A stretch of DNA of 52,541 nucleotides, the filler included, from Jimgerdemannia flammicorona (Eukaryota), in the NCBI GenBank assembly GCA_003990765.1. It is 2 parts of 2 records of this genome, joined end to end, with 100 filler letters (N's around TTAATTAATTAA, not from the genome) between each part and the next. Parts side by side here need not be neighbours in the genome. Positions count along the whole stretch, not along the records: positions 1 to 26,221 come from RBNJ01000750.1; positions 26,322 to 52,541 come from RBNJ01000751.1. The stretch is one strand, 5' to 3'. Positions 1 to 52,541 of the stretch are shown here, one piece after another. Below the pieces are notes generated by a model, which was not told the DNA's origin, did no database searches, and saw only the letters and a program-made list of their open reading frames with translations. A program made the translations under genes and the position numbers. Numbering within the stretch: the first letter of the stretch is position 1; the number at the start of each line of letters is the position of its first letter.

Positions 1-648
1 CCCCCCCTACCCCTTCCCGATGAAAGACCACTTTGTCTAACACCATCGCCACCCTCCCACCACTCTGCTCACAGATCTTCACTACCAAGCTGCACCATCG
101 ACCCCCCTGAGGACCCCAACTCACCCACCAACCAGTCAGCAGATCCCCCAACAGTCCCTCCCATCTTAACACCTTCTCCTGCAGCCCCAACCTCTGCCCC
201 TCCTCAAATACAAAGAGCCAATGTCCTGCCAGGCCCACCCATACTGCTAATACCCACCCTACAGTGAGCCACCGATTACCAACACCACCCACTAGTTGAG
301 ACTCTAAGTCTTCCCAGCGACCTCTCTCCCCATCTGGTCTCCTTTCAACCCCCAGCCGGTCCCCAATAGCTATCCAAAAGTCCCCCAGCACCTCACATTC
401 CCCCAGCCAATGTTCCGGCATTTGTACAAATCCCCCAGCCTGCCCAACATCATAACACTCCTCACAATCCAGCTGACCACCATCCACCAGATGCCCAGAA
501 CGGAAGTTCAACATAACATTCCTCCGCAACATCCACCACCACACTACCCAGAATTTGGGAGGAAGCCATCACCACACCTCGGTACTCCAAGACCAGATCC
601 CTGCCCAATCCCACTCCTCCCCAATCCTCACCACCTGCCAACTGCTTG
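1..648 (-). mobile_element. L1/Tx1-like LINE fragment (copy a), 3' part of ORF2 (Cys/His-rich C-terminus)
   Basis: Colinear with 26340-26990 and 19650-20290, which encode the ...C..C..C....HWLGEC... ORF2 C-terminal region; G-rich sense strand; runs off the window start. Confidence 0.85.
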
Positions 649-1059
649 GCTTCAGCCCCTCACTTCACTCAAGCTCACTATGACTCACTCCATTTCAGCC
701 TCACCCCTCACTCACACTCACTTCTTTGGGGTCTGCAGATATTTTTTAATCTCAATTTGGATTTATTTTATTTGTATTTGTTTGTGATTTTTATCCTGCA
801 ACTGAGATTGGCTCCCTCTTTATCTCTGCTTATCTCTGGTAGTCATGTGGTTTCTAATTCAATTCACTCTAAGTTGTGGCATATCTTCTCTTTTGGAATG
901 TCATATTTTGTATATATGTAAGGACTGTATTTTATATGGCAATAAATGGTTGATATATTTTTGGTTATATTCTTTGTTCATCTTCCTTATACATACTCTT
1001 CTATATGTCTTCTGTTTGCTTTGACACTAGTTCTAAGTTCACTCTCCTGGCTCTCACTG

Positions 1060-1064
<5 letters not shown>
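643..1064 (+). repeat. PLE terminal direct repeat (pLTR-like), copy 1
   Basis: Aligns with 19150-19477 joined to 25420-25515; differences are mostly C/T and G/A transitions. Confidence 0.8.

Positions 1065-1133
<69 letters not shown>
1065..1133 (-). repeat. poly(A) tail of LINE copy b (T69 on + strand)
   Basis: Homopolymer; AATAAA on the minus strand at 1151-1156. Confidence 0.9.
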
Positions 1134-1136
<3 letters not shown>

Positions 1137-1199
1137 GTCACTTGGACTTCTTTATTACCTAAATTATCTAATACAATAATGACCCCATCTGATGACTAC

Positions 1200-4100
1200 T
1201 ATAACTACAAAGTATAAAGAAGGGCCTATCAGCCTATACTTTTTCTCTACTGTACCTCTCTGTCATCCAGCACCAGAGACCTGCACAATGTCCTGTACTT
1301 TTCTCATGGCTCCTAATTGGTGCCTCTTTCCCTAATACTACTACTCTTGTACCACTTCCAGAAGTAACCATTGCCACTACTCTATCAATTCACCAATTTT
1401 TATCCAGAGATCTCTCTTGAACACTCATCACCAGTACACTGCCATCAGGACCCAGATGCCAAGGATATAGCCCAGGCCCCTCCATATGTCTCCAGTCTCT
1501 TCCACCAGTTGCTGCTTGACCACCCAACTAGTGGGGCCCTCTGGTCACTCACTCTCATAATCCCAATAATCTTCCAATATCTGCCAATATCCTTCAATCC
1601 CCAGACATGCTGCCAAGACATGCTCTGGTATCTATACCATACCTCTATCTATCTTACAACACCACTCACATTCCCTTACACCTTCTACCTCTATCTATTC
1701 CATCTGGTACCCCAACATTACATTTCTCCTCAAAAATCTCCACCATATCATCCAAAACTTTGGTAGTACTACCTTGAGCAAGGAGGCCCCCCAATCTCAT
1801 ATCTGACCCCACTCCCAATCTTCACTGAACCCAGCCTTCTGCCAACTAACTGGCCACCTCTCCAGTGGACCTGTCCTGATCCATTTTATTGCTCCAGATA
1901 GAGAGTATTCTACCAACTGGTGGCCACCAATATGAAGGTCTCCTAGTTACCACTATTTCTGCTATAGGTCCTCCCCTTCACCTGGCTCTGATTCTGTAAG
2001 TTCTATTGCCAGCCAGGTCTCTACAATACTCCACCAGAACCCCCTGTAGCACAATCTGCTGACCCTTCCCACCTGAAGCAAACCTTACATATCCTTTCTT
2101 ATCTCACTATGGGGGTAGAACCTGACCTCCCAATTGTCTATAGTCAGTCTGCTCCAACTATCCATACCTAGTTCTGCCAATCAATAATCCCACCAGCCCT
2201 GAAGTACCTTCAACTGCCTCCTAAAGTCCACCAGCCCCAGACTGCCATCCAACATCCACATCACCACTATCTCTCAACTAATCTGTGGCTGCCTCCCTCA
2301 CTATAGCCATCCTTCCACTACCTTTTTCAGTTGCCATACCAGTCATCCAGAAAAGTCCAGATGGTATCTCAGATATCACAACTTAGACAACCAGTATACA
2401 TTCAATACTATAACCCTTCTGACCAAAGTGAAGCCCCTCCCTGACCAGCCTATCAAAGCACTCTCCTACTTCTGTATTATACCACACTACCACTCTTTTG
2501 GCAACACTATTTCATATACTAAAAACTAGATATCTAAATATAAGATTGCCTCTCCTATACCAACTATTTGTCTAAAACATCCATCCTCTCTTAGTTTAGC
2601 CCCAAGCTCTATAGTCTCACACTTGCTCCAATTCAACTTTATCCCTGCCAGTCTCTCATATTGTCCAACTCCTTCCTGCAGGCTTTTGACATCTGCCATA
2701 TAGCCTAACCCAACTACTATATCATCAGTAAAGGCCCCCAACTTCCAGACCACATCTCCCATCTTCAACCCAGTCAGCCTCCTCTTTAGCCAAGTCAACA
2801 AAAGCTCTAAGGAAAAAATATAGAGCAGGGGTGAAAGAGAATCCCCCTGTGGTACTCCTCTCCCTAAGGTAAACTCTGGGCCACACCACCCATTCATCAG
2901 TACTGCTGCTTGGCAGCCTCACACTAGGCCCATTAGATTTTGAGTCTCCACTATACTAAACTCTACTCTCTATAATACTGCCTTTAAGTAATTCTACCTT
3001 ACTCTGTTATATGTCTTTTCTTGATCCAGGAAAACCATCTGCCCATCTATTTGTCAGCTTCTACAGCCCTCCAAAACATTTTGCACTCAGATAGTACTGT
3101 CTTGAATCTGCCTCCCCTTTACGAAACCTCACTGGTCCTCACCCACCAATTGGCCAATCTATTGCTGTATCCTCCCTGCCAAAATTTTGGACACCAGCTT
3201 CTTGTCCACATTCAGTAACATGATTGACCACTAGTTCCACCACACACATTGGTCTCCTTTCTCCTTATATAATAGAGAGACCAACTCTAAAGAACTATTA
3301 CCAATCCAGCAGCCTTCTCTCAATATGAAGTTCACCATTTCAACTAGCTATTTACCAAACTCAGTCTGGAACTTCTTTAAGAACTCCCAAGACAGTCCAT
3401 CCTCCCCTGGCAATGAGCCAGCCTGCATATTCCTCAGTACCTCCAGTACTTCTTCAATGCCACTATGCCCATCACTGTCCTACCAATCTCAGGCACCACT
3501 ACCACAGGCCAGCTGCCAACAAAATTATCATTATTCTCCTATAACCTCACTCTCCACTGGCCCTTCTTCATCCTACCAGAGAGTGTGCTATTGACTGGAG
3601 ATCTCATCAAGCATATCTGCAATATCAGTAACCTCAACCCTATCCTCCTGCAGTACTAAAGCCCAGCTATGCTGCACTCTTCTAGCTTTTAAAATTCCTG
3701 ATAAGTATTTAGTGGGCTGCTCTCCTTCTTCCAATTGCTTTGCTCACAATCTTGTCAATAGACCATCTATCACCCTATCTTCAGCTGCTCTCAAATCCAA
3801 TTTCAACTCAGCCACCTCCTTGGCCAACTGGCAGTGCTGCTCTCCTGATAATTCCTCTCCTTCCAACAACCTCAGCTACCATTGAAGCTCTTGCTCCACT
3901 CTCCTCTCTCTATCCTTCTGCTCTCTTCCAGCTACATCCCCTACATCACACTAGTAAGTACCTGCCAAATGTTTAAATTTACCCTACCACTGCTCTATCA
4001 GCTGTCTACTGTTCTTTCACCACAATACTTTCTGCCTTACAATTGCCACAAATTGTTCCCACTCTGCCTGCCTTTTGAGTAGAGCTATGTTAAGTCTCCA

Positions 4101-4721
4101 GTAACCTCCATCTCTGCTGATTGCCTGAAATCTCCCATATACCTCAACTCTCCAGTGGTCTAACCAAGGATACCACTATACTTCTGCTGAATCCAATACA
4201 TTACCCCAGTATTCCACTACCAGAATCCAATCTATCCTTATTCCAACCAAGTTCTCACCAACCAAGTGCTACCTAGTAAAGGGCCCTGGCCTCTCTCCTT
4301 GATGTTTCCATACTCCATCAACTAATTCTATATCTCTCTCAATCTGAAGCCACTGTGAAAGTCCTGCTAACATAGCCACACCAATCCCACCATTAGATCT
4401 ATCTAGTGTTCTGTCACAAACCATATTGAAGTCCCTCCCCCAGAATGTCCAGCCCAATCTCCTCTCAGTCTCTCCAAGCTAGCCAGCCCTCTACCCATTA
4501 GTTTCACTCTCTGCCAACTGCTGGTAAGTAAGCAGAGCCTACAACTAGCCCATCACCAGCTCTTCTTTTTAATCTCCCCCAAATCAATTGATCACCATAA
4601 ACTTCAATCTCCACTAGCTCACCTCTTCCCAAGCCAACCAAGAATCCCACCTGCTCATTCCAACCCATACTGCTATACCATTCTTTGCTCTATTCCACAT
4701 AATCTTGTTCACCATAGGCTC
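1200..4721 (-). pseudogene. LINE b ORF2 (APE endonuclease + RT), decayed; N-terminal ~42 codons at 13753-13878
   Basis: ORF-track fragments with RT and APE motifs; many stops from TGG/CGA/CAA transitions; 3' end approximate. Confidence 0.85.
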
Positions 4722-5478
4722 TGTAATAACTCTCACTTCTACCCCTCTCTTATTCTTTGGATAATTAGGGAAGTAAGACCATTACTTAGAGACTTAGTAC
4801 ACAAATATGTACCAAGAAGCCTTCAGTTTGAGGAAGCGCTCACTTATAAGTAGTTGTAGTGGTAATGCCTTCTGTTTCAAAGGTCTTTCTCTGATGTGCC
4901 CTATCTTTCAAGAGTCTTATTCTTTGCTGTGTACAGACTGAATTCACCTTAGAATTCAGATTCAATGGGTTTGCTTAAGTCTTTGGGGATTTATATACTG
5001 GTCTCAGTTCTGGCAGAAGTTAGCTAGGTTTCTGGAGTTTAGTCAGAAACACTAGAGTCACTTAGGTGTCATTACTAAGACTCAGGAGAATGTGTGTGTA
5101 TGGAGGGAACTTGATTCTTGTATCAAGGACTGAACTAAAACTGCTTTATTTCAGATGGAAACTGGGGGGTATTTATACAAGTTGGTCTGTGATTTCTGAC
5201 TAAGTATGAGTGACTAATTTGGTAACTATAATGAGGTTTGTGATCGTGGCCTTTGTCAGGTAGTTTTTGGCAAAAATAACTTTGTGATCAGGACCTCAAT
5301 TACTAGACAATGATCAGCTACTGTGGCAACAGTTGCTGTAGCACTGATTATTGAGGATAAGCTGGATATTATTTTTCATGTCATTTGTCATTCATTATTT
5401 GTATGCTGTGCTCGATCATATTATGACATCATCACTTGCTAGGTCATATGATCACTCATCATGCCTTGTTCTATTACA
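4722..5478 (-). repeat. 3' LTR of B1 (757 bp)
   Basis: TGTAATA...TATTACA termini; direct repeat of 13024-13752. Confidence 0.95.
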
Positions 5479-5491
5479 TCCTTTCCTCCTT
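5479..5491 (-). other. Polypurine tract of B1
   Basis: AAGGAGGAAAGGA immediately before the 3' LTR. Confidence 0.85.
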
Positions 5492-6311
5492 AGAAATCAA
5501 CATCCTTGTTGATTCAGAAATTGAGAACCAGGGGAGAGAAAGGTGGAGAATCAGGGTTGTTGCCATCTTCTTCAGTAGTAGGGAGAGTGGTTGCTAATGG
5601 CTTGCTGTCCAGAGTGGAGAAGTCAATGAGGTCTGCAAATGGTTCTTGCATAGAGATGGACACTGGTGTAGGGGTTCTCCATCTAATGTGGTTAGGACCA
5701 TCCAAGTATGATTCTTGGTCTTCATGCCTGGGAATATCCATTCAGATAGGCAGTCTTTTAAAGAGGTCAGAGAGGCCTTGGAGCCATTGGTCTGGGTTAT
5801 CATTCAGAAGGGGGCTCCAGTAGGGTTCACAGTTAGTAGACTTGAGGGTGATCCAGGAGTTGGCTTCTTGGGCTACCTTGATCTCTAGCTCATCAATCTT
5901 GGGGAAAGAGAGGTTCTGGAAATCCTTTAGTTAGACATAGTTGAGGTTGGGGATTGCAAAGAGTATATGGTGTATGATTTGATGAACCTTCTTGATAAGT
6001 CTTTGCTCATGTCTGTCCAAGTGGGTCCAGTCAGAGACCTGGTCAGTGGGTAGGCCAATTGTATGTTGGAGAAGCTGGTGACTGATTTCATATTCATACC
6101 AGATCTCTAGGCAGCTGGTGGCAAGGTAGGCTCTTTCAATCAGTTCATAGCAGTCAAGAACATACTGTCCTAGGTCTGGGCTGGAGAGGTTAAGGGCCTC
6201 AGAGCAGCAGTTCCTTCTCTGGATAGCAACCTAGATGTGTCCAAAGAGGTGGTCAACCTGGCTTGAGAGGGGCTGGCTATGGCAGGCAGTTTGGCAGTGG
6301 GTAGTGGGCAT
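5490..6311 (-). pseudogene. B1 3' accessory ORF (~273 aa, unknown function)
   Basis: One frame from ATG 6311 (MPTTHCQ...VDHLFGHI.VAI...LEIWYEYEISHQL...LSFPKIDELE...PYWSPLLNDNPDQWLQGL...) to TAA abutting the PPT; internal stops are transition-type; homologous copy at 51169-51979. Confidence 0.75.
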
Positions 6312-6375
6312 TCTTGTCTTGTCTTTTCTTTGTGAGAAAAGGGAGATAAGAGTTGCAGGGTATTCTTGTCTTGGG

Positions 6376-6383
6376 TATTTATA
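6376..6383 (-). promoter_or_regulatory. Internal TATA box upstream of the B1 accessory ORF
   Basis: TATAAATA ~65 nt upstream of the ATG; also present in copy B2 near 51095. Confidence 0.6.
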
Positions 6384-6949
6384 CTTATTCACCTATCTGG
6401 TGTGACTTTTTTTTCAGTCACGCTTTCCAGCAAAATGTGTGACCTATTGCTATAAGTGGAGTATGTGCTGGTTATATGAGAAAATCCTGATTTCAAAGAT
6501 ATTATCACTCATAGTTATGGTTACACAGGGTTAACAGGTCTTGGTCCTCTTTTTTTTTGTCTGGTCAGCACATTTGTGAGGACTGACCATCCTTGTCTAG
6601 GGTGAGGACTCCCATTATCATGGCTGGGGGTTTGAACCTCTCAGAAATAGACTTTCTTATAATCCAAGGTAATTCCTAGTAACAATATCTATCACATGGA
6701 TGGACTTAGACTGGTTTTGACACCATTAGCTTTCCTAAGTTCCACATAAAGCATTTGTCATTATCTAGCAGAGATGATACAGATGGCATGAAATAGAGTT
6801 GTTTAAATACATTTTGCTGTACTGTGCTAGATTGTTTTTCACCTGAGTGTCTTCTCATTGATTATTCATAGTGTTTCTTTTTCTGCAATATTCAGTATTA
6901 TATATTTCCAGATAAAATATGTAATATCCTTCTGCTCACTATGTACTCC

Positions 6950-9900
6950 AATTCTTAGAGCTGTAGTTTCTTCCTTTGCTAGAGATTGAGTGTTTCCATG
7001 TAGTCCTGGAGGGCTTTATGTACATTCTTCAGAGTTTCTTCTTTTTCTCAGGTGGCATCATGGGTGGAGTAACCCTTCTACTTGATCAGGAAAAACCACT
7101 TGACTGTTTTGGGATATTTGCAGACCTTGTGGTCAAGTACTTCCTCAATTTCGAATTCCTCATGATCATTGATCCTAATTGGGGATAGTGGTAGAACTGT
7201 ATGCTCAGGGAATGGGTTCTCATAGTAGTCTACCAATTGGCTGATATGGAATACTGGGTATACTCGGATATTGTGAGGAAGTTCCAACTTATAGTTGACT
7301 TTACTGACTTTTTTCACAATCTTGTATGGTCTAATTCTTCTAGCTCAGAGTTTCTTAGCTGGTTGTTGTGCTAGAGTGTCTGGGTGGAGGTGGTCTGTTC
7401 TAAGCATAACTATGTCACCAATGTTATAGGAGACTTCTCTTTGCTTCAAGTTCACATACTTGGTCTGGTAGTCTTGTGCTTCTATAAGAGCATCTCTTGT
7501 CATTCGGGTAAGGTCAGAAATGGTCTCAGCCAGATCTTGGACTACTGGGACTGCTGATTTTGCAGTAGTACTTGGGGTCCTTGGGTGTTGACTGTGGTTC
7601 AGGAAGAATAGAGTCTTCTTTATGGAGGTTTGCTGACTGTTGTTGTAGGCAAACTCAGCATGGGCTAGGTACTTGTTCCAATCATTTTGCTTATAACAGT
7701 AGAAGATACTAAGTATCTGTTTGAGAGTCCTGTTGGTTCGCTTTGTTTGGCCATCAGTCTGAGGGTAGTAGGTAGTAGAGAACTTCAGCTTGGTTCCATG
7801 GAGGGAGAAGAATGCCTTCTAGAAGTTGCTTGTGAACTTGGCATCTTGGTCAGATACAATAGTACTAGGCATGCCATGTAGCCTGAATACTTGATTGAGA
7901 AAAATCTCAGCAATCTCTGGTGCTGTAGCAGTGGTCTTGGTGAGTGCAAAGTGGGCTTGTTTACTTAGACAGTCTACAAATACTACAATGGCATCTTATC
8001 CTGCCTTGGTCTTAGAGAGTTGGACAATGAAGTCCATTGCAATCTGATCCCAGTTGTGATTCAGGATAGGCAAGGGTTGTAAGAGTCCTGCTGGTAGCTT
8101 GTTACCACTTTTGAACCTTTGGTACATCTCACATAAGGCCACAAAGTCTTTGATGTCCTTGGTCATTTTTGGCCAGTAGAACTCTCTTGAGAGGAGGTTG
8201 TAGGTTTTTTCAAAACCAAAGTATCCTGCTGCAGGAGTATCATGTAGTTCCTACATGGTCTTGAGTCACAGAGTATCATTATTGGGTACAACCACTCTGT
8301 CATAGTCTCTATAGATAAGTCCATCACAGTAAGTGAATCTCTTGGACATTTACCTCATGAGTTCAGGGATCTCAGCTTCTGAGTTTTGATAGAATTAGAG
8401 GAATTTCATCAGGGGGCTATCCTGCTGATAGCTATCCTTGATCATCTGGGTCAGATCTCCAATTACCTCGACTATGAAGACAAGTTCACTTTCATGTATC
8501 TGGAGAAACCATCAGATATACAGTTGGTTTTACCTGGGATATACTTGATTTCCATATCAAAGTTGGTAATAATTTCCATCCAGCAGGCTTATCTGTGGGT
8601 CAACATGGGCTGTGTGTGAATATACCACAGAGCATGGTGATCAGTATAGACCACAAATGGTTGTCCTAGGAGGAAATGACACCATTCCTGGAGTGCAGTA
8701 ATAATGGCCAGGAGTTCCTTCTCATGGGTGGTATATCAGGTCTCAGCTGGCTTGAGTTTTTGGAAAAGATAGGTCACTGGACAGTCTTCTTGGCTGAGCA
8801 CTGCTCCAATAGCAATGTCAGAGGCATCTGTGATCAGAGTGAATGACCTGGTAGGGTCAGGTGCAATTAGCACTAGGGTCTCAGTAAGGAGTCTCTTGAG
8901 ATGGTCTATAGCTAGAGTGTATTCAGGGGTCTATTTGGTTTTGATGTTCACTCCTTTGTAGGCCAGACTGGTCAATGGAGCTGCAATAGCAGAGTATCCT
9001 TGGATAAACCTTCAGTAATAATCAGTAATATCCACAAAGCACTGTAGTAGCTTGAGGGTAGTAGGGATAGGGATATCCTTAAGGGCTGATACCTTTTGGG
9101 GGTCTATATTGATACCTTCAGCAGAGATGATATGTCCTAGATACTCAATCTGGTCTTGATAGAACTTGTATTTGCTCATCTTGGCATAGAGCTGGTGTTC
9201 TCACAGAAGGGTCAGTACTTGTCTGAGGTGTGTATAGTGTAGCTCTACTATTTCACTGTAGATTAGTATATCATCAATATATACAAGAACACAGATGTTG
9301 AGGAGTGGTCCAAAGATATCATTCATCAGATACTGGAATGTTGCTGATATATTGGTCAAACCAAAAGGCATGACTCAGAACTGGTAGTGTCCAAATCGTA
9401 TTCGGAAAGCTGTTTTTTCAATGTCCTTCTCATCAATGAGAATCTGATAGTAGTCATTTCGCAAGTCTAGTAGGGAAAAGGTCTTGGCCTTGAAGATTTG
9501 ATATAGCAACTCATCAATCCTAGACAAGGCATACCAGTTCTTGATGGTGATCTTGTTGAGGGCTCTGTAGTCAATACACATTCACAGAGAGCCATCCTTC
9601 TTCTTGACAAATAGAATAGGGGCTCTAAATGGAGAGCAGCTAGGTTTAATGTATCCTTGAGCCAGTAGTTTGGTCAATTCATTCTTGAGGGTCTTGAGCT
9701 CAGGTTGGGCCAGTTGATAGATACTCTTATATGGGGGTTCAGATCCTGGAATAAGATCAATTCCATGTTGGATTTGGCACTTAGGTGGAAGTCTTTGAGG
9801 ATCTTGGAATATATCTTGGAATTCTTCAAACAGTTCTTGAGCTTCTGTTGGAATTGGGCTACTTGTAGCTTCAGTGACTTCTTGTACTGTATAGATAAAG

Positions 9901-10400
9901 TAGGTGTTTTCCTTTTTTTGAGAGAGTCTCTTCATTTGAATGGCAGAGATGATTTCAATCCCTTGGTGGTTGGTACCTTCCTGGGGTGTCAGAGTGATCT
10001 TTCTGCCTTTATGGGTTAGATTAACCTTATTGGTTCTCCAGTTGATATCTGGGTTATGCTGGGTCAACCAGGCTTTTCCTAGGATAATGTCTTGTCCTGG
10101 GAGGTCTACAATGCTGAAGTCTAACTTCTCTTGATATTTGTCAATCTTGAGTAAGAGATCTTTGCAGATCTTGGTCAATGGTATAGTTTTACCATCACCA
10201 AAGGTAACACTTCTTTTCTTGGTGGCTGGTCTGCTTCAGACTCCAATCCTCTTAGTAGTCTTGGTGCTGATATAGTTTCCAGTAGCACCACTATCAAGCA
10301 AGACATTGACATTCTGTCTGTGGACTTGGCCTGTGAACTTGATACAACTGTTCTCCTTCTTGATAGTGTTGAGCTCTTCATCTTCATTATTGTCTCAATT
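6950..10400 (-). pseudogene. pol: B1 pol: protease, RT, RNase H, integrase, chromodomain
   Basis: DIILGKAWLTQHNPDINW (PR); [20 protein letters not shown] and YIDD (RT); YPVFHISQL (IN); EEFEIEEVLDH (chromodomain). Confidence 0.92.
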
Positions 10401-10504
10401 GCTGTCAGTCTCCTCAAAGTCAGTTTCTCCCCATCCTTTACAAGGAGGGTTGTCTTGTTTAGGTTCCTCAGTCTGTTGGGCTTGGCACTTCTTGGATTGA
10501 ATTT

Positions 10505-10630
10505 TGAAAACTTTGGAGAGACATGCATGGCATTCACCAACATGTTCCATGTAGTATATTCGAATAGAATGAGGGCATTATCCACATGGTGCATAACCAT
10601 CTGCAATTCTCTTATACCAGTTTTCATCAT
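10505..10630 (-). other. C-P-H-x12-C-x2-C module in B1 (between dUTPase and protease)
   Basis: Manual translation DENWYKRIADGYAPCG*CPHSIRIYYMEHVGECHAC. Confidence 0.7.
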
Positions 10631-10669
10631 CTTCCTTCATAGTAGTGACCTTTTTACTGGGAGGTTTGT

Positions 10670-11090
10670 TGGTTGATCCAAACCCTTTCTTGCTATGGTC
10701 TGTCTGAGAGAGCTTGGGGACTTCTTCAATGGTGAGATCTTGACAGATTTCTTCAATGATTGCTTGGGCAATCCTTTGGCCTGTTTTGACTTCAAATGAG
10801 GTATCTCCAAAATTTCACAAGATGACATGGATTTTGCCAGTAAATCCTTGATCAACTACTCCTCCTCCTAGCCCAATGTTGAACTCTTTAGCTAGGCTGC
10901 TTCACTCAGCAAGGCAGATGTATATACCTTTGGGAGCTTGCATTGTAATTCCTATTCACACTGTACCATTGGTACTTGGTGGAATGGTGAGGTCTTGGCT
11001 GCTGTAGAGGTCATATCTAGCATCAGTTGGGTGGGCCTTAGTGGGGATGGTAGTCTTGTACTATATCTTCTATACTTTGATGACATTCTC
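10670..11090 (-). pseudogene. dUTPase domain of B1
   Basis: Manual translation PTKAHPTDARYDLY...SSLAK...GGVVDQGFTGKI...GQRIAQ...KKGFGST (dUTPase motifs I-V). Confidence 0.88.
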
Positions 11091-11099
11091 AGGGTTCTT

Positions 11100-13000
11100 C
11101 TTTCTTAGACCTTCTCTAATAACAGTAATGTTCTGGTTACTGGATTCATCTAATCTGTTTCTCTTCTCAAGGCATTTGAATGAGATGTATCCTGCCTTCT
11201 TACAGATGAAATACAATTCTTTTTTATGAAGCTGCTTCTTTTCATCCTCAGTGAGAGGTCTAGGTCCTCTGGGGTTTCACTGGTTCTTTTGATCATTCCT
11301 TTGATCATATCTTTGGTCATTCCTTTGATCATTTCTCCTGGTTGGGTTTCTCCTATCTTGGTTATCCTTCTTGTGTTCTTGATTTCATAGAGCTTGTACA
11401 GCAAGGATTTCACAGGCTCTTCTTTGTACTTGGGCAAAGCACTATGAGTAGTGGGGACATCCTTGGGGAAGACCTTGTTCCTTGATCTTCTGGGTGAGCC
11501 AGTCTGGTAGAGCTGCAAAAAGATGGTTAGCTCTGGTACTATTGATGGCCAAATTGTTCTCCTGGTAGGTAAGTCCAACAGTTTTGAGATAGGCATTCAT
11601 TCTGGTAGCAAAGGTCTCTAGATCCTCCTTGCCATTCTTATGGAACTTTATCTGGAACAGTTTGTTCCAGGTTTCTTATATATAGGCTGCATTTCAGAAT
11701 TTGGTCAGTAGCAAGATCTTGAGTCCTGGGCCTGCTTCATAGTCATCCCAACCTGGTCTATTGTTGGCAGGTACTTATCCATTGACTTGAGGGCAGTCTT
11801 CCCAGATTACTAGGTGTTGTTCCAAGGTTTGCCAGAATTTGGCTACTGTTCCAGTGAAGAATGTGGCTACTGTTTCTACTTGTGCTGCTGATGTGGCAAA
11901 CAGCTATTGAAGGGTGTTGTTCTGGTTGTTGGTGAGCATTCCTATAGGTACTTGGTTGTTATTCCATTGGTTTGCTCAGTAGTCTGTATCAACTACATTG
12001 ATGAAGTTTTTAATGTTGCTGTTTTTTCCACTGAATGTTGGAATTCGCAAGGTCTTGGTTGGCTTGTTCTGTTCAGCAATCTGTCCTACTATCTCTGCTA
12101 GTACTGCTAGCTGGGTAGTCAGTACTGCAATATTGATATCTACCATTGTATTGACTATTGGTAGTAGACCTGTAGGGGTGGATTCTCCTGAAGATTGTTC
12201 TGCTTGGTAGAGTTGTGGTGCTGTGTGACTTGGAGTTACTTGATTCCCAGATATCAGATCAAAGAGTCCTGTGAGAGAGGGTAAACCAAACCTCTATATA
12301 GGTGGCTAAGTTAGTTCTGGGGTCTGATCTTCTTGACCTGTGGTTCTTTGATAAATTCCTAGGTCTGCTGTTCCTAGTTGGCTATCATCAGACTGGTAAT
12401 CTGTAGAGTCTTTGTCTGACTCTCTTTCCTGATGAGATAGTACATCCTTGTACTGACTAGGTCCTTCAAAGAGGATATCAGTCTCTGGCTAGGTAGATGG
12501 GCCTGCTCCTTGTTCAGCAGTAGAAGATGGTTGGCCTGCTTGCTCGTTCTCATATCTGGTTATGGTAGAGACATAGTATACAACTAGCCTATAGTAGAGG
12601 GAGGTCTTGGTAGGAGTATGATGATATCTGTCAGAGGCAATCCACTCGGCAGCTGCTTCTCTTGCAGCAGGGGGTGTGATATAATCTAGAAAATCCTGGG
12701 TGGCTGCAGCAGTAGATTCTGGAGTCCTAGTGGTTCCAATGTGTCCTCGGAGGAGTTTGTAGAACCTACAGCAGCTAACTATATTCCTAAGTCCTGGGTG
12801 GTAAGTCCTAAAGGTCTGGTATAGATTCTTGTAAGTCTGATCAATTACAAGCTGGTGGGTTCTTGGGTCTGTGGTTTCCTGGTACCACCTGATCCTAATG
12901 GTAAGAGCTTCTCTGGCTCTGTTTGAGGATCCACAGTTGATTCTGAGGATTACTCCTGTCTAAGGTTGGTCTTGTTCCAACTTCAGGAATATGTTCTCAG
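11100..13000 (-). pseudogene. gag: B1 gag with long N-terminal extension and decayed CCHC knuckle
   Basis: Knuckle YFICKKAGYISFKC near 11172-11220; capsid-like region ~11400-12050; N-terminal motif AAAEWIASDRYHHTPTKTSLY. Confidence 0.75.
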
Positions 13001-13023
13001 TACCTTCTTGGCTGGTAATCCGC

Positions 13024-13752
13024 TGCTATAACTCTCACTTCTACCCCTCTCTTATCCTTTGGATAATTAGGGAAGTAAGACTATTACTTAGAGACTTAGT
13101 ATACAAGAAGCCTTCAGTTTGAGGAAGTACTCGCTTATAAGTAGTTGTAGTAGTAGTACCTTCTGTTTCAAAGGTCTTTCTCTGGTGTGCCCTATTTTCA
13201 AGGGTCTTATTATTTGCTGTGCACAGACTGAATTTGCCTTGGAATTCAGGTTCAATGGGTTTACTTAAGTCTTTAGGGATTTATATATCAGTCTCAGTTC
13301 TGGCAGAAGTTAGCTAGGCTTCTGGAGTTTAGTCAGAAACACTAGAGTCACTTAGGTATCATTACTAAGACTCAGGGGAATGTGTGTGTGTGGAAGGGAC
13401 TTGATTCTTGTATCAAGGACTGAACTAAAACTGCTTTATTTTGGATGGAAACTGGGGGGTATTTATACAAGTTGGTCCATGATTTCTGACTAAGTATGAG
13501 TGACTAATTTGGTAACTATAATGAGGTTTGTGATCACAACCTTTGTCAGGTGGTTTTTGGCAAAAACAACTTTGTGATCAGGACCTCAATTACTAGGCAA
13601 TGATCAGCTGCTGTGGCCACACTTGCTGCGGCGCCGATTGTTGGGGATAAGCTGGATATCGTTTTTCGCGTCATTCGTATGCCGCGCTCGATCGTATGAT
13701 GACGTCATCGCTCGCCGGGTCACGTGATCGCTCGTCGCGCCTCGTTCTAACA
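13024..13752 (-). repeat. 5' LTR of B1 (729 bp)
   Basis: Direct repeat of 4722-5478; TATAAATA at 13460-13467; followed by TSD GGCTC. Confidence 0.95.
13698..13727. promoter_or_regulatory. CRE-like palindrome GATGACGTCATC (13698-13709) and E-box TCACGTGA (13720-13727) in U3
   Basis: Exact palindromes within the only CpG-dense patch of the window; binding not demonstrated. Confidence 0.5.
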
Positions 13753-13889
13753 GGCTCGAATATCCTGAAGAAATACCACATTATACCTCCTAACCTTCAG
13801 CTAACGAAATAGATATCTTCACTTCTCTCCATTATATAGACCATTGATGTTTAGCAATAAGATATGTAGACTATTCATCATCATTAATA

Positions 13890-15600
13890 AAAACATTTAA
13901 AGCTTCACTGAAATTACCAATACCTTTTCTGCCTAACTGTGGATTATTTCCTTTCATTCCTTGCAGATGGCTCTCCAGATATAGGCACCATTCACCCTGC
14001 TGCAGAAGATATCTACTCTCTCAGAGGCTACTTTCCTGATATTAGCCATCCAGGTCTCATCTACCTCATACCCTTCATTATCTAGAAGTGCTGCCACTAT
14101 TACTATTAATAGCTTTGACCTCTATAATGCAATATTGAGGAATCCTTCCCAAGTCTCCTGAGATCTATTAAACACATCCACTTCCTTGATATCCTCCTCT
14201 ACAAGTTTCTCAAGTACTGCCTGATATCAGTCATCAGCAGTTATCACCAGAGGTCCAGGGGTAGCAGGCCTTAGGGTTCTATTCAGCTCCTATAGCATCT
14301 CCCTGTCTGCCAATATATCAGAGGCCACATCCACCAGATCATTCTCCTCAACATCATTCTCCAGCTGTACCACCTTACCTGTTTCTGGATATTTCCAATG
14401 AAAATTCACTACTCTCACCATATAAACATCCTCCAACTGGATCTCAGGTACTATCTCAGTGATATCCTCAAAGCTCTCTTCACCTACCCCTTCACCAGTG
14501 TATGAGCTGAGTTCTCCACACCCACCAGTTGTGAAAAGGACACCTCGGCCATCTCTACCTCCTCCATCTGACTCTTGGCCATCTCTGCCCTCACTTCTTC
14601 CTCCATTTTTGTATTCTGGAGGACCATCTGCAGATGCTTCTAGTTTGCTCTCTACCACCTCTTCCTCCTTCCATCTGTTAGAATCCAGATCTAGTTCTTG
14701 GCAAACTCCTCCCATCTCCTCTTTCACAGTTCCTTTGTAGCCTCTCTCTCCTTCAGGGTAAGTAGTAATTCCTCCTCCTCCTACTCAGATCCTTTCCTTC
14801 TCCACACCTTGCATTCCTGCCCTCTAACACAAATTACCTCTGGCCAGTCCCTCCCTAGCTCTATGGCCTCCTTGCCCTCCAGCCTCACCATAATCTCACA
14901 GTTACTATTCCTCAGCTTAGTCCCCTCCCAGAACATAAATCTGAAGTTGACTATCTCACCAAAGCCTGTCAGTACCTCTGCCACTATCCCCTAGTCTTCT
15001 ATCTCCTGAGAGTCAGCAATCCTTCTACCACCAGATATACAGCATGTGGATCTCACCTCAGATATCTCACCATTTCAACCTTGATGCTCTTGACCACCAA
15101 CCCTTTCTCCAAGGCCTTCATCATCTCCTCCTCCTCTACAAAACCAATCTCCACTATCTCTACCAACAGAATAAACTTCAGAGACTCTGTGCTGGCAATC
15201 TCCTCACCCATTAGCTACAAAACCTCTCTGGCTGACAAACCCAGTCCCAGAAAGTTTGTCAAGATCACCCACATCAATACCAATTTGTAGAAAAAAGAAT
15301 GCACCACTAGTTCTCTAGAGCCAGCTACCATCATCACCTTCCCCTTACCTCCTGAGATACTGGTGATCACTCTACTAGCCCCAAGAAGCCCATCAGCAGT
15401 CCCTCTCCCAGCCACTGGCCCAGCCACTAGCCTAGTCTCAGAAATACCAGTTCTGGCTATCCCATCTCCAGACCCCTTCCCCTGGCAGTCACCTGACCTA
15501 TCATCTGACCAGTCACCTAACTCTCCCCACTGTCAACACTATGTCTCCCCTGCCCTACCCCCATGGGCCTAGCAGTAGTCCTCCTGCTCCCCATCATCAT
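13890..15600 (-). pseudogene. LINE b ORF1 (Tx1-like, RRM-like plus coiled-coil), decayed
   Basis: GFGEIVNFRFMFWEGTKLRNSNCEIMVRL, homologous to ORF1 of LINEs c and e; boundaries approximate. Confidence 0.7.
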
Positions 15601-15984
15601 ATATCAGTCTTCAATACCAGCAGACCTCCACTGATCACCTGTCCCTTCAGCAGCAGTACCAGCCCCTGCCACTGCTACAAAACTCTTGGGGAGGCCCAGA
15701 CCAGACCTCTTCCTCTCTAAGCACTCAGAGCTTGATGAACCTTGAGTTACCATTCAATGAAAACTCAATGGATTCAGATGAAACTTGTTGTAAATTATTG
15801 CCAGACTCCTGCCACACCTAGTACACCAGTGTAGACAAAGTGAAAACTTGAAAACATGTAAAAGATGTCTGTGTGGCTTAGCTTACTCTAAATAGTTTGA
15901 GCAAAAGAAGTCTCTCTCACTGGGCTCTTCTTCTTCACTGCTATACTGTCTGCTCTCAGAGCCTCCATCTCCATTAACAAGGTT

Positions 15985-17073
15985 ATGGACAAGGTTCTTC
16001 CTCCTCTCCCTCCTCCTGCTTTTATCCCTACTACTATCTCATTTGAGTCCTATGTCTTATCCACCATCCTTTCCCTCTCTCTAGACCTTTGTCTCTCTGG
16101 TCATCCACTCTTTTCTCAGTTCTAGTCAGTTCTTGCCCTCTCTGCCAAGAAGACTTATCTCTACCATGATATCAACATCATTGCTCTGCTTACTGTCTGC
16201 TACTCCATTCTCTCTGAGGCCCACTACCAAGCTCTCTCCAAAGAGGTTCACACTGCTACTACTGCCACCAAGCTTGCTACTACTAATGCTGCCACTGCTA
16301 CTGCTACCACTGCTTCTGCCTCCTTCTACTATGTCTGTACCTTTTTTGTGGCCCTCCCCTCCTCTTACTTCACAGATGTTGTCTCTTTTTATGGCTTTGC
16401 CATCTAAGACATTCTCTCTGCTGCTGCCAATATTGATGCTGTTCATCACTTTCTCCTCACCAGCACCTCTTTTATTGCTCATCTTCATAAGCAGGAAATG
16501 TCATATACTATCACCACTGCTTGTATCACTACCACTGCTCCCCTGTCCACCTCCTCTGAGGTTTCAGTCTTTGAGGCTATCTGTGCTGAGGCTCATGCTG
16601 CCACTCATGCCAAGGTTCATTCCTTTACCACTACTGCTGCCAAGGCCCCTGCCAAGACCCCCGCCAAGCCTAACAAGACTTCATCAGTCTCTTCTCAGTC
16701 TCCCTCCCCTGTTAAGGCCTTCTCCTCCATTTCCCCTATCCCCAAGTATGGCTGCCAACTTGGTTTTCACCCTGTTAGAGCCTGGCCTTGTGCTGTCTGC
16801 TCTGGTAACCTCCACTATACCTACTGGCACCTGGTCAAGTCCATCTGCCCCCATAGTGGTGTCTCTCATACTGCTGCCCCTTTGGCTGCTCACTCACCTT
16901 CTGCCTCCTCTGCCAGCTCCTCCTCCACCTCCTCTACCTGTACTCCTGAATGTAAGGGCTATACAAAAGCCTGTGGCCACAAGGTCTGGCACTCTGACAG
17001 AGTGTGCTCCAACTCATTGGGCTTGCTGCCTTCAAAAAAAGTCAGAGAGAAGGGGAAGGCCTCTCACTTTTAA
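15985..17073 (+). pseudogene. PLE ORF1 (Ala/Thr-rich, Cys/His clusters near the C-terminus)
   Basis: One frame from ATG 15985 through ORF 16498-17073 with two internal stops; CQLGFH..WPCAVC..H and CTPEC..CGH..WH..C. Confidence 0.55.
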
Positions 17074-17186
17074 ACGTCTTCCTGATGTAGTTCTCCCCTA
17101 GTGTCTCTATTTATTCTCAGATTCCATTGTTGCTTCTGGTGTGCTCTGAGTGATTCCTCATGCTGTCTCCTCTTCATCTTTCCTAA

Positions 17187-18800
17187 TTGCTTGTCTTAAA
17201 CTTTCAGATTTATTCTTCTTTTGGAACACTTTTGTCTCTTCCTTTTTCTTCAGCTGACTGCTCCCTTTCTTCTCTTCAAGTCTTTGTCTTATCCTTGAGT
17301 CCTCACTTCATTTTTCCTGCAACTCTCTCACAATTCTCCCTCACCAATCTGGCTTGTCTTACATGCTTTCATCATGCTCTTGACCTTGCCATCTTCTTTG
17401 AGGATTATGGTGAGATACTCTCTCACTATTATATTCCTAACAATTAGGTCCCCCCTCCCAATGTCTCTTCACACTGCATATTCCTTGACATGGCTTGCTC
17501 ACTGTCCATTCCTGGATGCACTCACTCTTGCTTAGTTTCAGACCATACCATACATATTGCACTTAAATCAGTCAAGCAATTGTCTTTGTATTTACTCATA
17601 GTTATTGATAAGAATTAGAGTTTTGTACTTATTTCTAAGTCACTCTATCTTGATGGCCTTTCTGCCCTCCTTTGAGCTATGGCTTACAAGCTAAGTGCTC
17701 TTGAATTGGATGAGATTCTCACTCTTCTTTGGGTTTCTCTGGCTCATGCCAGATTGCTTTTGGATTCTTCTTTTGTGAACCATATTTTTAACTTCTTCCA
17801 GAACTCTTTGTCCTTGCCAGACATTTGTCTTCTGGTTTTCTATACTCTTCCTAAAGTCCACAAGCCTACTTTGGCTTGGCATCCCATTATGGCTGCTTTT
17901 AGCTCATCCACCACTGAGATTTCAAAGTAGTTATTCTGCTTCTTCCTCTCTTAGATAGCTCTTCTTCAACACCATCTTAGGCCTGAGTATACAATTCTTC
18001 ATGATACTCAGGAGCTTGCCCTTCTCTGCTCTACTATTGTACCTATTTACCATTTTTCTCATTTGGTCTCTGGTGACTTCTCTTCTTTCTATACTACTAT
18101 TCATTTTGATAAGATCAATGATTGTCTTCATTTCTTGGGTTCTATTGTTTTTCCTTTAGATTCTCTAGTTTTGCTAGCTTCTATTGTTGAGCTTATACTC
18201 CTCATCTGCAGCTCTAACTATTTTGAGTCAACTCTTGGCTCTTTTTACCAGACTTCTGGTATTGCCATGAGAATGAATTATGCTCCCACTCTTATCAACC
18301 TTGTTGGCCTGGCTCATGAACTTCATGTGATACATAATCCTTCTTCACCTCTTTCTATTATGTTTCAGGCTGGAGATATCTTCTTTCACCAATATATTGA
18401 TGACTTTATTGTCCTCACTATTGCTGGCATTGATATCCCCAGTGTGTTCTGTGGTATCTACCCTCTCTATTATTCTATTACTTGGGTGTATAATATGATC
18501 AGTATTCTCTTTTTGGATCTTTCTATTTCTCTTTCTCCCTTCCAAACTATTGTTTATTCTTATTTCTCTCATTCTTAATAGTTCCCTGACTTCTGTTCCA
18601 ATTATCCTTATCACACTCTTTTTAAATATATTTATAGTAAGGTTTGTTGTCTTGTACTATACTGCTCTTATCATTCTAATTGAGTGTCTGCTGTTTGGGT
18701 CCTTGGCAACTTTATGGTCCATCATTATACCTACCTTATTTCTATCATTCATGAATTGATTCTGTTGAATGGTCTGTTGTCTGCTCTTTCCTTCTCTCTC
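17187..18800 (+). pseudogene. PLE reverse transcriptase
   Basis: VLSLSPHFIFP; YTLPKVHKP..WHPI; GDFSSFYTTI; NYFE..FYQTSGIAM..YAP; QYIDD; FLDL. Confidence 0.88.
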
Positions 18801-19149
18801 TCCATTATCTCTCTTTTCTTCCCTCTCTCTTCCCTTATCCTCTCTATACCCCCTCTTCATTCCCACCCCTGATTCTTATTATACTATTCAATCATACTCC
18901 CTGGGTTGCACAATGCCCTAATACTGTTCTATGCTCTTCTCTTTCTTACTATAGACTTTTGTCTCTTTCTTGATGCTCTCTGATTACTCATTCACATCTT
19001 CCTTCTATTTCTTCTTTAATCCATTACTCTCATTTTGCATTTTTGTCACCTTTGGGTATCTCTGGCTCTGCTGGAGAGGATTAAAAAACATCCTTGTCCC
19101 CTTTAGGGTCTCATGCTTACTCTGGGGTCTCAGCCTTACTCTGCTCTCC

Positions 19150-19476
19150 TTCACTGCTTTTGGCCCCTTACTTTACTTAGACTCACTGTGACTCACTCTA
19201 TTTCAGCCTCACCCCTTGCTTGCACTCACCTCTCTGAGGTCTGCAGATGTTTTTTAATCTTGATTTAGATTTGTTTTGTTTGTGTTTGTTTGTGATTTTT
19301 ATCCTACAACTGGGATTGACTTTCTCTTTATCTCTACTTATCTCTAGTAGTTATATAGTTCCTAATTTAGTTTGCCCTAAGTTGTGGCACATCTTCTCTT
19401 TTGAGATATCATATTTTGTATATAAGGATTGTATTTTTATGTGGCAATAAATAGCTGATGCATTTTCAGTTATGTT

Positions 19477-19477
<1 letters not shown>
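19150..19477 (+). repeat. PLE terminal direct repeat copy 2, left part
   Basis: Aligns with ~643-972. Confidence 0.8.
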
Positions 19478-19557
<80 letters not shown>

Positions 19558-19598
19558 TTTCTTGGACTCTGCCATTTATTACCAGTCTATTAATAAGT

Positions 19599-22500
19599 TT
19601 ACAGTATTTCCTCCCACTACCTGATCCCTGTAGGGGAGCCTCTCCTCACCCCCTCTCTGAACAAAGACCACCTTCTCACCCACTACACCAACTCTTTCCC
19701 CACTCTGTCTACAGATTTTCTCTACCAATCAATACCTCTGACCACTCTGCAACCCCCAACCAATCCACCAGCCTGTCAAGGTGTCTTCCATAAGGCTATG
19801 CCACCATAGCAGCTGGACCCCCAAGCCCAGTCTCCTCTCATCCTCAAAAACAAATAGCCAGTAGCTGGTCAACTCCACTCAAATGACCAGAGCTCAGCCT
19901 AATGTGAGCCATTCCTTTCCCACCCCCCCCCACCAGTCTATCCCTCAAATCCTCCCACCACCCCCACATGTCAACTCCCCTGCACCCTACCCCCAAATGA
20001 TCTCCAACAGTCTGCTAAAAGTCACTAAGTACCTCACACTCTCCTAGCCAATGTTCAGGCATCTACATATATCTCCCTTCCTGCCCTACATTATGGCACT
20101 CCTTACAGTCGAAGCAACCTCTCTCAATAAGGTGACCTAAGCAGTAGTTGAGCATTACATTCCTCCTCAGCATATGCCACCAAGTCACCCAGTACTTCAG
20201 CAGCATCTATCTCCTCACCTAAGCACTCCAGGCCCAAATGCCATACCAGTCTCACTCTTTGCTAATTCCTACTCCTTGCTAACCACTGGGCCACAGATCC
20301 TGGCCTGGTCCCCTTTGGCATTCTATCCCATTACTAATGTCAAACTCAAGTAAGGGAATGCCACCCAGCAATACCCAGTCCCATCTCCACATCACTAGGT
20401 TCCAAGCTACCTCCCCTTTATTTCCCTGCCAATGAATTCCAATGTAGTGCACCCCCTCTGCCACCCCCCATCAGAAGCCTTTGTATTACAATTGTTCAGT
20501 GTTCCAAAGGCTAACCAAAGATAGGAGATCTCTAGTTGAGCCTCTTGACAAGGACCTCATCTCCCAGACCTTCTGCAATAGGGGAATCCAATCTCCTCCT
20601 CTCAACTCTATGGCTCTCTTCAGCCACTATGCTCTCAAGCAGTATAGCCTCTTTGAAAAGTCAACCAGCCCAAGTCCACCACTTGCCACTGGTAAGGACA
20701 AGACCTCTCAGCTGATCTGACTCCTTCTTCCAGCCTAGATCTACCCCTTGGCCAGCTTCATCAATCTCTTCACCACCCAGGCTGGGAAGTCCAGATGATA
20801 AGCCAGATACCACAACTTCAGTAGCCAGTAAATGTTCAAAATTGAGACATGCCCTGCCAGAGACAATTGGCAACCCCCCTAACTCTGCAGGGCCTCCCCC
20901 CAGATTCCAACCTCCTGCTCCCACCAAAGCCTGGGTAGAACCAACCTATATACTGATAGATAGATACCCAAGTACTATACTGCCTCACCAGCAGGGATGA
21001 TTGTTCCAATAACCTCCCCTCCTACCAGACCAATACCTAACACCATTGTTTCACACTTATGCCAATTAAGTTTAGCCTCAGAGTTCTCCTCATATTACTC
21101 TACTGTCTCCTTAAGCTCCTCTACATCAGCAATAGATCTCAGTCTGACCACTATGTCATCTACAAAGACTCCTACTTTCCACCCAATGCCAAAGATGGAG
21201 AGCCCCACTATCTTCTGTCTGATTCTATCCATTAAGGATTCCAGGGAAAGGGCATACAGAATGGGGGATAGTGGGTCCCCCTGGGGTACCCCCCTACCCA
21301 GGAGAAATGCTATCCCTCTATGTCCATTATACATAAGCACAGCCCTACTCCCTTCTAGTAGACTGACCATTGCTGACCAGAACTAGCATGGAACCCCAGT
21401 CCTATCTAGTACTTTTGCCAGCCATACTTGCCTCACCTAGTCATAAGCCTTCTTCTGGTCCAAAAAGACTAGGTGTCCATCCAATCCACTAGCTCATACC
21501 CCTTCAATAACTCCATATACTCAGGCTGTACCATCCCTAATGAGCTGGCCTCCTACAAAGCTCCTCTGCTCAATATCCAAGACTTGCTGGGCCACCTTTT
21601 GTAGCCTTATAACCACTACCTTAGTAACCAGCTTTCTGTCTATATCCAGCAGCATAATTGGCCTCCAGTTCTTCCAGTTCTCTCATCTTCCTTTGTTCTT
21701 GTAAAGCAATGTCACCAACCCCAGATCCTGTTCCTCCACCCATCTCCCTGTCTATAGAATCAAATCACACAATGCTGTCATCTCACCCAATACTCCTGGG
21801 ATTCCCACCATCTTCTTCCAGAAGTCTCAGGGCAAACTGTCCTCCCCAGGACCCAGCATTGTTGCAGCAAGAACCTAGTAGATCTCCTCTTCTTGTACTG
21901 GCAACACCAAGTCTCCCAACCCATCTACTTGCAGGGGGTACCAATTCTCTAATGCTTGGTCAATGGCATCAGCATCTGCCCCACTCTCCTCCTCACTCCA
22001 CAATCCACTCCAATACTTCTTTAAAAATCTAAGAATATCTTGTATACTATACACCAGTATACCATCAGAGTCAAGTACCCCCTCCCACCTTTGCTGCACC
22101 TTTCTTGCCTAAAGGGCTCTTGTGAGATACTTTGAGGGTCTCTTCCCTTCTTCCAAACTCTGCTAATGGAGCTGCACTGCCAAGCTCTGCACCTTTGCCT
22201 CTTCCTCCTCCCACAATACCTGTTGTAGTTTGCCAACCTCCCTTTTTACCCTTATTGATCTCCAATTCTCCTCTCCCTCTAATGTCACCAGTCTCATCCA
22301 ATCCTCCAAGAGTCTAGACAGTCTACTAGAAGCCCATCTCACCTGTCACCTTCTCTGTTTCCCAGCCTCCTTGTCAGCCTCACTCCAGTAGGTCCTGGCC
22401 ATCTCTTTCATCTGCATCCACCAAACACCAACTGGGGCACCTTTCTATCTCTAATACTCTACTCTCAGTTGAATGTCCGCAGCCCACTCATTCTATCAGA

Positions 22501-23269
22501 TCTTATCATCTAATAAGGAGGAATTGAGGTGCCAATGTCCAGACCCATCCCCACTCCCCCCAAAATACCCCTGTTCTAAAAACCCCCAATGATCCGACCA
22601 AGGATACCATTCCACCTCCAGTAACTTCCAAACATCCAAGCCCCAGCAGCTGGCTATCAGAATCTAATCAATTCTCATCTCCAAGCCCCCTGCCTAATGT
22701 GTGTATACTCTTCTATCCCCCCAGCACTCCCTACTCCCATCCACCAGAGCACTCAGCCTTTCCACTTCCTCTCATGCTGCCAGTCCTCCACTCTGACCCT
22801 CAGCTCTCCATCCTCCATCTGTTCTATTCAACAGTACATCTCAGACCATATTGTAGTCTCCACCAAGCATATCCACCCCAGCCTCTGTGAGGATCCCACT
22901 CTCCTGAAGGCCCTTCACCCAATTTACATGTTCACCCTGTACAGCAGGGCAGTAATAGGAGTCCACTGTGACCAGCTCCCATCCTGTACATATCCACTCA
23001 CTCCAGACCAATCTATCTCCCCAGCTCTGCATATCTCTTATCTCCCCTCTGCCTTTCCATACCAGAATCCCAACCTTTCCCTTCCAAACTGCCTCACCTC
23101 CCCATTCCTTTGTCCATTCCAGTCTATCCAAATCATCTTCACACCTGACATCCTACAAGAGGAAGAGATTGGCCTCCAATCTCTTTAGCCAAGTAAAAAT
23201 GTTCCTATATCGATAAGCACCCCATAACCCATTCACATTCAAAGAAAAAATGTTGATTGTACTATTCAT
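19599..23269 (-). pseudogene. LINE c ORF2 (APE-RT-Cys-rich C-terminus)
   Basis: MNSTINIFSLNVNGL; GGDYNMV; GVPQGDPLSPILY; FVDD. Confidence 0.9.
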
Positions 23270-23279
23270 AATGAAGTAT

Positions 23280-25314
23280 GGTGTGTTTATCCAGTCCATC
23301 CCTACTATCTCTTCCTGCACCATGTCCAGATTATGTTCTACAGTCACTGCCTCCTCTTCAGCCCTCTGAGCCTCCAATCCAGCCAACAGCTCATTTATCT
23401 CCCCATCTACCTTCTCCTCAAACTCCTCTCAGTACTCCTGGCAGGCCTCCTGCCAGAGCTGCAATCTATGTCATTTGGCCCAATAGTATTTAGCCCTCTC
23501 ACCAGCAACCCCTGCTAGCTCTGCCTCCCACTCCTTATCTATCTCATACCCTTCCTTCTCCAGATACACCACAAGGATCTCTGCCTTTAATGTCAACTCC
23601 ACACTATCCCCCTGCAGGATCCATGCCTAATGCTCATTACTCATTACTCTCAAGTCCACCTCTCCCAACTCTTCAGCTGCTAGGTTATTCATCATCCTGC
23701 ACATCCAAAGTAGGTTTCCTATCTCCTTCCCCCCAGAAGTCACTGGTCTCTCACCATCCAACATCATGGTGTCAGCTCTGACACTCACAGCCTCATCCCA
23801 TACCTCCAGGACATCCACCAGTTCCTCCTCTCCAACTGCCACTATCTGTCTCCCATTCACCACCTCAGGAACTCCAAATTGCACTTGCTGGACTCCCTTT
23901 ATTAGCACATCCTCTCCCACCCTACTCTGGGAAGCCAGACCTCACCTGATAAGAGGAGTAGGGGTAGGTGATCCCTCCCAGTCCTCTTCCCAGACCTCCA
24001 ACATACTATTAGTATATGGGTCATTGCCAGCTGCTTTCCTGTTCTCTCCTGTTCCCTTCTCTGCACTCCCATCATTCTTGTCAGCCCAGACACTCGCCTT
24101 GGTACTCCCCATTTCCGCCATTCCACCTGTCTTCTTCTGTGGTCGACTTTCCATCTTAGCCAGTAGCTCTTTCTGATGCTTACATCCCTGAGCTTTTTCC
24201 CATTGCCCCTTGTCCACTCGAATCTGCTTCCCATCCACTACCTCCAAGTATATTGACTCTACAAAAGCCTTCCAAGTCTTTGCCCACTGCTCCACTGCTC
24301 CACTCAGCTCTTCCAGTACCTCCAGCAAGTCCTCTTCCTCCTCCTCACTCCCCTTCACCCTTGTCACCTTGCACAAGATTGCCCCTCAGACTATCCCCAA
24401 AGGCCAGTCCCTTGCCTTCCCAGTAGCTTCTTTCTCTGCTAGCTGAATTCTCACATCCACATCTCCAGTCCTGAGTAGGGTCCCTTCCCAGACTCTGAAT
24501 CTGATATCTACTACTTCTCCATACTCTGCCATGACCTCCTTGACTCTCCTTCTCATCTCCACTACCATCACTATGGGCACTCCTTTCACCAGCAGTTGGA
24601 CCACTCTGAGGTCTCATTTCAGACAGTATGTCATCAGAACACACACCTCCCCAACTATCAGTCCAACCTTCAGCACTTCCTCCAGAAGCTCAGCCTTCTC
24701 AAAGCCCACCTCCACTCCCTCCAATCCCTTCAGGAACCTTATAGATGCTGCTCCAGCCACCTACTTAGCGATAAGCCCCAGCACTATTTTCACCATCACT
24801 GCCAGACCCTGGAAGCACAATGTCACCATGAATACTGAGATCAATTTCTGGAGTAACAGAGCTATCACCAGGCTCATCACACTATCTGCCAAATCTCCTT
24901 GCCTTCTAAGCCTCAGTCACTCAGCCATACCATCAGCAGTCACATATGGATTTTTTTCCAAATTGGCAGTCCCGTCACTATCAGCCATCATGCTCTCTCC
25001 AGCCATCACTTCCCCAGCTCCACCACCCTCACCACCAAGGACTACTCCTCTGCAAACTACTGTCTTCTCCATCTTCTTGCCTTTTTGCAGCCAACCCTCC
25101 AACCCAAATGTCTGCTGCCTCCTCTTCACCATCTCTGCAAAGCTTGCCCTCTCAGATCTCTATCCTCTACTGCTGTCTCCTCCCCTTCCTTGTCCTCCTG
25201 CCAACAGCCCCCTCATGCCTCCCCCCAGGCCAGGACCTCTCCCCCCTACTGCCAGTTGAACACACTAGGGCTGCCCTGCCCAGTACACACCCTAGATTGC
25301 TTGCTATTTGCCAT
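23280..25314 (-). pseudogene. LINE c ORF1
   Basis: EYGEVVDIRFRVWEGTLLRTGDVDVRIQL followed by acidic coiled-coil-like segments. Confidence 0.75.
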
Positions 25315-25406
25315 TGCCTTAGTACCTTTCTCCAATAAATGACTTAAAAGTATGTTGTAAAAGTGTGTGTAACGTGAATAGTAGCTGAGAAAGGTGGATG
25401 CAGCTA

Positions 25407-25520
25407 TTCAGTTATGTTCTTTATTCATCTCCCTTATATATGCTCTTCTACATATCTTCTGTTCACTTTGACACTGGTTCTGGGTTTACTTTCCTAGCTC
25501 CCACTGGACCCTTCTTCTCC
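25407..25520 (+). repeat. PLE terminal direct repeat copy 2, right part
   Basis: Aligns with ~960-1064 and, at its end, with 15700-15717. Confidence 0.75.
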
Positions 25521-26211
25521 ACTGCCATTCAAATGAAGAGACTCTCTTGTAAAAAAGAAAACACCTACTTCATCTATACTATACAAGAAGTTATCAAAGC
25601 TTCAAGTAGTCCAATCCTATCAGAAGCTCAAGAACTGTTTGAGAAATTCCAAAATATATTTCAGGATCCCCAAGGACTTCCACCTAAGTACCAAATCCAC
25701 CTAAGTACCAAATCCAACATGGAATTAACCTTATTTCAGATTCTAAACCTCCATACAAGAGTATCTACCAACTGACCCAACCCAAACTCAAGACCCTCAA
25801 GGATGAGCTGATCAAACTATTAACCTAAAGATATGTTGAACCCAGCCACTCTCCATTTGGAGCCCCCATTCTGTTTGTCAAGAAGAAGGATGGCTCTCTG
25901 CAAATATATATTGACTACAGAGCTCTCAATAAGATCACTATCAAGAATCAATATGTCTTACCTAGGATTGATGAGTTGTTATATCAGATCTTCAAGGCCA
26001 AGACCTTTACTCTACTAGACTTATGAAATAATTACCACTAGATTCTCATTGATGAGAAGGACATTGAGAAGACAGCTTTCTGAATATGGTTTAGACACTA
26101 CCAGTTCTGAGTCATGTCTTTTGGTTTGACCAATATACTAGTAACATTTCAATATCTAATGAATGACATCTTTGGATCACTGCTCAATATTTGTGTCCTG
26201 ATATATATTGA
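25521..26211 (+). mobile_element. Gypsy family B fragment (PR-RT linker to YID), probably part of copy B2
   Basis: Reverse-complement match to ~9270-9950; contains a 17-bp tandem duplication at 25680-25713. Confidence 0.85.
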
Positions 26212-26221
26212 TTTTTTTTTT

Positions 26222-26321
26222 NNNNNNNNNNNNNNNNNNNNNNNNNNNNNNNNNNNNNNNNNNNNTTAATTAATTAANNNNNNNNNNNNNNNNNNNNNNN
26301 NNNNNNNNNNNNNNNNNNNNN
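26222..26321. other. Assembly gap with artificial TTAATTAATTAA linker (26266-26277)
   Basis: N runs flanking a six-frame-stop 12-mer. Confidence 0.97.
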
Positions 26322-27875
26322 CCCCCTCGGGGCGCCCCCCCCCACTATCTCTTCTTTGTGAAAGACTACTTTGTCGAACACTATCCCCACCCTCCCACCA
26401 CTCTGCTCACAGATCTTCATCACCAAACCTTGACGTCATCCCCCCTGAAGTCCCCCACCCACCCACCATCCGGTCAGTAGATCCCCCACCAGCTCCTCCT
26501 ACCATAATACCTTCTCACGTAGCCCCAACTGCTGCCTCTCCTCAAATACGAAAAGCAATGTCCTGCCAGTCCCACCCATACTGCTAACACCCATCCTACA
26601 GTGAGCCAACTATCCCCCACCCCACCCACAAGCCGAGATTTTAAGTCCTCCCAGCGACCCCACTCCCCCACCAGCCGATGCTCAACACCCAGTCTATCCC
26701 TGATCTCAGCCCAAAATTCCCCCAAGACCTCACACTCTCCCAGCCAATGTTCTGGCATCTGAACATAACCCCCAGCTTGCCCAACATCATAACACTCCTT
26801 GCAGTCAAATCATCCACCCTCTACTAAATGCCCTGAGTGGAAATTCAGCATGACATTCCTCCGCAACATTCTCCACCACACTACCCAGTACTTGGGAGGG
26901 AGCCACCACCATACCTCAGCACTCCAAGACCAGATGCCTGCCCAGTCCCACTCCTCTCCAATTCCAACTGCCTGCCAGCCACTTGGCCAAAGGTCCCGAC
27001 CAAACCCCTGCTGACACTCCACTCCCTCCCCAATATCGAATGCAGTCAAGGGAGTACCCCCCAGGAGCAGTCTATCCCAACACCACATATTAGGCCCCCA
27101 CGCCACCTCCCCCTCATCACCCTACCAGTGCAGGCCAATTCAGTGGGCACCCTCACCCACTCCCCACCAAAACCCCTTGAACTGCAGTCTCCGAACTCCA
27201 TTCAGCCCCACCAAAGAGAGCAGATCCCCAGAGGACCCTCGAGGGGATATTCACATCTCCCATACCTTCTGCAGCAGAGGCACCCAACCTCCACCCTACA
27301 ATTCCACAGCTCTCTTCAGCCACCAGGCTCTCAAGCAGTGCAGCCTCTTAGGGAAATCCACCAGGCCAAGACCTCCCCTGACTACTGGTCTCACAAGAGT
27401 ATCCCAACTGACCTGGGACCTCCTCCCCGCCCAAATCCAATCCCTAGCCGCCTTCATTAGCTTCTTCACCACTCATGCTGAGAAGTCTAGGTGATATGCT
27501 ACATACCACAGCTTTGGGAACCAATATACATTCAGGATTGACACCTGCCCTGCTAGAGAGATATGGCAGCCTCCCCATCCTCGAAAGGCCTCCCCCCAAC
27601 TGTTCACCCTGCCCTCCCACCACACTCGTGGCAAGACAGAACCATATACAGAGAGAAAGATGCCCAGATACTGCACTACCTCACCAGTAGGGACAATTGT
27701 TCCAATGACGTCCCCACCCACTAACCCATTTCCTAGCACCATTGTCTCACACTTATGCCAGTTGAGTTTCGCCCCTGAATGAGCCTCATACCATTCCACA
27801 GTCTCCTGAAGTGCTGCTACATCCGCCACAGACCCAAGTCCAACCACCATATCATCAGCAAAGGCCTCCACCTTT
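26322..27875 (-). mobile_element. L1/Tx1-like LINE copy d, 5'-truncated ORF2 3' part (relatively CpG-retaining)
   Basis: EAFADDMVVG...YLGIFL...ISLAGQVSILNVYWFPKLWY; PEHWLGEC; the T run at 26212-26221 may be its tail. Confidence 0.88.
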
Positions 27876-30800
27876 CAGGACCATCACTCTTCCTGCCAAG
27901 GAAATGTATCAACTGCCCCACTATATAAGTACATCCCCCCATACCAGGAGTCGCTGTTCCCACTAAGCATGAGGAAGGAGAGATCTATATACAGATGATA
28001 TAGTTGTTGGACTGAGTTCATTGGTAGATGTGAAGGAGTTACAGCAGACTGTGGAATGGTATGAGAGGAGCTCTGGTGTCAGACTCAACTGGCACAAATG
28101 CGAGACTATGGTGTTGGGTAGAGGAATTGTTGGTGGTGATATGATTGGGATAGTGGTGCCAGCAGGGGAGCCTGTTTGCTATCTGGGGATCTACTTCTCA
28201 TCCAAACCCCCAATTTGATAACTGATCCTATTCAATAGGGGCTCCGAGGAAAGTGCATACAAGATGAGTGACAAAGAATCCCCCTGTGGCACCCTGTAAT
28301 CTAGAGGAAAGGTGCCACCCCTGTATCCATTGACCACTAGGGCCACCTGACTGTCCTTCAAAAGACTGATTAATGACCTCTGAAACCCTGGTGAAACACC
28401 CATCTGCTTCAGCACCCCTTTTAGCCAAATCCTCCGCACTCTATCATATGCCTTCTCCTGATCCAGAAACACTAGTCAGCCATCAACCCCAGTAGCTCGA
28501 GCCCCTTCAATCACTCCATGAACCCAGGCTGTCCCATCACATATCAACTGACCACTAACAAAACCTCTCTGCTCAACTCCCAGCACTTGCAGAGTAATCC
28601 CCTACAGCCTGGTCACCAAGATCTTCATAACCAGCTTGCAGTCCATGTCAAGGAGCATGATTGGATGTCAGTTCTTTCAATCTTCCCTCTGTCCCTTATC
28701 CTTAAAGAGTAAAGAGACCAGCCCTAGATGCTGGCCTCCAATCCAAGTTCCAGACTGAAGGACCTCATCACACATCCCTGTCAACTCCTCCAACACTACC
28801 TCCACCCTGGCCATCTTTTTCCAAAAATCCCAGGGAAGCCCCTCCTCTCCCAGGGCTGTCCCCTTGCTAGTTGTAGCCAGGACCTTGCACACCTCCTCCC
28901 CTCTCACTCAGTCCCTCAGAGCCTCTAGACCTATTGCTGGGTTTAGATGCCAACCATCCAACTGCCGTTCAATGTCCAAGGCATCTCCACCCCCTCCTTC
29001 CTCACTCCATAAGTCCTCTCAGTGGGACCTTAGCAATCCCAAAATCACTGGAGTCCCCACCACCATCTCTCCATCCTCATCCAAGATGCCATCCCACTGC
29101 TACTTAGTTCTCCATGCTTGTAATATCTATGATAAAAACTGAGTGGGTTGTTCCTCTTCCTCCAACCCTTGCCACCTCAACCTTGCCACCATCCCCTTCA
29201 ATTTAGCCTCTTCCTCCAATTGTAACACCTCCTGAAGTTCCCTGACCTCCTTCTGAATCCTTGCAATATACCAGTCTACCACCTCTCTACCTTCTAGCAC
29301 TCCTGCCCATCTCTCCAAGAGCATCTCCAGCTACTGTGAGGCCCAGCACACCCTCTGCTGCTGCTGAGCCCTCCTCTCTTTCCCTGCCTCCCTCCAATAT
29401 CCCTGAGCACTTGATTTCAGCCTCCTCCAACAATCTCCTATTGCCATTCCCTGCTCCTGCTATCAACCGATTTTTCCAACAACCTCTGTCTCCCAGGCAG
29501 CCCATAAATTGCTATCCTCCAACAATGAGGAATTGAGCTGCCAATGTCCAGGCCCATCCCTGCTTCCCCTGAACCTCTCCCCCCCAAGCAGACCCCAGTG
29601 GTCAGACAATGGGCACTACACCATCTCCAGCTTGGCCCAGACATCCACTCCCCAATATTCTGCCATTAGTATCCAGTTGATTCTCAAGCCCAGTCCAGCC
29701 ATCCAGTGAGTATAAATTTGATGATTCTCTCAGAACTGTCTCTCTGAGTCCACCAGGGAGCTCAACCTCTTCATCTCCATTCAACTCTCTAATCTGCCAC
29801 TTCATCCCTTCATCCCCCTCCCACTGTCAGTCTGGTCCACTATATTATCTCTTACCATATTGAAATTCCCCCCCAGGCAATCAATTTCAGCCTCAATTAT
29901 GGCACCAGCCTCTTGCAAATTCCTGATCTAGTCTACCTGCTCTCCACTCTCTGCTAGGCAGTAACATGACCCTACTATCAGAGGGCTCCAACCAGGTCTC
30001 TTCCACCCCCCCCCCAATGTCCAATATCACCAATGTCCCCCATCCCCTTCTGCACTAAGATACCCACTCACCCAAACCACACTACTACACCCCCCCACTC
30101 CCTAGTCCAATCCTGAAAGTCCACTTCTGCTTTGTAATATACATCCTGCAGTAAAAAGAGATCTACATCTAGCCCCTTGAGCCAACCAAATATGAACTTC
30201 CATTGAGCTGCCCCCCTCAACCCATTCATATTCAAAGAGAATATTCTAGTTGTATTGTTCATAATGAATAATGTTTTAATGTTATAATCCAGCCTAGTAT
30301 TCTGTGCTCATCTCATCCCCAGCCAGATCCAATCACTGCTCTGCTTCCAAGTCCCCCTCTACTGCAACCTGAGCATCCAATGCCTCTAAGATTTCCTGAC
30401 ATTCCACTCCATCCACCACTTCTATCTCTGCCCAATAGTCAGTGCAGACTACTCTCCACTTCTCCAATCCCTTCCTTGATCCCCACAAGTAAGCAGCCCT
30501 GTCATTTGTAATCTCCTGGAGTTCCTTCTCTCTCTGATCATCGACCTAATACTCAACTGATTCCAATAGTACTGCCAGGATCTCATTCCTAACCTTCCTC
30601 GGCATCTCCTCCCCATGAAGGATTTCCTCCCAATGCTGTTCCTCCATAACCTGGAAGTCCTCTCCCTCCAGCTCCTCTGTTGCCACCCCTTCCAGCATCT
30701 TCCACAGCCTCTTCTCCTCATCTACTGCCTCTGCCATACTCTGGGTGACTTGACCATCCCCCACCCTCAGGTCCACCAGAGCACTCCTCCTCACTGACTC

Positions 30801-32290
30801 ATCCCACTCCTCATCTGAGACATCCAATAACTCCTCCTCACCCCCTGCCCCCCCTGGGTCACTATACTGAGGTGGAACTCCTTTACTCATCTCCATATCC
30901 ACTTCCACACCACCCTGCTCCTCCTTCCTTAGTCGATTCTGGGCTCCACCTTTTGCCCTCTCCCTTCCCCCTGCCCAGTCACTCATATACAATCCTGCTC
31001 TCTCATCTCCTATACTGCTGCCAGCCCCACCACCCCCCAACTTTGCCAGCAGCTCCTGCTGGTTTCTCCTCTCTTGTATCTTCTCCCAGATCACCTTATC
31101 CACCCTGGTCCTCTTCCACTCAATGACTTCCACCACCATCTTCACTTCATACTCCTGCCAAGCCAATCTCCTCCTCTCAATTGCCTCCTCCAGATCCTTG
31201 AGAGTCTTGAGCAAATCTTTCTCCTCTTCCAGAGTCCCCTTCACTTGCATGACCTTGCACTCTACTGTTCCCCACTTTAGAGTCACTGGTCAATTCCACA
31301 TCTTTCTTGTGTTCTCCTTTCTAGTCAGCTGTACCTGGACATCAATGTCACCAGTCTGGAGTTCTGTTCCTTTGTAGACCTTGAACCCAATGTCCACAAT
31401 CTCCCCATACTCCTTGACTGCCCCCACAATCAACTCTCTGGCCCTCTCCCTCAACACCATAGTGAGATCCAACACCATCAACTATACTACTTGGGGGTCC
31501 CAATGCATGCACCAGGCCATAGGGACCACAATAATGCCCACTATCACCCCCTTCTCCATGGTAGCCAACAATGTCCCCTCTTCCTCAAATCCCACCTCTA
31601 CTCTCTCTTTCCCCTTCAAAAACTTTACCAACACTACTCCCTTTGCCTCCTGCACCACTAGCCCTAAGATCATCCTTGCAGTCACCACTAAGCCTCTGAA
31701 GCACATCATGATGGTGAATTCCAACCTTGATTTCTTGAGTAACAGTGCCAACACCATGCCTCTCACCCCATCTGCCAGGTCTCCAGGCCTTGTGCCTACC
31801 CTCCATCCTGATCCATCAATCACTATCATATCTGGATTTTTTTCCAGATCCCCAGTCACCGCCCCATCAGCAGTCACAACACCAGCCCCTACTCCCCCCC
31901 CTCCCCTACCACCAGATGCTCCCTTGGGCACTCCTCCCTGACCCCCAGTGATAGCTGTCAATGCCTTCTCTAGGCCCAGTCAGCCATCCAGACCCAAGGC
32001 CATCCTCCTCATCTTGACCTTGTCAGCAAAGGTCGACCTCTCCCCTCCTTGCTGCCTCAAGTCACCCCTCCCTCCACTACCAGTGCCTTGGCCAGCCATT
32101 GAGGCCCCCTACATCTCCAAACCATCTTCTCTCCTTCCTATCAATTGCCAGCTAAAGGCACCACCACTCCCCTGACCAGTATGCTCACCAGATTGATCAT
32201 TGCCATCTATTGTGATAGTTGTCTGTCACCAAAAAAATTGAGAAAAGTGTTGTCTGAGTCTTGTATAACCTGAATGATACTGTCCACTAG
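27876..32290 (-). mobile_element. L1/Tx1-like LINE copy e (ORF1 ~30270-32206; ORF2 from 30262), 3'-truncated, with an internal inversion
   Basis: MNNTTRIFSLNMNGL; FLDQEKAYDRV; VPQGDSLS; 5' UTR resembles that of LINE c. Confidence 0.88.
27991..28200 (+). other. Inverted RT segment within LINE e
   Basis: TDDIVVGL...LNWHKCETM...YLGIYFS on the + strand, between minus-strand flanks that encode the preceding and following ORF2 segments. Confidence 0.85.
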
Positions 32291-32965
32291 TATGATATCT
32301 ATAAGAATTTCAAGAACAGAAGGTCAATACTACTTTTGAACAGCTAGCTGAAGTTCCTATCTTTAGATAGCAGTTGAGAGTAAAACTTGTAACTACTGTC
32401 AAGAACCAAGAGGTCAAGATCATAGAAGCTCACAATGTATAAGAAGATAAATAAGAAGACTCAGATAAAGAATCTGAAGATTAGTGTAAGATATCAGCCT
32501 ATACTCCATATTGGATTGAAGATTGTATCTTTAATATCATTATTGATACTAGTACTAGAGAATGCCTCATGAGCAAGAAGACAATTAACTGCCTAGGCTG
32601 GGACATTGAAGAATCCATCAAAATGATCTATATTATAGCAGATACATAGTATATGAGCTACTCCCCTAAGTAAAATTTGAGAAGTCTCTATCAAGATAAG
32701 AGGAGCTACTATCTCAGTAGACATGATTGTTACAAGCACTACCAACTATAACATCCTTATTGACAATCAATGGCTTTACAAGGCCAAGACTGTCATTGAC
32801 CTCAATGTCCAGAAGATGCAGATCAACTATAGAGGAAAAAAGATATAAGTCTCTATCAATATCCACAAAGAAGTACTATCAGATATAGAGGAAGGAGATG
32901 AAGAGAACACAGAAGTCTTTATGTACTCAGTGTATAAGTACAAGAGCAAGACACCCAAGCTCATA

Positions 32966-33095
32966 GATGAGCAATAGTACAATAAGATCATCAATGACTA
33001 TACCTCTCAAGTAAGATATCCCCCATGGTACTAAGATGTACTGCTTGAAACACCTGAATAACTGCTGGTCCTATATCAGTGAAGTCAGGAAAATC
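32966..33095 (+). other. C-P-H-x12-C-x2-C module in C (between protease and dUTPase)
   Basis: DEQ*YNKIINDYTSQVRYPHGTKMYCLKHLNNCWSY; the first and last Cys appear as Tyr (TAT), consistent with TGT->TAT decay. Confidence 0.65.
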
Positions 33096-33204
33096 TGCCA
33101 ACAAAAGTATAAGCAAGAAGTCACTGAAGCAAAAAGAAAAGCCAAAAAAGATGACCAGTCTCCAGAGCTTCAAGCTGATAGTGATAATGAGGAGAAATAC
33201 GAAC

Positions 33205-33630
33205 TAGACATTACTCTTAAGGTCAAGAAGCTTCACCCTGAAGCCAAGATCCCAGAATACAAGACTGAAGAAGCTATAGGAATGAACCTTACCAGTATTT
33301 AAGATGCTATCCTCAAACCACAGACCACTACTCTACTTGACACTGGAATTGGAGTCAAGCTGCCAGAGAACTATACCAGAATTATCAAGACTAGGAGCAG
33401 TCTGGCTAAAAGCGAAATCCCAGTTGAAGGAGGAGTAATTGACCCTAATAATACTGATGAGATCTTCCTCATAGTCAGGAATCACAACCCCACCACCCCA
33501 TTTGAAGTCAAGAAGTATAACAGGATTGGACAGATGCTGATCCACAAAGTTAAGAAGCCCAAGATCACTGAAGCCATTGAACTTATCAAGACTAAGAGAA
33601 GTGAACAAGGCTTTAGATCTACTGGAAGAG
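33205..33630 (+). pseudogene. dUTPase domain of C
   Basis: LKVKKLHPEAKIP...TGIGVKLP...TRSSLAK..VEGGVIDP...RIGQML...RSEQGFRSTG. Confidence 0.9.
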
Positions 33631-36383
33631 GAGCCTATGCTACCACTAAGATTACTGAACTTGAGTACAAGAAAGACAAGGACCAGAATAAGTACACATA
33701 TACTATTGGAGAAAAATTTCTCCTAGAACAATATCTCAAGATCCTGTATTAGAATAAAGAAGTACTAACTATAGACTTCAGAGATATCTACAATCAAGAA
33801 CCCAAGTACTACTATAAAGTTAACACTAATAATACCAAGCCCATCTACCAGAAACCCAGACCTATACCACCTGTCTATAGAGAATGGCTGTGAGCAGAAC
33901 TCAAGGAAATGAAAGAAGCTGGAATTATCATACAAGCTATTAGCCCCTGGGTCTCACTTATTGTCCTTGTACCAAAGAAAGGATACAAGCCTGGAGAGTT
34001 TGCTCTAAGACTCTGTATTGATTACAGGAAGCTCAATGCAATTATCAAGAAGAATAGGCAGCCCTTGCCAAATATTCAAGAAATCTTTACCACTCTTGAA
34101 AGTAAAGCCAAATACTACACTATCTTGGATCTGTTCTCAGGCTTTCATCAGATTGGTCTCACTCAAGATACTAGTCAAAAATTAGCCTTCATCATATCTG
34201 ACACTACTTATGTTTACCTGCAAATACTATTTAGAATATATAATGTCCCAGCAAGTTTTCAGCAAATGATAAATGGAGTCTTTAGCAATAAGATTAGAAA
34301 ATGGCTCTTTGTCTATATTGATGATATGATCATCTTCAGCAATACTATATGGGAATATATCAACCATATACAGCTATGTAGCTCTCAAGAAGCTCAAGGA
34401 GCATGGCCTCGATATTAAGCCCAAGAGGTACAAGTTTGTAGCTCAGGAAATCACCTACCTAGAACACATCATCAACCAGACTGAAATTTACACAGACCCC
34501 AGATTGAGACTGTTGCAGCCTACCCAAGACTCAGAATAACTACAGAAGTCCACACCTTCCTTGAACTGGCCTCCTACTACAGTAGATTCATCAAAAGATA
34601 CTTTAATATTATAGTACCTATCTACAAGCTACTGAAGAAGACAACAAAATTTAAATAGACTAAGAAATATTAAGAAATCTTCAATAAACTCAAGACCAGG
34701 TTGACCCAAGCACCCATCCTCAGAAGACCAGATTGGAACCTAGAGTTCATCCTGCAGACAGATATAAGTATTATAAGACTTAGAGTAGTCCTAGCTCAGA
34801 AGAAAGATGGACATAAATATGTCATCTCCTATATAAGCTGAGATATCTATAGAGTAGAACAGAACTATGAGTAATGCAAGCTTGAATGCTCAGCAGTAGT
34901 TTAGACAGTAGATAAGTTCCACTACTACCTAGCTGAGAAATACTTCACTATCTAAACAAACTATTCCACTCTCACCTAACTATTCTACACTCTGAACTCC
35001 AAAGAAATATATGCTAGTTAGATCTACAGACTGTAAGAGTATGACTGTACTGTCAAGTACTGCTCAGGAAGAATCAATGCCAATACTGATACACTCTCAA
35101 GGATACTCTGAAATATTCCCATCAAGACTATTCAATATAAATAAGGAGCTATACTATGGATTAATCAGCTACCTTAGGCAGTGGAAGATGCCCAACTACT
35201 TCAAACCCTGGACTTCACTATTATCAACTAGACTTGAAAAAAATTTGAACTAGACAACACCATACTCAGAAAAGGTAGAAAGCTCATAATACCCAAATAC
35301 AAGAAGTATTAGGTAATGAAGAAAGCATATAAACAAGGACACCTTGAAGGAATCAATATATGACAAAGTAAGCAGAACTATGTAGTGGCCTAAGATAGAT
35401 GAAGACTGTGCCAATTTGTCAAAGGGTGTGACAAGTACTAAAAACAGAAACAAAATCAATAAGACCAGATATCTGGGTCATCAAGAATTGAGTCTATCCC
35501 CTTTTATCATATTGTAATAGATATCATTGGACCACTATCAGTAACACTATCAGGAAACTATTATATTATAGTTATCATAGACCTCTTTACTAAATAAATA
35601 GAAGTAAGAGTATTACAAGTATTCAATGCTCTCTTTATAGCCAACTTCCTGTACCAAGAAATCATCTGCTGTTACAAGATACTAAGACAAATCACTACAG
35701 ACTACAGTACAGAATTTATCAATAGATTCTATGAGATAATGTATTAGAAATATAAGATTCAGCATATCAAAACTACTGCATATCACTCTTAAGAAAATAG
35801 ACAGATAGGAAAAATCAATAAGACTCTCAAGAACATTCTGACAAAGATCTCAGACACATATGATAATTGGGATAACTATCTCCCAACTGCCCTCTCTGTC
35901 CTACAAGATATATAGTCACAGAGTATGTACTTTACCCCAAGAGAACTGCTCTTCAGAGAAGAAGATTCCAATGAAACCTCAGCTATAAATCTAGATCTAA
36001 CTTGGAGAAAGATTGACTCAGAAATCTGGAGACTACACCAAATCAGAAAGAAGACTGAAGATATATCATCAAGTCATAAGTGCTGATAAGGAAGAATGTA
36101 AAAAAGAATTACAAGACCCTAGAACTCATCCAAATTGAAGAAAAGGTCCTACTGTATCAAAATATAGTAGAAGTCTTATAGTTGCAAAAACTGGAGCCCA
36201 AATAGGAAGGACCCTTCTATATGTAAGATATCAAGAGAACTATCTTCTGGCTTAGAAAACTCTTAGTAACTATACTGCCCACCATAATATATAGGAATAG
36301 ACTCAAGAAGTACCATGAACCGATATAAGAGAAGTAAAATATAATGATCACTCATGAGATTTTAGTCCACAAATCATAACAAT

Positions 36384-36900
36384 ATGTCCCATGACCAGTA
36401 GGCAATCTGTCTGGACCATTTTCTAAGAGATATAGCACTAGCAACTACTTATTAGTGAGACTTTCAAAGCCAGAGAAGTTTGAACTATCAACTGATTGAT
36501 CAAGATCAAAATCAGACCCTTGCTCTATATAAAGAAAGTGACTCTTTACCATTATGTCAAAATACATAGAGAAGATACCAGCCCATAAACACTACTTTTC
36601 AACCTCCTGTCAGAGGTTATGGGATTAGCAAATTTTTCAGACTAGACTAATAAATAAGGATACTCAAGAAAAGATCCTTATTTAGGAGAAAGATATAACA
36701 GTAATCTCAGAATAATGATATCATCATAGGAGACAGCCTTTTCTTATAAGTTATCAGATCAGAGCACAAGAAGATCATATGGCATAACTCACCCAGGCTA
36801 CAAGATGAGCAATAATGACCAACTGTGAGTCATCATGACCACAAGACAGATATCTCAAGAAATATAAAAGAAGGATCAAGAAACTGCAGTAGTAGCAAAC
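36384..36900 (+). pseudogene. Possible first accessory ORF of C
   Basis: MSHDQ*AICLDHFLRDIALATTY..DFQSQRSLN resembles the N-terminus of the shared accessory family; the remainder is too decayed to align. Confidence 0.35.
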
Positions 36901-36945
36901 CAATCAAAGCTCACAGAAATAGTTCAAAAGACTTACTAAAAACAA

Positions 36946-37752
36946 ATGCCTGCTGCTCACTAAACCTCAAGGTCCAGAAACCACCAAGGCTCCTCAGTCC
37001 TGGAAAGGATGTTTCAAGACATCAGAAAAGCTATAAAGACCTATACAAGAAGGACTCCTAGCCTCAACCTGGGTGCTGGTAACCCTTATTATTATATTCT
37101 CTACTACTACAAAATAGAAACAAGGATCACTATCCCTACTGAATGTCTCTAGATATAGTAGAAATATAAAATAAAAAATCACCTCTGCCAGGAATTCCCT
37201 CAGACCAGTCCCTAAGAAATATAAGATATTACTTCTATGGATACATATGAAATAAAGATAGTAAAGAAGATTTAGCAGGTCTTCAGACATGTACTGTGAT
37301 CAATTTCCAACTTAGAGTATACTAGAATCTCAGACTTCAAGAAACTATTAATCTGCCATACCAATGTACTAGAGGCCATAGTGGCCACAGAAGTCCAGTC
37401 TACATCACTCTTAATAGTGATAAAGTAGAAGAATTCTGGAATCCCATCTTTCAGAACAATCTGGATCAATTTCTGCAAGGAATGATCTCAGTATTTCAAG
37501 GCCCCAGTATCTAGGTTAGATCTCTCCAAGATCCTACATTTGTCTCTTATTTTGTAAAAGAGAACCTCATAGACTAGAGACCCCCAGACCTTCTTGTTCT
37601 TCCTGCCACTGAATGTGATGATGTCATCAGTGATGACATCATCCCACATAATATATGTGAAATATATAAAATAGATGAAATATTCATAGATCTCATTTTC
37701 TTTAGTAGTAATGAAGATGAAGCCCCTATGGTCTGGAAAATTCTGCTCTAAG
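36946..37752 (+). pseudogene. Family C 3' accessory ORF, homologous to those of A and B
   Basis: LERMFQDIRKAI..SLNL...DITSMDTYEIKIVKKI.QVFRHVL.SISNLEY..SDFKKL...EFWNPIFQNNLDQFLQG; one frameshift near 37398. Confidence 0.7.
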
Positions 37753-38155
37753 TTCTTAGTAATACTGAAATCTACTAGTATCCTGAACTTATACAACCAT
37801 TTATACAGATATTTAAATTTATACTTACAACTGTAGTTTTCTATATTCTAGTATTTTATTTAGTTATTAGAATTTATATTTAGCTTTATAACTTATCAAT
37901 CATTGAATCATATTTTATATAAATATTCCTCTTATTTTCTTTGAAATAAAGTCAGTCAATTTTACTTATACTCAATTTCATATAAGTAATCTAAGAGATA
38001 ACAAGACAGTTTAAAGATAAGAAGTTTGAGGACTATAAGACCTTGAGAAGGTACTCCAATAAGAACTTGCTTATAACAAACTTATAGTTAGTCTAATAAA
38101 TATATCTTAAAGAGAATCTGATATAATTGAAGGACTCAGTAATCACTATATTACA

Positions 38156-38272
38156 CTAGGTATTATGAGATATTACTAAAGATTTATCTAAGAATACTTT
38201 ATTATCATAGCCTTACTGATTAGTCTGATCTACAAAGGAGTAAACATCAAGACTAAATAGACCCCTGAGTAT
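38156..38272 (+). mobile_element. Gypsy B2 RT C-terminal piece (left flank of the A insertion)
   Basis: Matches the reverse complement of ~8920-9035; continues at 48701. Confidence 0.85.
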
Positions 38273-38949
38273 TGTAAGAGGGTTGCTTTTTAGGGTAACC
38301 ATTACATAGTTCCGGAAAGGTTTTCTGGAAGTTCTAGATATTCTGGAAGACCATTTTCTTTATGGTCAAGATCAATTTCATATAGAGTATATCCTCTATG
38401 CTTATTGATTTCAAGATCAGGTTGACATCTCAACCAAAGTCCTTCTTCAGACTAGTTCTGGATGTTCAGGAATTCTGTATTTCAGGAAGTTCAAGAAACT
38501 AAGACCAGCTCAGTTGAATTGGCATATCGCTGTAGACAATACCCAATTAGGAAATTTCATGATGGGGTTAGGAGTAGGACCTAACGGGGAGTGGATTTAC
38601 TTAAGAGTGGTTTGTAGGTTATTTGAATGAGTTTATTTGCTATTCATGATATTGCTATACTAGGAGTAGTTGTGTGAAGGGATATTGTGGGGAAGTATTC
38701 AGGAATGTTCTTGTGTGTTCGAGTCTGAGATTCTGAGGTCTGGGGGTGGGGGTATTTATACTAGTGAGGGGCTATCTGAACTATGCTGAATATGGATGTA
38801 GCACTAAGTGCTTTGCTGAGTCAGAATGCAGTCACATAGTACAAGTGTGATCTGACATGTCAAAAGATCGTCTGGCTGCTGAGTCAGTTCACAGTCATGT
38901 TATATAAGGCTAATCTAACTATACTATGACTGCTAGGTTATTTATGAGT

Positions 38950-40047
38950 TTAGGCACTATCTGGGTAGTCCTTGATGACATCACTATTGATTGCATCATC
39001 TCTGATGAAGTAGTCATTCAGGAAAAGTGGTTCGCAGATTACTTCTTCTTGTTCACTGAAGTAATAATATATTGGAACTTCATCTCCATCCCACAAGATG
39101 GCATCATCTGTCTCATATACTGGATAAGGTGTTGGTGGGTGAAGGAGGGGTGCTTCATCTTCACTTTCATCGGATTTGCTGTCTGCATACCTTCTGTAGA
39201 TTACAGCACTATGAGTCACAGGGTTGTAGTAAGCTGGTGGCTGTAGTTCATATTGCTTGTACTAAGGTGGTGGAGTGGTTGGTTCAATCTCGAGGGTTGT
39301 CTGGAGGTACAGGTTGTGTTCTCTGGTCTCTTCATTGTAGTTGAAGTAATCAGGAGTGAATGTGGGTTAGTATTTGTGCCAGTGGTCATTGTCCCAATAA
39401 GTCTCATATGCCATTATGAATTGTTGTAAGTTCATTAGCAAGGTTGGTAGTGTGATCAGGGTTGGCAGAGATCCTTGGCTAGAGGTCATGTCAACATCAG
39501 AGAGATCATTGTCTTCTGCTTCATCTTCATCAAAGTAGATTATATCATAGATGTCCTTTATGGTATATCCAACTTGGGGCATTTGCAGGATATGATCATT
39601 GGGGTATGGGAAGGTTCTGTCTGTGGTTTTGATATACTCGAGGTACTTGTGGTTGAGTTCTTGTATCATATTATTGATTTGGCCATAGGACAGGGTAGCA
39701 ACCATTTCGCTGGTGGTAACTTGGAGGTGGGAAATAATGGTACTGTACTCATAGAAGAGTTCTCAATGTTTGCTGGCAATGAGCTTCTGGTGTTGAGACA
39801 TCTAGGTAATGTCTGTATCATGGTGGTGTTCAACCATGTCTTCCAGGAGGCAGCCAATCTGGTAGTAGCTTGAGATTTGTCCGATTTGGTGGGCCTTGCT
39901 AAGCATGTTCAGAGCATTCCATCAGGCTTCCATGAAGTAGAGGGGTGCTAGGCTATGGATATTCATGAGGGGTAGAGGGGGTGTGGCTCTGTTGACAATG
40001 GCATTCCAAATGTCAGTTCAGATACGGGTATAGATCTTGGTAGTCAT
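38950..40047 (-). pseudogene. LTR-encoded accessory ORF of A (365 aa), 3' LTR copy
   Basis: ORF-track pieces 39367-39705 and 38950-39219 are in frame with ATG 40047; the stop at 39367 is a sense codon in the other LTR. Confidence 0.8.
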
Positions 40048-40239
40048 GTTTGTATATTTGTAAGTTGTGGTTGTTGTTTGTTTTGGTTCTCTGATTTGAC
40101 ATGTCTTGGTGCTCGGTATATATGCATTTGGTCCTGATTGGTAAGATTCCGTTTGTGTAGATCTTGTGTTCTGTGATTTCATATTGACTCAGCTTTGTGT
40201 GCTGTGACTTTGGTTTGACTCAGCTTTATGATTAAGCAG

Positions 40240-40318
40240 GTGATTTCCAGATTTGTTCAGAGGTCGTGTGTGATTTCAGTGGCTTGTTCAGAGGGTGATG
40301 TGTAATTTCAGTGGCTTG
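40240..40318. repeat. Imperfect ~31-bp tandem repeat (about 2.5 copies) at the U3 start of the A LTR
   Basis: GTGATTTCAGTGGCTTGTTCAGAGG-like units; also at 48600-48678. Confidence 0.7.
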
Positions 40319-40335
40319 GGGGTTGTGCGCTTACA

Positions 40336-40349
40336 ACTCTCCCCTTCTT
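40336..40349 (-). other. Polypurine tract of A
   Basis: AAGAAGGGGAGAGT abutting the 3' LTR. Confidence 0.88.
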
Positions 40350-43300
40350 AGCTTTCGATGTCCTTGTCAGGGCCTTCTAATTTGTTCAGTGGTACAGGGA
40401 AAATAGGCTTGCTTTCTGTTTTGCCATTTTTCCAGAGGATCGGTATTCTTGTCTTGTTTTGCTGAGTTCTTGGTTTGGTTCGCAATAATTATAATGTTTG
40501 GGAGGATAATATATAGTATGTACCGATAGGTGCGAGAGTATTTGGTTCTTAGTTGTTTAAGGAATCATATTCCTGAACTAGGTCGGTAGCATTCTGGAGA
40601 TTGGTCTTCAGTTCCCAGGTTGCATCATGGATTGGATAACCTTTCCATTTGACAAGGTACTCAGGGTGGCTTTTGTTGCCATGTTTGTTGAGGATTTATT
40701 CAACTTCGTACTCTTCTTGATCATTAATAATGACAGGTGCAGGTAGTTTGGTAGTCCAGTTTGGAAATAGCTCATCATCATTCTCATTGTATCACTTGAG
40801 ACATTGAACATTAAAGACCGGGTGAATCTTAATGGTATCTGGTAGTGCCAATTTGTAGGAGGTTGGAGAGACTTATGCAATGACTTCAAATGGTCCAATG
40901 AATTTGCTGTTCAGCTTTGTGGATGGTCTATGCTTGAGGTTGTCAACTTAGTATCCTCTGATGTCCAGAAGAACATTTTCTCCAATATCAAAAGTTTCTT
41001 CTCGGCAGTGTTGGTTAACATACTGTGACTGTTGTTCTTGAGTTCATGATATATTCTCAATGGCAATCTGGCTTAGATTGTGCATTTGGAGTAAGAATTC
41101 TTCAACAGCTTCTACTGTGGAGGGTTCCTCAGTGGTTCAGATAAGTGTCAAAGGGGTGTTTGGGTTTTGTCCAGTGTTGGCGAAGAATGGGGTCATTCCG
41201 AGAGAGGCTTGCTTGCTATTGTTATAGGCAAACTCAACTGTAGTGAGGTGTTTATGCCAGTCATCTTGTCTATAGGAAACATAGTTCCTTAGCATTTGTT
41301 CCAGAGTTTGGTTCATTCTTTCAGTTTGGCCATCAGTTTCTGGGTGAAAGGCTGTGGATAGTACAAATTTTGTTCCAAGATGTGCATGGAGGGCTTTCCA
41401 AAAATGGCTGGTGAATTTTGGGTCTTGGTCACTAACAATGATCTTGGGAAGACCATAATAGTGGAAGATGTTATCAAACAAGAGTGTGGCTATGTCTGGT
41501 GCTGTTGCAATAGTGGTAGTAGGCACAAAGTGGGCTTGTTTGCTAAGATAGTCTATAAAGACAACAATTGCATCTTTCCCATTCTTGGTTCAGGGTAGTT
41601 GTACAATGAAGTCCATAGAGAATTGTTCCCAATTAGCAGATGGTACTGGGATAGGGTGAAGTAAGCCAGGTTTTGCTAGTGTTGAGGACTTGTTTTGTTG
41701 GCAGACATCACAGGAAGTAATGTAGGTTTTGAGCTGATCTGCCATGTGGGGCCAATAGAAGTTTCGAGAGATAACTTCATAACATTTATCAAATCCTAAA
41801 TGTCCAGCTGTAGGAGCATCATGACATTTGAATAAGATAGTCCTTTGGAGGTCTCGGTTGTTTGGGACATACAGTCTGTCTTTATAGTAGATAGCATTGT
41901 CCTTCAGTTGGTATTGATGATACTGTGTATACTTGTCAGCATTATCACTATTCAGGAATTCTTGCAGTGCTTGAGCTGCCTTATCATCGGCACATGCTGT
42001 GATAATTTGTTCTATGATGGAGTTTGTAACCAAGGTGAGAGTTTGGATAACCTCTTTGATTGGTGGTCTGGAGATTGCATCAGCAATAATTTTTTCCTTA
42101 CCAGGGCAGTACTGGATTTCATAGTCAAAGTTGGTGAGGACTTTCATCCATCTGGCTTACTTTCAAGAAAGGGTAGCCTGTGTCTTGATGTTGACTAATG
42201 ACTTGTAGTTGGTCAATACAGTAAAGTGAGTAGGGTTGCCATTTGATCAGAGTATCTACAATGGCTAGCATCTCCTTCTCATGAGTTGCATAGTTGATTT
42301 TGGCATCATTGAACTTGTGGAAGTGATAGGCCACAGGGTGTCCTTCTTGTATGAGTACTGCTCTAAGGGCTAGGTCAGAGACATTAGTGGTAACTTCATA
42401 TAGTAGTGCAGGGTTTGCCACTTGAAGTACTGGAGTGGTTATCAGGGCATCCTTTAGTGCTTGAAAGGCGGTATCTTACTCAGGTCCCCAAGTTACAAGA
42501 TTGTTGAAATCTTTCTCTTGTTTTATAGTCCAGGGTTGTTCTTGTTTCTTGCTATGGTTGGTCATTTGGGTGAGAGCAGTAGCAATTTTAGCAAAGTTGG
42601 CAACAAATCGCCTGTAATAGTTTGCTAATCCCAGGAATGACTGGAGGTCTTTCAGCTTCTTGGGTCTGGGCCAATCCTTGATTGCAGAGATTTTGCTGGG
42701 GTCTACTTTAATTCCATTTGGAGTGATAATGTGTCTAAGGAATTGAATTTCTTTCAGAAGAAATTCACACTTACTGAGTTTTGCAAAGAGTCGGTTTTCT
42801 CGGAGTTTCAGTAATACTAGTTCAAGGTGTTCAAGATGTTCCTCCAGGGTTTTGCTGAAGACTAGGATGTCGTCAATGTAGACAACAATGAATTTGTCCA
42901 GGTATGGATGCAGAATGGTATTCATTAATGTCTGGAAGGTTTCTGGAGCATTAGTTAAGCCGAAGGGCATAACCAGGAACTTGAAGTGTCCATAGCAAGT
43001 TTGGAAAGCTGTCTTGTAGATATCTTCTTCTTTCATAGCAATTTGCCAGTAACCATTTCGCAGATCAAAGGAGCTCATGAATTGTGGGTTGGTAAGTCTA
43101 TCGAATATTTCATCGATCCTCAGTAGTGGGCAACAGTTCTTGATAGTCTGTTCATTGAGATTGCAGTAGTCAATGCATATTTACAGGTCTCCTCCTTTCT
43201 TGACAACAAATAGGACTGGTGCACCATAAGGTGATACACTGGGTCTGATGAATTCTTATTCTAGGAGTTCATCAATTTCTTGCTTGAGTGCATCGATTTC

Positions 43301-44039
43301 TCTCAGAGACATGTGGTAGATTGACTTGAAGGCTGGTTTGGCATCTGGGATAGTCTTGATGACATGGTCTACTACTCATTTAGGGGATAGGCCTTTCAGG
43401 AGCTTCTTTGGGAATATATCTCGAAATTTCTAGAGTAATGGTCTGACACAGTTGTTAACTTTGGAAAAATCCTCTTCAGAATTCTCAGGTTCTCCTTTGG
43501 ATAGGCGGATAGAGATGGCGAAGAGTGGGCATTTCTTGGCCAATTTCTTAAATTGTAGCTTATTGATGTGGGTGATCTTTGGTCCAGGGTCACCAGAATT
43601 AAGTGGGTCTTTTTCGCCTTGCAGTTTGAAGTTGTGGCATCCCTTCTTGATGGTCAGAGAATGGTTTACCCAATCAATCATGGGGTTCTCTTGTTTTAAC
43701 CATGGAGTTCCAAGGATGATTTTATTGTCAGGAAGTGGTACGATTTGAAGGGTAACATATACTCGGTAGTCAACAATTCGGAGGGGTAGATTGCAAACTT
43801 CTTTGCTAATAACATGTGAGGTTCCATCAGCTGTAGCAACTGCTTGAGTTTGCTGTACTGGAGAGGTAAAGACCTTGAGTCTGTTGGCTGTCTCTTCATT
43901 GATGAAGTTGCCTGAGGCACTACTATCTATCATAATCTTGACAGGTGCTTGGTTGACAAAAGCCTTAAGTGTGAGCAGTTTGTCTGATCCAATGGTGGTA
44001 ATTTCAGTTGTGGGAGCTTTCCTTCTGTTGGTTCTTCTT

Positions 44040-44170
44040 TGAGCCAGTTCATTGATACAAAAGAAGCAATCATCAATCTTTCGGGAAGAGTACATTCCAA
44101 TGCCATGGGGACATCAGCCACTTGGTACATATCCATCTTCGATTTTCTTGTAGAATTGTTCTTCTTTGCT
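44040..44170 (-). other. C-P-H-x12-C-x2-C module in A (between dUTPase and protease)
   Basis: EEQFYKKIEDGYVPSG*CPHGIGMYSSRKIDDCFFC. Confidence 0.75.
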
Positions 44171-44189
44171 CATGGTAGGTTGGGCTGGG

Positions 44190-44605
44190 GCCTTGTTGGA
44201 TGAGCCAAATCCTTTGGATCCTCTGATGGTGGGCAATAGTTCAGGGACTTCCTTGACTATCAGAGTTGACTCAATTTTTTTGAATAGGATCTGGGCAATG
44301 CAGAAACCAATAGGGATCTTGAAGGGTGTCCAACTGTGGTTTCGGATGAGGACAATAATTTCGCCTATGTAATCCTCGTCAATGACTCCTCCTTCTACTG
44401 AGAGTCCTTTCAATGCTAGGCTGTTGCGAAAGCATATTCTTCCAACATGTCCTTCAGGGATTTGGATGCTGATTCCTGTGTAGACTTGTTTGACTTCTTT
44501 GTTGGAAACTGTAGCTTCTTCGGCTGCATACAGGTCATATCCAGCTGCTTTCTGACTTCCTTTGGTTGGGGCCTTAGCAGTTTGTCTTAACTTGACAATG
44601 TCCAG
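44190..44605 (-). pseudogene. dUTPase domain of A (uninterrupted reading frame)
   Basis: AAGYDLY, RNSLAL, GGVIDEDYIGEI, IAQIL and RGSKGFGSS in ORF 44114-44698. Confidence 0.95.
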
Positions 44606-46617
44606 TATTCTGGTAGTCAGATTATTGAGGTGGTGCAGAGTGGTAACAGTTGCTCTTGTTGCTGTCCATGGTTTTTGGTTAGAGCAGGCACTGGCCATGT
44701 GTCCTGTCTTTCAGCAGTAGAAGCATTCTCCACTTCTTTGAAGTTCATTCCTTTCACTCTCAGTAAGTTTCTTGAAGGTACTTGGCTGGGTAGGTTTATG
44801 ATTTCTGAGTGTCCAAGAGGTGGATGTAGAGGGAGCTCAGGATGCTTCATGCTTGGGTTCTTCTTTCTTGATCCAAGTCTTTTCCTTGTTGTTGAATTGT
44901 CTTCGGGGCAGAATTGGTCCAGCTGTTAGGATTCGCTTGACCATAGTCTTGATTCTTGCCAGGCACTATTGTTGGTGGTCGCAACCAACTGGGTGGCCTT
45001 GTTCTCGGATTTTTCTAGTAAGCCATTCAGGCAGGGCATTGAATAAGTGGTCTGCTCTTGTACCATTTTGTGCTTCATCATTGGCAATATATCCTAGGCC
45101 AACAGTATTCAGGAGTGACTTAAGTTTTGTACAGAAGGTTTCGAATTCTTCTTTGCCATGTACATTAAATTTGCGGTTGTGGAGTTTTACTCGAGATTTA
45201 GCAATCATGGTTTCACTACAGTATTGAGCAATCATGAGTTGTTTGAGTCCAGGGGCTGCAGGATGGGCTCCATATCCTAGGGCATTGTTTGCTGTATTCT
45301 GAGCAACTACTGCAGGTCGGGTATCCTATGTGAGGGGTTTTTCAGAAAGAGTTCACCACCATTCTTCAGCAGGTCCTTGAAAGAATGTAACAACTCAGCG
45401 GATATAGGCTGTAGTGATAGCAAAGAGTTGTTCCAGAGTGTGGTCTTGATTGTTTGTCAGAATGCAGTCAGCAACTTGCTCATTAGTCCATTGATTGGCT
45501 TTGAAGTTGGTGTCAACTACACTAATGAAGCTTTGGACTTCTTGTGCAGTACCATTGAAGGTAGGTAGGCTCAGATTTTTGGTAGGTCAGGTCTGTTCAG
45601 CTAAGGCAGTAATGGTTGCTGCCATTATAGCTACTTGGGCTATGAGATTAAGAATCTGTTGGTTTACCATGTTATTTGCTGGAGGTGGTTAGACTGCTGG
45701 TAGTAGTGTTACTGGTACTACTTGAGGTACTGGTGCAGAGTGTGATGGGGTTCTTTGGGTCTGTGTAAGTTGCTAGAGTAGTAGTTGTGGATCTGGAGTA
45801 AGGGCTTGATAGATAGCTGTTTGTTATTGTGTAGGTATATTCTGTCCTGATGGGAGTGTATCTCCTTCTGTGGTATATCTGGGATCGAATTCAGTGAGAT
45901 ACTCCTCCTCCTCTTCAGTTTGGTCCTCATGTAATTGGGTTTGCTTGGCATCAAAGTAGACAGAATCAGTTATATATCTGATTTCGGAGGGACTTAATTC
46001 AAAGTCAAGTTCAGGTTTGGTATTAGTTTTGAAATCAGGTAGGGCTGTAGCAGGGCCTACTTCAGGTTCAGGGTTGGGTAGTTGATGAAGGGTTTCTCTT
46101 GCTTCTTCTTTAAGAATATGGTGGGCCTTGCTGTTCTGGAATCAGTAGTATAATGCAGTCTTGGTCCTAGTATGGTGAAAGTCAGTAGAGTTGAGCCACT
46201 TGGCTACAGAGGCTTGGGCTTCATGAGGAACTAAGGCTAGGAAGACTGCTGCTGGTTGTCCTAGGTCACTCGGATTTGTGGAGCTGACAAAACTCTTGTT
46301 GAGAAGAGTAAAGAAGGCTTCAATAAGACCTTCTTCATCTTGACTTGCTGGGTATAGTGCAAGGAGTTTGGTGAATAGGGTTTCACCTATTTGCTAATTT
46401 AACCAGAGTACTTCTTTCTTTGAATGAAGTTTATCCCACTTATTGCAGGTGTGGAGGTCAAAATGTCCTTGTACATCAGGTTCAATTCTCTCCAGATTGT
46501 CAGATGGTTCAGGATAAATTCCAGTTCAGAGGTTGGGCTTTATACCAACTTATAGGAATTCTCAGAAGGGTTTGTAGTGGGGTGAGGAAGCATCTTGAAG
46601 CAGAATTGGATTGTAAA

Positions 46618-46629
46618 CCACTGCTACCA
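46618..46629 (-). other. Primer-binding site of A, tRNA-iMet-like
   Basis: TGGTAGCAGTGG starting 3 nt inside the 5' LTR. Confidence 0.7.
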
Positions 46630-46632
46630 AGT

Positions 46633-48695
46633 TGTAAGAGGGTTGCTTTTTAGGGTAACTGTTACGTAGTTCTGGAAAGGTTTTCTGGAAGTTCTGGATA
46701 TTCTGGAAGACCATTTTCTTTATGGTCAAGATCAATTTCATATGGAGTATGTCCTCTATGCTTATTGATTTCAAGATCAGGTTGACGTCTCAACCAAAGT
46801 CCTTCTTCGGACTAGTTCTGGATGTTCAGGATTTCCGTATTTCAGGAAGTTCAAGAAACTAAGACCAGCTCAGTTGAATTGGCATATCGCTACAGACAAT
46901 ACCCAATTAGGAAATTTCGTGATGGGGTTAGGAGTAGGACCTAATGGGGAGTGGATTTACTTAAGGGTGGTTTGTGGGTTATTTGAATAGGTTTATTCAC
47001 TATTCATGATATTGCTATACTAGGAGTAGTTGTGTAAAGGGATATTGTGGGGAAGTATTCAAGAATGTTCTTTTATATTCAAGTCTGAGATTCTGAGGTC
47101 TGGGGGTGGGGGTATTTATACTAGTGAGGGGCTATCTGGACTATGCTGAATATGGATATAGTACTAAGTGCTTTGCTGAGTCGGAATGCAGTCACATAGT
47201 ACAAGTGTGATCTGACATTTCAAAAGAGCATCTGGCTGCTGAGTCAGTTCACAGTCACATCATACAAGGCTAATCTAACTATACTATGACTGCTAGGCTA
47301 TTTATGAGTTTAGGCACTATCTGGGTAGTCCTCGATGATATCACCATCGATTGCATCATCTCTGATGAAGTAGTCATCCAGGAAAAGTGGTTTGCGGATT
47401 ACTTCTCCTTGTTCACTGAGGTAATAATACATTGGAACTTTGTCTCCATCCCACAAGATGGCATCATCTGTCTCATATACTGGATAAGGTATTGGTGGGC
47501 AAAGGAGGGGTGCTTCATCTTCACTTTTATTGGATTTGTTGTCTGCATACCTTCTGTAGGTTACAGCACTATGAGTCATAGGGTTGTAGTAAGCTGGTGG
47601 CTGTGGTTCATGTCACTCGTACTCAGGTGGTAGAGTGGTTGGTTCAATCTTGAGGGTTGTCTGGAGGTACAGATTGTGTTCTCCGGTCTCTTTATTGTAG
47701 TTGAAGTAATCAGGGGTAAATGCGGGTTGGTATTCGTGCTAGTGGTCATTGTCCCAATAAGTCTTGTATGCTATTATGAATTGTTGTAAGTTCATTGGCA
47801 AGATTGGTGGTGTGATCAGGGTTGGCAGAAATCCTTGGCTAGAGGTCATGTCGGCATCAGAGGGATCATTGTCTTCTGCTTCATCTTCATTGAAGTGAAT
47901 TATATCATAGATATCCTTTATGGTATATCCAACTTGGGGCATTTGCAGAATATGATTGTTGGGGTGTGGGAAGGTTCTGTCTGTGGTTTTGACGTACTCG
48001 AGGTACTTGTGGTTGAGTTCTTGTATCATGTCATCAATTTGGCCATAGGACAGGGTAGCAACCATTTCACTAGTAATAACTCAGAGGCGGGGAATAATGG
48101 TACTGTACTCGTAGAAGAGTTCTCGATGTTTGCAGGTGATGAGCTTCTGGTGTTGAGACATCTGGGTAATGTCTGTATCATGGTGGTGTTCAACCATGTC
48201 TTCCAGGAGGCAGCTGATCTGGTAGTAGCTTGAGATTTGTCTGATTCAGTGGGCCTTGCTAAGTATGTTCAGAGCATTCCATCAGGCTTCCACGAAGTAG
48301 AGGGGTGCTAGACTATGGATATTCATGAGGGGTAGAGGGGGTGTGGCTCCATTGACAATGGCATTCCAAATATTGACACGGATATAGGTATAGATCTTGG
48401 TGGTCATATTTGTGTGTTTGTAAGTTGTGGTTGTTGTTTGTTTTGGTTCTCTGATTCGATACATCTCAGTGCTCAGTATATATGCATTTGGTCCTGATTG
48501 GTAAGATTCCGTTTGTGTAGATCTTGTATTCTGTGACTTCGTATTGACTTAGCTTTGTGTACTGTAACTTTGGTTTGACTCAGCTTCATAATCAAGCAGG
48601 TGATTTTCAGATTTGTTCAGAGGTCATGTGTGATTCCAGTGGCTTGTTCAGGGGGTGACATGTAATTTCAGTGGCTTGGGGGTTGTGTGCTTACA
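46633..48695 (-). repeat. 5' LTR of A (2063 bp)
   Basis: Direct repeat of 38273-40335. Confidence 0.97.
47310..48407 (-). pseudogene. LTR-encoded accessory ORF of A, 5' LTR copy
   Basis: ORF-track pieces 48282-48464, 47739-48065 and 47310-47579 share one frame. Confidence 0.8.
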
Positions 48696-51600
48696 AGTAT
48701 ACTCAGACTATAAATTTTCTCAAAAGACCCCTTACTGAGACTTTTGTACTAATTATATACTACTCTACTAGGTCTCTCACTTTGATCATAGATGTCTCTA
48801 ATATTGTCCCTTAAGTAGTACTTAGCCAAGAAGATTACTCAGTGGCCTATCTCTCCCAGAAGCTTAAGCCAGCTAAGACCCAGTATTCTATTTATGAGAT
48901 AAAACTCCTGGTCATTATTACTGTACTCTAAAAATAGTATTACTTTCTCTTAGGATAATTATTTGTAGTCTATACTAATTACTATACTCTGTGGTATATT
49001 TATATATAGCTCATACTAACTTATAAGCAAGTCCATTAGATGGAAATTATTGCCTCCTTTAATATAAAAATCATATATATTCCAGACAAAACCAACCATG
49101 TGGCTGATGCTTTCTCCAGATATATATAGAATTAGCTTGTCTTTATAATCAAAGTAATTGATAATATTACATCAGATTATCAAGAATAGCTACTAACAAG
49201 ATAGTCTCCTATTGAAATTCCTTCAACTCTATCAAGACCCTGAGGTTGAGGTCCCAGAACCTATTAAAAGGATGATCAAAAGATTTATATATCATGATAG
49301 ACTCATCAATAGAAGATTATAACAGAGTGGTAGTATTCAAAGATAATACTCTATAACTTAAGATAATGCAGAAACTCTATGATACTCCTGTAGCAGAATA
49401 CTTTAGTTTCAAGAAGACCTATAATCTTCTCTCAAGAGAGTTCTACTAGACAAGGAGGATCAAAGATATCAAATCTTTTATAGTTTCATATGAAATATTC
49501 CAAAGATTCAAGAGTAGTAACAAACTATTAGTAGGACTTCTGTAACCTTGGCCAATCTCTAGCTATAATTGGGATCAAATTATAATAAACTTCATTGTCT
49601 AGCTCTTTAAGACCAAGGTAGAATAAGATGCCATCATAGTATTTATAGACTGTCTGAGTACATAAGTCTACTTTATATCTAGTAAAAATCACTGCTACAA
49701 TTTCTGAGATTGCTAAAATCTTTCTCAACCAAGTATTTAGACTATATAGCATATCTACATATGTACTATTATATCTGACTGAAGTGCCAAGTTTACAAGC
49801 AACTTTCAGAAGATATTTTTCTCTCTATATAATATCAAACTGAAGTTTTTCACTACCTACTACCTCTAGACAGATGGTCAGACTGAGTGAATCAATAGAA
49901 CTCTCAAGTAGATACTCAGTATCTTCTACTGTTATAAGTAAAATAATTAGAATAAGTCTCTGGTATATATTAAGTCCTACAATAATAGCTAGCAAACCTC
50001 TATAAAGAAGATCTCATTCTTTCTAAATTATGATCAATACCCAAAGACTCTAAGTACTACTGCAAAATCAGTAGTTCTAGCAGTTCAGAACTTGGCTAAG
50101 ACCATTTCTGATCTTACACAAATGACAAGAGATACTCTTATAGAAGTGTAAAACTATTAGACAAAGTATACAAACTTGAAGTAAAGAGAAATATTCTATA
50201 ATAATAGTAATATAGTTATACTCAGAACAGACTACCTCTATCTAGATAGTCTAGCCTAGTAACTATCTAAGAAACTCTGTATTAGAAGAATTAGACTATT
50301 TATATAAGATTGTGGAAAAAGTCAATAAAGATAACTATAAGCTATAACTCTCTTATAATATTTGAGTTTACTTAGTATTTCATATCAGTCAACTGGTAGA
50401 CTACTATGTAAATATATTTTCTGAGTATATAGTATCACCACCACCCCCAATTAGGATCAATAATCATGAGAAATTTAAAAACAAGAAGGTGCTTGACTAT
50501 AAGATCTGCAAATATACTAAAACAGTTAAGTGGTTTTTCCTCATCAAGTAGAAGAGTTATCCTACTTATGATACTATTAGGAAAAAGAAAGAAGTACTGA
50601 AAAATATACATACAGTTCTTTAGAACTATATGGAAACACTCACTCCATAGTAGAGAAAGGAATGCAGCTCTAAACTTAGAGGTTATAGTAAACATAATAA
50701 TAATATATATTTATCTGAAATATATAATATTAAACATTAAGAGAATAGGAATACTATAATTAGCCAATAAGATAAAAAGATTATTCTATTAAAGAACTTT
50801 TTCAGATCTCTTATATATAGTTAAATCAGAAAGACCATTCAAACTAATATAATATATAATAACTATACTGGTATATCAGTGGCCACAGAAAGACATCTAG
50901 TTGTATTTGAATTCTCAGTCTGTAGCCTGGAGAACAATGTCTTAACAGAGTGACCAACTCTCCATCTAAAGTCAAAGAAGGATATTTCAAACCAGTAATA
51001 CTCAGTATTTTCCATATAACTAACACATACTTTATGTATAGCAATAGATCTTATATTTCTTTCAAAATAAAGTCACACCAGATTGGTGAAGAAATATAAA
51101 TACCTAGGATAAGAATACACTACAATCTCTATCTTCTTTTTCTCTTTCTAAAGAAAAATAATATAAGAATACCTACTATCTGCCACCAAATAGCCTGCCA
51201 TAGCCAGCCCTTTCTAAGCCAGATTGACCACCTTTTTAGACACATCCAGGTCACTATTCAAGGAAGAAACCACTGCTCTAAGACTCTTAATCTCACTAGC
51301 TAGAATCTAGAATACTATATCCTCAACTACTATAAAGTTATTAATAGGGTCTATCTTACTACCAGCTATCTAGAAATCTGATATGAATACAAAATTAGAT
51401 ACTAACTTCTCTAATGAGTATAAGATCAAACTGCTGACCAAGTTATAGACTAAATCCACTTAGATAGATATGAGTAAAGACTAGCCAAAAAGGTTTACCA
51501 AATTATATAGTATATATCTTTTATAATCTCCAACCTCAACTATGTATAACTGAAGAACTTCTAGAATCTTATCTTCTCTGAGATCAATGTACTAGAGATC

Positions 51601-52523
51601 AAGATTGCTAAAGAAGTCCTCTCCTAGATCACTCTTAAGTTTTCTAATTATAAACTGTTCTCTCTTGAATGACAACTTAGACCAATGGCTCTAAGGCCTT
51701 TCTGATCTCTTTGAAGAACTACCCATCTGAATAGATATTCTCAGATATGACTAGCAAGTCTTCTACCTAGATGGTCCCAACTGTATTAGATGGAGGACCT
51801 CTATACCACTATCTGCAGATACTTAAGAACTATTTACAGACCTCTATATTTTATACTGAGCCATCAGCAACTACCCCTCTAATAACTGATTGTGAAGGTA
51901 ACTGTAATGAGATATAAAGGATGCCACAACTCCTCCCTTAGTTCTCAACTTTCAAATCAATATAAATTTTGATTTTTAAGAGGTGAAGAATATAATAGAA
52001 TAAACAAATAAGATATAATGAGTGATCACATAATCTAGCAATAATGTGGCATATAATAAATATAATAAATAAGATATAAAAAATATAGATAAAATGATAT
52101 TCAACTTATCTCTAGTAACTGGTACTATAGCAATCACTATAGCAACTGATTATTATCTAATAGTTTATAGTATAAAGGTTTTAATTATAAAGATCATCTA
52201 TAGTTACCAAATTAGTCACTCATACTTAGTCAGAAATTATGAACTAACTTGTATAAATACTGCTAATATTTCATTTGAAATAAAGTAGTTTTGGTTCAGT
52301 TCTTAATATATAAATCAAGTCTTCTCTCTATATACACATATTTCCCTAACTTTTAATAATGACACCTAAGTAACTCTAGTGATCTGACTAAACTTTAAAA
52401 GCCTAGCTAACTTTTACCAGAACTAAGACTAATATATAATTCCCAAAGACTTAAGAAAAGCCTCTTATTGAATCTAAATTTCAAGGAAAATTTAGTCTGT
52501 GCACAGTAAATAATAAGTCTCTT
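48696..52523 (+). mobile_element. Gypsy B2 continued (RH-IN-chromodomain, accessory ORF, PPT, partial 3' LTR from 51991), heavily decayed
   Basis: Colinear with the reverse complement of B1 ~8920-4920; very TpA-rich. Confidence 0.88.
51169..51979 (+). pseudogene. B2 3' accessory ORF
   Basis: Nucleotide homology to 5490-6311; ATG decayed to ATA; TAA abuts the PPT. Confidence 0.7.
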
Positions 52524-52541
52524 ATAACTGTAGTTTTTTTT

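Follow-up and report, generated by a model that had tools for sequence, protein, structure and literature searches.

The question raised by this locus is whether the open reading frames (ORFs) at the 3' ends of three Gypsy families in Jimgerdemannia flammicorona are the remains of an accessory gene, and whether the three families carry the same one. The window, i.e. the whole stretch of DNA analysed (52,541 nucleotides, filler included, from two genomic records joined end to end), consisted of nested, dead Ty3/Gypsy elements that carry a dUTPase and are depleted of CpG. In the reading developed below, its ORFs would be inactivated copies of a genuine accessory gene that belongs to dUTPase-carrying Ty3/Gypsy LTR retrotransposons and lies 0.5-0.7 kb past the pol stop on the same strand, terminating in family B exactly at the polypurine tract (PPT).

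Carrier elements and their decay

Element B1 (4722..13752, minus strand) was a complete, decayed Gypsy chromovirus delimited by an LTR pair (~4722-5478 and 13024-13752, 87% identical) with TG..CA ends and a target duplication of 5 bp (GAGCC). Pfam domains and the extra ORF gave its contents as gag, dUTPase, PR, RT, RH, IN, chromodomain and extra ORF, the end of pol being marked by the integrase SH3 domain and the chromodomain at 6982..7329 (minus strand; Pfam Chromo 1.7e-6, SH3_Tf2-1 2.5e-10). Its PPT, AAGGAGGAAAGGA, was located at 5479..5491 (minus strand), with the 3' LTR (TGTAAT...) directly after it. A second copy, B2, was interrupted by the insertion of element A into two pieces, a left one at 38171-38272 and a right one running from IN to the 3' LTR (48696..52523, plus strand). 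The inserted element A (38273..48695, minus strand) was a complete Gypsy chromovirus with dUTPase, PR, RT, RH, IN and chromodomain (Pfam Chromo 1.1e-15), bounded by LTRs of 2,063 bp (38273-40335 and 46633-48695; 92% identical, TG..CA) and the target duplication ATACT, with its PPT at 40337-40349. The best database match of its RT was 94% identical; among the 120 matches listed, all named ones were plant chromovirus fragments (46-58% identity), in a search that covered proteins of 128-410 residues only and therefore favours fragmentary plant gene calls. A fungal host is probable from the dUTPase and chromodomain type and from PMC2864245.

Element C (32200..38170, plus strand) was 5'-truncated and retained PR, dUTPase, RT, RH and IN. 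The repeat search gave no LTR partner for it and Pfam no chromodomain; since this copy is very decayed, it is called here a Gypsy element that may or may not be a chromovirus. The Pfam order of element A (RVP_2, RVT_1, RT_RNaseH_2, Integrase_H2C2, rve, i.e. PR-RT-RNase H-integrase) was the same in the preserved parts of B1 and C. The sequence-only reading had attributed to C a pol architecture unlike that of A and B, and this was upheld by the succession PR-dUTPase-RT, chromodomain not found, as opposed to dUTPase-PR-RT-RH-IN-chromodomain. Excerpts of a study of fungal chromoviruses by Novikova et al. (2010, PMC2864245) place the dUTPase either at the pol N-terminus or between PR and RT, which corresponds to the layouts of A/B and of C, respectively.

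All copies of the accessory ORF in the window were inactivated, mainly by C-to-T and G-to-A transitions. The two LTRs of element A differed by 154 transitions and 7 transversions, CpG observed/expected ratios ranged from 0.00 to 0.21, and A/T positions of the window were mostly G or C in related metagenome contigs. Of the sequencing runs listed, only three soil-metagenome DNA runs contained small shares of the window, and none was an RNA run.

An accessory gene in families B and C

Both copies of B and element C had in common an ORF of ~270 codons on the pol strand, about 0.6-0.7 kb downstream of pol. In B1 it extended from 6311 to 5490 (minus strand; 273 codons and a terminal stop, interrupted by 4 internal stops), its ATG being ~670 nt past the pol stop and its TAA overlapping the PPT. 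The B2 copy (51169-51979, plus strand) was heavily decayed, with 22 stops, one frameshift near 51660 and a start codon that is now ATA, and the C copy (36946-37751, plus strand) had 11 internal stops and one frameshift near 37425-37431. Re-translation agreed with the coordinates and peptides proposed earlier for B and C, and the blocks LEIWHEYEI, AKKxHQxFRHxP, NPxLQDNPDQWLQG, GPPIR, DLIxF and PxVLNF(LL) were found in all three. The idea that the gene occupies different positions held for B, where it immediately precedes the PPT and 3' LTR, and for A, where it lies inside the LTR; C has no detectable LTR.

The similarity between B and C, which had been called strong, was far above chance: B1 and C aligned by BLASTP at 69.3 bits (E=2e-19; 46/152 identical, ungapped) and, in their C-terminal part, at 31.2 bits (E=2e-6). 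In the six-frame control the claimed frame obtained 82 bits, about twice the score of the next best frame pair (42 bits). A profile built from these two types matched 5 of 1,835,955,588 library proteins at a cut-off of E<=0.001 (E 3.4e-78 to 2.8e-7). These relatives, of 138-342 residues, were stop-free and unnamed and all came from short contigs. A profile of them recovered in turn the ORFs of B1 (260 bits, iE 1.2e-79), B2 (113+49 bits) and C (132+110 bits) with hmmsearch. A single relative could be viewed together with its flanking DNA: the metagenome contig L001 showed an intact copy of 291 codons followed by TAA, GGAGGGAGGA and TGTAAT, in the same layout as B1. L001 was also the single metagenome locus retrieved when related loci were searched with an alignment; viral contigs and prokaryote genome contigs yielded none.

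Substitution patterns were those of a coding sequence. In-frame pN/pS was 0.35-0.67 in 7/7 pairs and 0.61-1.49 when the same alignments were shifted by 1 or 2 bases, and the third codon position of the B/C-type ORF was the most variable; for B1 versus L001, NG86 dN/dS was 0.21, with dS saturated. Given the intact relatives, the retrotransposon context of L001, the frame-specific conservation and pN/pS values below those of shifted controls, the B/C ORF is a protein-coding gene kept by selection, as expected of the accessory protein family that had been postulated. A conserved non-coding 3' region translating by chance into similar peptides could explain why the window copies are full of stops and why some DNA-level similarity appears in other frames (the 42 bits being antisense), but this explanation is already contradicted by the intact relatives, the score of the sense frame and the concentration of changes at third positions with the lowest pN/pS in frame, and its probability is negligible.

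Database searches left the family without a name. None of the 11 ORF proteins reached any family cut-off of Pfam in a scan at E<=10, enzyme families of the rotifer type (GDSL esterase, DEDDy exonuclease) included, and PDB sequence profiles gave no match for B/C and 2 chance-level matches (E 0.28) for the A type. A homolog search with the decayed B1 protein produced 161 candidates, none of which scored. In the ESM Atlas, the B-type protein met only unnamed clusters at 0.89-0.92, recognition being under the usual bar. One cluster at 0.89 was from Mucoromycota, and is mentioned as a lead only. Full-text searches of the literature yielded neither an account of this ORF family nor a case of a retrotransposon LTR with an ORF inside it.

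The proportion of relatives bears on a further alternative, namely that the elements captured a fragment of a host gene and carry it as a passive passenger without a role in the life cycle. LTR retrotransposons do acquire foreign ORFs, as reported in the excerpted account of rotifer elements (PMC5408684). However, a mere passenger is quite improbable: the library of 1.84 billion proteins contained just five relatives, each on a short contig; the sole relative in context precedes a PPT and LTR start; the place of the gene is conserved in two or more pol lineages only 24-25% identical; and purifying selection is seen between element copies.

A gene inside the LTRs of element A

In element A, the ORF was found within both LTRs, at 38950..40047 in the U3 part of the 3' LTR (minus strand; 365 codons, 6 internal stops) and at 47310..48407 in the 5' LTR (minus strand; 365 codons, 5 internal stops). 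The sequence-only reading had located it correctly and had underestimated its extent, which really is 365 codons. It occupies LTR positions ~289-1384 of 2,063, downstream of the PPT; since the PPT lies upstream of the gene, the gene and its upstream region fall into U3 and are copied into both LTRs. Just one stop was common to the two copies. The LTRs aligned ungapped and the ORF frame was without shared stops over 324 codons, compared with 51 and 32 shared stops in the other two frames. Furthermore, the library protein P0017 proved to be an intact A-type homologue (E=1.1e-95, 61% identity, same C-terminus); it had no usable match in the ESM Atlas, where its model reached a pLDDT of 0.39. The LTR ORF of family A is thus also a real gene.

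Probable relationship between the A and B/C proteins

The assignment of A, B and C to one family stood for B and C; for A it failed at the pairwise level and was weak by profiles. Pairwise BLASTP between A and B/C was not significant (E 0.29, 0.074 and 4.3), and in a six-frame BLASTP control the claimed frame was no better than the rest. Profile comparisons with hhalign gave P values of 0.012, 0.008, 0.01 and 0.001 with probabilities of 4-21%, and the alignments were collinear, the one at P=0.001 covering 124 columns from the N-terminus. No column-shuffled profile (0/100) reached the real score of 32.8 (null 14.5 +/- 2.2), a null that leaves the general likeness of helical proteins uncontrolled. 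In a six-frame hmmsearch with the B/C profile, the A ORF in its own frame was the top match outside B/C and the second LTR copy came next; against the profile of intact relatives it obtained 3.8 bits (iE 0.2), below B/C-type membership. The protein P0012 was considered as a bridge from A to B/C and rejected (hhalign P 0.57).

These data can be read as two unrelated accessory genes, B and C forming one family and A having independently taken another gene into the same place, the weak N-terminal likeness reflecting only the general similarity of helical proteins. The BLASTP values, the indifference of the six-frame control, the low hhalign probabilities, the absence of P0017 among the proteins retrieved by the B/C profile from the library of 1.84 billion, and the 230 C-terminal residues (two thirds of A) without counterpart in B/C all speak for this possibility, to which we give somewhat less than even odds. 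It accounts poorly for the collinear N-terminal alignment, the shuffling result and the ranking of both LTR copies, and A and B/C are also alike in gene position, in the distance of a TATA-like motif and in an acidic tail with EDEAP-type motifs. We therefore favor homology: the profile alignments suggest that A is probably related to B/C in its N-terminal third (~125 residues), and that its helical domain at the N-terminus would be a distant homologue of the B/C domain, an interpretation we prefer with limited confidence.

Putative internal promoter

A TATA-like motif preceded the ATG by 72-83 nt in B1, B2, C, L001 and both A copies. It read TATAAAT in B1 (6377..6383, minus strand; 72 nt upstream of the ATG) and B2 (51095..51101, plus strand; 74 nt upstream of the ORF start), TATAAAA in C (36863..36869, plus strand; 83 nt upstream of the ATG) and TATATA in the 3' LTR of A (40117..40122, minus strand; 75 nt upstream of the ATG), with a twin in the 5' LTR (48477-48482, minus strand). 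In L001, which is intact and GC-richer, TATA[AT]A[AT] occurred at -80. Its similar distance in all copies suggests an internal promoter, and the accessory gene likely had a TATA-type promoter of its own, giving a short mRNA that terminated in the 3' LTR, the call consisting of one short motif in AT-rich, decayed DNA where the heptamer has a background of 1.01 per kb per strand.

With such a background the motif could be incidental and the gene, real as it is, could be expressed from a spliced subgenomic RNA started at the 5' LTR promoter, in the manner of complex retroviruses. In each family the ORF is 3'-terminal in the genomic RNA, and the element layout is equally compatible with a spliced message. 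This model is possible, yet it leaves several observations unexplained: in two pol lineages the motif falls within the same 12 nt (-72 to -83), although the motif regions of B and C have no detectable DNA similarity (no blastn match); it is kept in L001; B1, C and L001 have no ATG between motif and start codon; and the 5' LTR copy in A lies in U3, upstream of the usual start of genomic RNA. We consider splicing the less attractive model and retain the internal promoter. To the joint reading, in which the B/C gene is under selection, the LTR ORF of A is a real gene, the window copies are inactivated and expression came from an internal promoter, we assign a probability of roughly 60%.

Protein features and possible role

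The sequence-only reading had noticed no env-like transmembrane segment, and indeed none of the seven ORF proteins tested by hydropathy showed an env-like signal peptide or transmembrane feature, the maximum 19-residue Kyte-Doolittle mean being 0.59-1.05 in 7/7. Full-length B/C-type members combined an N half of pI 5.8-8.7 with a C half of pI ~4.05-4.4. The recommended modeling with AlphaFold, followed by Foldseek, was performed on P0019: the AF2 model, built from 12 sequences and poor (mean pLDDT 49.4), placed helices in residues 21-152 and scored a pLDDT <40 in the tail. Searched with this model, Foldseek found no match at E<=0.001 in PDB and BFVD; among the 48,161 chains compared with VIA-align, the highest Z was 4.1 and none was >=5. 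Many winged-helix regulators figured in the VIA-align list and were set aside, Z values of 2.5-3.0 being no evidence.

Composition and short motifs, from which alone a role was read, would be compatible with a soluble regulator or adaptor, which we put forward tentatively and as a minority expectation. The helical N-domain would bind nucleic acid or protein, and the acidic disordered tail, with its hydrophobic motifs DLIxF and EAPxxLNFLL, would recruit a host factor. In a host where methylated CpG is heavily mutated, the protein would thereby promote expression of its own element or oppose silencing.

Comparison with known systems

Genes situated in or overlapping U3 are known from retroviruses, MMTV sag and HIV nef being examples. 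The gene of element A resembles these by its location in U3 and its duplication in both LTRs, a likeness of position only that concerns A only. Unlike Sag, a membrane glycoprotein, and Nef, which is myristoylated, the window protein lacks a membrane segment and gave no match by sequence or fold. In foamy viruses, an internal promoter drives the 3' regulatory genes tas/bet, which yield a regulator whose activation region is acidic. The likeness is that of a 3' accessory gene with its own promoter inside the element; in the window, however, the promoter is a motif alone, no homology to Tas was seen and a transactivator role is a guess. VANC proteins are anti-silencing proteins of VANDAL DNA transposons. 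By analogy, the window gene may likewise encode a non-enzymatic accessory factor of a transposon, in a genome where transposons are methylated, although the carrier is of another transposon class; nothing similar to VANC was detected, the B/C profile having returned five unnamed proteins from a library that may lack VANC.

Among LTR retrotransposons, the excerpted report on bdelloid rotifers (PMC5408684) describes ORF3 types shared between unlike retroelements. As in the window, these extra ORFs follow pol in dUTPase-carrying elements, and the same ORF type occurs in LTR lineages distant in pol, which points to modular exchange. The rotifer types listed there (env-like, GDSL esterase, DEDDy exonuclease) belong to identifiable families, unlike the window protein, which has no Pfam match and no membrane segment. 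For dUTPase chromoviruses of the fungal kind, the available parts of PMC2864245 only draw an 'add. ORF' of unassigned role, which may or may not correspond to the window ORF, that text giving neither its sequence nor a description, and passages of PMC3248453 mention, for complex nested elements, only 'additional domains'.

Possible mobility and significance

Between B and C, identity was 24-25% in pol and 29-35% in the accessory ORF; between B and A, it was 34-42% in pol, and the accessory ORF was barely alignable. These values hint that such genes travel between element lineages as modules, and fit an exchange of the accessory gene among lineages, three of which are represented here. A more ambitious interpretation, which we regard as doubtful, is that promoter and ORF would form a cassette traded among distant Gypsy lineages, able to settle in U3 and encoding a transactivator or anti-silencing factor. 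If true, a provirus would possess two expressed copies once the cassette is in U3, a helical binding domain would be coupled to an acidic recruiting tail, elements could multiply where the host methylates and mutates transposon CpG, and retrotransposons would have in this system their equivalent of VANC and of the 3' regulators of retroviruses.

To our knowledge, extra ORFs of LTR retrotransposons have been described before and few have a function. The accessory gene is an orphan addition to this known class. What is new is an orphan family definable by intact natural members, with evidence of selection and a likely promoter of its own, together with a displaced LTR border, by which element A has the gene in duplicate. 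It can now be tested in concrete terms whether a non-retroviral retrotransposon encodes a trans-acting regulator.

A nest of decayed retroelements

Nested dead retroelements make up the window. B1, a complete Ty3/Gypsy copy on the minus strand (~4722-13752), has LTRs that are 87% identical, TG..CA ends and a 5-bp duplication (GAGCC), and encodes a dUTPase, a protease (PR), an integrase (IN) and a chromodomain (Pfam Chromo 1.7e-6). A second copy of the same family, B2 (38171-38272 and 48696-52523, plus strand), is more decayed than B1 and is interrupted by element A (38273-48695, minus strand). Element A is complete as well, with 2,063-bp LTRs at 92% identity, the polypurine tract (PPT) AAGAAGGGGAGAG, an ATACT duplication, and dUTPase, PR, reverse transcriptase (RT), RNase H (RH), IN and chromodomain (Pfam Chromo 1.1e-15). 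Element C (~32200-38170, plus strand) is 5'-truncated; its order is PR-dUTPase-RT-RH-IN, a domain search found no chromodomain and a repeat search no LTR. Its pol architecture was thus correctly described as unlike that of A and B in the sequence-only reading that preceded this analysis. All three families carry a dUTPase (33303-33749 in C, 44117-44710 in A, 10581-10814 in B1), which precedes the protease in A and B and follows it, ahead of RT, in C. Both arrangements are reported for Postia placenta elements in PMC2864245, which locates the dUTPase of fungal chromoviruses either N-terminally in pol or between the PR and RT domains.

Decay was extensive, with a CpG observed/expected ratio of 0.00-0.21 in all blocks of the window. 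The LTR pair of element A differed by 154 transitions versus 7 transversions, and the changes affected CpA as well as CpG. At positions where B1 carries A or T, related contigs from a soil metagenome mostly carried G or C (321 A>G and 202 T>C sites in run X1), which marks the copies in the window as the mutated ones. Evidently the host mutates its own repeats by cytosine deamination, via methylation or a RIP-like process. This host may be a fungus, as its dUTPase-bearing chromoviruses would suggest. Natural intact relatives were used for comparison in place of a restored consensus. One soil-metagenome contig (run X3) links both LTR regions of B1 (4890/13159) and omits 8,268 bases; it looks like a solo LTR of family B at another place.

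The remaining blocks (1-4700 and 13750-32200) belong to a further retroelement family that differs from A, B and C in having a sense strand rich in G and A: their plus strand contains 29-37% C versus 12-14% G (GC skew -0.35 to -0.53). They hold minus-strand RT fragments at 2529-2918, 21098-21382, 27476-27874 and 28194-28475, and repeats ~6.7 kb apart starting at 19641 and 26339, also seen at 1-650. In its RT region, the 26339-32200 element carries a short inverted duplication (27653-27856 and 27994-28199; ~205 nt, 70% identical), with RVT_1 fragments on both strands. Two 44-N runs, read as gaps (26222-26265 and 26278-26321), adjoin a B-like fragment at 25522-26212 that matches B1 9273-9946 in opposite orientation, which leaves it uncertain in what order B2, C and the 26339-32200 element were nested across this gap.

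The accessory gene of families B and C

The peptides quoted by the sequence-only reading were recovered on translation. In B1 the ORF runs from 6311 to 5490 on the minus strand (273 codons, 4 stops); it opens ~670 nt past the stop of pol and closes with a TAA that overlaps the PPT preceding the 3' LTR. The ORFs of B2 (51169-51979) and C (36946-37751), both on the plus strand, are readable only across one frameshift and many stops each. The strong B-C likeness claimed was borne out by BLASTP of B1 against C (69.3 bits, E=2e-19, 46/152 identical, gapless; second segment E=2e-6), and blastn between B and C gave no match at 1e-10. When all six frames were compared with all six, the claimed pair reached 82 bits, against 42 for the antisense pair and at most 38 for the others; the likeness is therefore at the protein level and in the claimed frame. 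Blocks conserved over 12 aligned rows include LEIWHEYEI, AKKxHQxFRHxP, NPxLQDNPDQWLQG, GPPIR, DLIxF and a terminal PxVLNF(LL).

A profile built from the B and C pieces of the window was searched against 1,835,955,588 proteins (threshold E<=0.001) and matched five (3.4e-78, 1.9e-73, 5.1e-62, 4.5e-28 and 2.8e-7), all unnamed and without stops, from contigs of 0.9-4.8 kb (JGI/ENA). Viewed as DNA, one of them, the 1,535-bp metagenome locus L001, contains an intact 291-codon ORF followed by TAA, GGAGGGAGGA and TGTAAT, which matches the ORF-PPT-LTR junction of B1, terminal peptide IN.D.DF included. Since transition bias by itself depresses NG86 ratios, alignments shifted by 1 or 2 bases served as controls: in-frame pN/pS (0.35-0.67) was lower than in the shifted alignments (0.61-1.49) in 7/7 codon pairs, dS being saturated in several of them. 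Because of the stop-free relatives, the L001 junction and these ratios, the B/C ORF is a gene.

An ORF within the LTR of element A

The A ORF (365 codons from its ATG) lies wholly within the LTR, downstream of the PPT. Both LTRs had one and the same sequence when the element inserted, so only stops common to both can be old. The ORF frame has none over LTR columns 412-1384 (324 codons) and one over the whole ORF; counted over the LTR, the remaining two frames contain 51 and 32. An intact ENA protein of 247 residues, P0017, is 61% identical to the last two thirds of the ORF (E=1.1e-95), with the same C-terminal residue pattern. By these sequence features the A ORF, too, is a real gene, which from its place in U3 is present in two copies per provirus. 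Retroviral genes encoded in U3 offer an analogy for this layout.

Relationship between the A and B/C proteins

That A, B and C encode one family was claimed earlier, with A the more distant member. The B-C part holds, and A is indeed the more distant sequence and a tentative member only. Pairwise BLASTP of A against B/C was not significant (E 0.29, 0.074 and 4.3), the claimed frame was no outlier in six-frame BLASTP, hhalign probabilities were low (3.6, 4.9, 4.0 and 21%), and the last 230 residues of A had no partner in B/C. P0012, a protein tried as a bridge, failed to link the two in profile comparison. However, all profile comparisons returned one collinear N-terminal alignment (at best 124 columns, P=0.001), and with either B/C profile 0/100 column shuffles of the A alignment reached the real score (32.8 and 25.9, against nulls of 14.5 +/- 2.2, maximum 20.0, and 14.5 +/- 2.5, maximum 23.4). 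When a profile of intact database relatives only was scanned over the six frames of the window, the A ORF ranked first after the B and C copies, in its own frame (iE 0.2), followed by its second LTR copy (iE 1.7). The proteins are also alike in gene position, acidic tail and short motifs, among them DIIYFDEDEAED / DLISFSDDDDE and SEDEAPLL / DDDEAPLILNFLL. On balance, these alignments suggest a common origin of the A and B/C N-domains, with a probability of roughly 0.6.

A candidate internal promoter

A TATA-like heptamer precedes the start codon by 72 nt in B1, 74 in B2, 83 in C and 80 in L001, and both copies of the A ORF have TATATA at -75. The window-wide frequency of the heptamer is 1.01 per kb per strand, and blastn detected no DNA similarity between B and C upstream of the ORF. 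By our own rough, uncomputed estimate, the chance that both lineages, B and C, would have one heptamer within a shared 12-nt span is ~1e-4. No ATG intervenes between motif and start codon in B1, C and L001; A has one, out of frame. The ORF message could alternatively be spliced from a leader, with no internal promoter, but the motif positions point to a candidate internal promoter, which probably drives a short mRNA ending in the 3' LTR. The differing ORF positions, noticed from the sequence and upheld here for A and B, would on the internal-promoter reading reflect PPT placement: after the gene in B, and ahead of promoter and gene in A, so that the cassette would enter U3.

Protein properties and possible role

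A hydropathy scan revealed no membrane segment, as previously stated, and the proteins are therefore not env-like. The N half has a near-neutral to basic pI (5.8-8.7) in full-length B/C-type members. The C half is very acidic (pI about 4.05-4.4), and short hydrophobic or aromatic motifs occur in the tail. A structural model placed helices within residues 21-152 and predicted a disordered C half. Pfam, PDB-sequence, Foldseek, VIA-align and Atlas searches gave no link to any known protein, although fold searches say little with so poor a model (mean pLDDT 49.4). The foamy-virus internal promoter with Tas is an analogy for a regulator, and VANC for a regulator or anti-silencing factor. Our best guess, of low probability, is a regulator or adaptor whose binding domain and acidic recruiting tail would increase element expression or counteract silencing.

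Exchange between lineages and known systems

The B and C ORFs are 29-35% identical, above the identity of their pol (B1 versus C, 24-25% only). Pol is more similar between B and A (B1 versus A, 34-42%; 730 and 379 bits), yet the ORFs of these two are barely alignable. Over three lineages only, this pattern fits either an ORF swap between lineages B and C or rapid change in A after entry into U3.

Extra ORFs of LTR retrotransposons are a known class. Rotifer ORF3 is one case, of which PMC5408684 describes types common to unlike LTR elements that also have a dUTPase. Fungal chromoviruses have been drawn with an 'add. ORF' of unknown function by Novikova et al. (PMC2864245). A full-text literature search found no description of the present family. 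We rate it as an orphan ORF3 family within the known extra-ORF class, with a likely promoter of its own and a U3-resident form.

Follow-up and report, generated by a model that had tools for sequence, protein, structure and literature searches.

We have identified a module of about 45-50 amino acids in three Ty3/gypsy elements (A, B and C) within a 52,541-nt stretch of Jimgerdemannia flammicorona DNA, referred to here as the window. Its consensus is [FW]Y-x2-[IL]-x2-G-[YF]-x-P-x-G-[RK]-C-P-H-x12-C-x2-C, in which C-x-H-x12-C-x2-C forms a near-invariant core after [FW]Y-x2-[IL]-x2-G-[YF]-x-P-x-G-[RK]. With high confidence, we describe the module as an undescribed, independently folding Cys/His mini-domain encoded in Pol of one Ty3/gypsy (chromovirus-type) group with a trimeric-type dUTPase. 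Overall, with a probability of roughly 0.45, we regard it as a CHCC zinc-binding accessory domain, not described before, that is linked to dUTPase and the function of which we infer. The reason that some retroelements carry a dUTPase, and its tethering at reverse transcription, are only partly understood, and a conserved, database-unknown predicted zinc module that tracks the dUTPase through a swap in domain order would provide a testable handle on that question.

Domain orders were determined by Pfam scans of stop-to-stop ORFs (Table 1). Elements A and B have the order gag(CCHC)-dUTPase-module-PR-RT and element C has PR-module-dUTPase-RT, which bears out the permuted arrangement of the original prediction (dUTPase-module-PR in A and B, PR-module-dUTPase in C). 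Downstream of the module, Pfam recognizes PR, RT, RNase H, IN and a chromodomain in A, and PR, RT, RNase H, IN and SH3_Tf2-1 in B. In C it recognizes the PR C-terminus upstream of the module, and dUTPase, RT and RNase H downstream. The Ty3/gypsy Pol order PR-RT-RNase H-IN is thus found in A and B, and PR-RT-RNase H in C. A chromodomain is present at the integrase C-terminus of A; B has SH3_Tf2-1 only at this position, and no integrase end was recovered for C. No LTR pair for element C was found in the window. The gag CCHC knuckle of A lies ~45 aa upstream of the dUTPase, and motif 5 (RG-x-x-GFGS[ST]) is visible, as GFGSS or GFGST, in the dUTPases that adjoin the module.

Table 1. Coordinates of the modules and surrounding domains in the window. 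An asterisk within a peptide marks a stop codon
Feature	Position	Strand	Details
Element A 5' LTR	46632-48696	(-)	pairs with 38272-40336
Element A gag CCHC zinc knuckle	44684-44725	(-)	CFYC*KTGHMASAC, one in-frame stop; regex
Element A dUTPase (PF00692)	44198-44578	(-)	ORF 44117-44710, residues 45-171, E 7.5e-33
Module copy A	44018-44176	(-)	TMSKEEQFYKKIEDGYVPSG*CPHGIGMYSSRKIDDCFFCINEL...; profile match 9.3e-23
Element A retropepsin (PR)	43640-43987	(-)	RVP_2 7.6e-11
Element A PR active-site region	43904-43936	(-)	IMIDSSASGNF
Element A RT	42479-43180	(-)	Pfam
Element A RNase H	42128-42475	(-)	Pfam
Element A integrase H2C2 + rve	41140-42156	(-)	Pfam
Element A chromodomain	40552-40695	(-)	PF00385, 6.4e-14
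Element A RT-to-chromodomain span	40552-43180	(-)	Pfam
Element A 3' LTR	38272-40336	(-)	LTR pair 2067 bp, 92.2% identical
Element B	4726-13675	(-)	bounded by LTR pair 4726-5385 / 13028-13675 (660 bp, 90.5% identical)
Element B dUTPase, decayed	10581-11045	(-)	tblastn 9915-11045, 4e-47; C-terminal part 10581-10814 matches PF00692, 1.9e-8
Module copy B	10482-10643	(-)	TMKEDDENWYKRIADGYAPCG*CPHSIRIYYMEHVGECHACLSKVF...; profile match 3.6e-26
Element B PR-to-SH3_Tf2-1 span	7081-10394	(-)	Pfam
Element B PR	9585-10394	(-)	LLDSGATGNY at 10284-10295
Element B RT	9204-9581	(-)	Pfam
Element B RNase H	8592-8930	(-)	Pfam
Element B integrase	7822-8250	(-)	Pfam
Element B SH3_Tf2-1	7081-7344	(-)	Pfam
Element C PR active-site region	32533-32562	(+)	NIIIDTSTRE
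Element C PR C-terminal part	32681-32845	(+)	PR as a whole 32533-32845
Module copy C	32957-33119	(+)	KLIDEQ*YNKIINDYTSQVRYPHGTKMYCLKHLNNCWSYISEVRKICQQ
Element C dUTPase	33201-33749	(+)	directly downstream of module; 8.1e-17
Element C RT	33894-34415	(+)	Pfam
Element C RNase H	34674-34838	(+)	Pfam; RT + RNase H 33894-34838

All three window copies are dead. In A and B, an in-frame stop (TGA at 44114-44116 and TAA at 10578-10580, respectively) occupies the position of a conserved Arg, and this codon is what the motif as first proposed had left as an unspecified residue between G and C. Copy C has a TAG at the Trp position (32975-32977), a +1 frameshift within a C5 run (33019-33023), and Tyr (TAT) in place of both outer Cys. 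The identical spacing claimed for the three copies therefore holds in A and B, but in C only when it is read through the frameshift; likewise, literal C-P-H and C-x2-C are present in A, B and the intact relative P0157, but absent from C. Because the window copies are dead, any function resides in intact relatives, P0157, P0159 and P0161 among them. The stops within the module fall where these relatives carry Arg or Trp, and are read as decay rather than recoding. An alternative genetic code was considered and rejected, as dropping stop codons lengthens ORFs only as far as decay predicts.

A test profile was made from seven database modules only, with the window copies excluded. This profile recovered A (68.9 bits) and B (79.8 bits), together with C in its second half (19.8 bits; i-E 2e-7), and nothing else in the window. 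Read through its frameshift, C scored 40.3 bits (E 1.4e-9, Z=105000) against a profile of A/B-type modules only. The regular expression C.H.{12}C..C matched only A and B in the six frames of the window, with a mean of 0.08 matches per window over 200 shuffles. By these comparisons, the module is a conserved domain beyond chance. The broken state of each window copy would fit an accidental resemblance or a functionless relic, but we consider this extremely improbable: profile E-values range from 1e-9 to 1e-26, intact ORFs of several sources keep the invariant Cys positions, and AlphaFold2 predicts a confident fold. As far as sequence evidence can refute such a reading, it is already refuted.

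Searches with ten module sequences against Pfam-A gave scattered weak matches only (DUF1451 in 3/10, best 0.021; zf-C5HC2 in 1/10, 0.0048). None of the ten matched zf-CCHC (PF00098) or integrase H2C2 (PF17921) at E<=10; PF17921 does recognize the genuine integrase fingers of A and B, at 5e-21 and 4e-17, respectively. Like the module, the CCHC knuckle of gag and the HHCC finger of the integrase are small Cys/His metal-binding motifs of the same polyprotein. Their spacings, C-x2-C-x4-H-x4-C and H-x3-7-H-x23-32-C-x2-C, differ from the C-x-H-x12-C-x2-C of the module, which agrees with the earlier view that it is distinct from both. No module match was obtained among PDB sequences at E<=10. Structure comparisons with Foldseek (best E 3.8) and with VIA-align against 48161 chains (best Z 4.0) remained at noise level, such a short domain giving either search little power. 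In the ESM Atlas, the best module score of 0.80 provided no lead, and P0163 had no usable match. Above noise, the domain, which the original prediction had not recognized, is thus without a counterpart in the Pfam, PDB-sequence, Foldseek and VIA-align searches.

The suggested structure prediction returned a confident fold. Modeled alone with AlphaFold2 (pLDDT 90.2), the module is predicted to form a helix, a beta-hairpin, a short helix and a long helix. In a model of full-length P0159, the module (residues 437-486) has the same secondary structure, with 10-residue block means of 59-78 and flanks (402-436 and 487-537) below 50; the linkers on both sides are predicted to be disordered and acidic. 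C24, C39 and C42 do not vary among 14 module sequences, and at least 90% of these have H26. A single CHCC site in a treble-clef-like arrangement is a known type of structural zinc finger, and the four Cys/His columns together with the predicted helix-hairpin-helix-helix order are compatible with one. We infer that the four residues form one structural zinc site (CHCC), in which the hairpin knuckle would supply the first two ligands and the beginning of the long helix the other two. The net charge of the module ranges from -1 to +9 in the 14 sequences, and a role in nucleic-acid binding is therefore not obvious.

Intact metagenomic relatives occur in both orders, each within a single ORF. P0161 (dUTPase-module-PR-RT) and P0159 (gag-CCHC-dUTPase-module-PR) have the order of A and B, and P0157, a relative of the C family with the full motif, reads PR-module-dUTPase-RT. 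Between C-type and A/B-type proteins, module identity is 40-63% over 45 columns and dUTPase identity 30-41%; across element families, where dUTPase identity is 30-49%, the module is conserved at least as well as the neighboring dUTPase. A dUTPase adjoins the module in 17/19 module-bearing sequences, in both orders, and the module-only profile search gave 14 strong matches, 13 of which carry PF00692. These counts come from biased sampling, in that the initial query included a dUTPase and transposon ORFs are scarce in the databases. Two of the 19 sequences (P0163 and L003) carry the module without a dUTPase or PR within 77-110 aa of upstream sequence, and no case was found with PR but lacking dUTPase. 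Word-indexed searches with the module of A against proteins of 747-2130 aa gave no match, and those with the module of P0003 against proteins of 176-560 aa gave only P0003 itself. A metagenome scan yielded 30 pattern matches, of which four passed. Two metagenomic candidates with identical 120-aa windows (L004 and L005) share 20 aa without the C-x2-C and were judged to be chance, as was the one viral contig, among 14 pattern matches, that passed tblastn and shares only RCPHGIGMY. Among sequencing runs, no RNA run was listed as a match; soil and root metagenome runs gave small word shares only (<=0.20) and carry no evidence on host, habitat or expression.

The coupling to dUTPase that was originally proposed stands in part. 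Adjacency is seen in the 17/19 sequences above, but PR is equally a neighbor of the module, and 22 of 24 retroelement proteins having both dUTPase and PR (10 dUTPase-first, 12 PR-first; the 24 drawn from the 150 best HMMER matches) lack it, so the dUTPase does not need the module. PR is the other neighbor in all ten retroelement sequences in which both flanks are visible (A, B, C, P0003, P0006, P0009, P0159, P0161, L002 and P0157), and adjacency consequently cannot separate coupling to dUTPase from coupling to PR. The module might serve the protease instead, as a zinc-stabilized flanking domain for PR dimerization, activation or processing order, lying N-terminal to PR in the A/B-type and C-terminal in the C-type, with the dUTPase inserted beyond. 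Besides the ten-of-ten adjacency, this would fit the presence, immediately behind PR, of another conserved Cys motif (C-x3-C) in other PR-first dUTPase elements, which means that Cys-containing PR extensions occur in the group. We nevertheless find a protease role unlikely, given that module-only searches gave no module with PR in the absence of dUTPase, that the side of PR carrying the module differs between the types, and that no PR accompanies the module in P0163 and L003. The linkers also point the other way: dUTPase motif 5 and the module are separated by 11-33 aa in 13/13 dUTPase-first proteins, and the PR active site lies 43-56 aa beyond the CxxC of the module in the three proteins where this is visible.

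The invariable location between dUTPase and PR, irrespective of their order, with predicted disordered, acidic linkers on both sides, could also describe a partnerless, passive zinc-stapled spacer that separates a trimeric dUTPase from a dimeric PR, the flexible linkers around the bead presenting cleavage sites. However, conservation at least as high as that of the enzyme, including surface-type positions ([FW]Y and DGY-x-P-x-GR), exceeds what a spacer needs, the 22/24 proteins join the two domains without a bead, and P0163 and L003 carry the module without either domain. A mere spacer is thus quite improbable.

P0163 and L003 bear more directly on a further explanation, in which the module would be a zinc-finger domain that is mobile in its own right, derived from or common to a P0163/L003-type gene or transposon ORF. 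It would act on a host factor (in targeting, import or silencing evasion), and its proximity to dUTPase would be a historical accident. The modules of these two sequences are 42-56% identical in a different context, and both have W-C-[ST]-C-x-E-C ~45 aa downstream, with neither dUTPase nor PR. A module on opposite sides of the dUTPase is, moreover, not the product of simple duplication or deletion. On the other hand, only 2/19 sequences have this context, and their contigs are short (1122 and 1597 nt). L003 is interrupted by two in-frame stops and resembles element B beyond the module (PPxxxxGW), so that it may derive from such an element. The dUTPase trees, both unresolved at depth, do not join the C-type with the A/B-type, which would suit a mobile domain; yet one clade uniting all nine module-linked dUTPases withstands the AU test (p 0.89). 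The quick tree (87 rows) kept every second 'other' match, and the careful tree (46 rows) was limited to every third and omits P0155, P0015 and P0040. A coverage filter left out seven module proteins with partial dUTPases (P0006, P0037, P0047, P0158, P0160, P0161 and P0162). Taken together, we judge an independent mobile domain to be rather improbable.

Returning to the dUTPase-linked reading, we tentatively hypothesize, at well below even odds, that the module is a new zinc-finger family that has kept the dUTPase as its dedicated partner through an order swap, by rearrangement or second acquisition, and gives it a zinc-dependent handle on the replication complex. The module would stay on the dUTPase after PR processing, as a C-terminal appendage in the A/B-type and an N-terminal one in the C-type. 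It would act as a zinc-dependent docking or nucleic-acid-binding handle, and could hold the dUTPase at the reverse-transcription complex in the manner of the fused nucleocapsid knuckles of betaretroviral NC-dUTPase. This mechanism, drawn by analogy, is only a plurality guess.

In Mason-Pfizer monkey virus, NC is fused to dUTPase, and the NC domains are described as binding oligonucleotide and adopting the symmetry of the trimer (PMC1802613). In both settings, as far as that description extends, a Cys/His domain adjoins a trimeric-type dUTPase between gag and PR, and the A/B elements and P0159 also have a gag CCHC knuckle ~45 aa before the dUTPase. The viral zinc domain is an ordinary CCHC nucleocapsid located N-terminal to the dUTPase. 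Unlike it, the module is an extra CHCC domain of different spacing on the PR side of the dUTPase, where either side is possible, and it belongs to an LTR retrotransposon instead of a vertebrate retrovirus. Our comparison with NC-dUTPase rests on adjacency and linker lengths. Juno LTR elements of bdelloid rotifers are described as having a dUTPase between PR and RT 'followed by an extra Zn knuckle' (PMC5408684), and are similar in being Ty3/gypsy-like with an extra zinc motif beside the dUTPase. By this description, the Juno knuckle follows the dUTPase, whereas the module of C and P0157 precedes it.

Fungal chromoviruses, which are chromodomain-type gypsy elements, have been reported with dUTPase at the Pol N-terminus, between PR and RT, or at the Pol C-terminus, and include PosPlaTy3-3/-4/-5 of Postia placenta, elements of Phanerochaete chrysosporium, and Tuber Tmt1 (PMC2864245). 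They cover both orders of the window, so the permuted order as such is known; passages of that article on these elements mention no Cys/His module beside the dUTPase (PMC2864245). Both the variable placement of the dUTPase and the presence of zinc knuckles next to it in retroelements are thus already known, and the module adds a modest new feature to retrotransposon architecture, leaving the general LTR picture unchanged and introducing no new kind of system. Transposon annotation models would also gain a small domain family. If the dUTPase-linked reading is true, the module, with NC-dUTPase and the Juno knuckle, would make the pairing of a dUTPase with a zinc module of its own a design that recurs by convergence.

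The window (52,541 bp, 42% G+C) is filled with decayed retroelements, and its longest open frame is 338 codons. Element anatomy was established using Pfam scans of stop-to-stop ORFs, LTR pairs and direct translation, and three Ty3/gypsy elements with a dUTPase (A, B and C) were found. A and B belong to different families, since they are just 31% identical across 386 aa. The original prediction had located a small Cys/His module beside each dUTPase; its coordinates are correct, as are the two domain orders it described, with dUTPase-module-protease in A and B and the reverse in C.

Positions of the dUTPase-bearing elements and of other repeat-derived features in the window (PR, retropepsin; RT, reverse transcriptase)
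Feature	Position	Strand	Details
Element A	38272-48696	-	LTRs 2.07 kb, 92% identical
A, gag CCHC knuckle	44684-44725	-	
A, dUTPase	44198-44578	-	Pfam 7.5e-33
A, module	44018-44176	-	
A, order		-	gag(CCHC)-dUTPase-module-PR-RT-RNase H-integrase-chromodomain
Element B	4726-13675	-	LTR pair, 90% identical
B, module	10482-10643	-	
B, order		-	dUTPase-module-PR-RT-RNase H-integrase-SH3_Tf2-1
C, PR	32533-32845	+	
C, module	32957-33119	+	
C, dUTPase	33201-33749	+	
C, order		+	PR-module-dUTPase-RT-RNase H
Fourth gypsy fragment, B-like	48718-52523	+	75-81% identity to B's RNase H/integrase/LTR part
B-like RT fragment	25522-26212	+	beside two 44-N gaps (26222-26265, 26278-26321)
Other RT fragment	2529-2918	-	
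Other RT fragment	27476-27874	-	
320-bp repeats	655-975; 19163-19481		82% identical to each other
Long poly-T runs	1065-1133; 19479-19555		minus-strand poly-A; adjoin the 320-bp repeats

In six frames of the window, the pattern C.H.{12}C..C matched at A and B only; shuffled controls (n=200) gave a mean of 0.08 matches per window. A profile was built from seven database modules only, each taken from a dUTPase-first protein, and it scored 79.8 bits at B, 68.9 bits at A and 19.8 bits (i-E 2e-7) at the second half of C, with no other match in the window. Read through its frameshift, C reached 40.3 bits (E 1.4e-9 at Z=105,000), and P0157, an intact database protein of the C family, reached 85.4 bits. 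Based upon these scores for C and P0157, C is a true module homologue in reversed order.

All three module copies are broken. An in-frame TGA (44114-44116) occupies the residue separating G from C-P-H in A, and TAA (10578-10580) the corresponding codon in B. Copy C has Arg (AGA) there, with a TAG at a position that is Trp in relatives, a +1 frameshift inside a five-C run, and Tyr (TAT) replacing both outer Cys. The position of the A and B stops is Arg, Lys or His in every intact relative. L002, an A-family metagenome contig 80% identical to A in nucleotides, also carries TGA at A's stop codon (around L002 445-447), and differs from A by 172 transitions versus 93 transversions across 1338 aligned bases. 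From sequence comparison, TGA, TAA and TGA at one conserved Arg codon in A, B and L002 look like recurrent C-to-T decay of a CGA codon, although A and L002 may share their TGA through common descent. We read the stops as decay of dead copies. Recoding of in-frame stops was rejected, since dropping stop codons from the code lengthened ORFs moderately at most.

An alignment of 14 intact sequences is invariant or nearly so at P20, C24, P25, H26, M30, Y31, C39 and C42, and further upstream at E8 and Y11. Some families have an additional Cys and His in the middle (M-Y-C-S-E-H), which intact members of the A and P0159 families lack; this leaves C-x-H-x12-C-x2-C as the constant ligands. The two order types are 40-63% identical in the module versus 30-41% in the dUTPase, and the net charge of the module varies between -1 and +9. 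AlphaFold2, supplied with the 14-sequence alignment, modelled the module at pLDDT 90.2 as a helix (7-15), a two-stranded hairpin (22-23, 29-30) and two further helices (33-38, 40-61). In the full-length model of the database protein P0159, the module retains this secondary structure (10-residue block means 59-78), and the segments on either side (402-436, 487-537) score below 50, so that in the model it resembles a self-contained bead held by flexible linkers. Between dUTPase motif 5 and the module there are 11-33 aa in 13 of 13 dUTPase-first proteins, and 43-56 aa separate the C-x2-C from the PR active site in the three proteins where that site is visible.

The module was not recognized in the original prediction, and it likewise resembled no known domain in our searches. 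No Pfam family was matched by the 10 module sequences, which gave scattered weak matches (best 0.001-0.02, in 1-3 of 10), and none of the PDB sequences matched. Searches with the module model stayed within noise in Foldseek (best E 3.8) and in VIA-align against 48,161 chains (best Z 4.0), both of low power for a domain of this size.

With the dUTPase-module-PR stretch of A as query, a full HMMER search returned 24,059 matches at E<=0.001, mainly plain dUTPases; the module is present in seven of the best 150 (P0003, P0006, P0009, P0012, P0029, P0037 and P0047). A profile of the module alone had 14 strong matches, 13 of them with PF00692, and L002 and L003 came from scanning metagenome contigs for the pattern. 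Pooling all searches yielded at least 19 module-bearing sequences from about 11 lineages, of which 15 are dUTPase-first, two are module-first, and two (P0163, L003) have neither dUTPase nor PR near the module. The dUTPase thus adjoins the module in 17 of 19, in line with the proposed link between the two. Both orders occur in single intact ORFs: gag-CCHC, dUTPase, module, PR in P0159 and dUTPase, module, PR, RT in P0161 (A family) versus PR, module, dUTPase, RT in P0157. What emerges is a conserved Cys/His domain with a fold of its own, placed between dUTPase and PR whichever of the two comes first.

P0163 and L003 have in common a W-C-[ST]-C-x-E-C motif ~45 aa downstream of the module. L003 (2-613, +) also contains a CQECKRRKKRC stretch and a repeated unit, W..Y.KE...GW..D.Q..W.R, with a match to Pfam SCNM1_acidic (PF15805; 3.5e-7, 30.2 bits, cutoff 27). 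Of the best 150 HMMER matches, 24 have both dUTPase and PR, and 22 of these (10 dUTPase-first, 12 PR-first) are without the module. Five PR-first dUTPase elements without it (P0027, P0028, P0030, P0041, P0065) carry another conserved Cys pair, C-x3-C, immediately after PR, e.g. S-[DEP]-x-C-x3-C.

Whether the two orders share one origin was addressed with dUTPase trees (quick, 87 rows; careful, 46 rows). Deep branching was without resolution in both, and C-type dUTPases were not joined to A/B-type. The AU test did not reject placing all nine module-linked dUTPases in one clade (p 0.89), and the constrained tree lay 39 log-likelihood units above the quick free tree, which mainly indicates that the free search was poor.

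We hypothesize that C, H, C and C of the module bind a single zinc ion, and that the module would remain with the dUTPase after processing and, so attached, could act as a handle for docking or for nucleic acid. It may otherwise be a regulator flanking PR, a passive spacer separating trimer from dimer, or an independent finger shared with another gene family. These alternatives retain weight because PR is always the module's other neighbor, most dUTPase elements have no module, and two sequences hold it in another context. The observation behind the original prediction of a zinc-binding, dUTPase-coupled domain is confirmed and its interpretation supported in part: the module is a genuine domain, small and so far undescribed, that is linked to retroelement dUTPases, while zinc binding and function are putative.

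PMC2864245 places the dUTPase of Postia placenta chromoviruses at the Pol N-terminus, between PR and RT, or at the Pol C-terminus, and proposes independent acquisitions. Placement of the dUTPase was thus already known to vary in fungal chromoviruses, and permuted order by itself is not new. The proposed attachment to the dUTPase has two published parallels: Mason-Pfizer monkey virus has an NC-dUTPase fusion (PMC1802613), and in rotifer Juno elements an 'extra Zn knuckle' comes after the dUTPase (PMC5408684). No description of the module was found in the literature on dUTPase in LTR retrotransposons, chromoviruses and gypsy elements, where coverage of subscription papers was partial. With its putative zinc site, the module would be a variation on a known theme of retroelement dUTPases with adjoining zinc modules.

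Elsewhere in the window, the fourth gypsy fragment begins 22 bp past A's LTR, which suggests a nested insertion, and the poly-T runs beside 82%-identical repeats suggest that a non-LTR retroelement with a poly(A) tail is present twice. Base composition across the whole window is strongly strand-asymmetric (T 16364 vs A 13829; C 12839 vs G 9421), probably a result of how the purine-rich coding strands of the retroelements are oriented.

Follow-up and report, generated by a model that had tools for sequence, protein, structure and literature searches.

Genes embedded in long terminal repeats (LTRs) are known from a few retroviruses and are unusual for Ty3/Gypsy elements. To our knowledge, MMTV is the only textbook case in which an entire gene lies within the LTR; its sag product is a membrane glycoprotein. 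Lentiviral nef and foamy-virus bel/bet overlap the 3′ U3 as well, yet they begin upstream of the LTR. A literature search on LTR ORFs returned papers on MMTV almost exclusively. Within the chromoviruses, a gag-pol ORF that extends into the 3′ LTR is described for the CRM clade and for some elements of Beta vulgaris (PMC3059260, PMC3605345). Extra ORFs described between the LTRs are ORF0 of Retrosat2, RIRE3 and RIRE8 (PMC3485330), ORF3 of the bdelloid elements Vesta, Juno and TelKA (PMC5408684) and an 'add. ORF' of fungal chromoviruses (PMC2864245). The two latter sources also report dUTPase-bearing Ty3/Gypsy elements from fungi and rotifers (PMC2864245, PMC5408684).

The window analysed here is a stretch of 52,541 nucleotides (filler included) from Jimgerdemannia flammicorona. 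It contains Element A, a nested and dead chromovirus (Ty3/Gypsy, Metaviridae) on the minus strand. A blastn self-match of the window revealed two direct repeats (38272-40336 and 46632-48696) which delimit the LTRs and align gap-free over 2,065 nt at 92.2% identity. The features of the element, all on the minus strand, are given below; LTRs are taken from the self-match, short motifs were read in the sequence and domains were assigned by Pfam on translations with stops written as X.

48696..48700, minus strand: target-site duplication ATACT (5 bp), upstream copy
46633..48695, minus strand: 5′ LTR, 2,063 bp, TG..CA ends
46618..46629, minus strand: PBS-like 12-mer, TGG-initial, 3 nt past the 5′ LTR
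40350..46617, minus strand: internal region
within the internal region, minus strand: gag with CCHC
about 44198-44578, minus strand: dUTPase
about 43640-43987, minus strand: PR
about 42737-43123, minus strand: RT
about 42230-42490, minus strand: RNase H
about 41341-41859, minus strand: INT zinc finger and core
about 40564-40710, minus strand: chromodomain
40337..40349, minus strand: polypurine tract AAGAAGGGGAGAG, 1 base ahead of the 3′ LTR
38273..40335, minus strand: 3′ LTR, 2,063 bp, TG..CA ends
38268..38272, minus strand: target-site duplication ATACT (5 bp), downstream copy

The Pfam order RVP_2, RVT_1, RT_RNaseH_2, Integrase_H2C2, rve corresponds to PR-RT-RNase H-INT, with one frameshift in the internal region listed between RNase H and INT. 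The chromodomain (PF00385 Chromo, E 4.6e-14) follows SH3_Tf2-1 at the integrase C-terminus. With paired TG..CA LTRs, target duplication, domain order and C-terminal chromodomain all present, Element A is a chromovirus. No tRNA was matched by the PBS-like 12-mer, and Rfam and tRNA scans of the window gave no match. The neighbour clusters of the reverse transcriptase in the Atlas are labelled plant and arthropod.

Each LTR carries a long ORF, hereafter the LTR gene, which had been described in the initial annotation as lying in both 2-kb LTRs, filling over half of each, running sense to gag-pol and ending about 190 nt upstream of the LTR TATA. All of this was borne out: the ORF spans LTR nt 289-1386, thus 1,098 of 2,063 nt (53%), its first codon lies 288 nt inside the LTR, and a TATAAA follows 190 nt past the stop in both copies. 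It opens with the earliest in-frame ATG that the two LTRs have in common, with A at -3; upstream of LTR nt 148 the frame is closed by a stop common to both. The antisense ORFs of 93-115 aa that overlie the gene were regarded as a consequence of the sense frame.

47310..48407, minus strand: LTR gene, 5′-LTR copy, 365 codons and stop, 5 internal stops (codons 42, 54, 109, 223, 265)
38950..40047, minus strand: LTR gene, 3′-LTR copy, 365 codons and stop, 6 internal stops (codons 10, 42, 82, 95, 227, 262)
47310..48065, minus strand: homologue-supported core (codons 115-365), 5′-LTR copy, 61% identity to P0003
38950..39705, minus strand: homologue-supported core (codons 115-365), 3′-LTR copy, 60% identity to P0003

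The gene lies inside the LTR because it is located downstream of the polypurine tract, and it is therefore duplicated, reverse transcription placing copies at both ends of the insertion. Like sag, it is a complete sense ORF within the LTR, past the polypurine tract and ahead of the LTR promoter (here a candidate recognized by its motif), and it is present in both LTRs. There is, however, no sequence relation, and in contrast to Sag its product has no Pfam family and no hydrophobic segment, while Element A is a Ty3/Gypsy chromovirus without env. As in nef and bel/bet, an accessory coding sequence would here share nucleotides with the 3′-terminal U3 of the genome; those genes only overlap the LTR, whereas the present ORF starts inside it, shows no homology to them and lacks the N-terminal Gly. 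Membership in the chromovirus group and coding sequence past the polypurine tract are shared with the CRM-type elements, but there the integrase tail (CR motif or chromodomain) reads into the LTR, whereas in Element A a separate, complete ORF has its own ATG. Gag-pol read-through of the CRM type was considered for Element A and rejected, as the chromodomain ends about 215 nt upstream of the polypurine tract and is followed by stops. The internal extra ORFs, as described, resemble the LTR gene in being lineage-specific, fast-evolving, often orphan, sense to gag-pol and obscure in role; contrary to the LTR gene they lie between the LTRs and are not duplicated in consequence. Furthermore, no enzyme or transmembrane signature of the kind considered for such ORFs is present in the LTR gene product. 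The dUTPase-bearing elements of fungi and rotifers share with Element A a dUTPase in the polyprotein and a chromodomain integrase, a likeness of the backbone which has no bearing on the LTR gene.

We consider it probable that Element A is a dead chromovirus whose lineage carried an extra protein-coding gene inside the LTR, probably in U3, which encoded an acidic accessory protein and decayed after insertion. The main external evidence is an intact protein of 247 aa (P0003), which matches codons 115-364 of the LTR gene at 61% identity and 80% similarity. Its start Met and its end coincide with those of the matching segment, the alignment contains two in-frame gaps of 2 residues each, and at each of the four places where a stop interrupts the core P0003 has an ordinary residue. 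P0003 is the only relative found; its cluster has 1 member, from a single 998-bp contig. A homologue search of 5.8 billion proteins returned 1 match near this length, 0 shorter and 0 longer, and a search of 1.84 billion protein representatives returned only P0003 itself. Pattern matches in metagenome, viral and genome contigs (145, 115 and 137, respectively) yielded 0 confirmed related loci, and a 21-mer that includes the LTR TATA box had no exact match in the metagenome contigs. In the window, tblastn with P0003 matched the two LTR copies only, and therefore no other element in it has the gene.

The predicted product has a mass of roughly 42 kDa and a pI of about 4-4.6 and is rich in Tyr and Pro. 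An acidic, Pro/Tyr-rich C-terminal part had been noted before, and the C-terminal third indeed has a pI of 4.2, its 125 residues including 15 Pro and 13 Tyr. There is no membrane segment (maximum 19-residue Kyte-Doolittle mean 1.0-1.1) and no Gly at position 2 for N-terminal myristoylation. Neither a Pfam family (E up to 1 or 10) nor a PDB sequence (E up to 10) was matched, and homology to Sag or Nef was likewise not found in these searches. AlphaFold2 on a 3-row alignment gave no confident fold (mean pLDDT 33), and the Atlas model (pLDDT 0.39) matched unrelated bacterial proteins at a TM of no more than 0.30. Since membrane segment, signal, known domain and confident fold are all absent, the product would be classed as an accessory protein rather than an envelope; an env-like reading was rejected for want of a hydrophobic stretch and of any Pfam match. 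A PPxY late domain was also rejected as a conserved feature, there being two such motifs per window copy and none in P0003.

This orphan character, namely one homologue in sets of 5.8 and 1.84 billion proteins, no Pfam family and no PDB relative, is what would be expected if a host or foreign coding piece had been picked up by the LTR through transduction or recombination and amplified without role or selection; cases of gene capture are on record for retroelements (PMC4299795, PMC5408684). Such passive capture is nevertheless unlikely. Codon usage and per-position composition of the ORF match those of Element A's own gag-pol instead of a foreign pattern. Moreover, the relative keeps the whole frame, start and stop at 61% identity, while in simulations of unconstrained drift to that identity the frame was still open in only 6 and 8 of 1,000 runs, thus in less than 1%. 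As weak evidence in the same direction, no longer host-like protein containing the LTR gene was found.

Three motifs bear on whether the gene belongs to U3 or to R.

47115-47120 (5′ LTR) and 38755..38760 (3′ LTR), minus strand: TATAAA at LTR position 1576, identical in both LTRs, candidate promoter
46992-46997 (5′ LTR) and 38632..38637 (3′ LTR), minus strand: AATAAA at LTR position 1699, identical in both LTRs, candidate poly(A) signal and end of R
48476-48483 (5′ LTR) and 40116..40123 (3′ LTR), minus strand: TATA-like run at LTR 213-220, about 70 nt ahead of the first ATG

If TATAAA is the LTR promoter, all sequence upstream of it is U3. The gene lies upstream of the TATAAA/AATAAA pair and hence is most likely located in U3, where it would form the 3′-terminal cistron of the genomic RNA. 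The TATA-like run, whose position about 70 nt upstream of the ATG agrees with the earlier description, allows a different assignment, in which the genomic RNA starts at LTR about 214-245 and a real gene lies in R, as a 5′ leader gene before gag which would recur at the RNA 3′ end. Besides the spacing of this run from the first common in-frame ATG with its A at -3, it is in keeping with such a leader that the sole AATAAA common to both LTRs lies past the ORF, and that ORF0/ORF1 genes stand upstream of gag in some plant Ty3/Gypsy elements, among them ORF0 of Retrosat2, RIRE3 and RIRE8 (PMC3485330). We regard this placement as quite improbable, as a canonical TATAAA is present in both LTRs 123 nt before AATAAA, a distance that is customary where R is short. 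We are aware of no precedent for an R of about 1.5 kb that holds a 365-codon ORF ahead of gag, and an ORF in that position would be expected to hinder translation of gag.

The frame itself contains a run of 323 codons without stops common to both LTRs, whereas the remaining two sense frames have 32 and 51 common stops per 687 codons. By arithmetic from the stop rates of these frames the chance of such a run is about 2e-9, and about 2e-6 with the rate of the same frame outside the ORF (13 common stops per 321 codons). A codon-usage log-odds score trained on Element A's own gag-pol, for which the two LTRs are non-independent samples, favours, in each LTR, the ORF frame in 16/17 scoring windows wholly within the 365 codons versus 6/12 outside. 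The signal for this frame is significant in codons 1-114 (p ~1e-6) and in codons 115-365 (p ~1e-15) and in neither flank (p 0.1-0.4), so that gag-pol-like codon usage within the LTR is confined, with sharp edges, to the stretch from the first ATG to the stop. In codons 115-365 the per-position base composition is near that of gag-pol. Stops make up 1.4-1.6% of the codons of the LTR gene versus 1.28% in gag-pol (21 stops in 1,640 coding codons counted). That there is no gene, and the long frame is a by-product of A/C-rich LTR composition and of stop counting, would fit the fact that all copies in the window are broken with one stop common to both, but is very improbable given the common stops in the other frames of equal composition, the frame-specific codon signal with edges at ATG and stop, and the intact collinear homologue. 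To judge from the sequence, the homologue, the codon-usage framing and decay equal to that of gag-pol identify the LTR gene as a genuine protein-coding frame, broken in both LTRs. Its predicted length of 365 codons rests on frame and codon usage; the homologue adds to this for the last 251 codons only, since P0003 starts at the position of Met115, and codon statistics are what supports the first 114.

The stops had been understood in the initial annotation as complementary, one break in each copy, and as pointing to an open ancestor. The readings D-H-W-H-K-Y-stop (3′ LTR) and D-H-stop-H-E-Y-Q (5′ LTR) are exact, but the stops number six and five, respectively. They occupy 10 distinct codons, nine of which are private to one LTR, and seven of these nine differ from the sister-LTR codon by transitions only. 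An open ancestor is thus mostly supported, apart from codon 42, which is a stop in both LTRs and requires parallel CpG mutation in the two LTRs or a copy broken before insertion. The former is plausible since the CpG pair classes of the two LTRs show near-saturated decay; on the latter view, this copy of Element A may have inserted with its gene broken beforehand. Between the LTRs 154 transitions stand against 7 transversions. Within the gene the differences fall 46/21/29 on codon positions 1/2/3, as expected of neutral decay since insertion; two LTRs alone cannot pass a dN/dS or codon-position test.

According to the proposed explanation, an ancestor of Element A would have carried the extra gene downstream of the polypurine tract within the LTR, each new insertion would have received it at both ends by reverse transcription, and both copies would then have decayed by transition and CpG mutation at the rate of gag-pol. 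A short transcript that begins within the 5′ portion of U3 and ends at the LTR's own poly(A) signal may have served to make the protein, or else a subgenomic RNA. It would presumably have served the element, e.g. by handling RNA or particles or by countering host silencing, rather than a host function. A more far-reaching version, in which a complete and selected gene with its own promoter in U3 gives two copies per full-length element, makes solo LTRs potential genes and encodes an acidic disordered protein acting for the element, so that a sag-like design evolved independently in Metaviridae, is at present doubtful.

Accessory genes set 'complex' retroviruses apart from simple retroelements. 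If a Ty3/Gypsy chromovirus, like MMTV, carries a whole gene within its LTR, LTR-embedded genes would be a solution that recurs rather than a peculiarity of retroviruses, and the LTRs of this family, including solo LTRs, would be possible protein-coding loci instead of promoters alone. They would supply an abundant orphan protein, disordered and acidic, with a role in element-host conflict that is open to testing. With one relative among billions of predicted proteins, the gene also illustrates how LTR genes full of stops can be missed in annotation. Fragments of the Element A family number many hundreds to thousands in the sequencing runs, which suggests, under the more far-reaching version above, a very high copy number of the gene. 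The runs examined consist of contigs and showed no transcript ends, and one run leaves most of Element A uncovered. Among the 40 viewed of 2,156 variable places from 4 sequencing runs, 2 lie in the LTR gene and 0 at its stop codons.

Self-comparison of the window reveals a single pair of long repeats in direct orientation (38272-40336 and 46632-48696), 92.2% identical over 2,065 nt without a gap, which form the LTRs of element A:

46633-48695, minus strand: 5′ LTR of element A, 2,063 bp, TG..CA ends after trimming
38273-40335, minus strand: 3′ LTR of element A, 2,063 bp, TG..CA ends after trimming

The five bases ATACT are present at both outer LTR ends, a 13-nt polypurine tract lies one base ahead of the lower-coordinate LTR and a TGG-initial 12-mer three bases past the higher-coordinate LTR. 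The interior (6.3 kb, minus strand), translated with stops as X for domain calls, harbors gag with a CCHC knuckle, dUTPase (E 3.6e-31), aspartic protease, RT and RNase H in this order, followed after one frameshift by the integrase zinc finger and core, a Tf2-type SH3 domain and a chromodomain. Judged by this domain set and its order on the minus strand, element A is a chromovirus (Ty3/Gypsy). Its coding damage amounts to 21 stops in the 1,640 codons counted and the one frameshift; the element is dead. The host of the insertion is an older element, whose two halves (38171-38271 and 48718-52523) match 4910-9020 collinearly in the reverse direction, with 70-78% identity, and thus the window contains two diverged copies of this older retroelement family.

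Each LTR carries a frame of 365 codons and a stop (40047 to 38950 and 48407 to 47310), sense to gag-pol and located exactly as proposed in the initial annotation. With 53% it occupies the claimed share of over half of the LTR, and the peptides quoted around the complementary stops match the sequence exactly. While the complementary stops themselves are real, the extent of the damage had been understated: six internal stops are found in the 3′ copy and five in the 5′ copy, at ten distinct codons, nine of which are private, each to a single LTR, while one (codon 42) is common to both. Both copies in the window are therefore broken.

The core claim, a protein gene embedded in both LTRs of element A, is upheld by four lines of evidence, by which the frame is a gene beyond chance. 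Stops common to both LTRs were taken as the approximate state at insertion. The LTR-gene frame contains a run of 323 codons without any common stop, whereas the other two sense frames show 32 and 51 common stops per 687 codons and the antisense frames 21-41. By our own arithmetic, the chance of such a run is about 1e-9 at the stop rates of the other frames and about 2e-6 if the rate is taken from the parts of this frame beyond the ORF (13 in 321 codons). A codon log-odds score, trained on gag-pol of element A against its off-frames with stop codons left out, turns in favor of the LTR-gene frame at LTR nt about 241-301 and off at about 1381; these switch points coincide with the ATG and stop codon of the 365-codon frame. 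In each LTR this frame scores best in 16 of the 17 windows wholly within the ORF versus 6 of 12 outside. The contrast in codon score is significant in codons 1-114 (p about 1e-6) as well as in codons 115-365 (p about 1e-15), and neither flank of the gene shows it; as copies of one sequence, the two LTRs were treated as a single observation in this test. The stop density of the LTR gene (1.4-1.6%) equals that of gag-pol (1.28%), as would follow from both having been intact when inserted and having decayed together since.

Several open frames are also found opposite the gene:

38926-39246, plus strand: ORF antisense to the LTR gene (3′ LTR)
39592-39873, plus strand: ORF antisense to the LTR gene (3′ LTR)
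47286-47633, plus strand: ORF antisense to the LTR gene (5′ LTR)
47952-48233, plus strand: ORF antisense to the LTR gene (5′ LTR)

They encode 93-115 aa, and one antisense frame shows runs of 171 and 147 codons without common stops. Most likely, these ORFs are a by-product of codon choice in the sense frame.

Among 5.8 billion predicted proteins a single relative was found, P0003, an intact protein of 247 aa from a 998-bp contig. It shares 61% identity and 80% similarity with codons 115-364 of the LTR gene, its start being aligned with Met115 and its end being the same, with two in-frame gaps of two residues. At all four stop positions of the window copies within the aligned part, P0003 has ordinary residues. 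In a simple drift simulation run to 61% identity, the frame stayed open in 6 and 8 of 1,000 runs. External support thus exists for the last 251 codons, while the case for the first 114 is made by the codon-usage signal and by the presence of only one common stop among them. P0003 starts at Met115, but its contig is only 998 bp long, and a decayed upstream part would yield the same gene call. The better reading is to take 365 codons as the preferred extent of the gene and 251 as the safe minimum.

The encoded protein would have about 42 kDa at 365 codons, compared to 29 kDa for P0003. Both are acidic (pI 4.0-4.6) and contain 8-9% Tyr, 7-10% Pro and 15-19% Asp plus Glu. The C-terminal third of the LTR-gene protein has a pI of 4.2, and its 125 residues include 15 Pro and 13 Tyr, in line with the acidic, Pro/Tyr-rich C-terminal half noted initially. 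Neither protein has a hydrophobic stretch, a basic cluster or a Gly2, and P0003 is devoid of Cys. No Pfam family and no PDB chain matched the LTR-gene protein at E up to 10; AlphaFold2 gave a pLDDT of 33 with every residue below 50, and the Atlas model a pLDDT of 0.39. The PPxY late motif was discarded as a conserved trait, two being present in the window copies and none being kept in P0003. The LTR-gene protein is not an envelope protein. Our guess is that it may be an accessory factor serving element A, which would be made from a short or subgenomic RNA ending at the LTR poly(A) signal.

The gene lies wholly past the polypurine tract and hence inside the LTR by definition. In both copies TATAAA is found at LTR position 1576, 190 nt past the stop codon as the initial annotation had it, followed 123 nt later by AATAAA at 1699, the only AATAAA common to both copies. 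This motif layout suggests that the gene is part of a U3 of about 1.6 kb, followed by about 110-130 nt of R and about 340 nt of U5. The second TATA-like run reported about 70 nt ahead of the ATG is present as well, and transcription starting there would place the gene in a very long R, which we regard as rather improbable. The gene is thus likely to be located in U3. The further proposal that solo LTRs could act as expression cassettes with a promoter of their own is hypothetical.

Between the two LTRs there are 161 differences, 154 of them transitions and 7 transversions, and no indel. CpG reaches an observed/expected ratio of 0.20-0.30 in the LTRs, compared to 0.086 for the window as a whole. 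Among aligned dinucleotides, CG is retained in both LTRs at only 3 sites, CG is opposed to TG or CA at 33 and TG to CA at 19; CpG decay in the LTRs is near saturation. By symmetry with the TG/CA sites, a similar number of parallel same-strand hits should have occurred, which can no longer be seen. Transitions alone separate seven of the nine private stops from the sense codon in the sister LTR. As the common stop at codon 42 is of the type that a parallel CpG hit gives, the proposed open ancestor is still compatible with the data; equally compatible is a copy already broken at insertion. Within the ORF, 46, 21 and 29 differences fall on codon positions 1, 2 and 3, respectively, and they are not less frequent there (96 in 1,095 nt) than outside (65 in 970 nt). 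These differences within one insertion are neutral decay after insertion and are silent on selection in the active lineage.

Part of the LTR is present in nine public runs, whose labels are for the most part soil metagenome, along with two coded organisms. Four of the nine, all consisting of contigs and showing no molecule ends, were mapped to element A at 80% likeness and yielded 8,576, 1,037, 887 and 441 contig pieces, mostly 90-99% alike and differing mainly by transitions. Given so many near-alike pieces, the family of element A is highly repeated wherever it is present. In run X9, guessed to be RNA and from a different coded organism, the element A interior is almost without cover; close to one end of a 9,601-letter contig (record 26), at a distance of about 155 letters, lies a piece with 81% likeness to the gene's C-terminal half (39139-39348). 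Going by this likeness, the contig is a first pointer to a related element outside this organism. The top contig depth in all four runs is observed in a block of about 155 nt directly after the AATAAA (LTR about 1705-1864; 38472-38631 and 46832-46991). Contigs stop at the same two edges of this block (loose ends at 38631/38632, 38473, 46832 and 46986), which gives the block the appearance of a module that other repeats share or that is conserved outside the element A family.

Full-text literature searching for ORFs located in LTRs yielded nearly exclusively papers on MMTV sag, which the LTR gene resembles by position but not by sequence, topology or host element. By the same three measures, it belongs neither to the sag family nor to any other named family. 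No description of a complete, separate ORF inside a Ty3/Gypsy LTR was found in the literature covered, outside of which most subscription journals lie, so that this is not proof of absence. In CRM-clade chromoviruses (PMC3059260) and in some beet chromoviruses (PMC3605345), gag-pol continues in frame into the 3′ LTR, an orphan ORF0 lies upstream of gag in Retrosat2, RIRE3 and RIRE8 (PMC3485330), varied ORF3s occur in bdelloid elements (PMC5408684), and fungal chromoviruses contain a dUTPase and, according to a figure legend, an 'additional ORF' (PMC2864245).

Elsewhere in the window, a second pair of direct repeats (4726-5473 and 13028-13749; 748 nt, 87.3% identical) surrounds about 9 kb with minus-strand ORFs resembling protease and RT. 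The region 4726-13749 is probably a further full-length LTR element, in which tblastn found no relative of the LTR gene. At 33303-34415 (plus strand) a further dUTPase (E 8e-17) precedes an RT fragment; together they are the remnant of another dUTPase-bearing retroelement. No tRNA or Rfam family was found in the 52.5-kb window. Window-wide CpG depletion is extreme, with TpG and CpA in excess, and is consistent with a landscape made up purely of transposons that has long been decaying through methylation. Runs of 44 N at 26222-26265 and 26278-26321, in a repeat-rich stretch, were read as masked or unassembled. At 1-4000 and 14000-32000 the strands are very strongly asymmetric, the plus strand being C-rich and G-poor (GC skew -0.35 to -0.53), and these skewed regions contain many long plus-strand ORFs without a Pfam family, for example 16085-17098 (338 aa).
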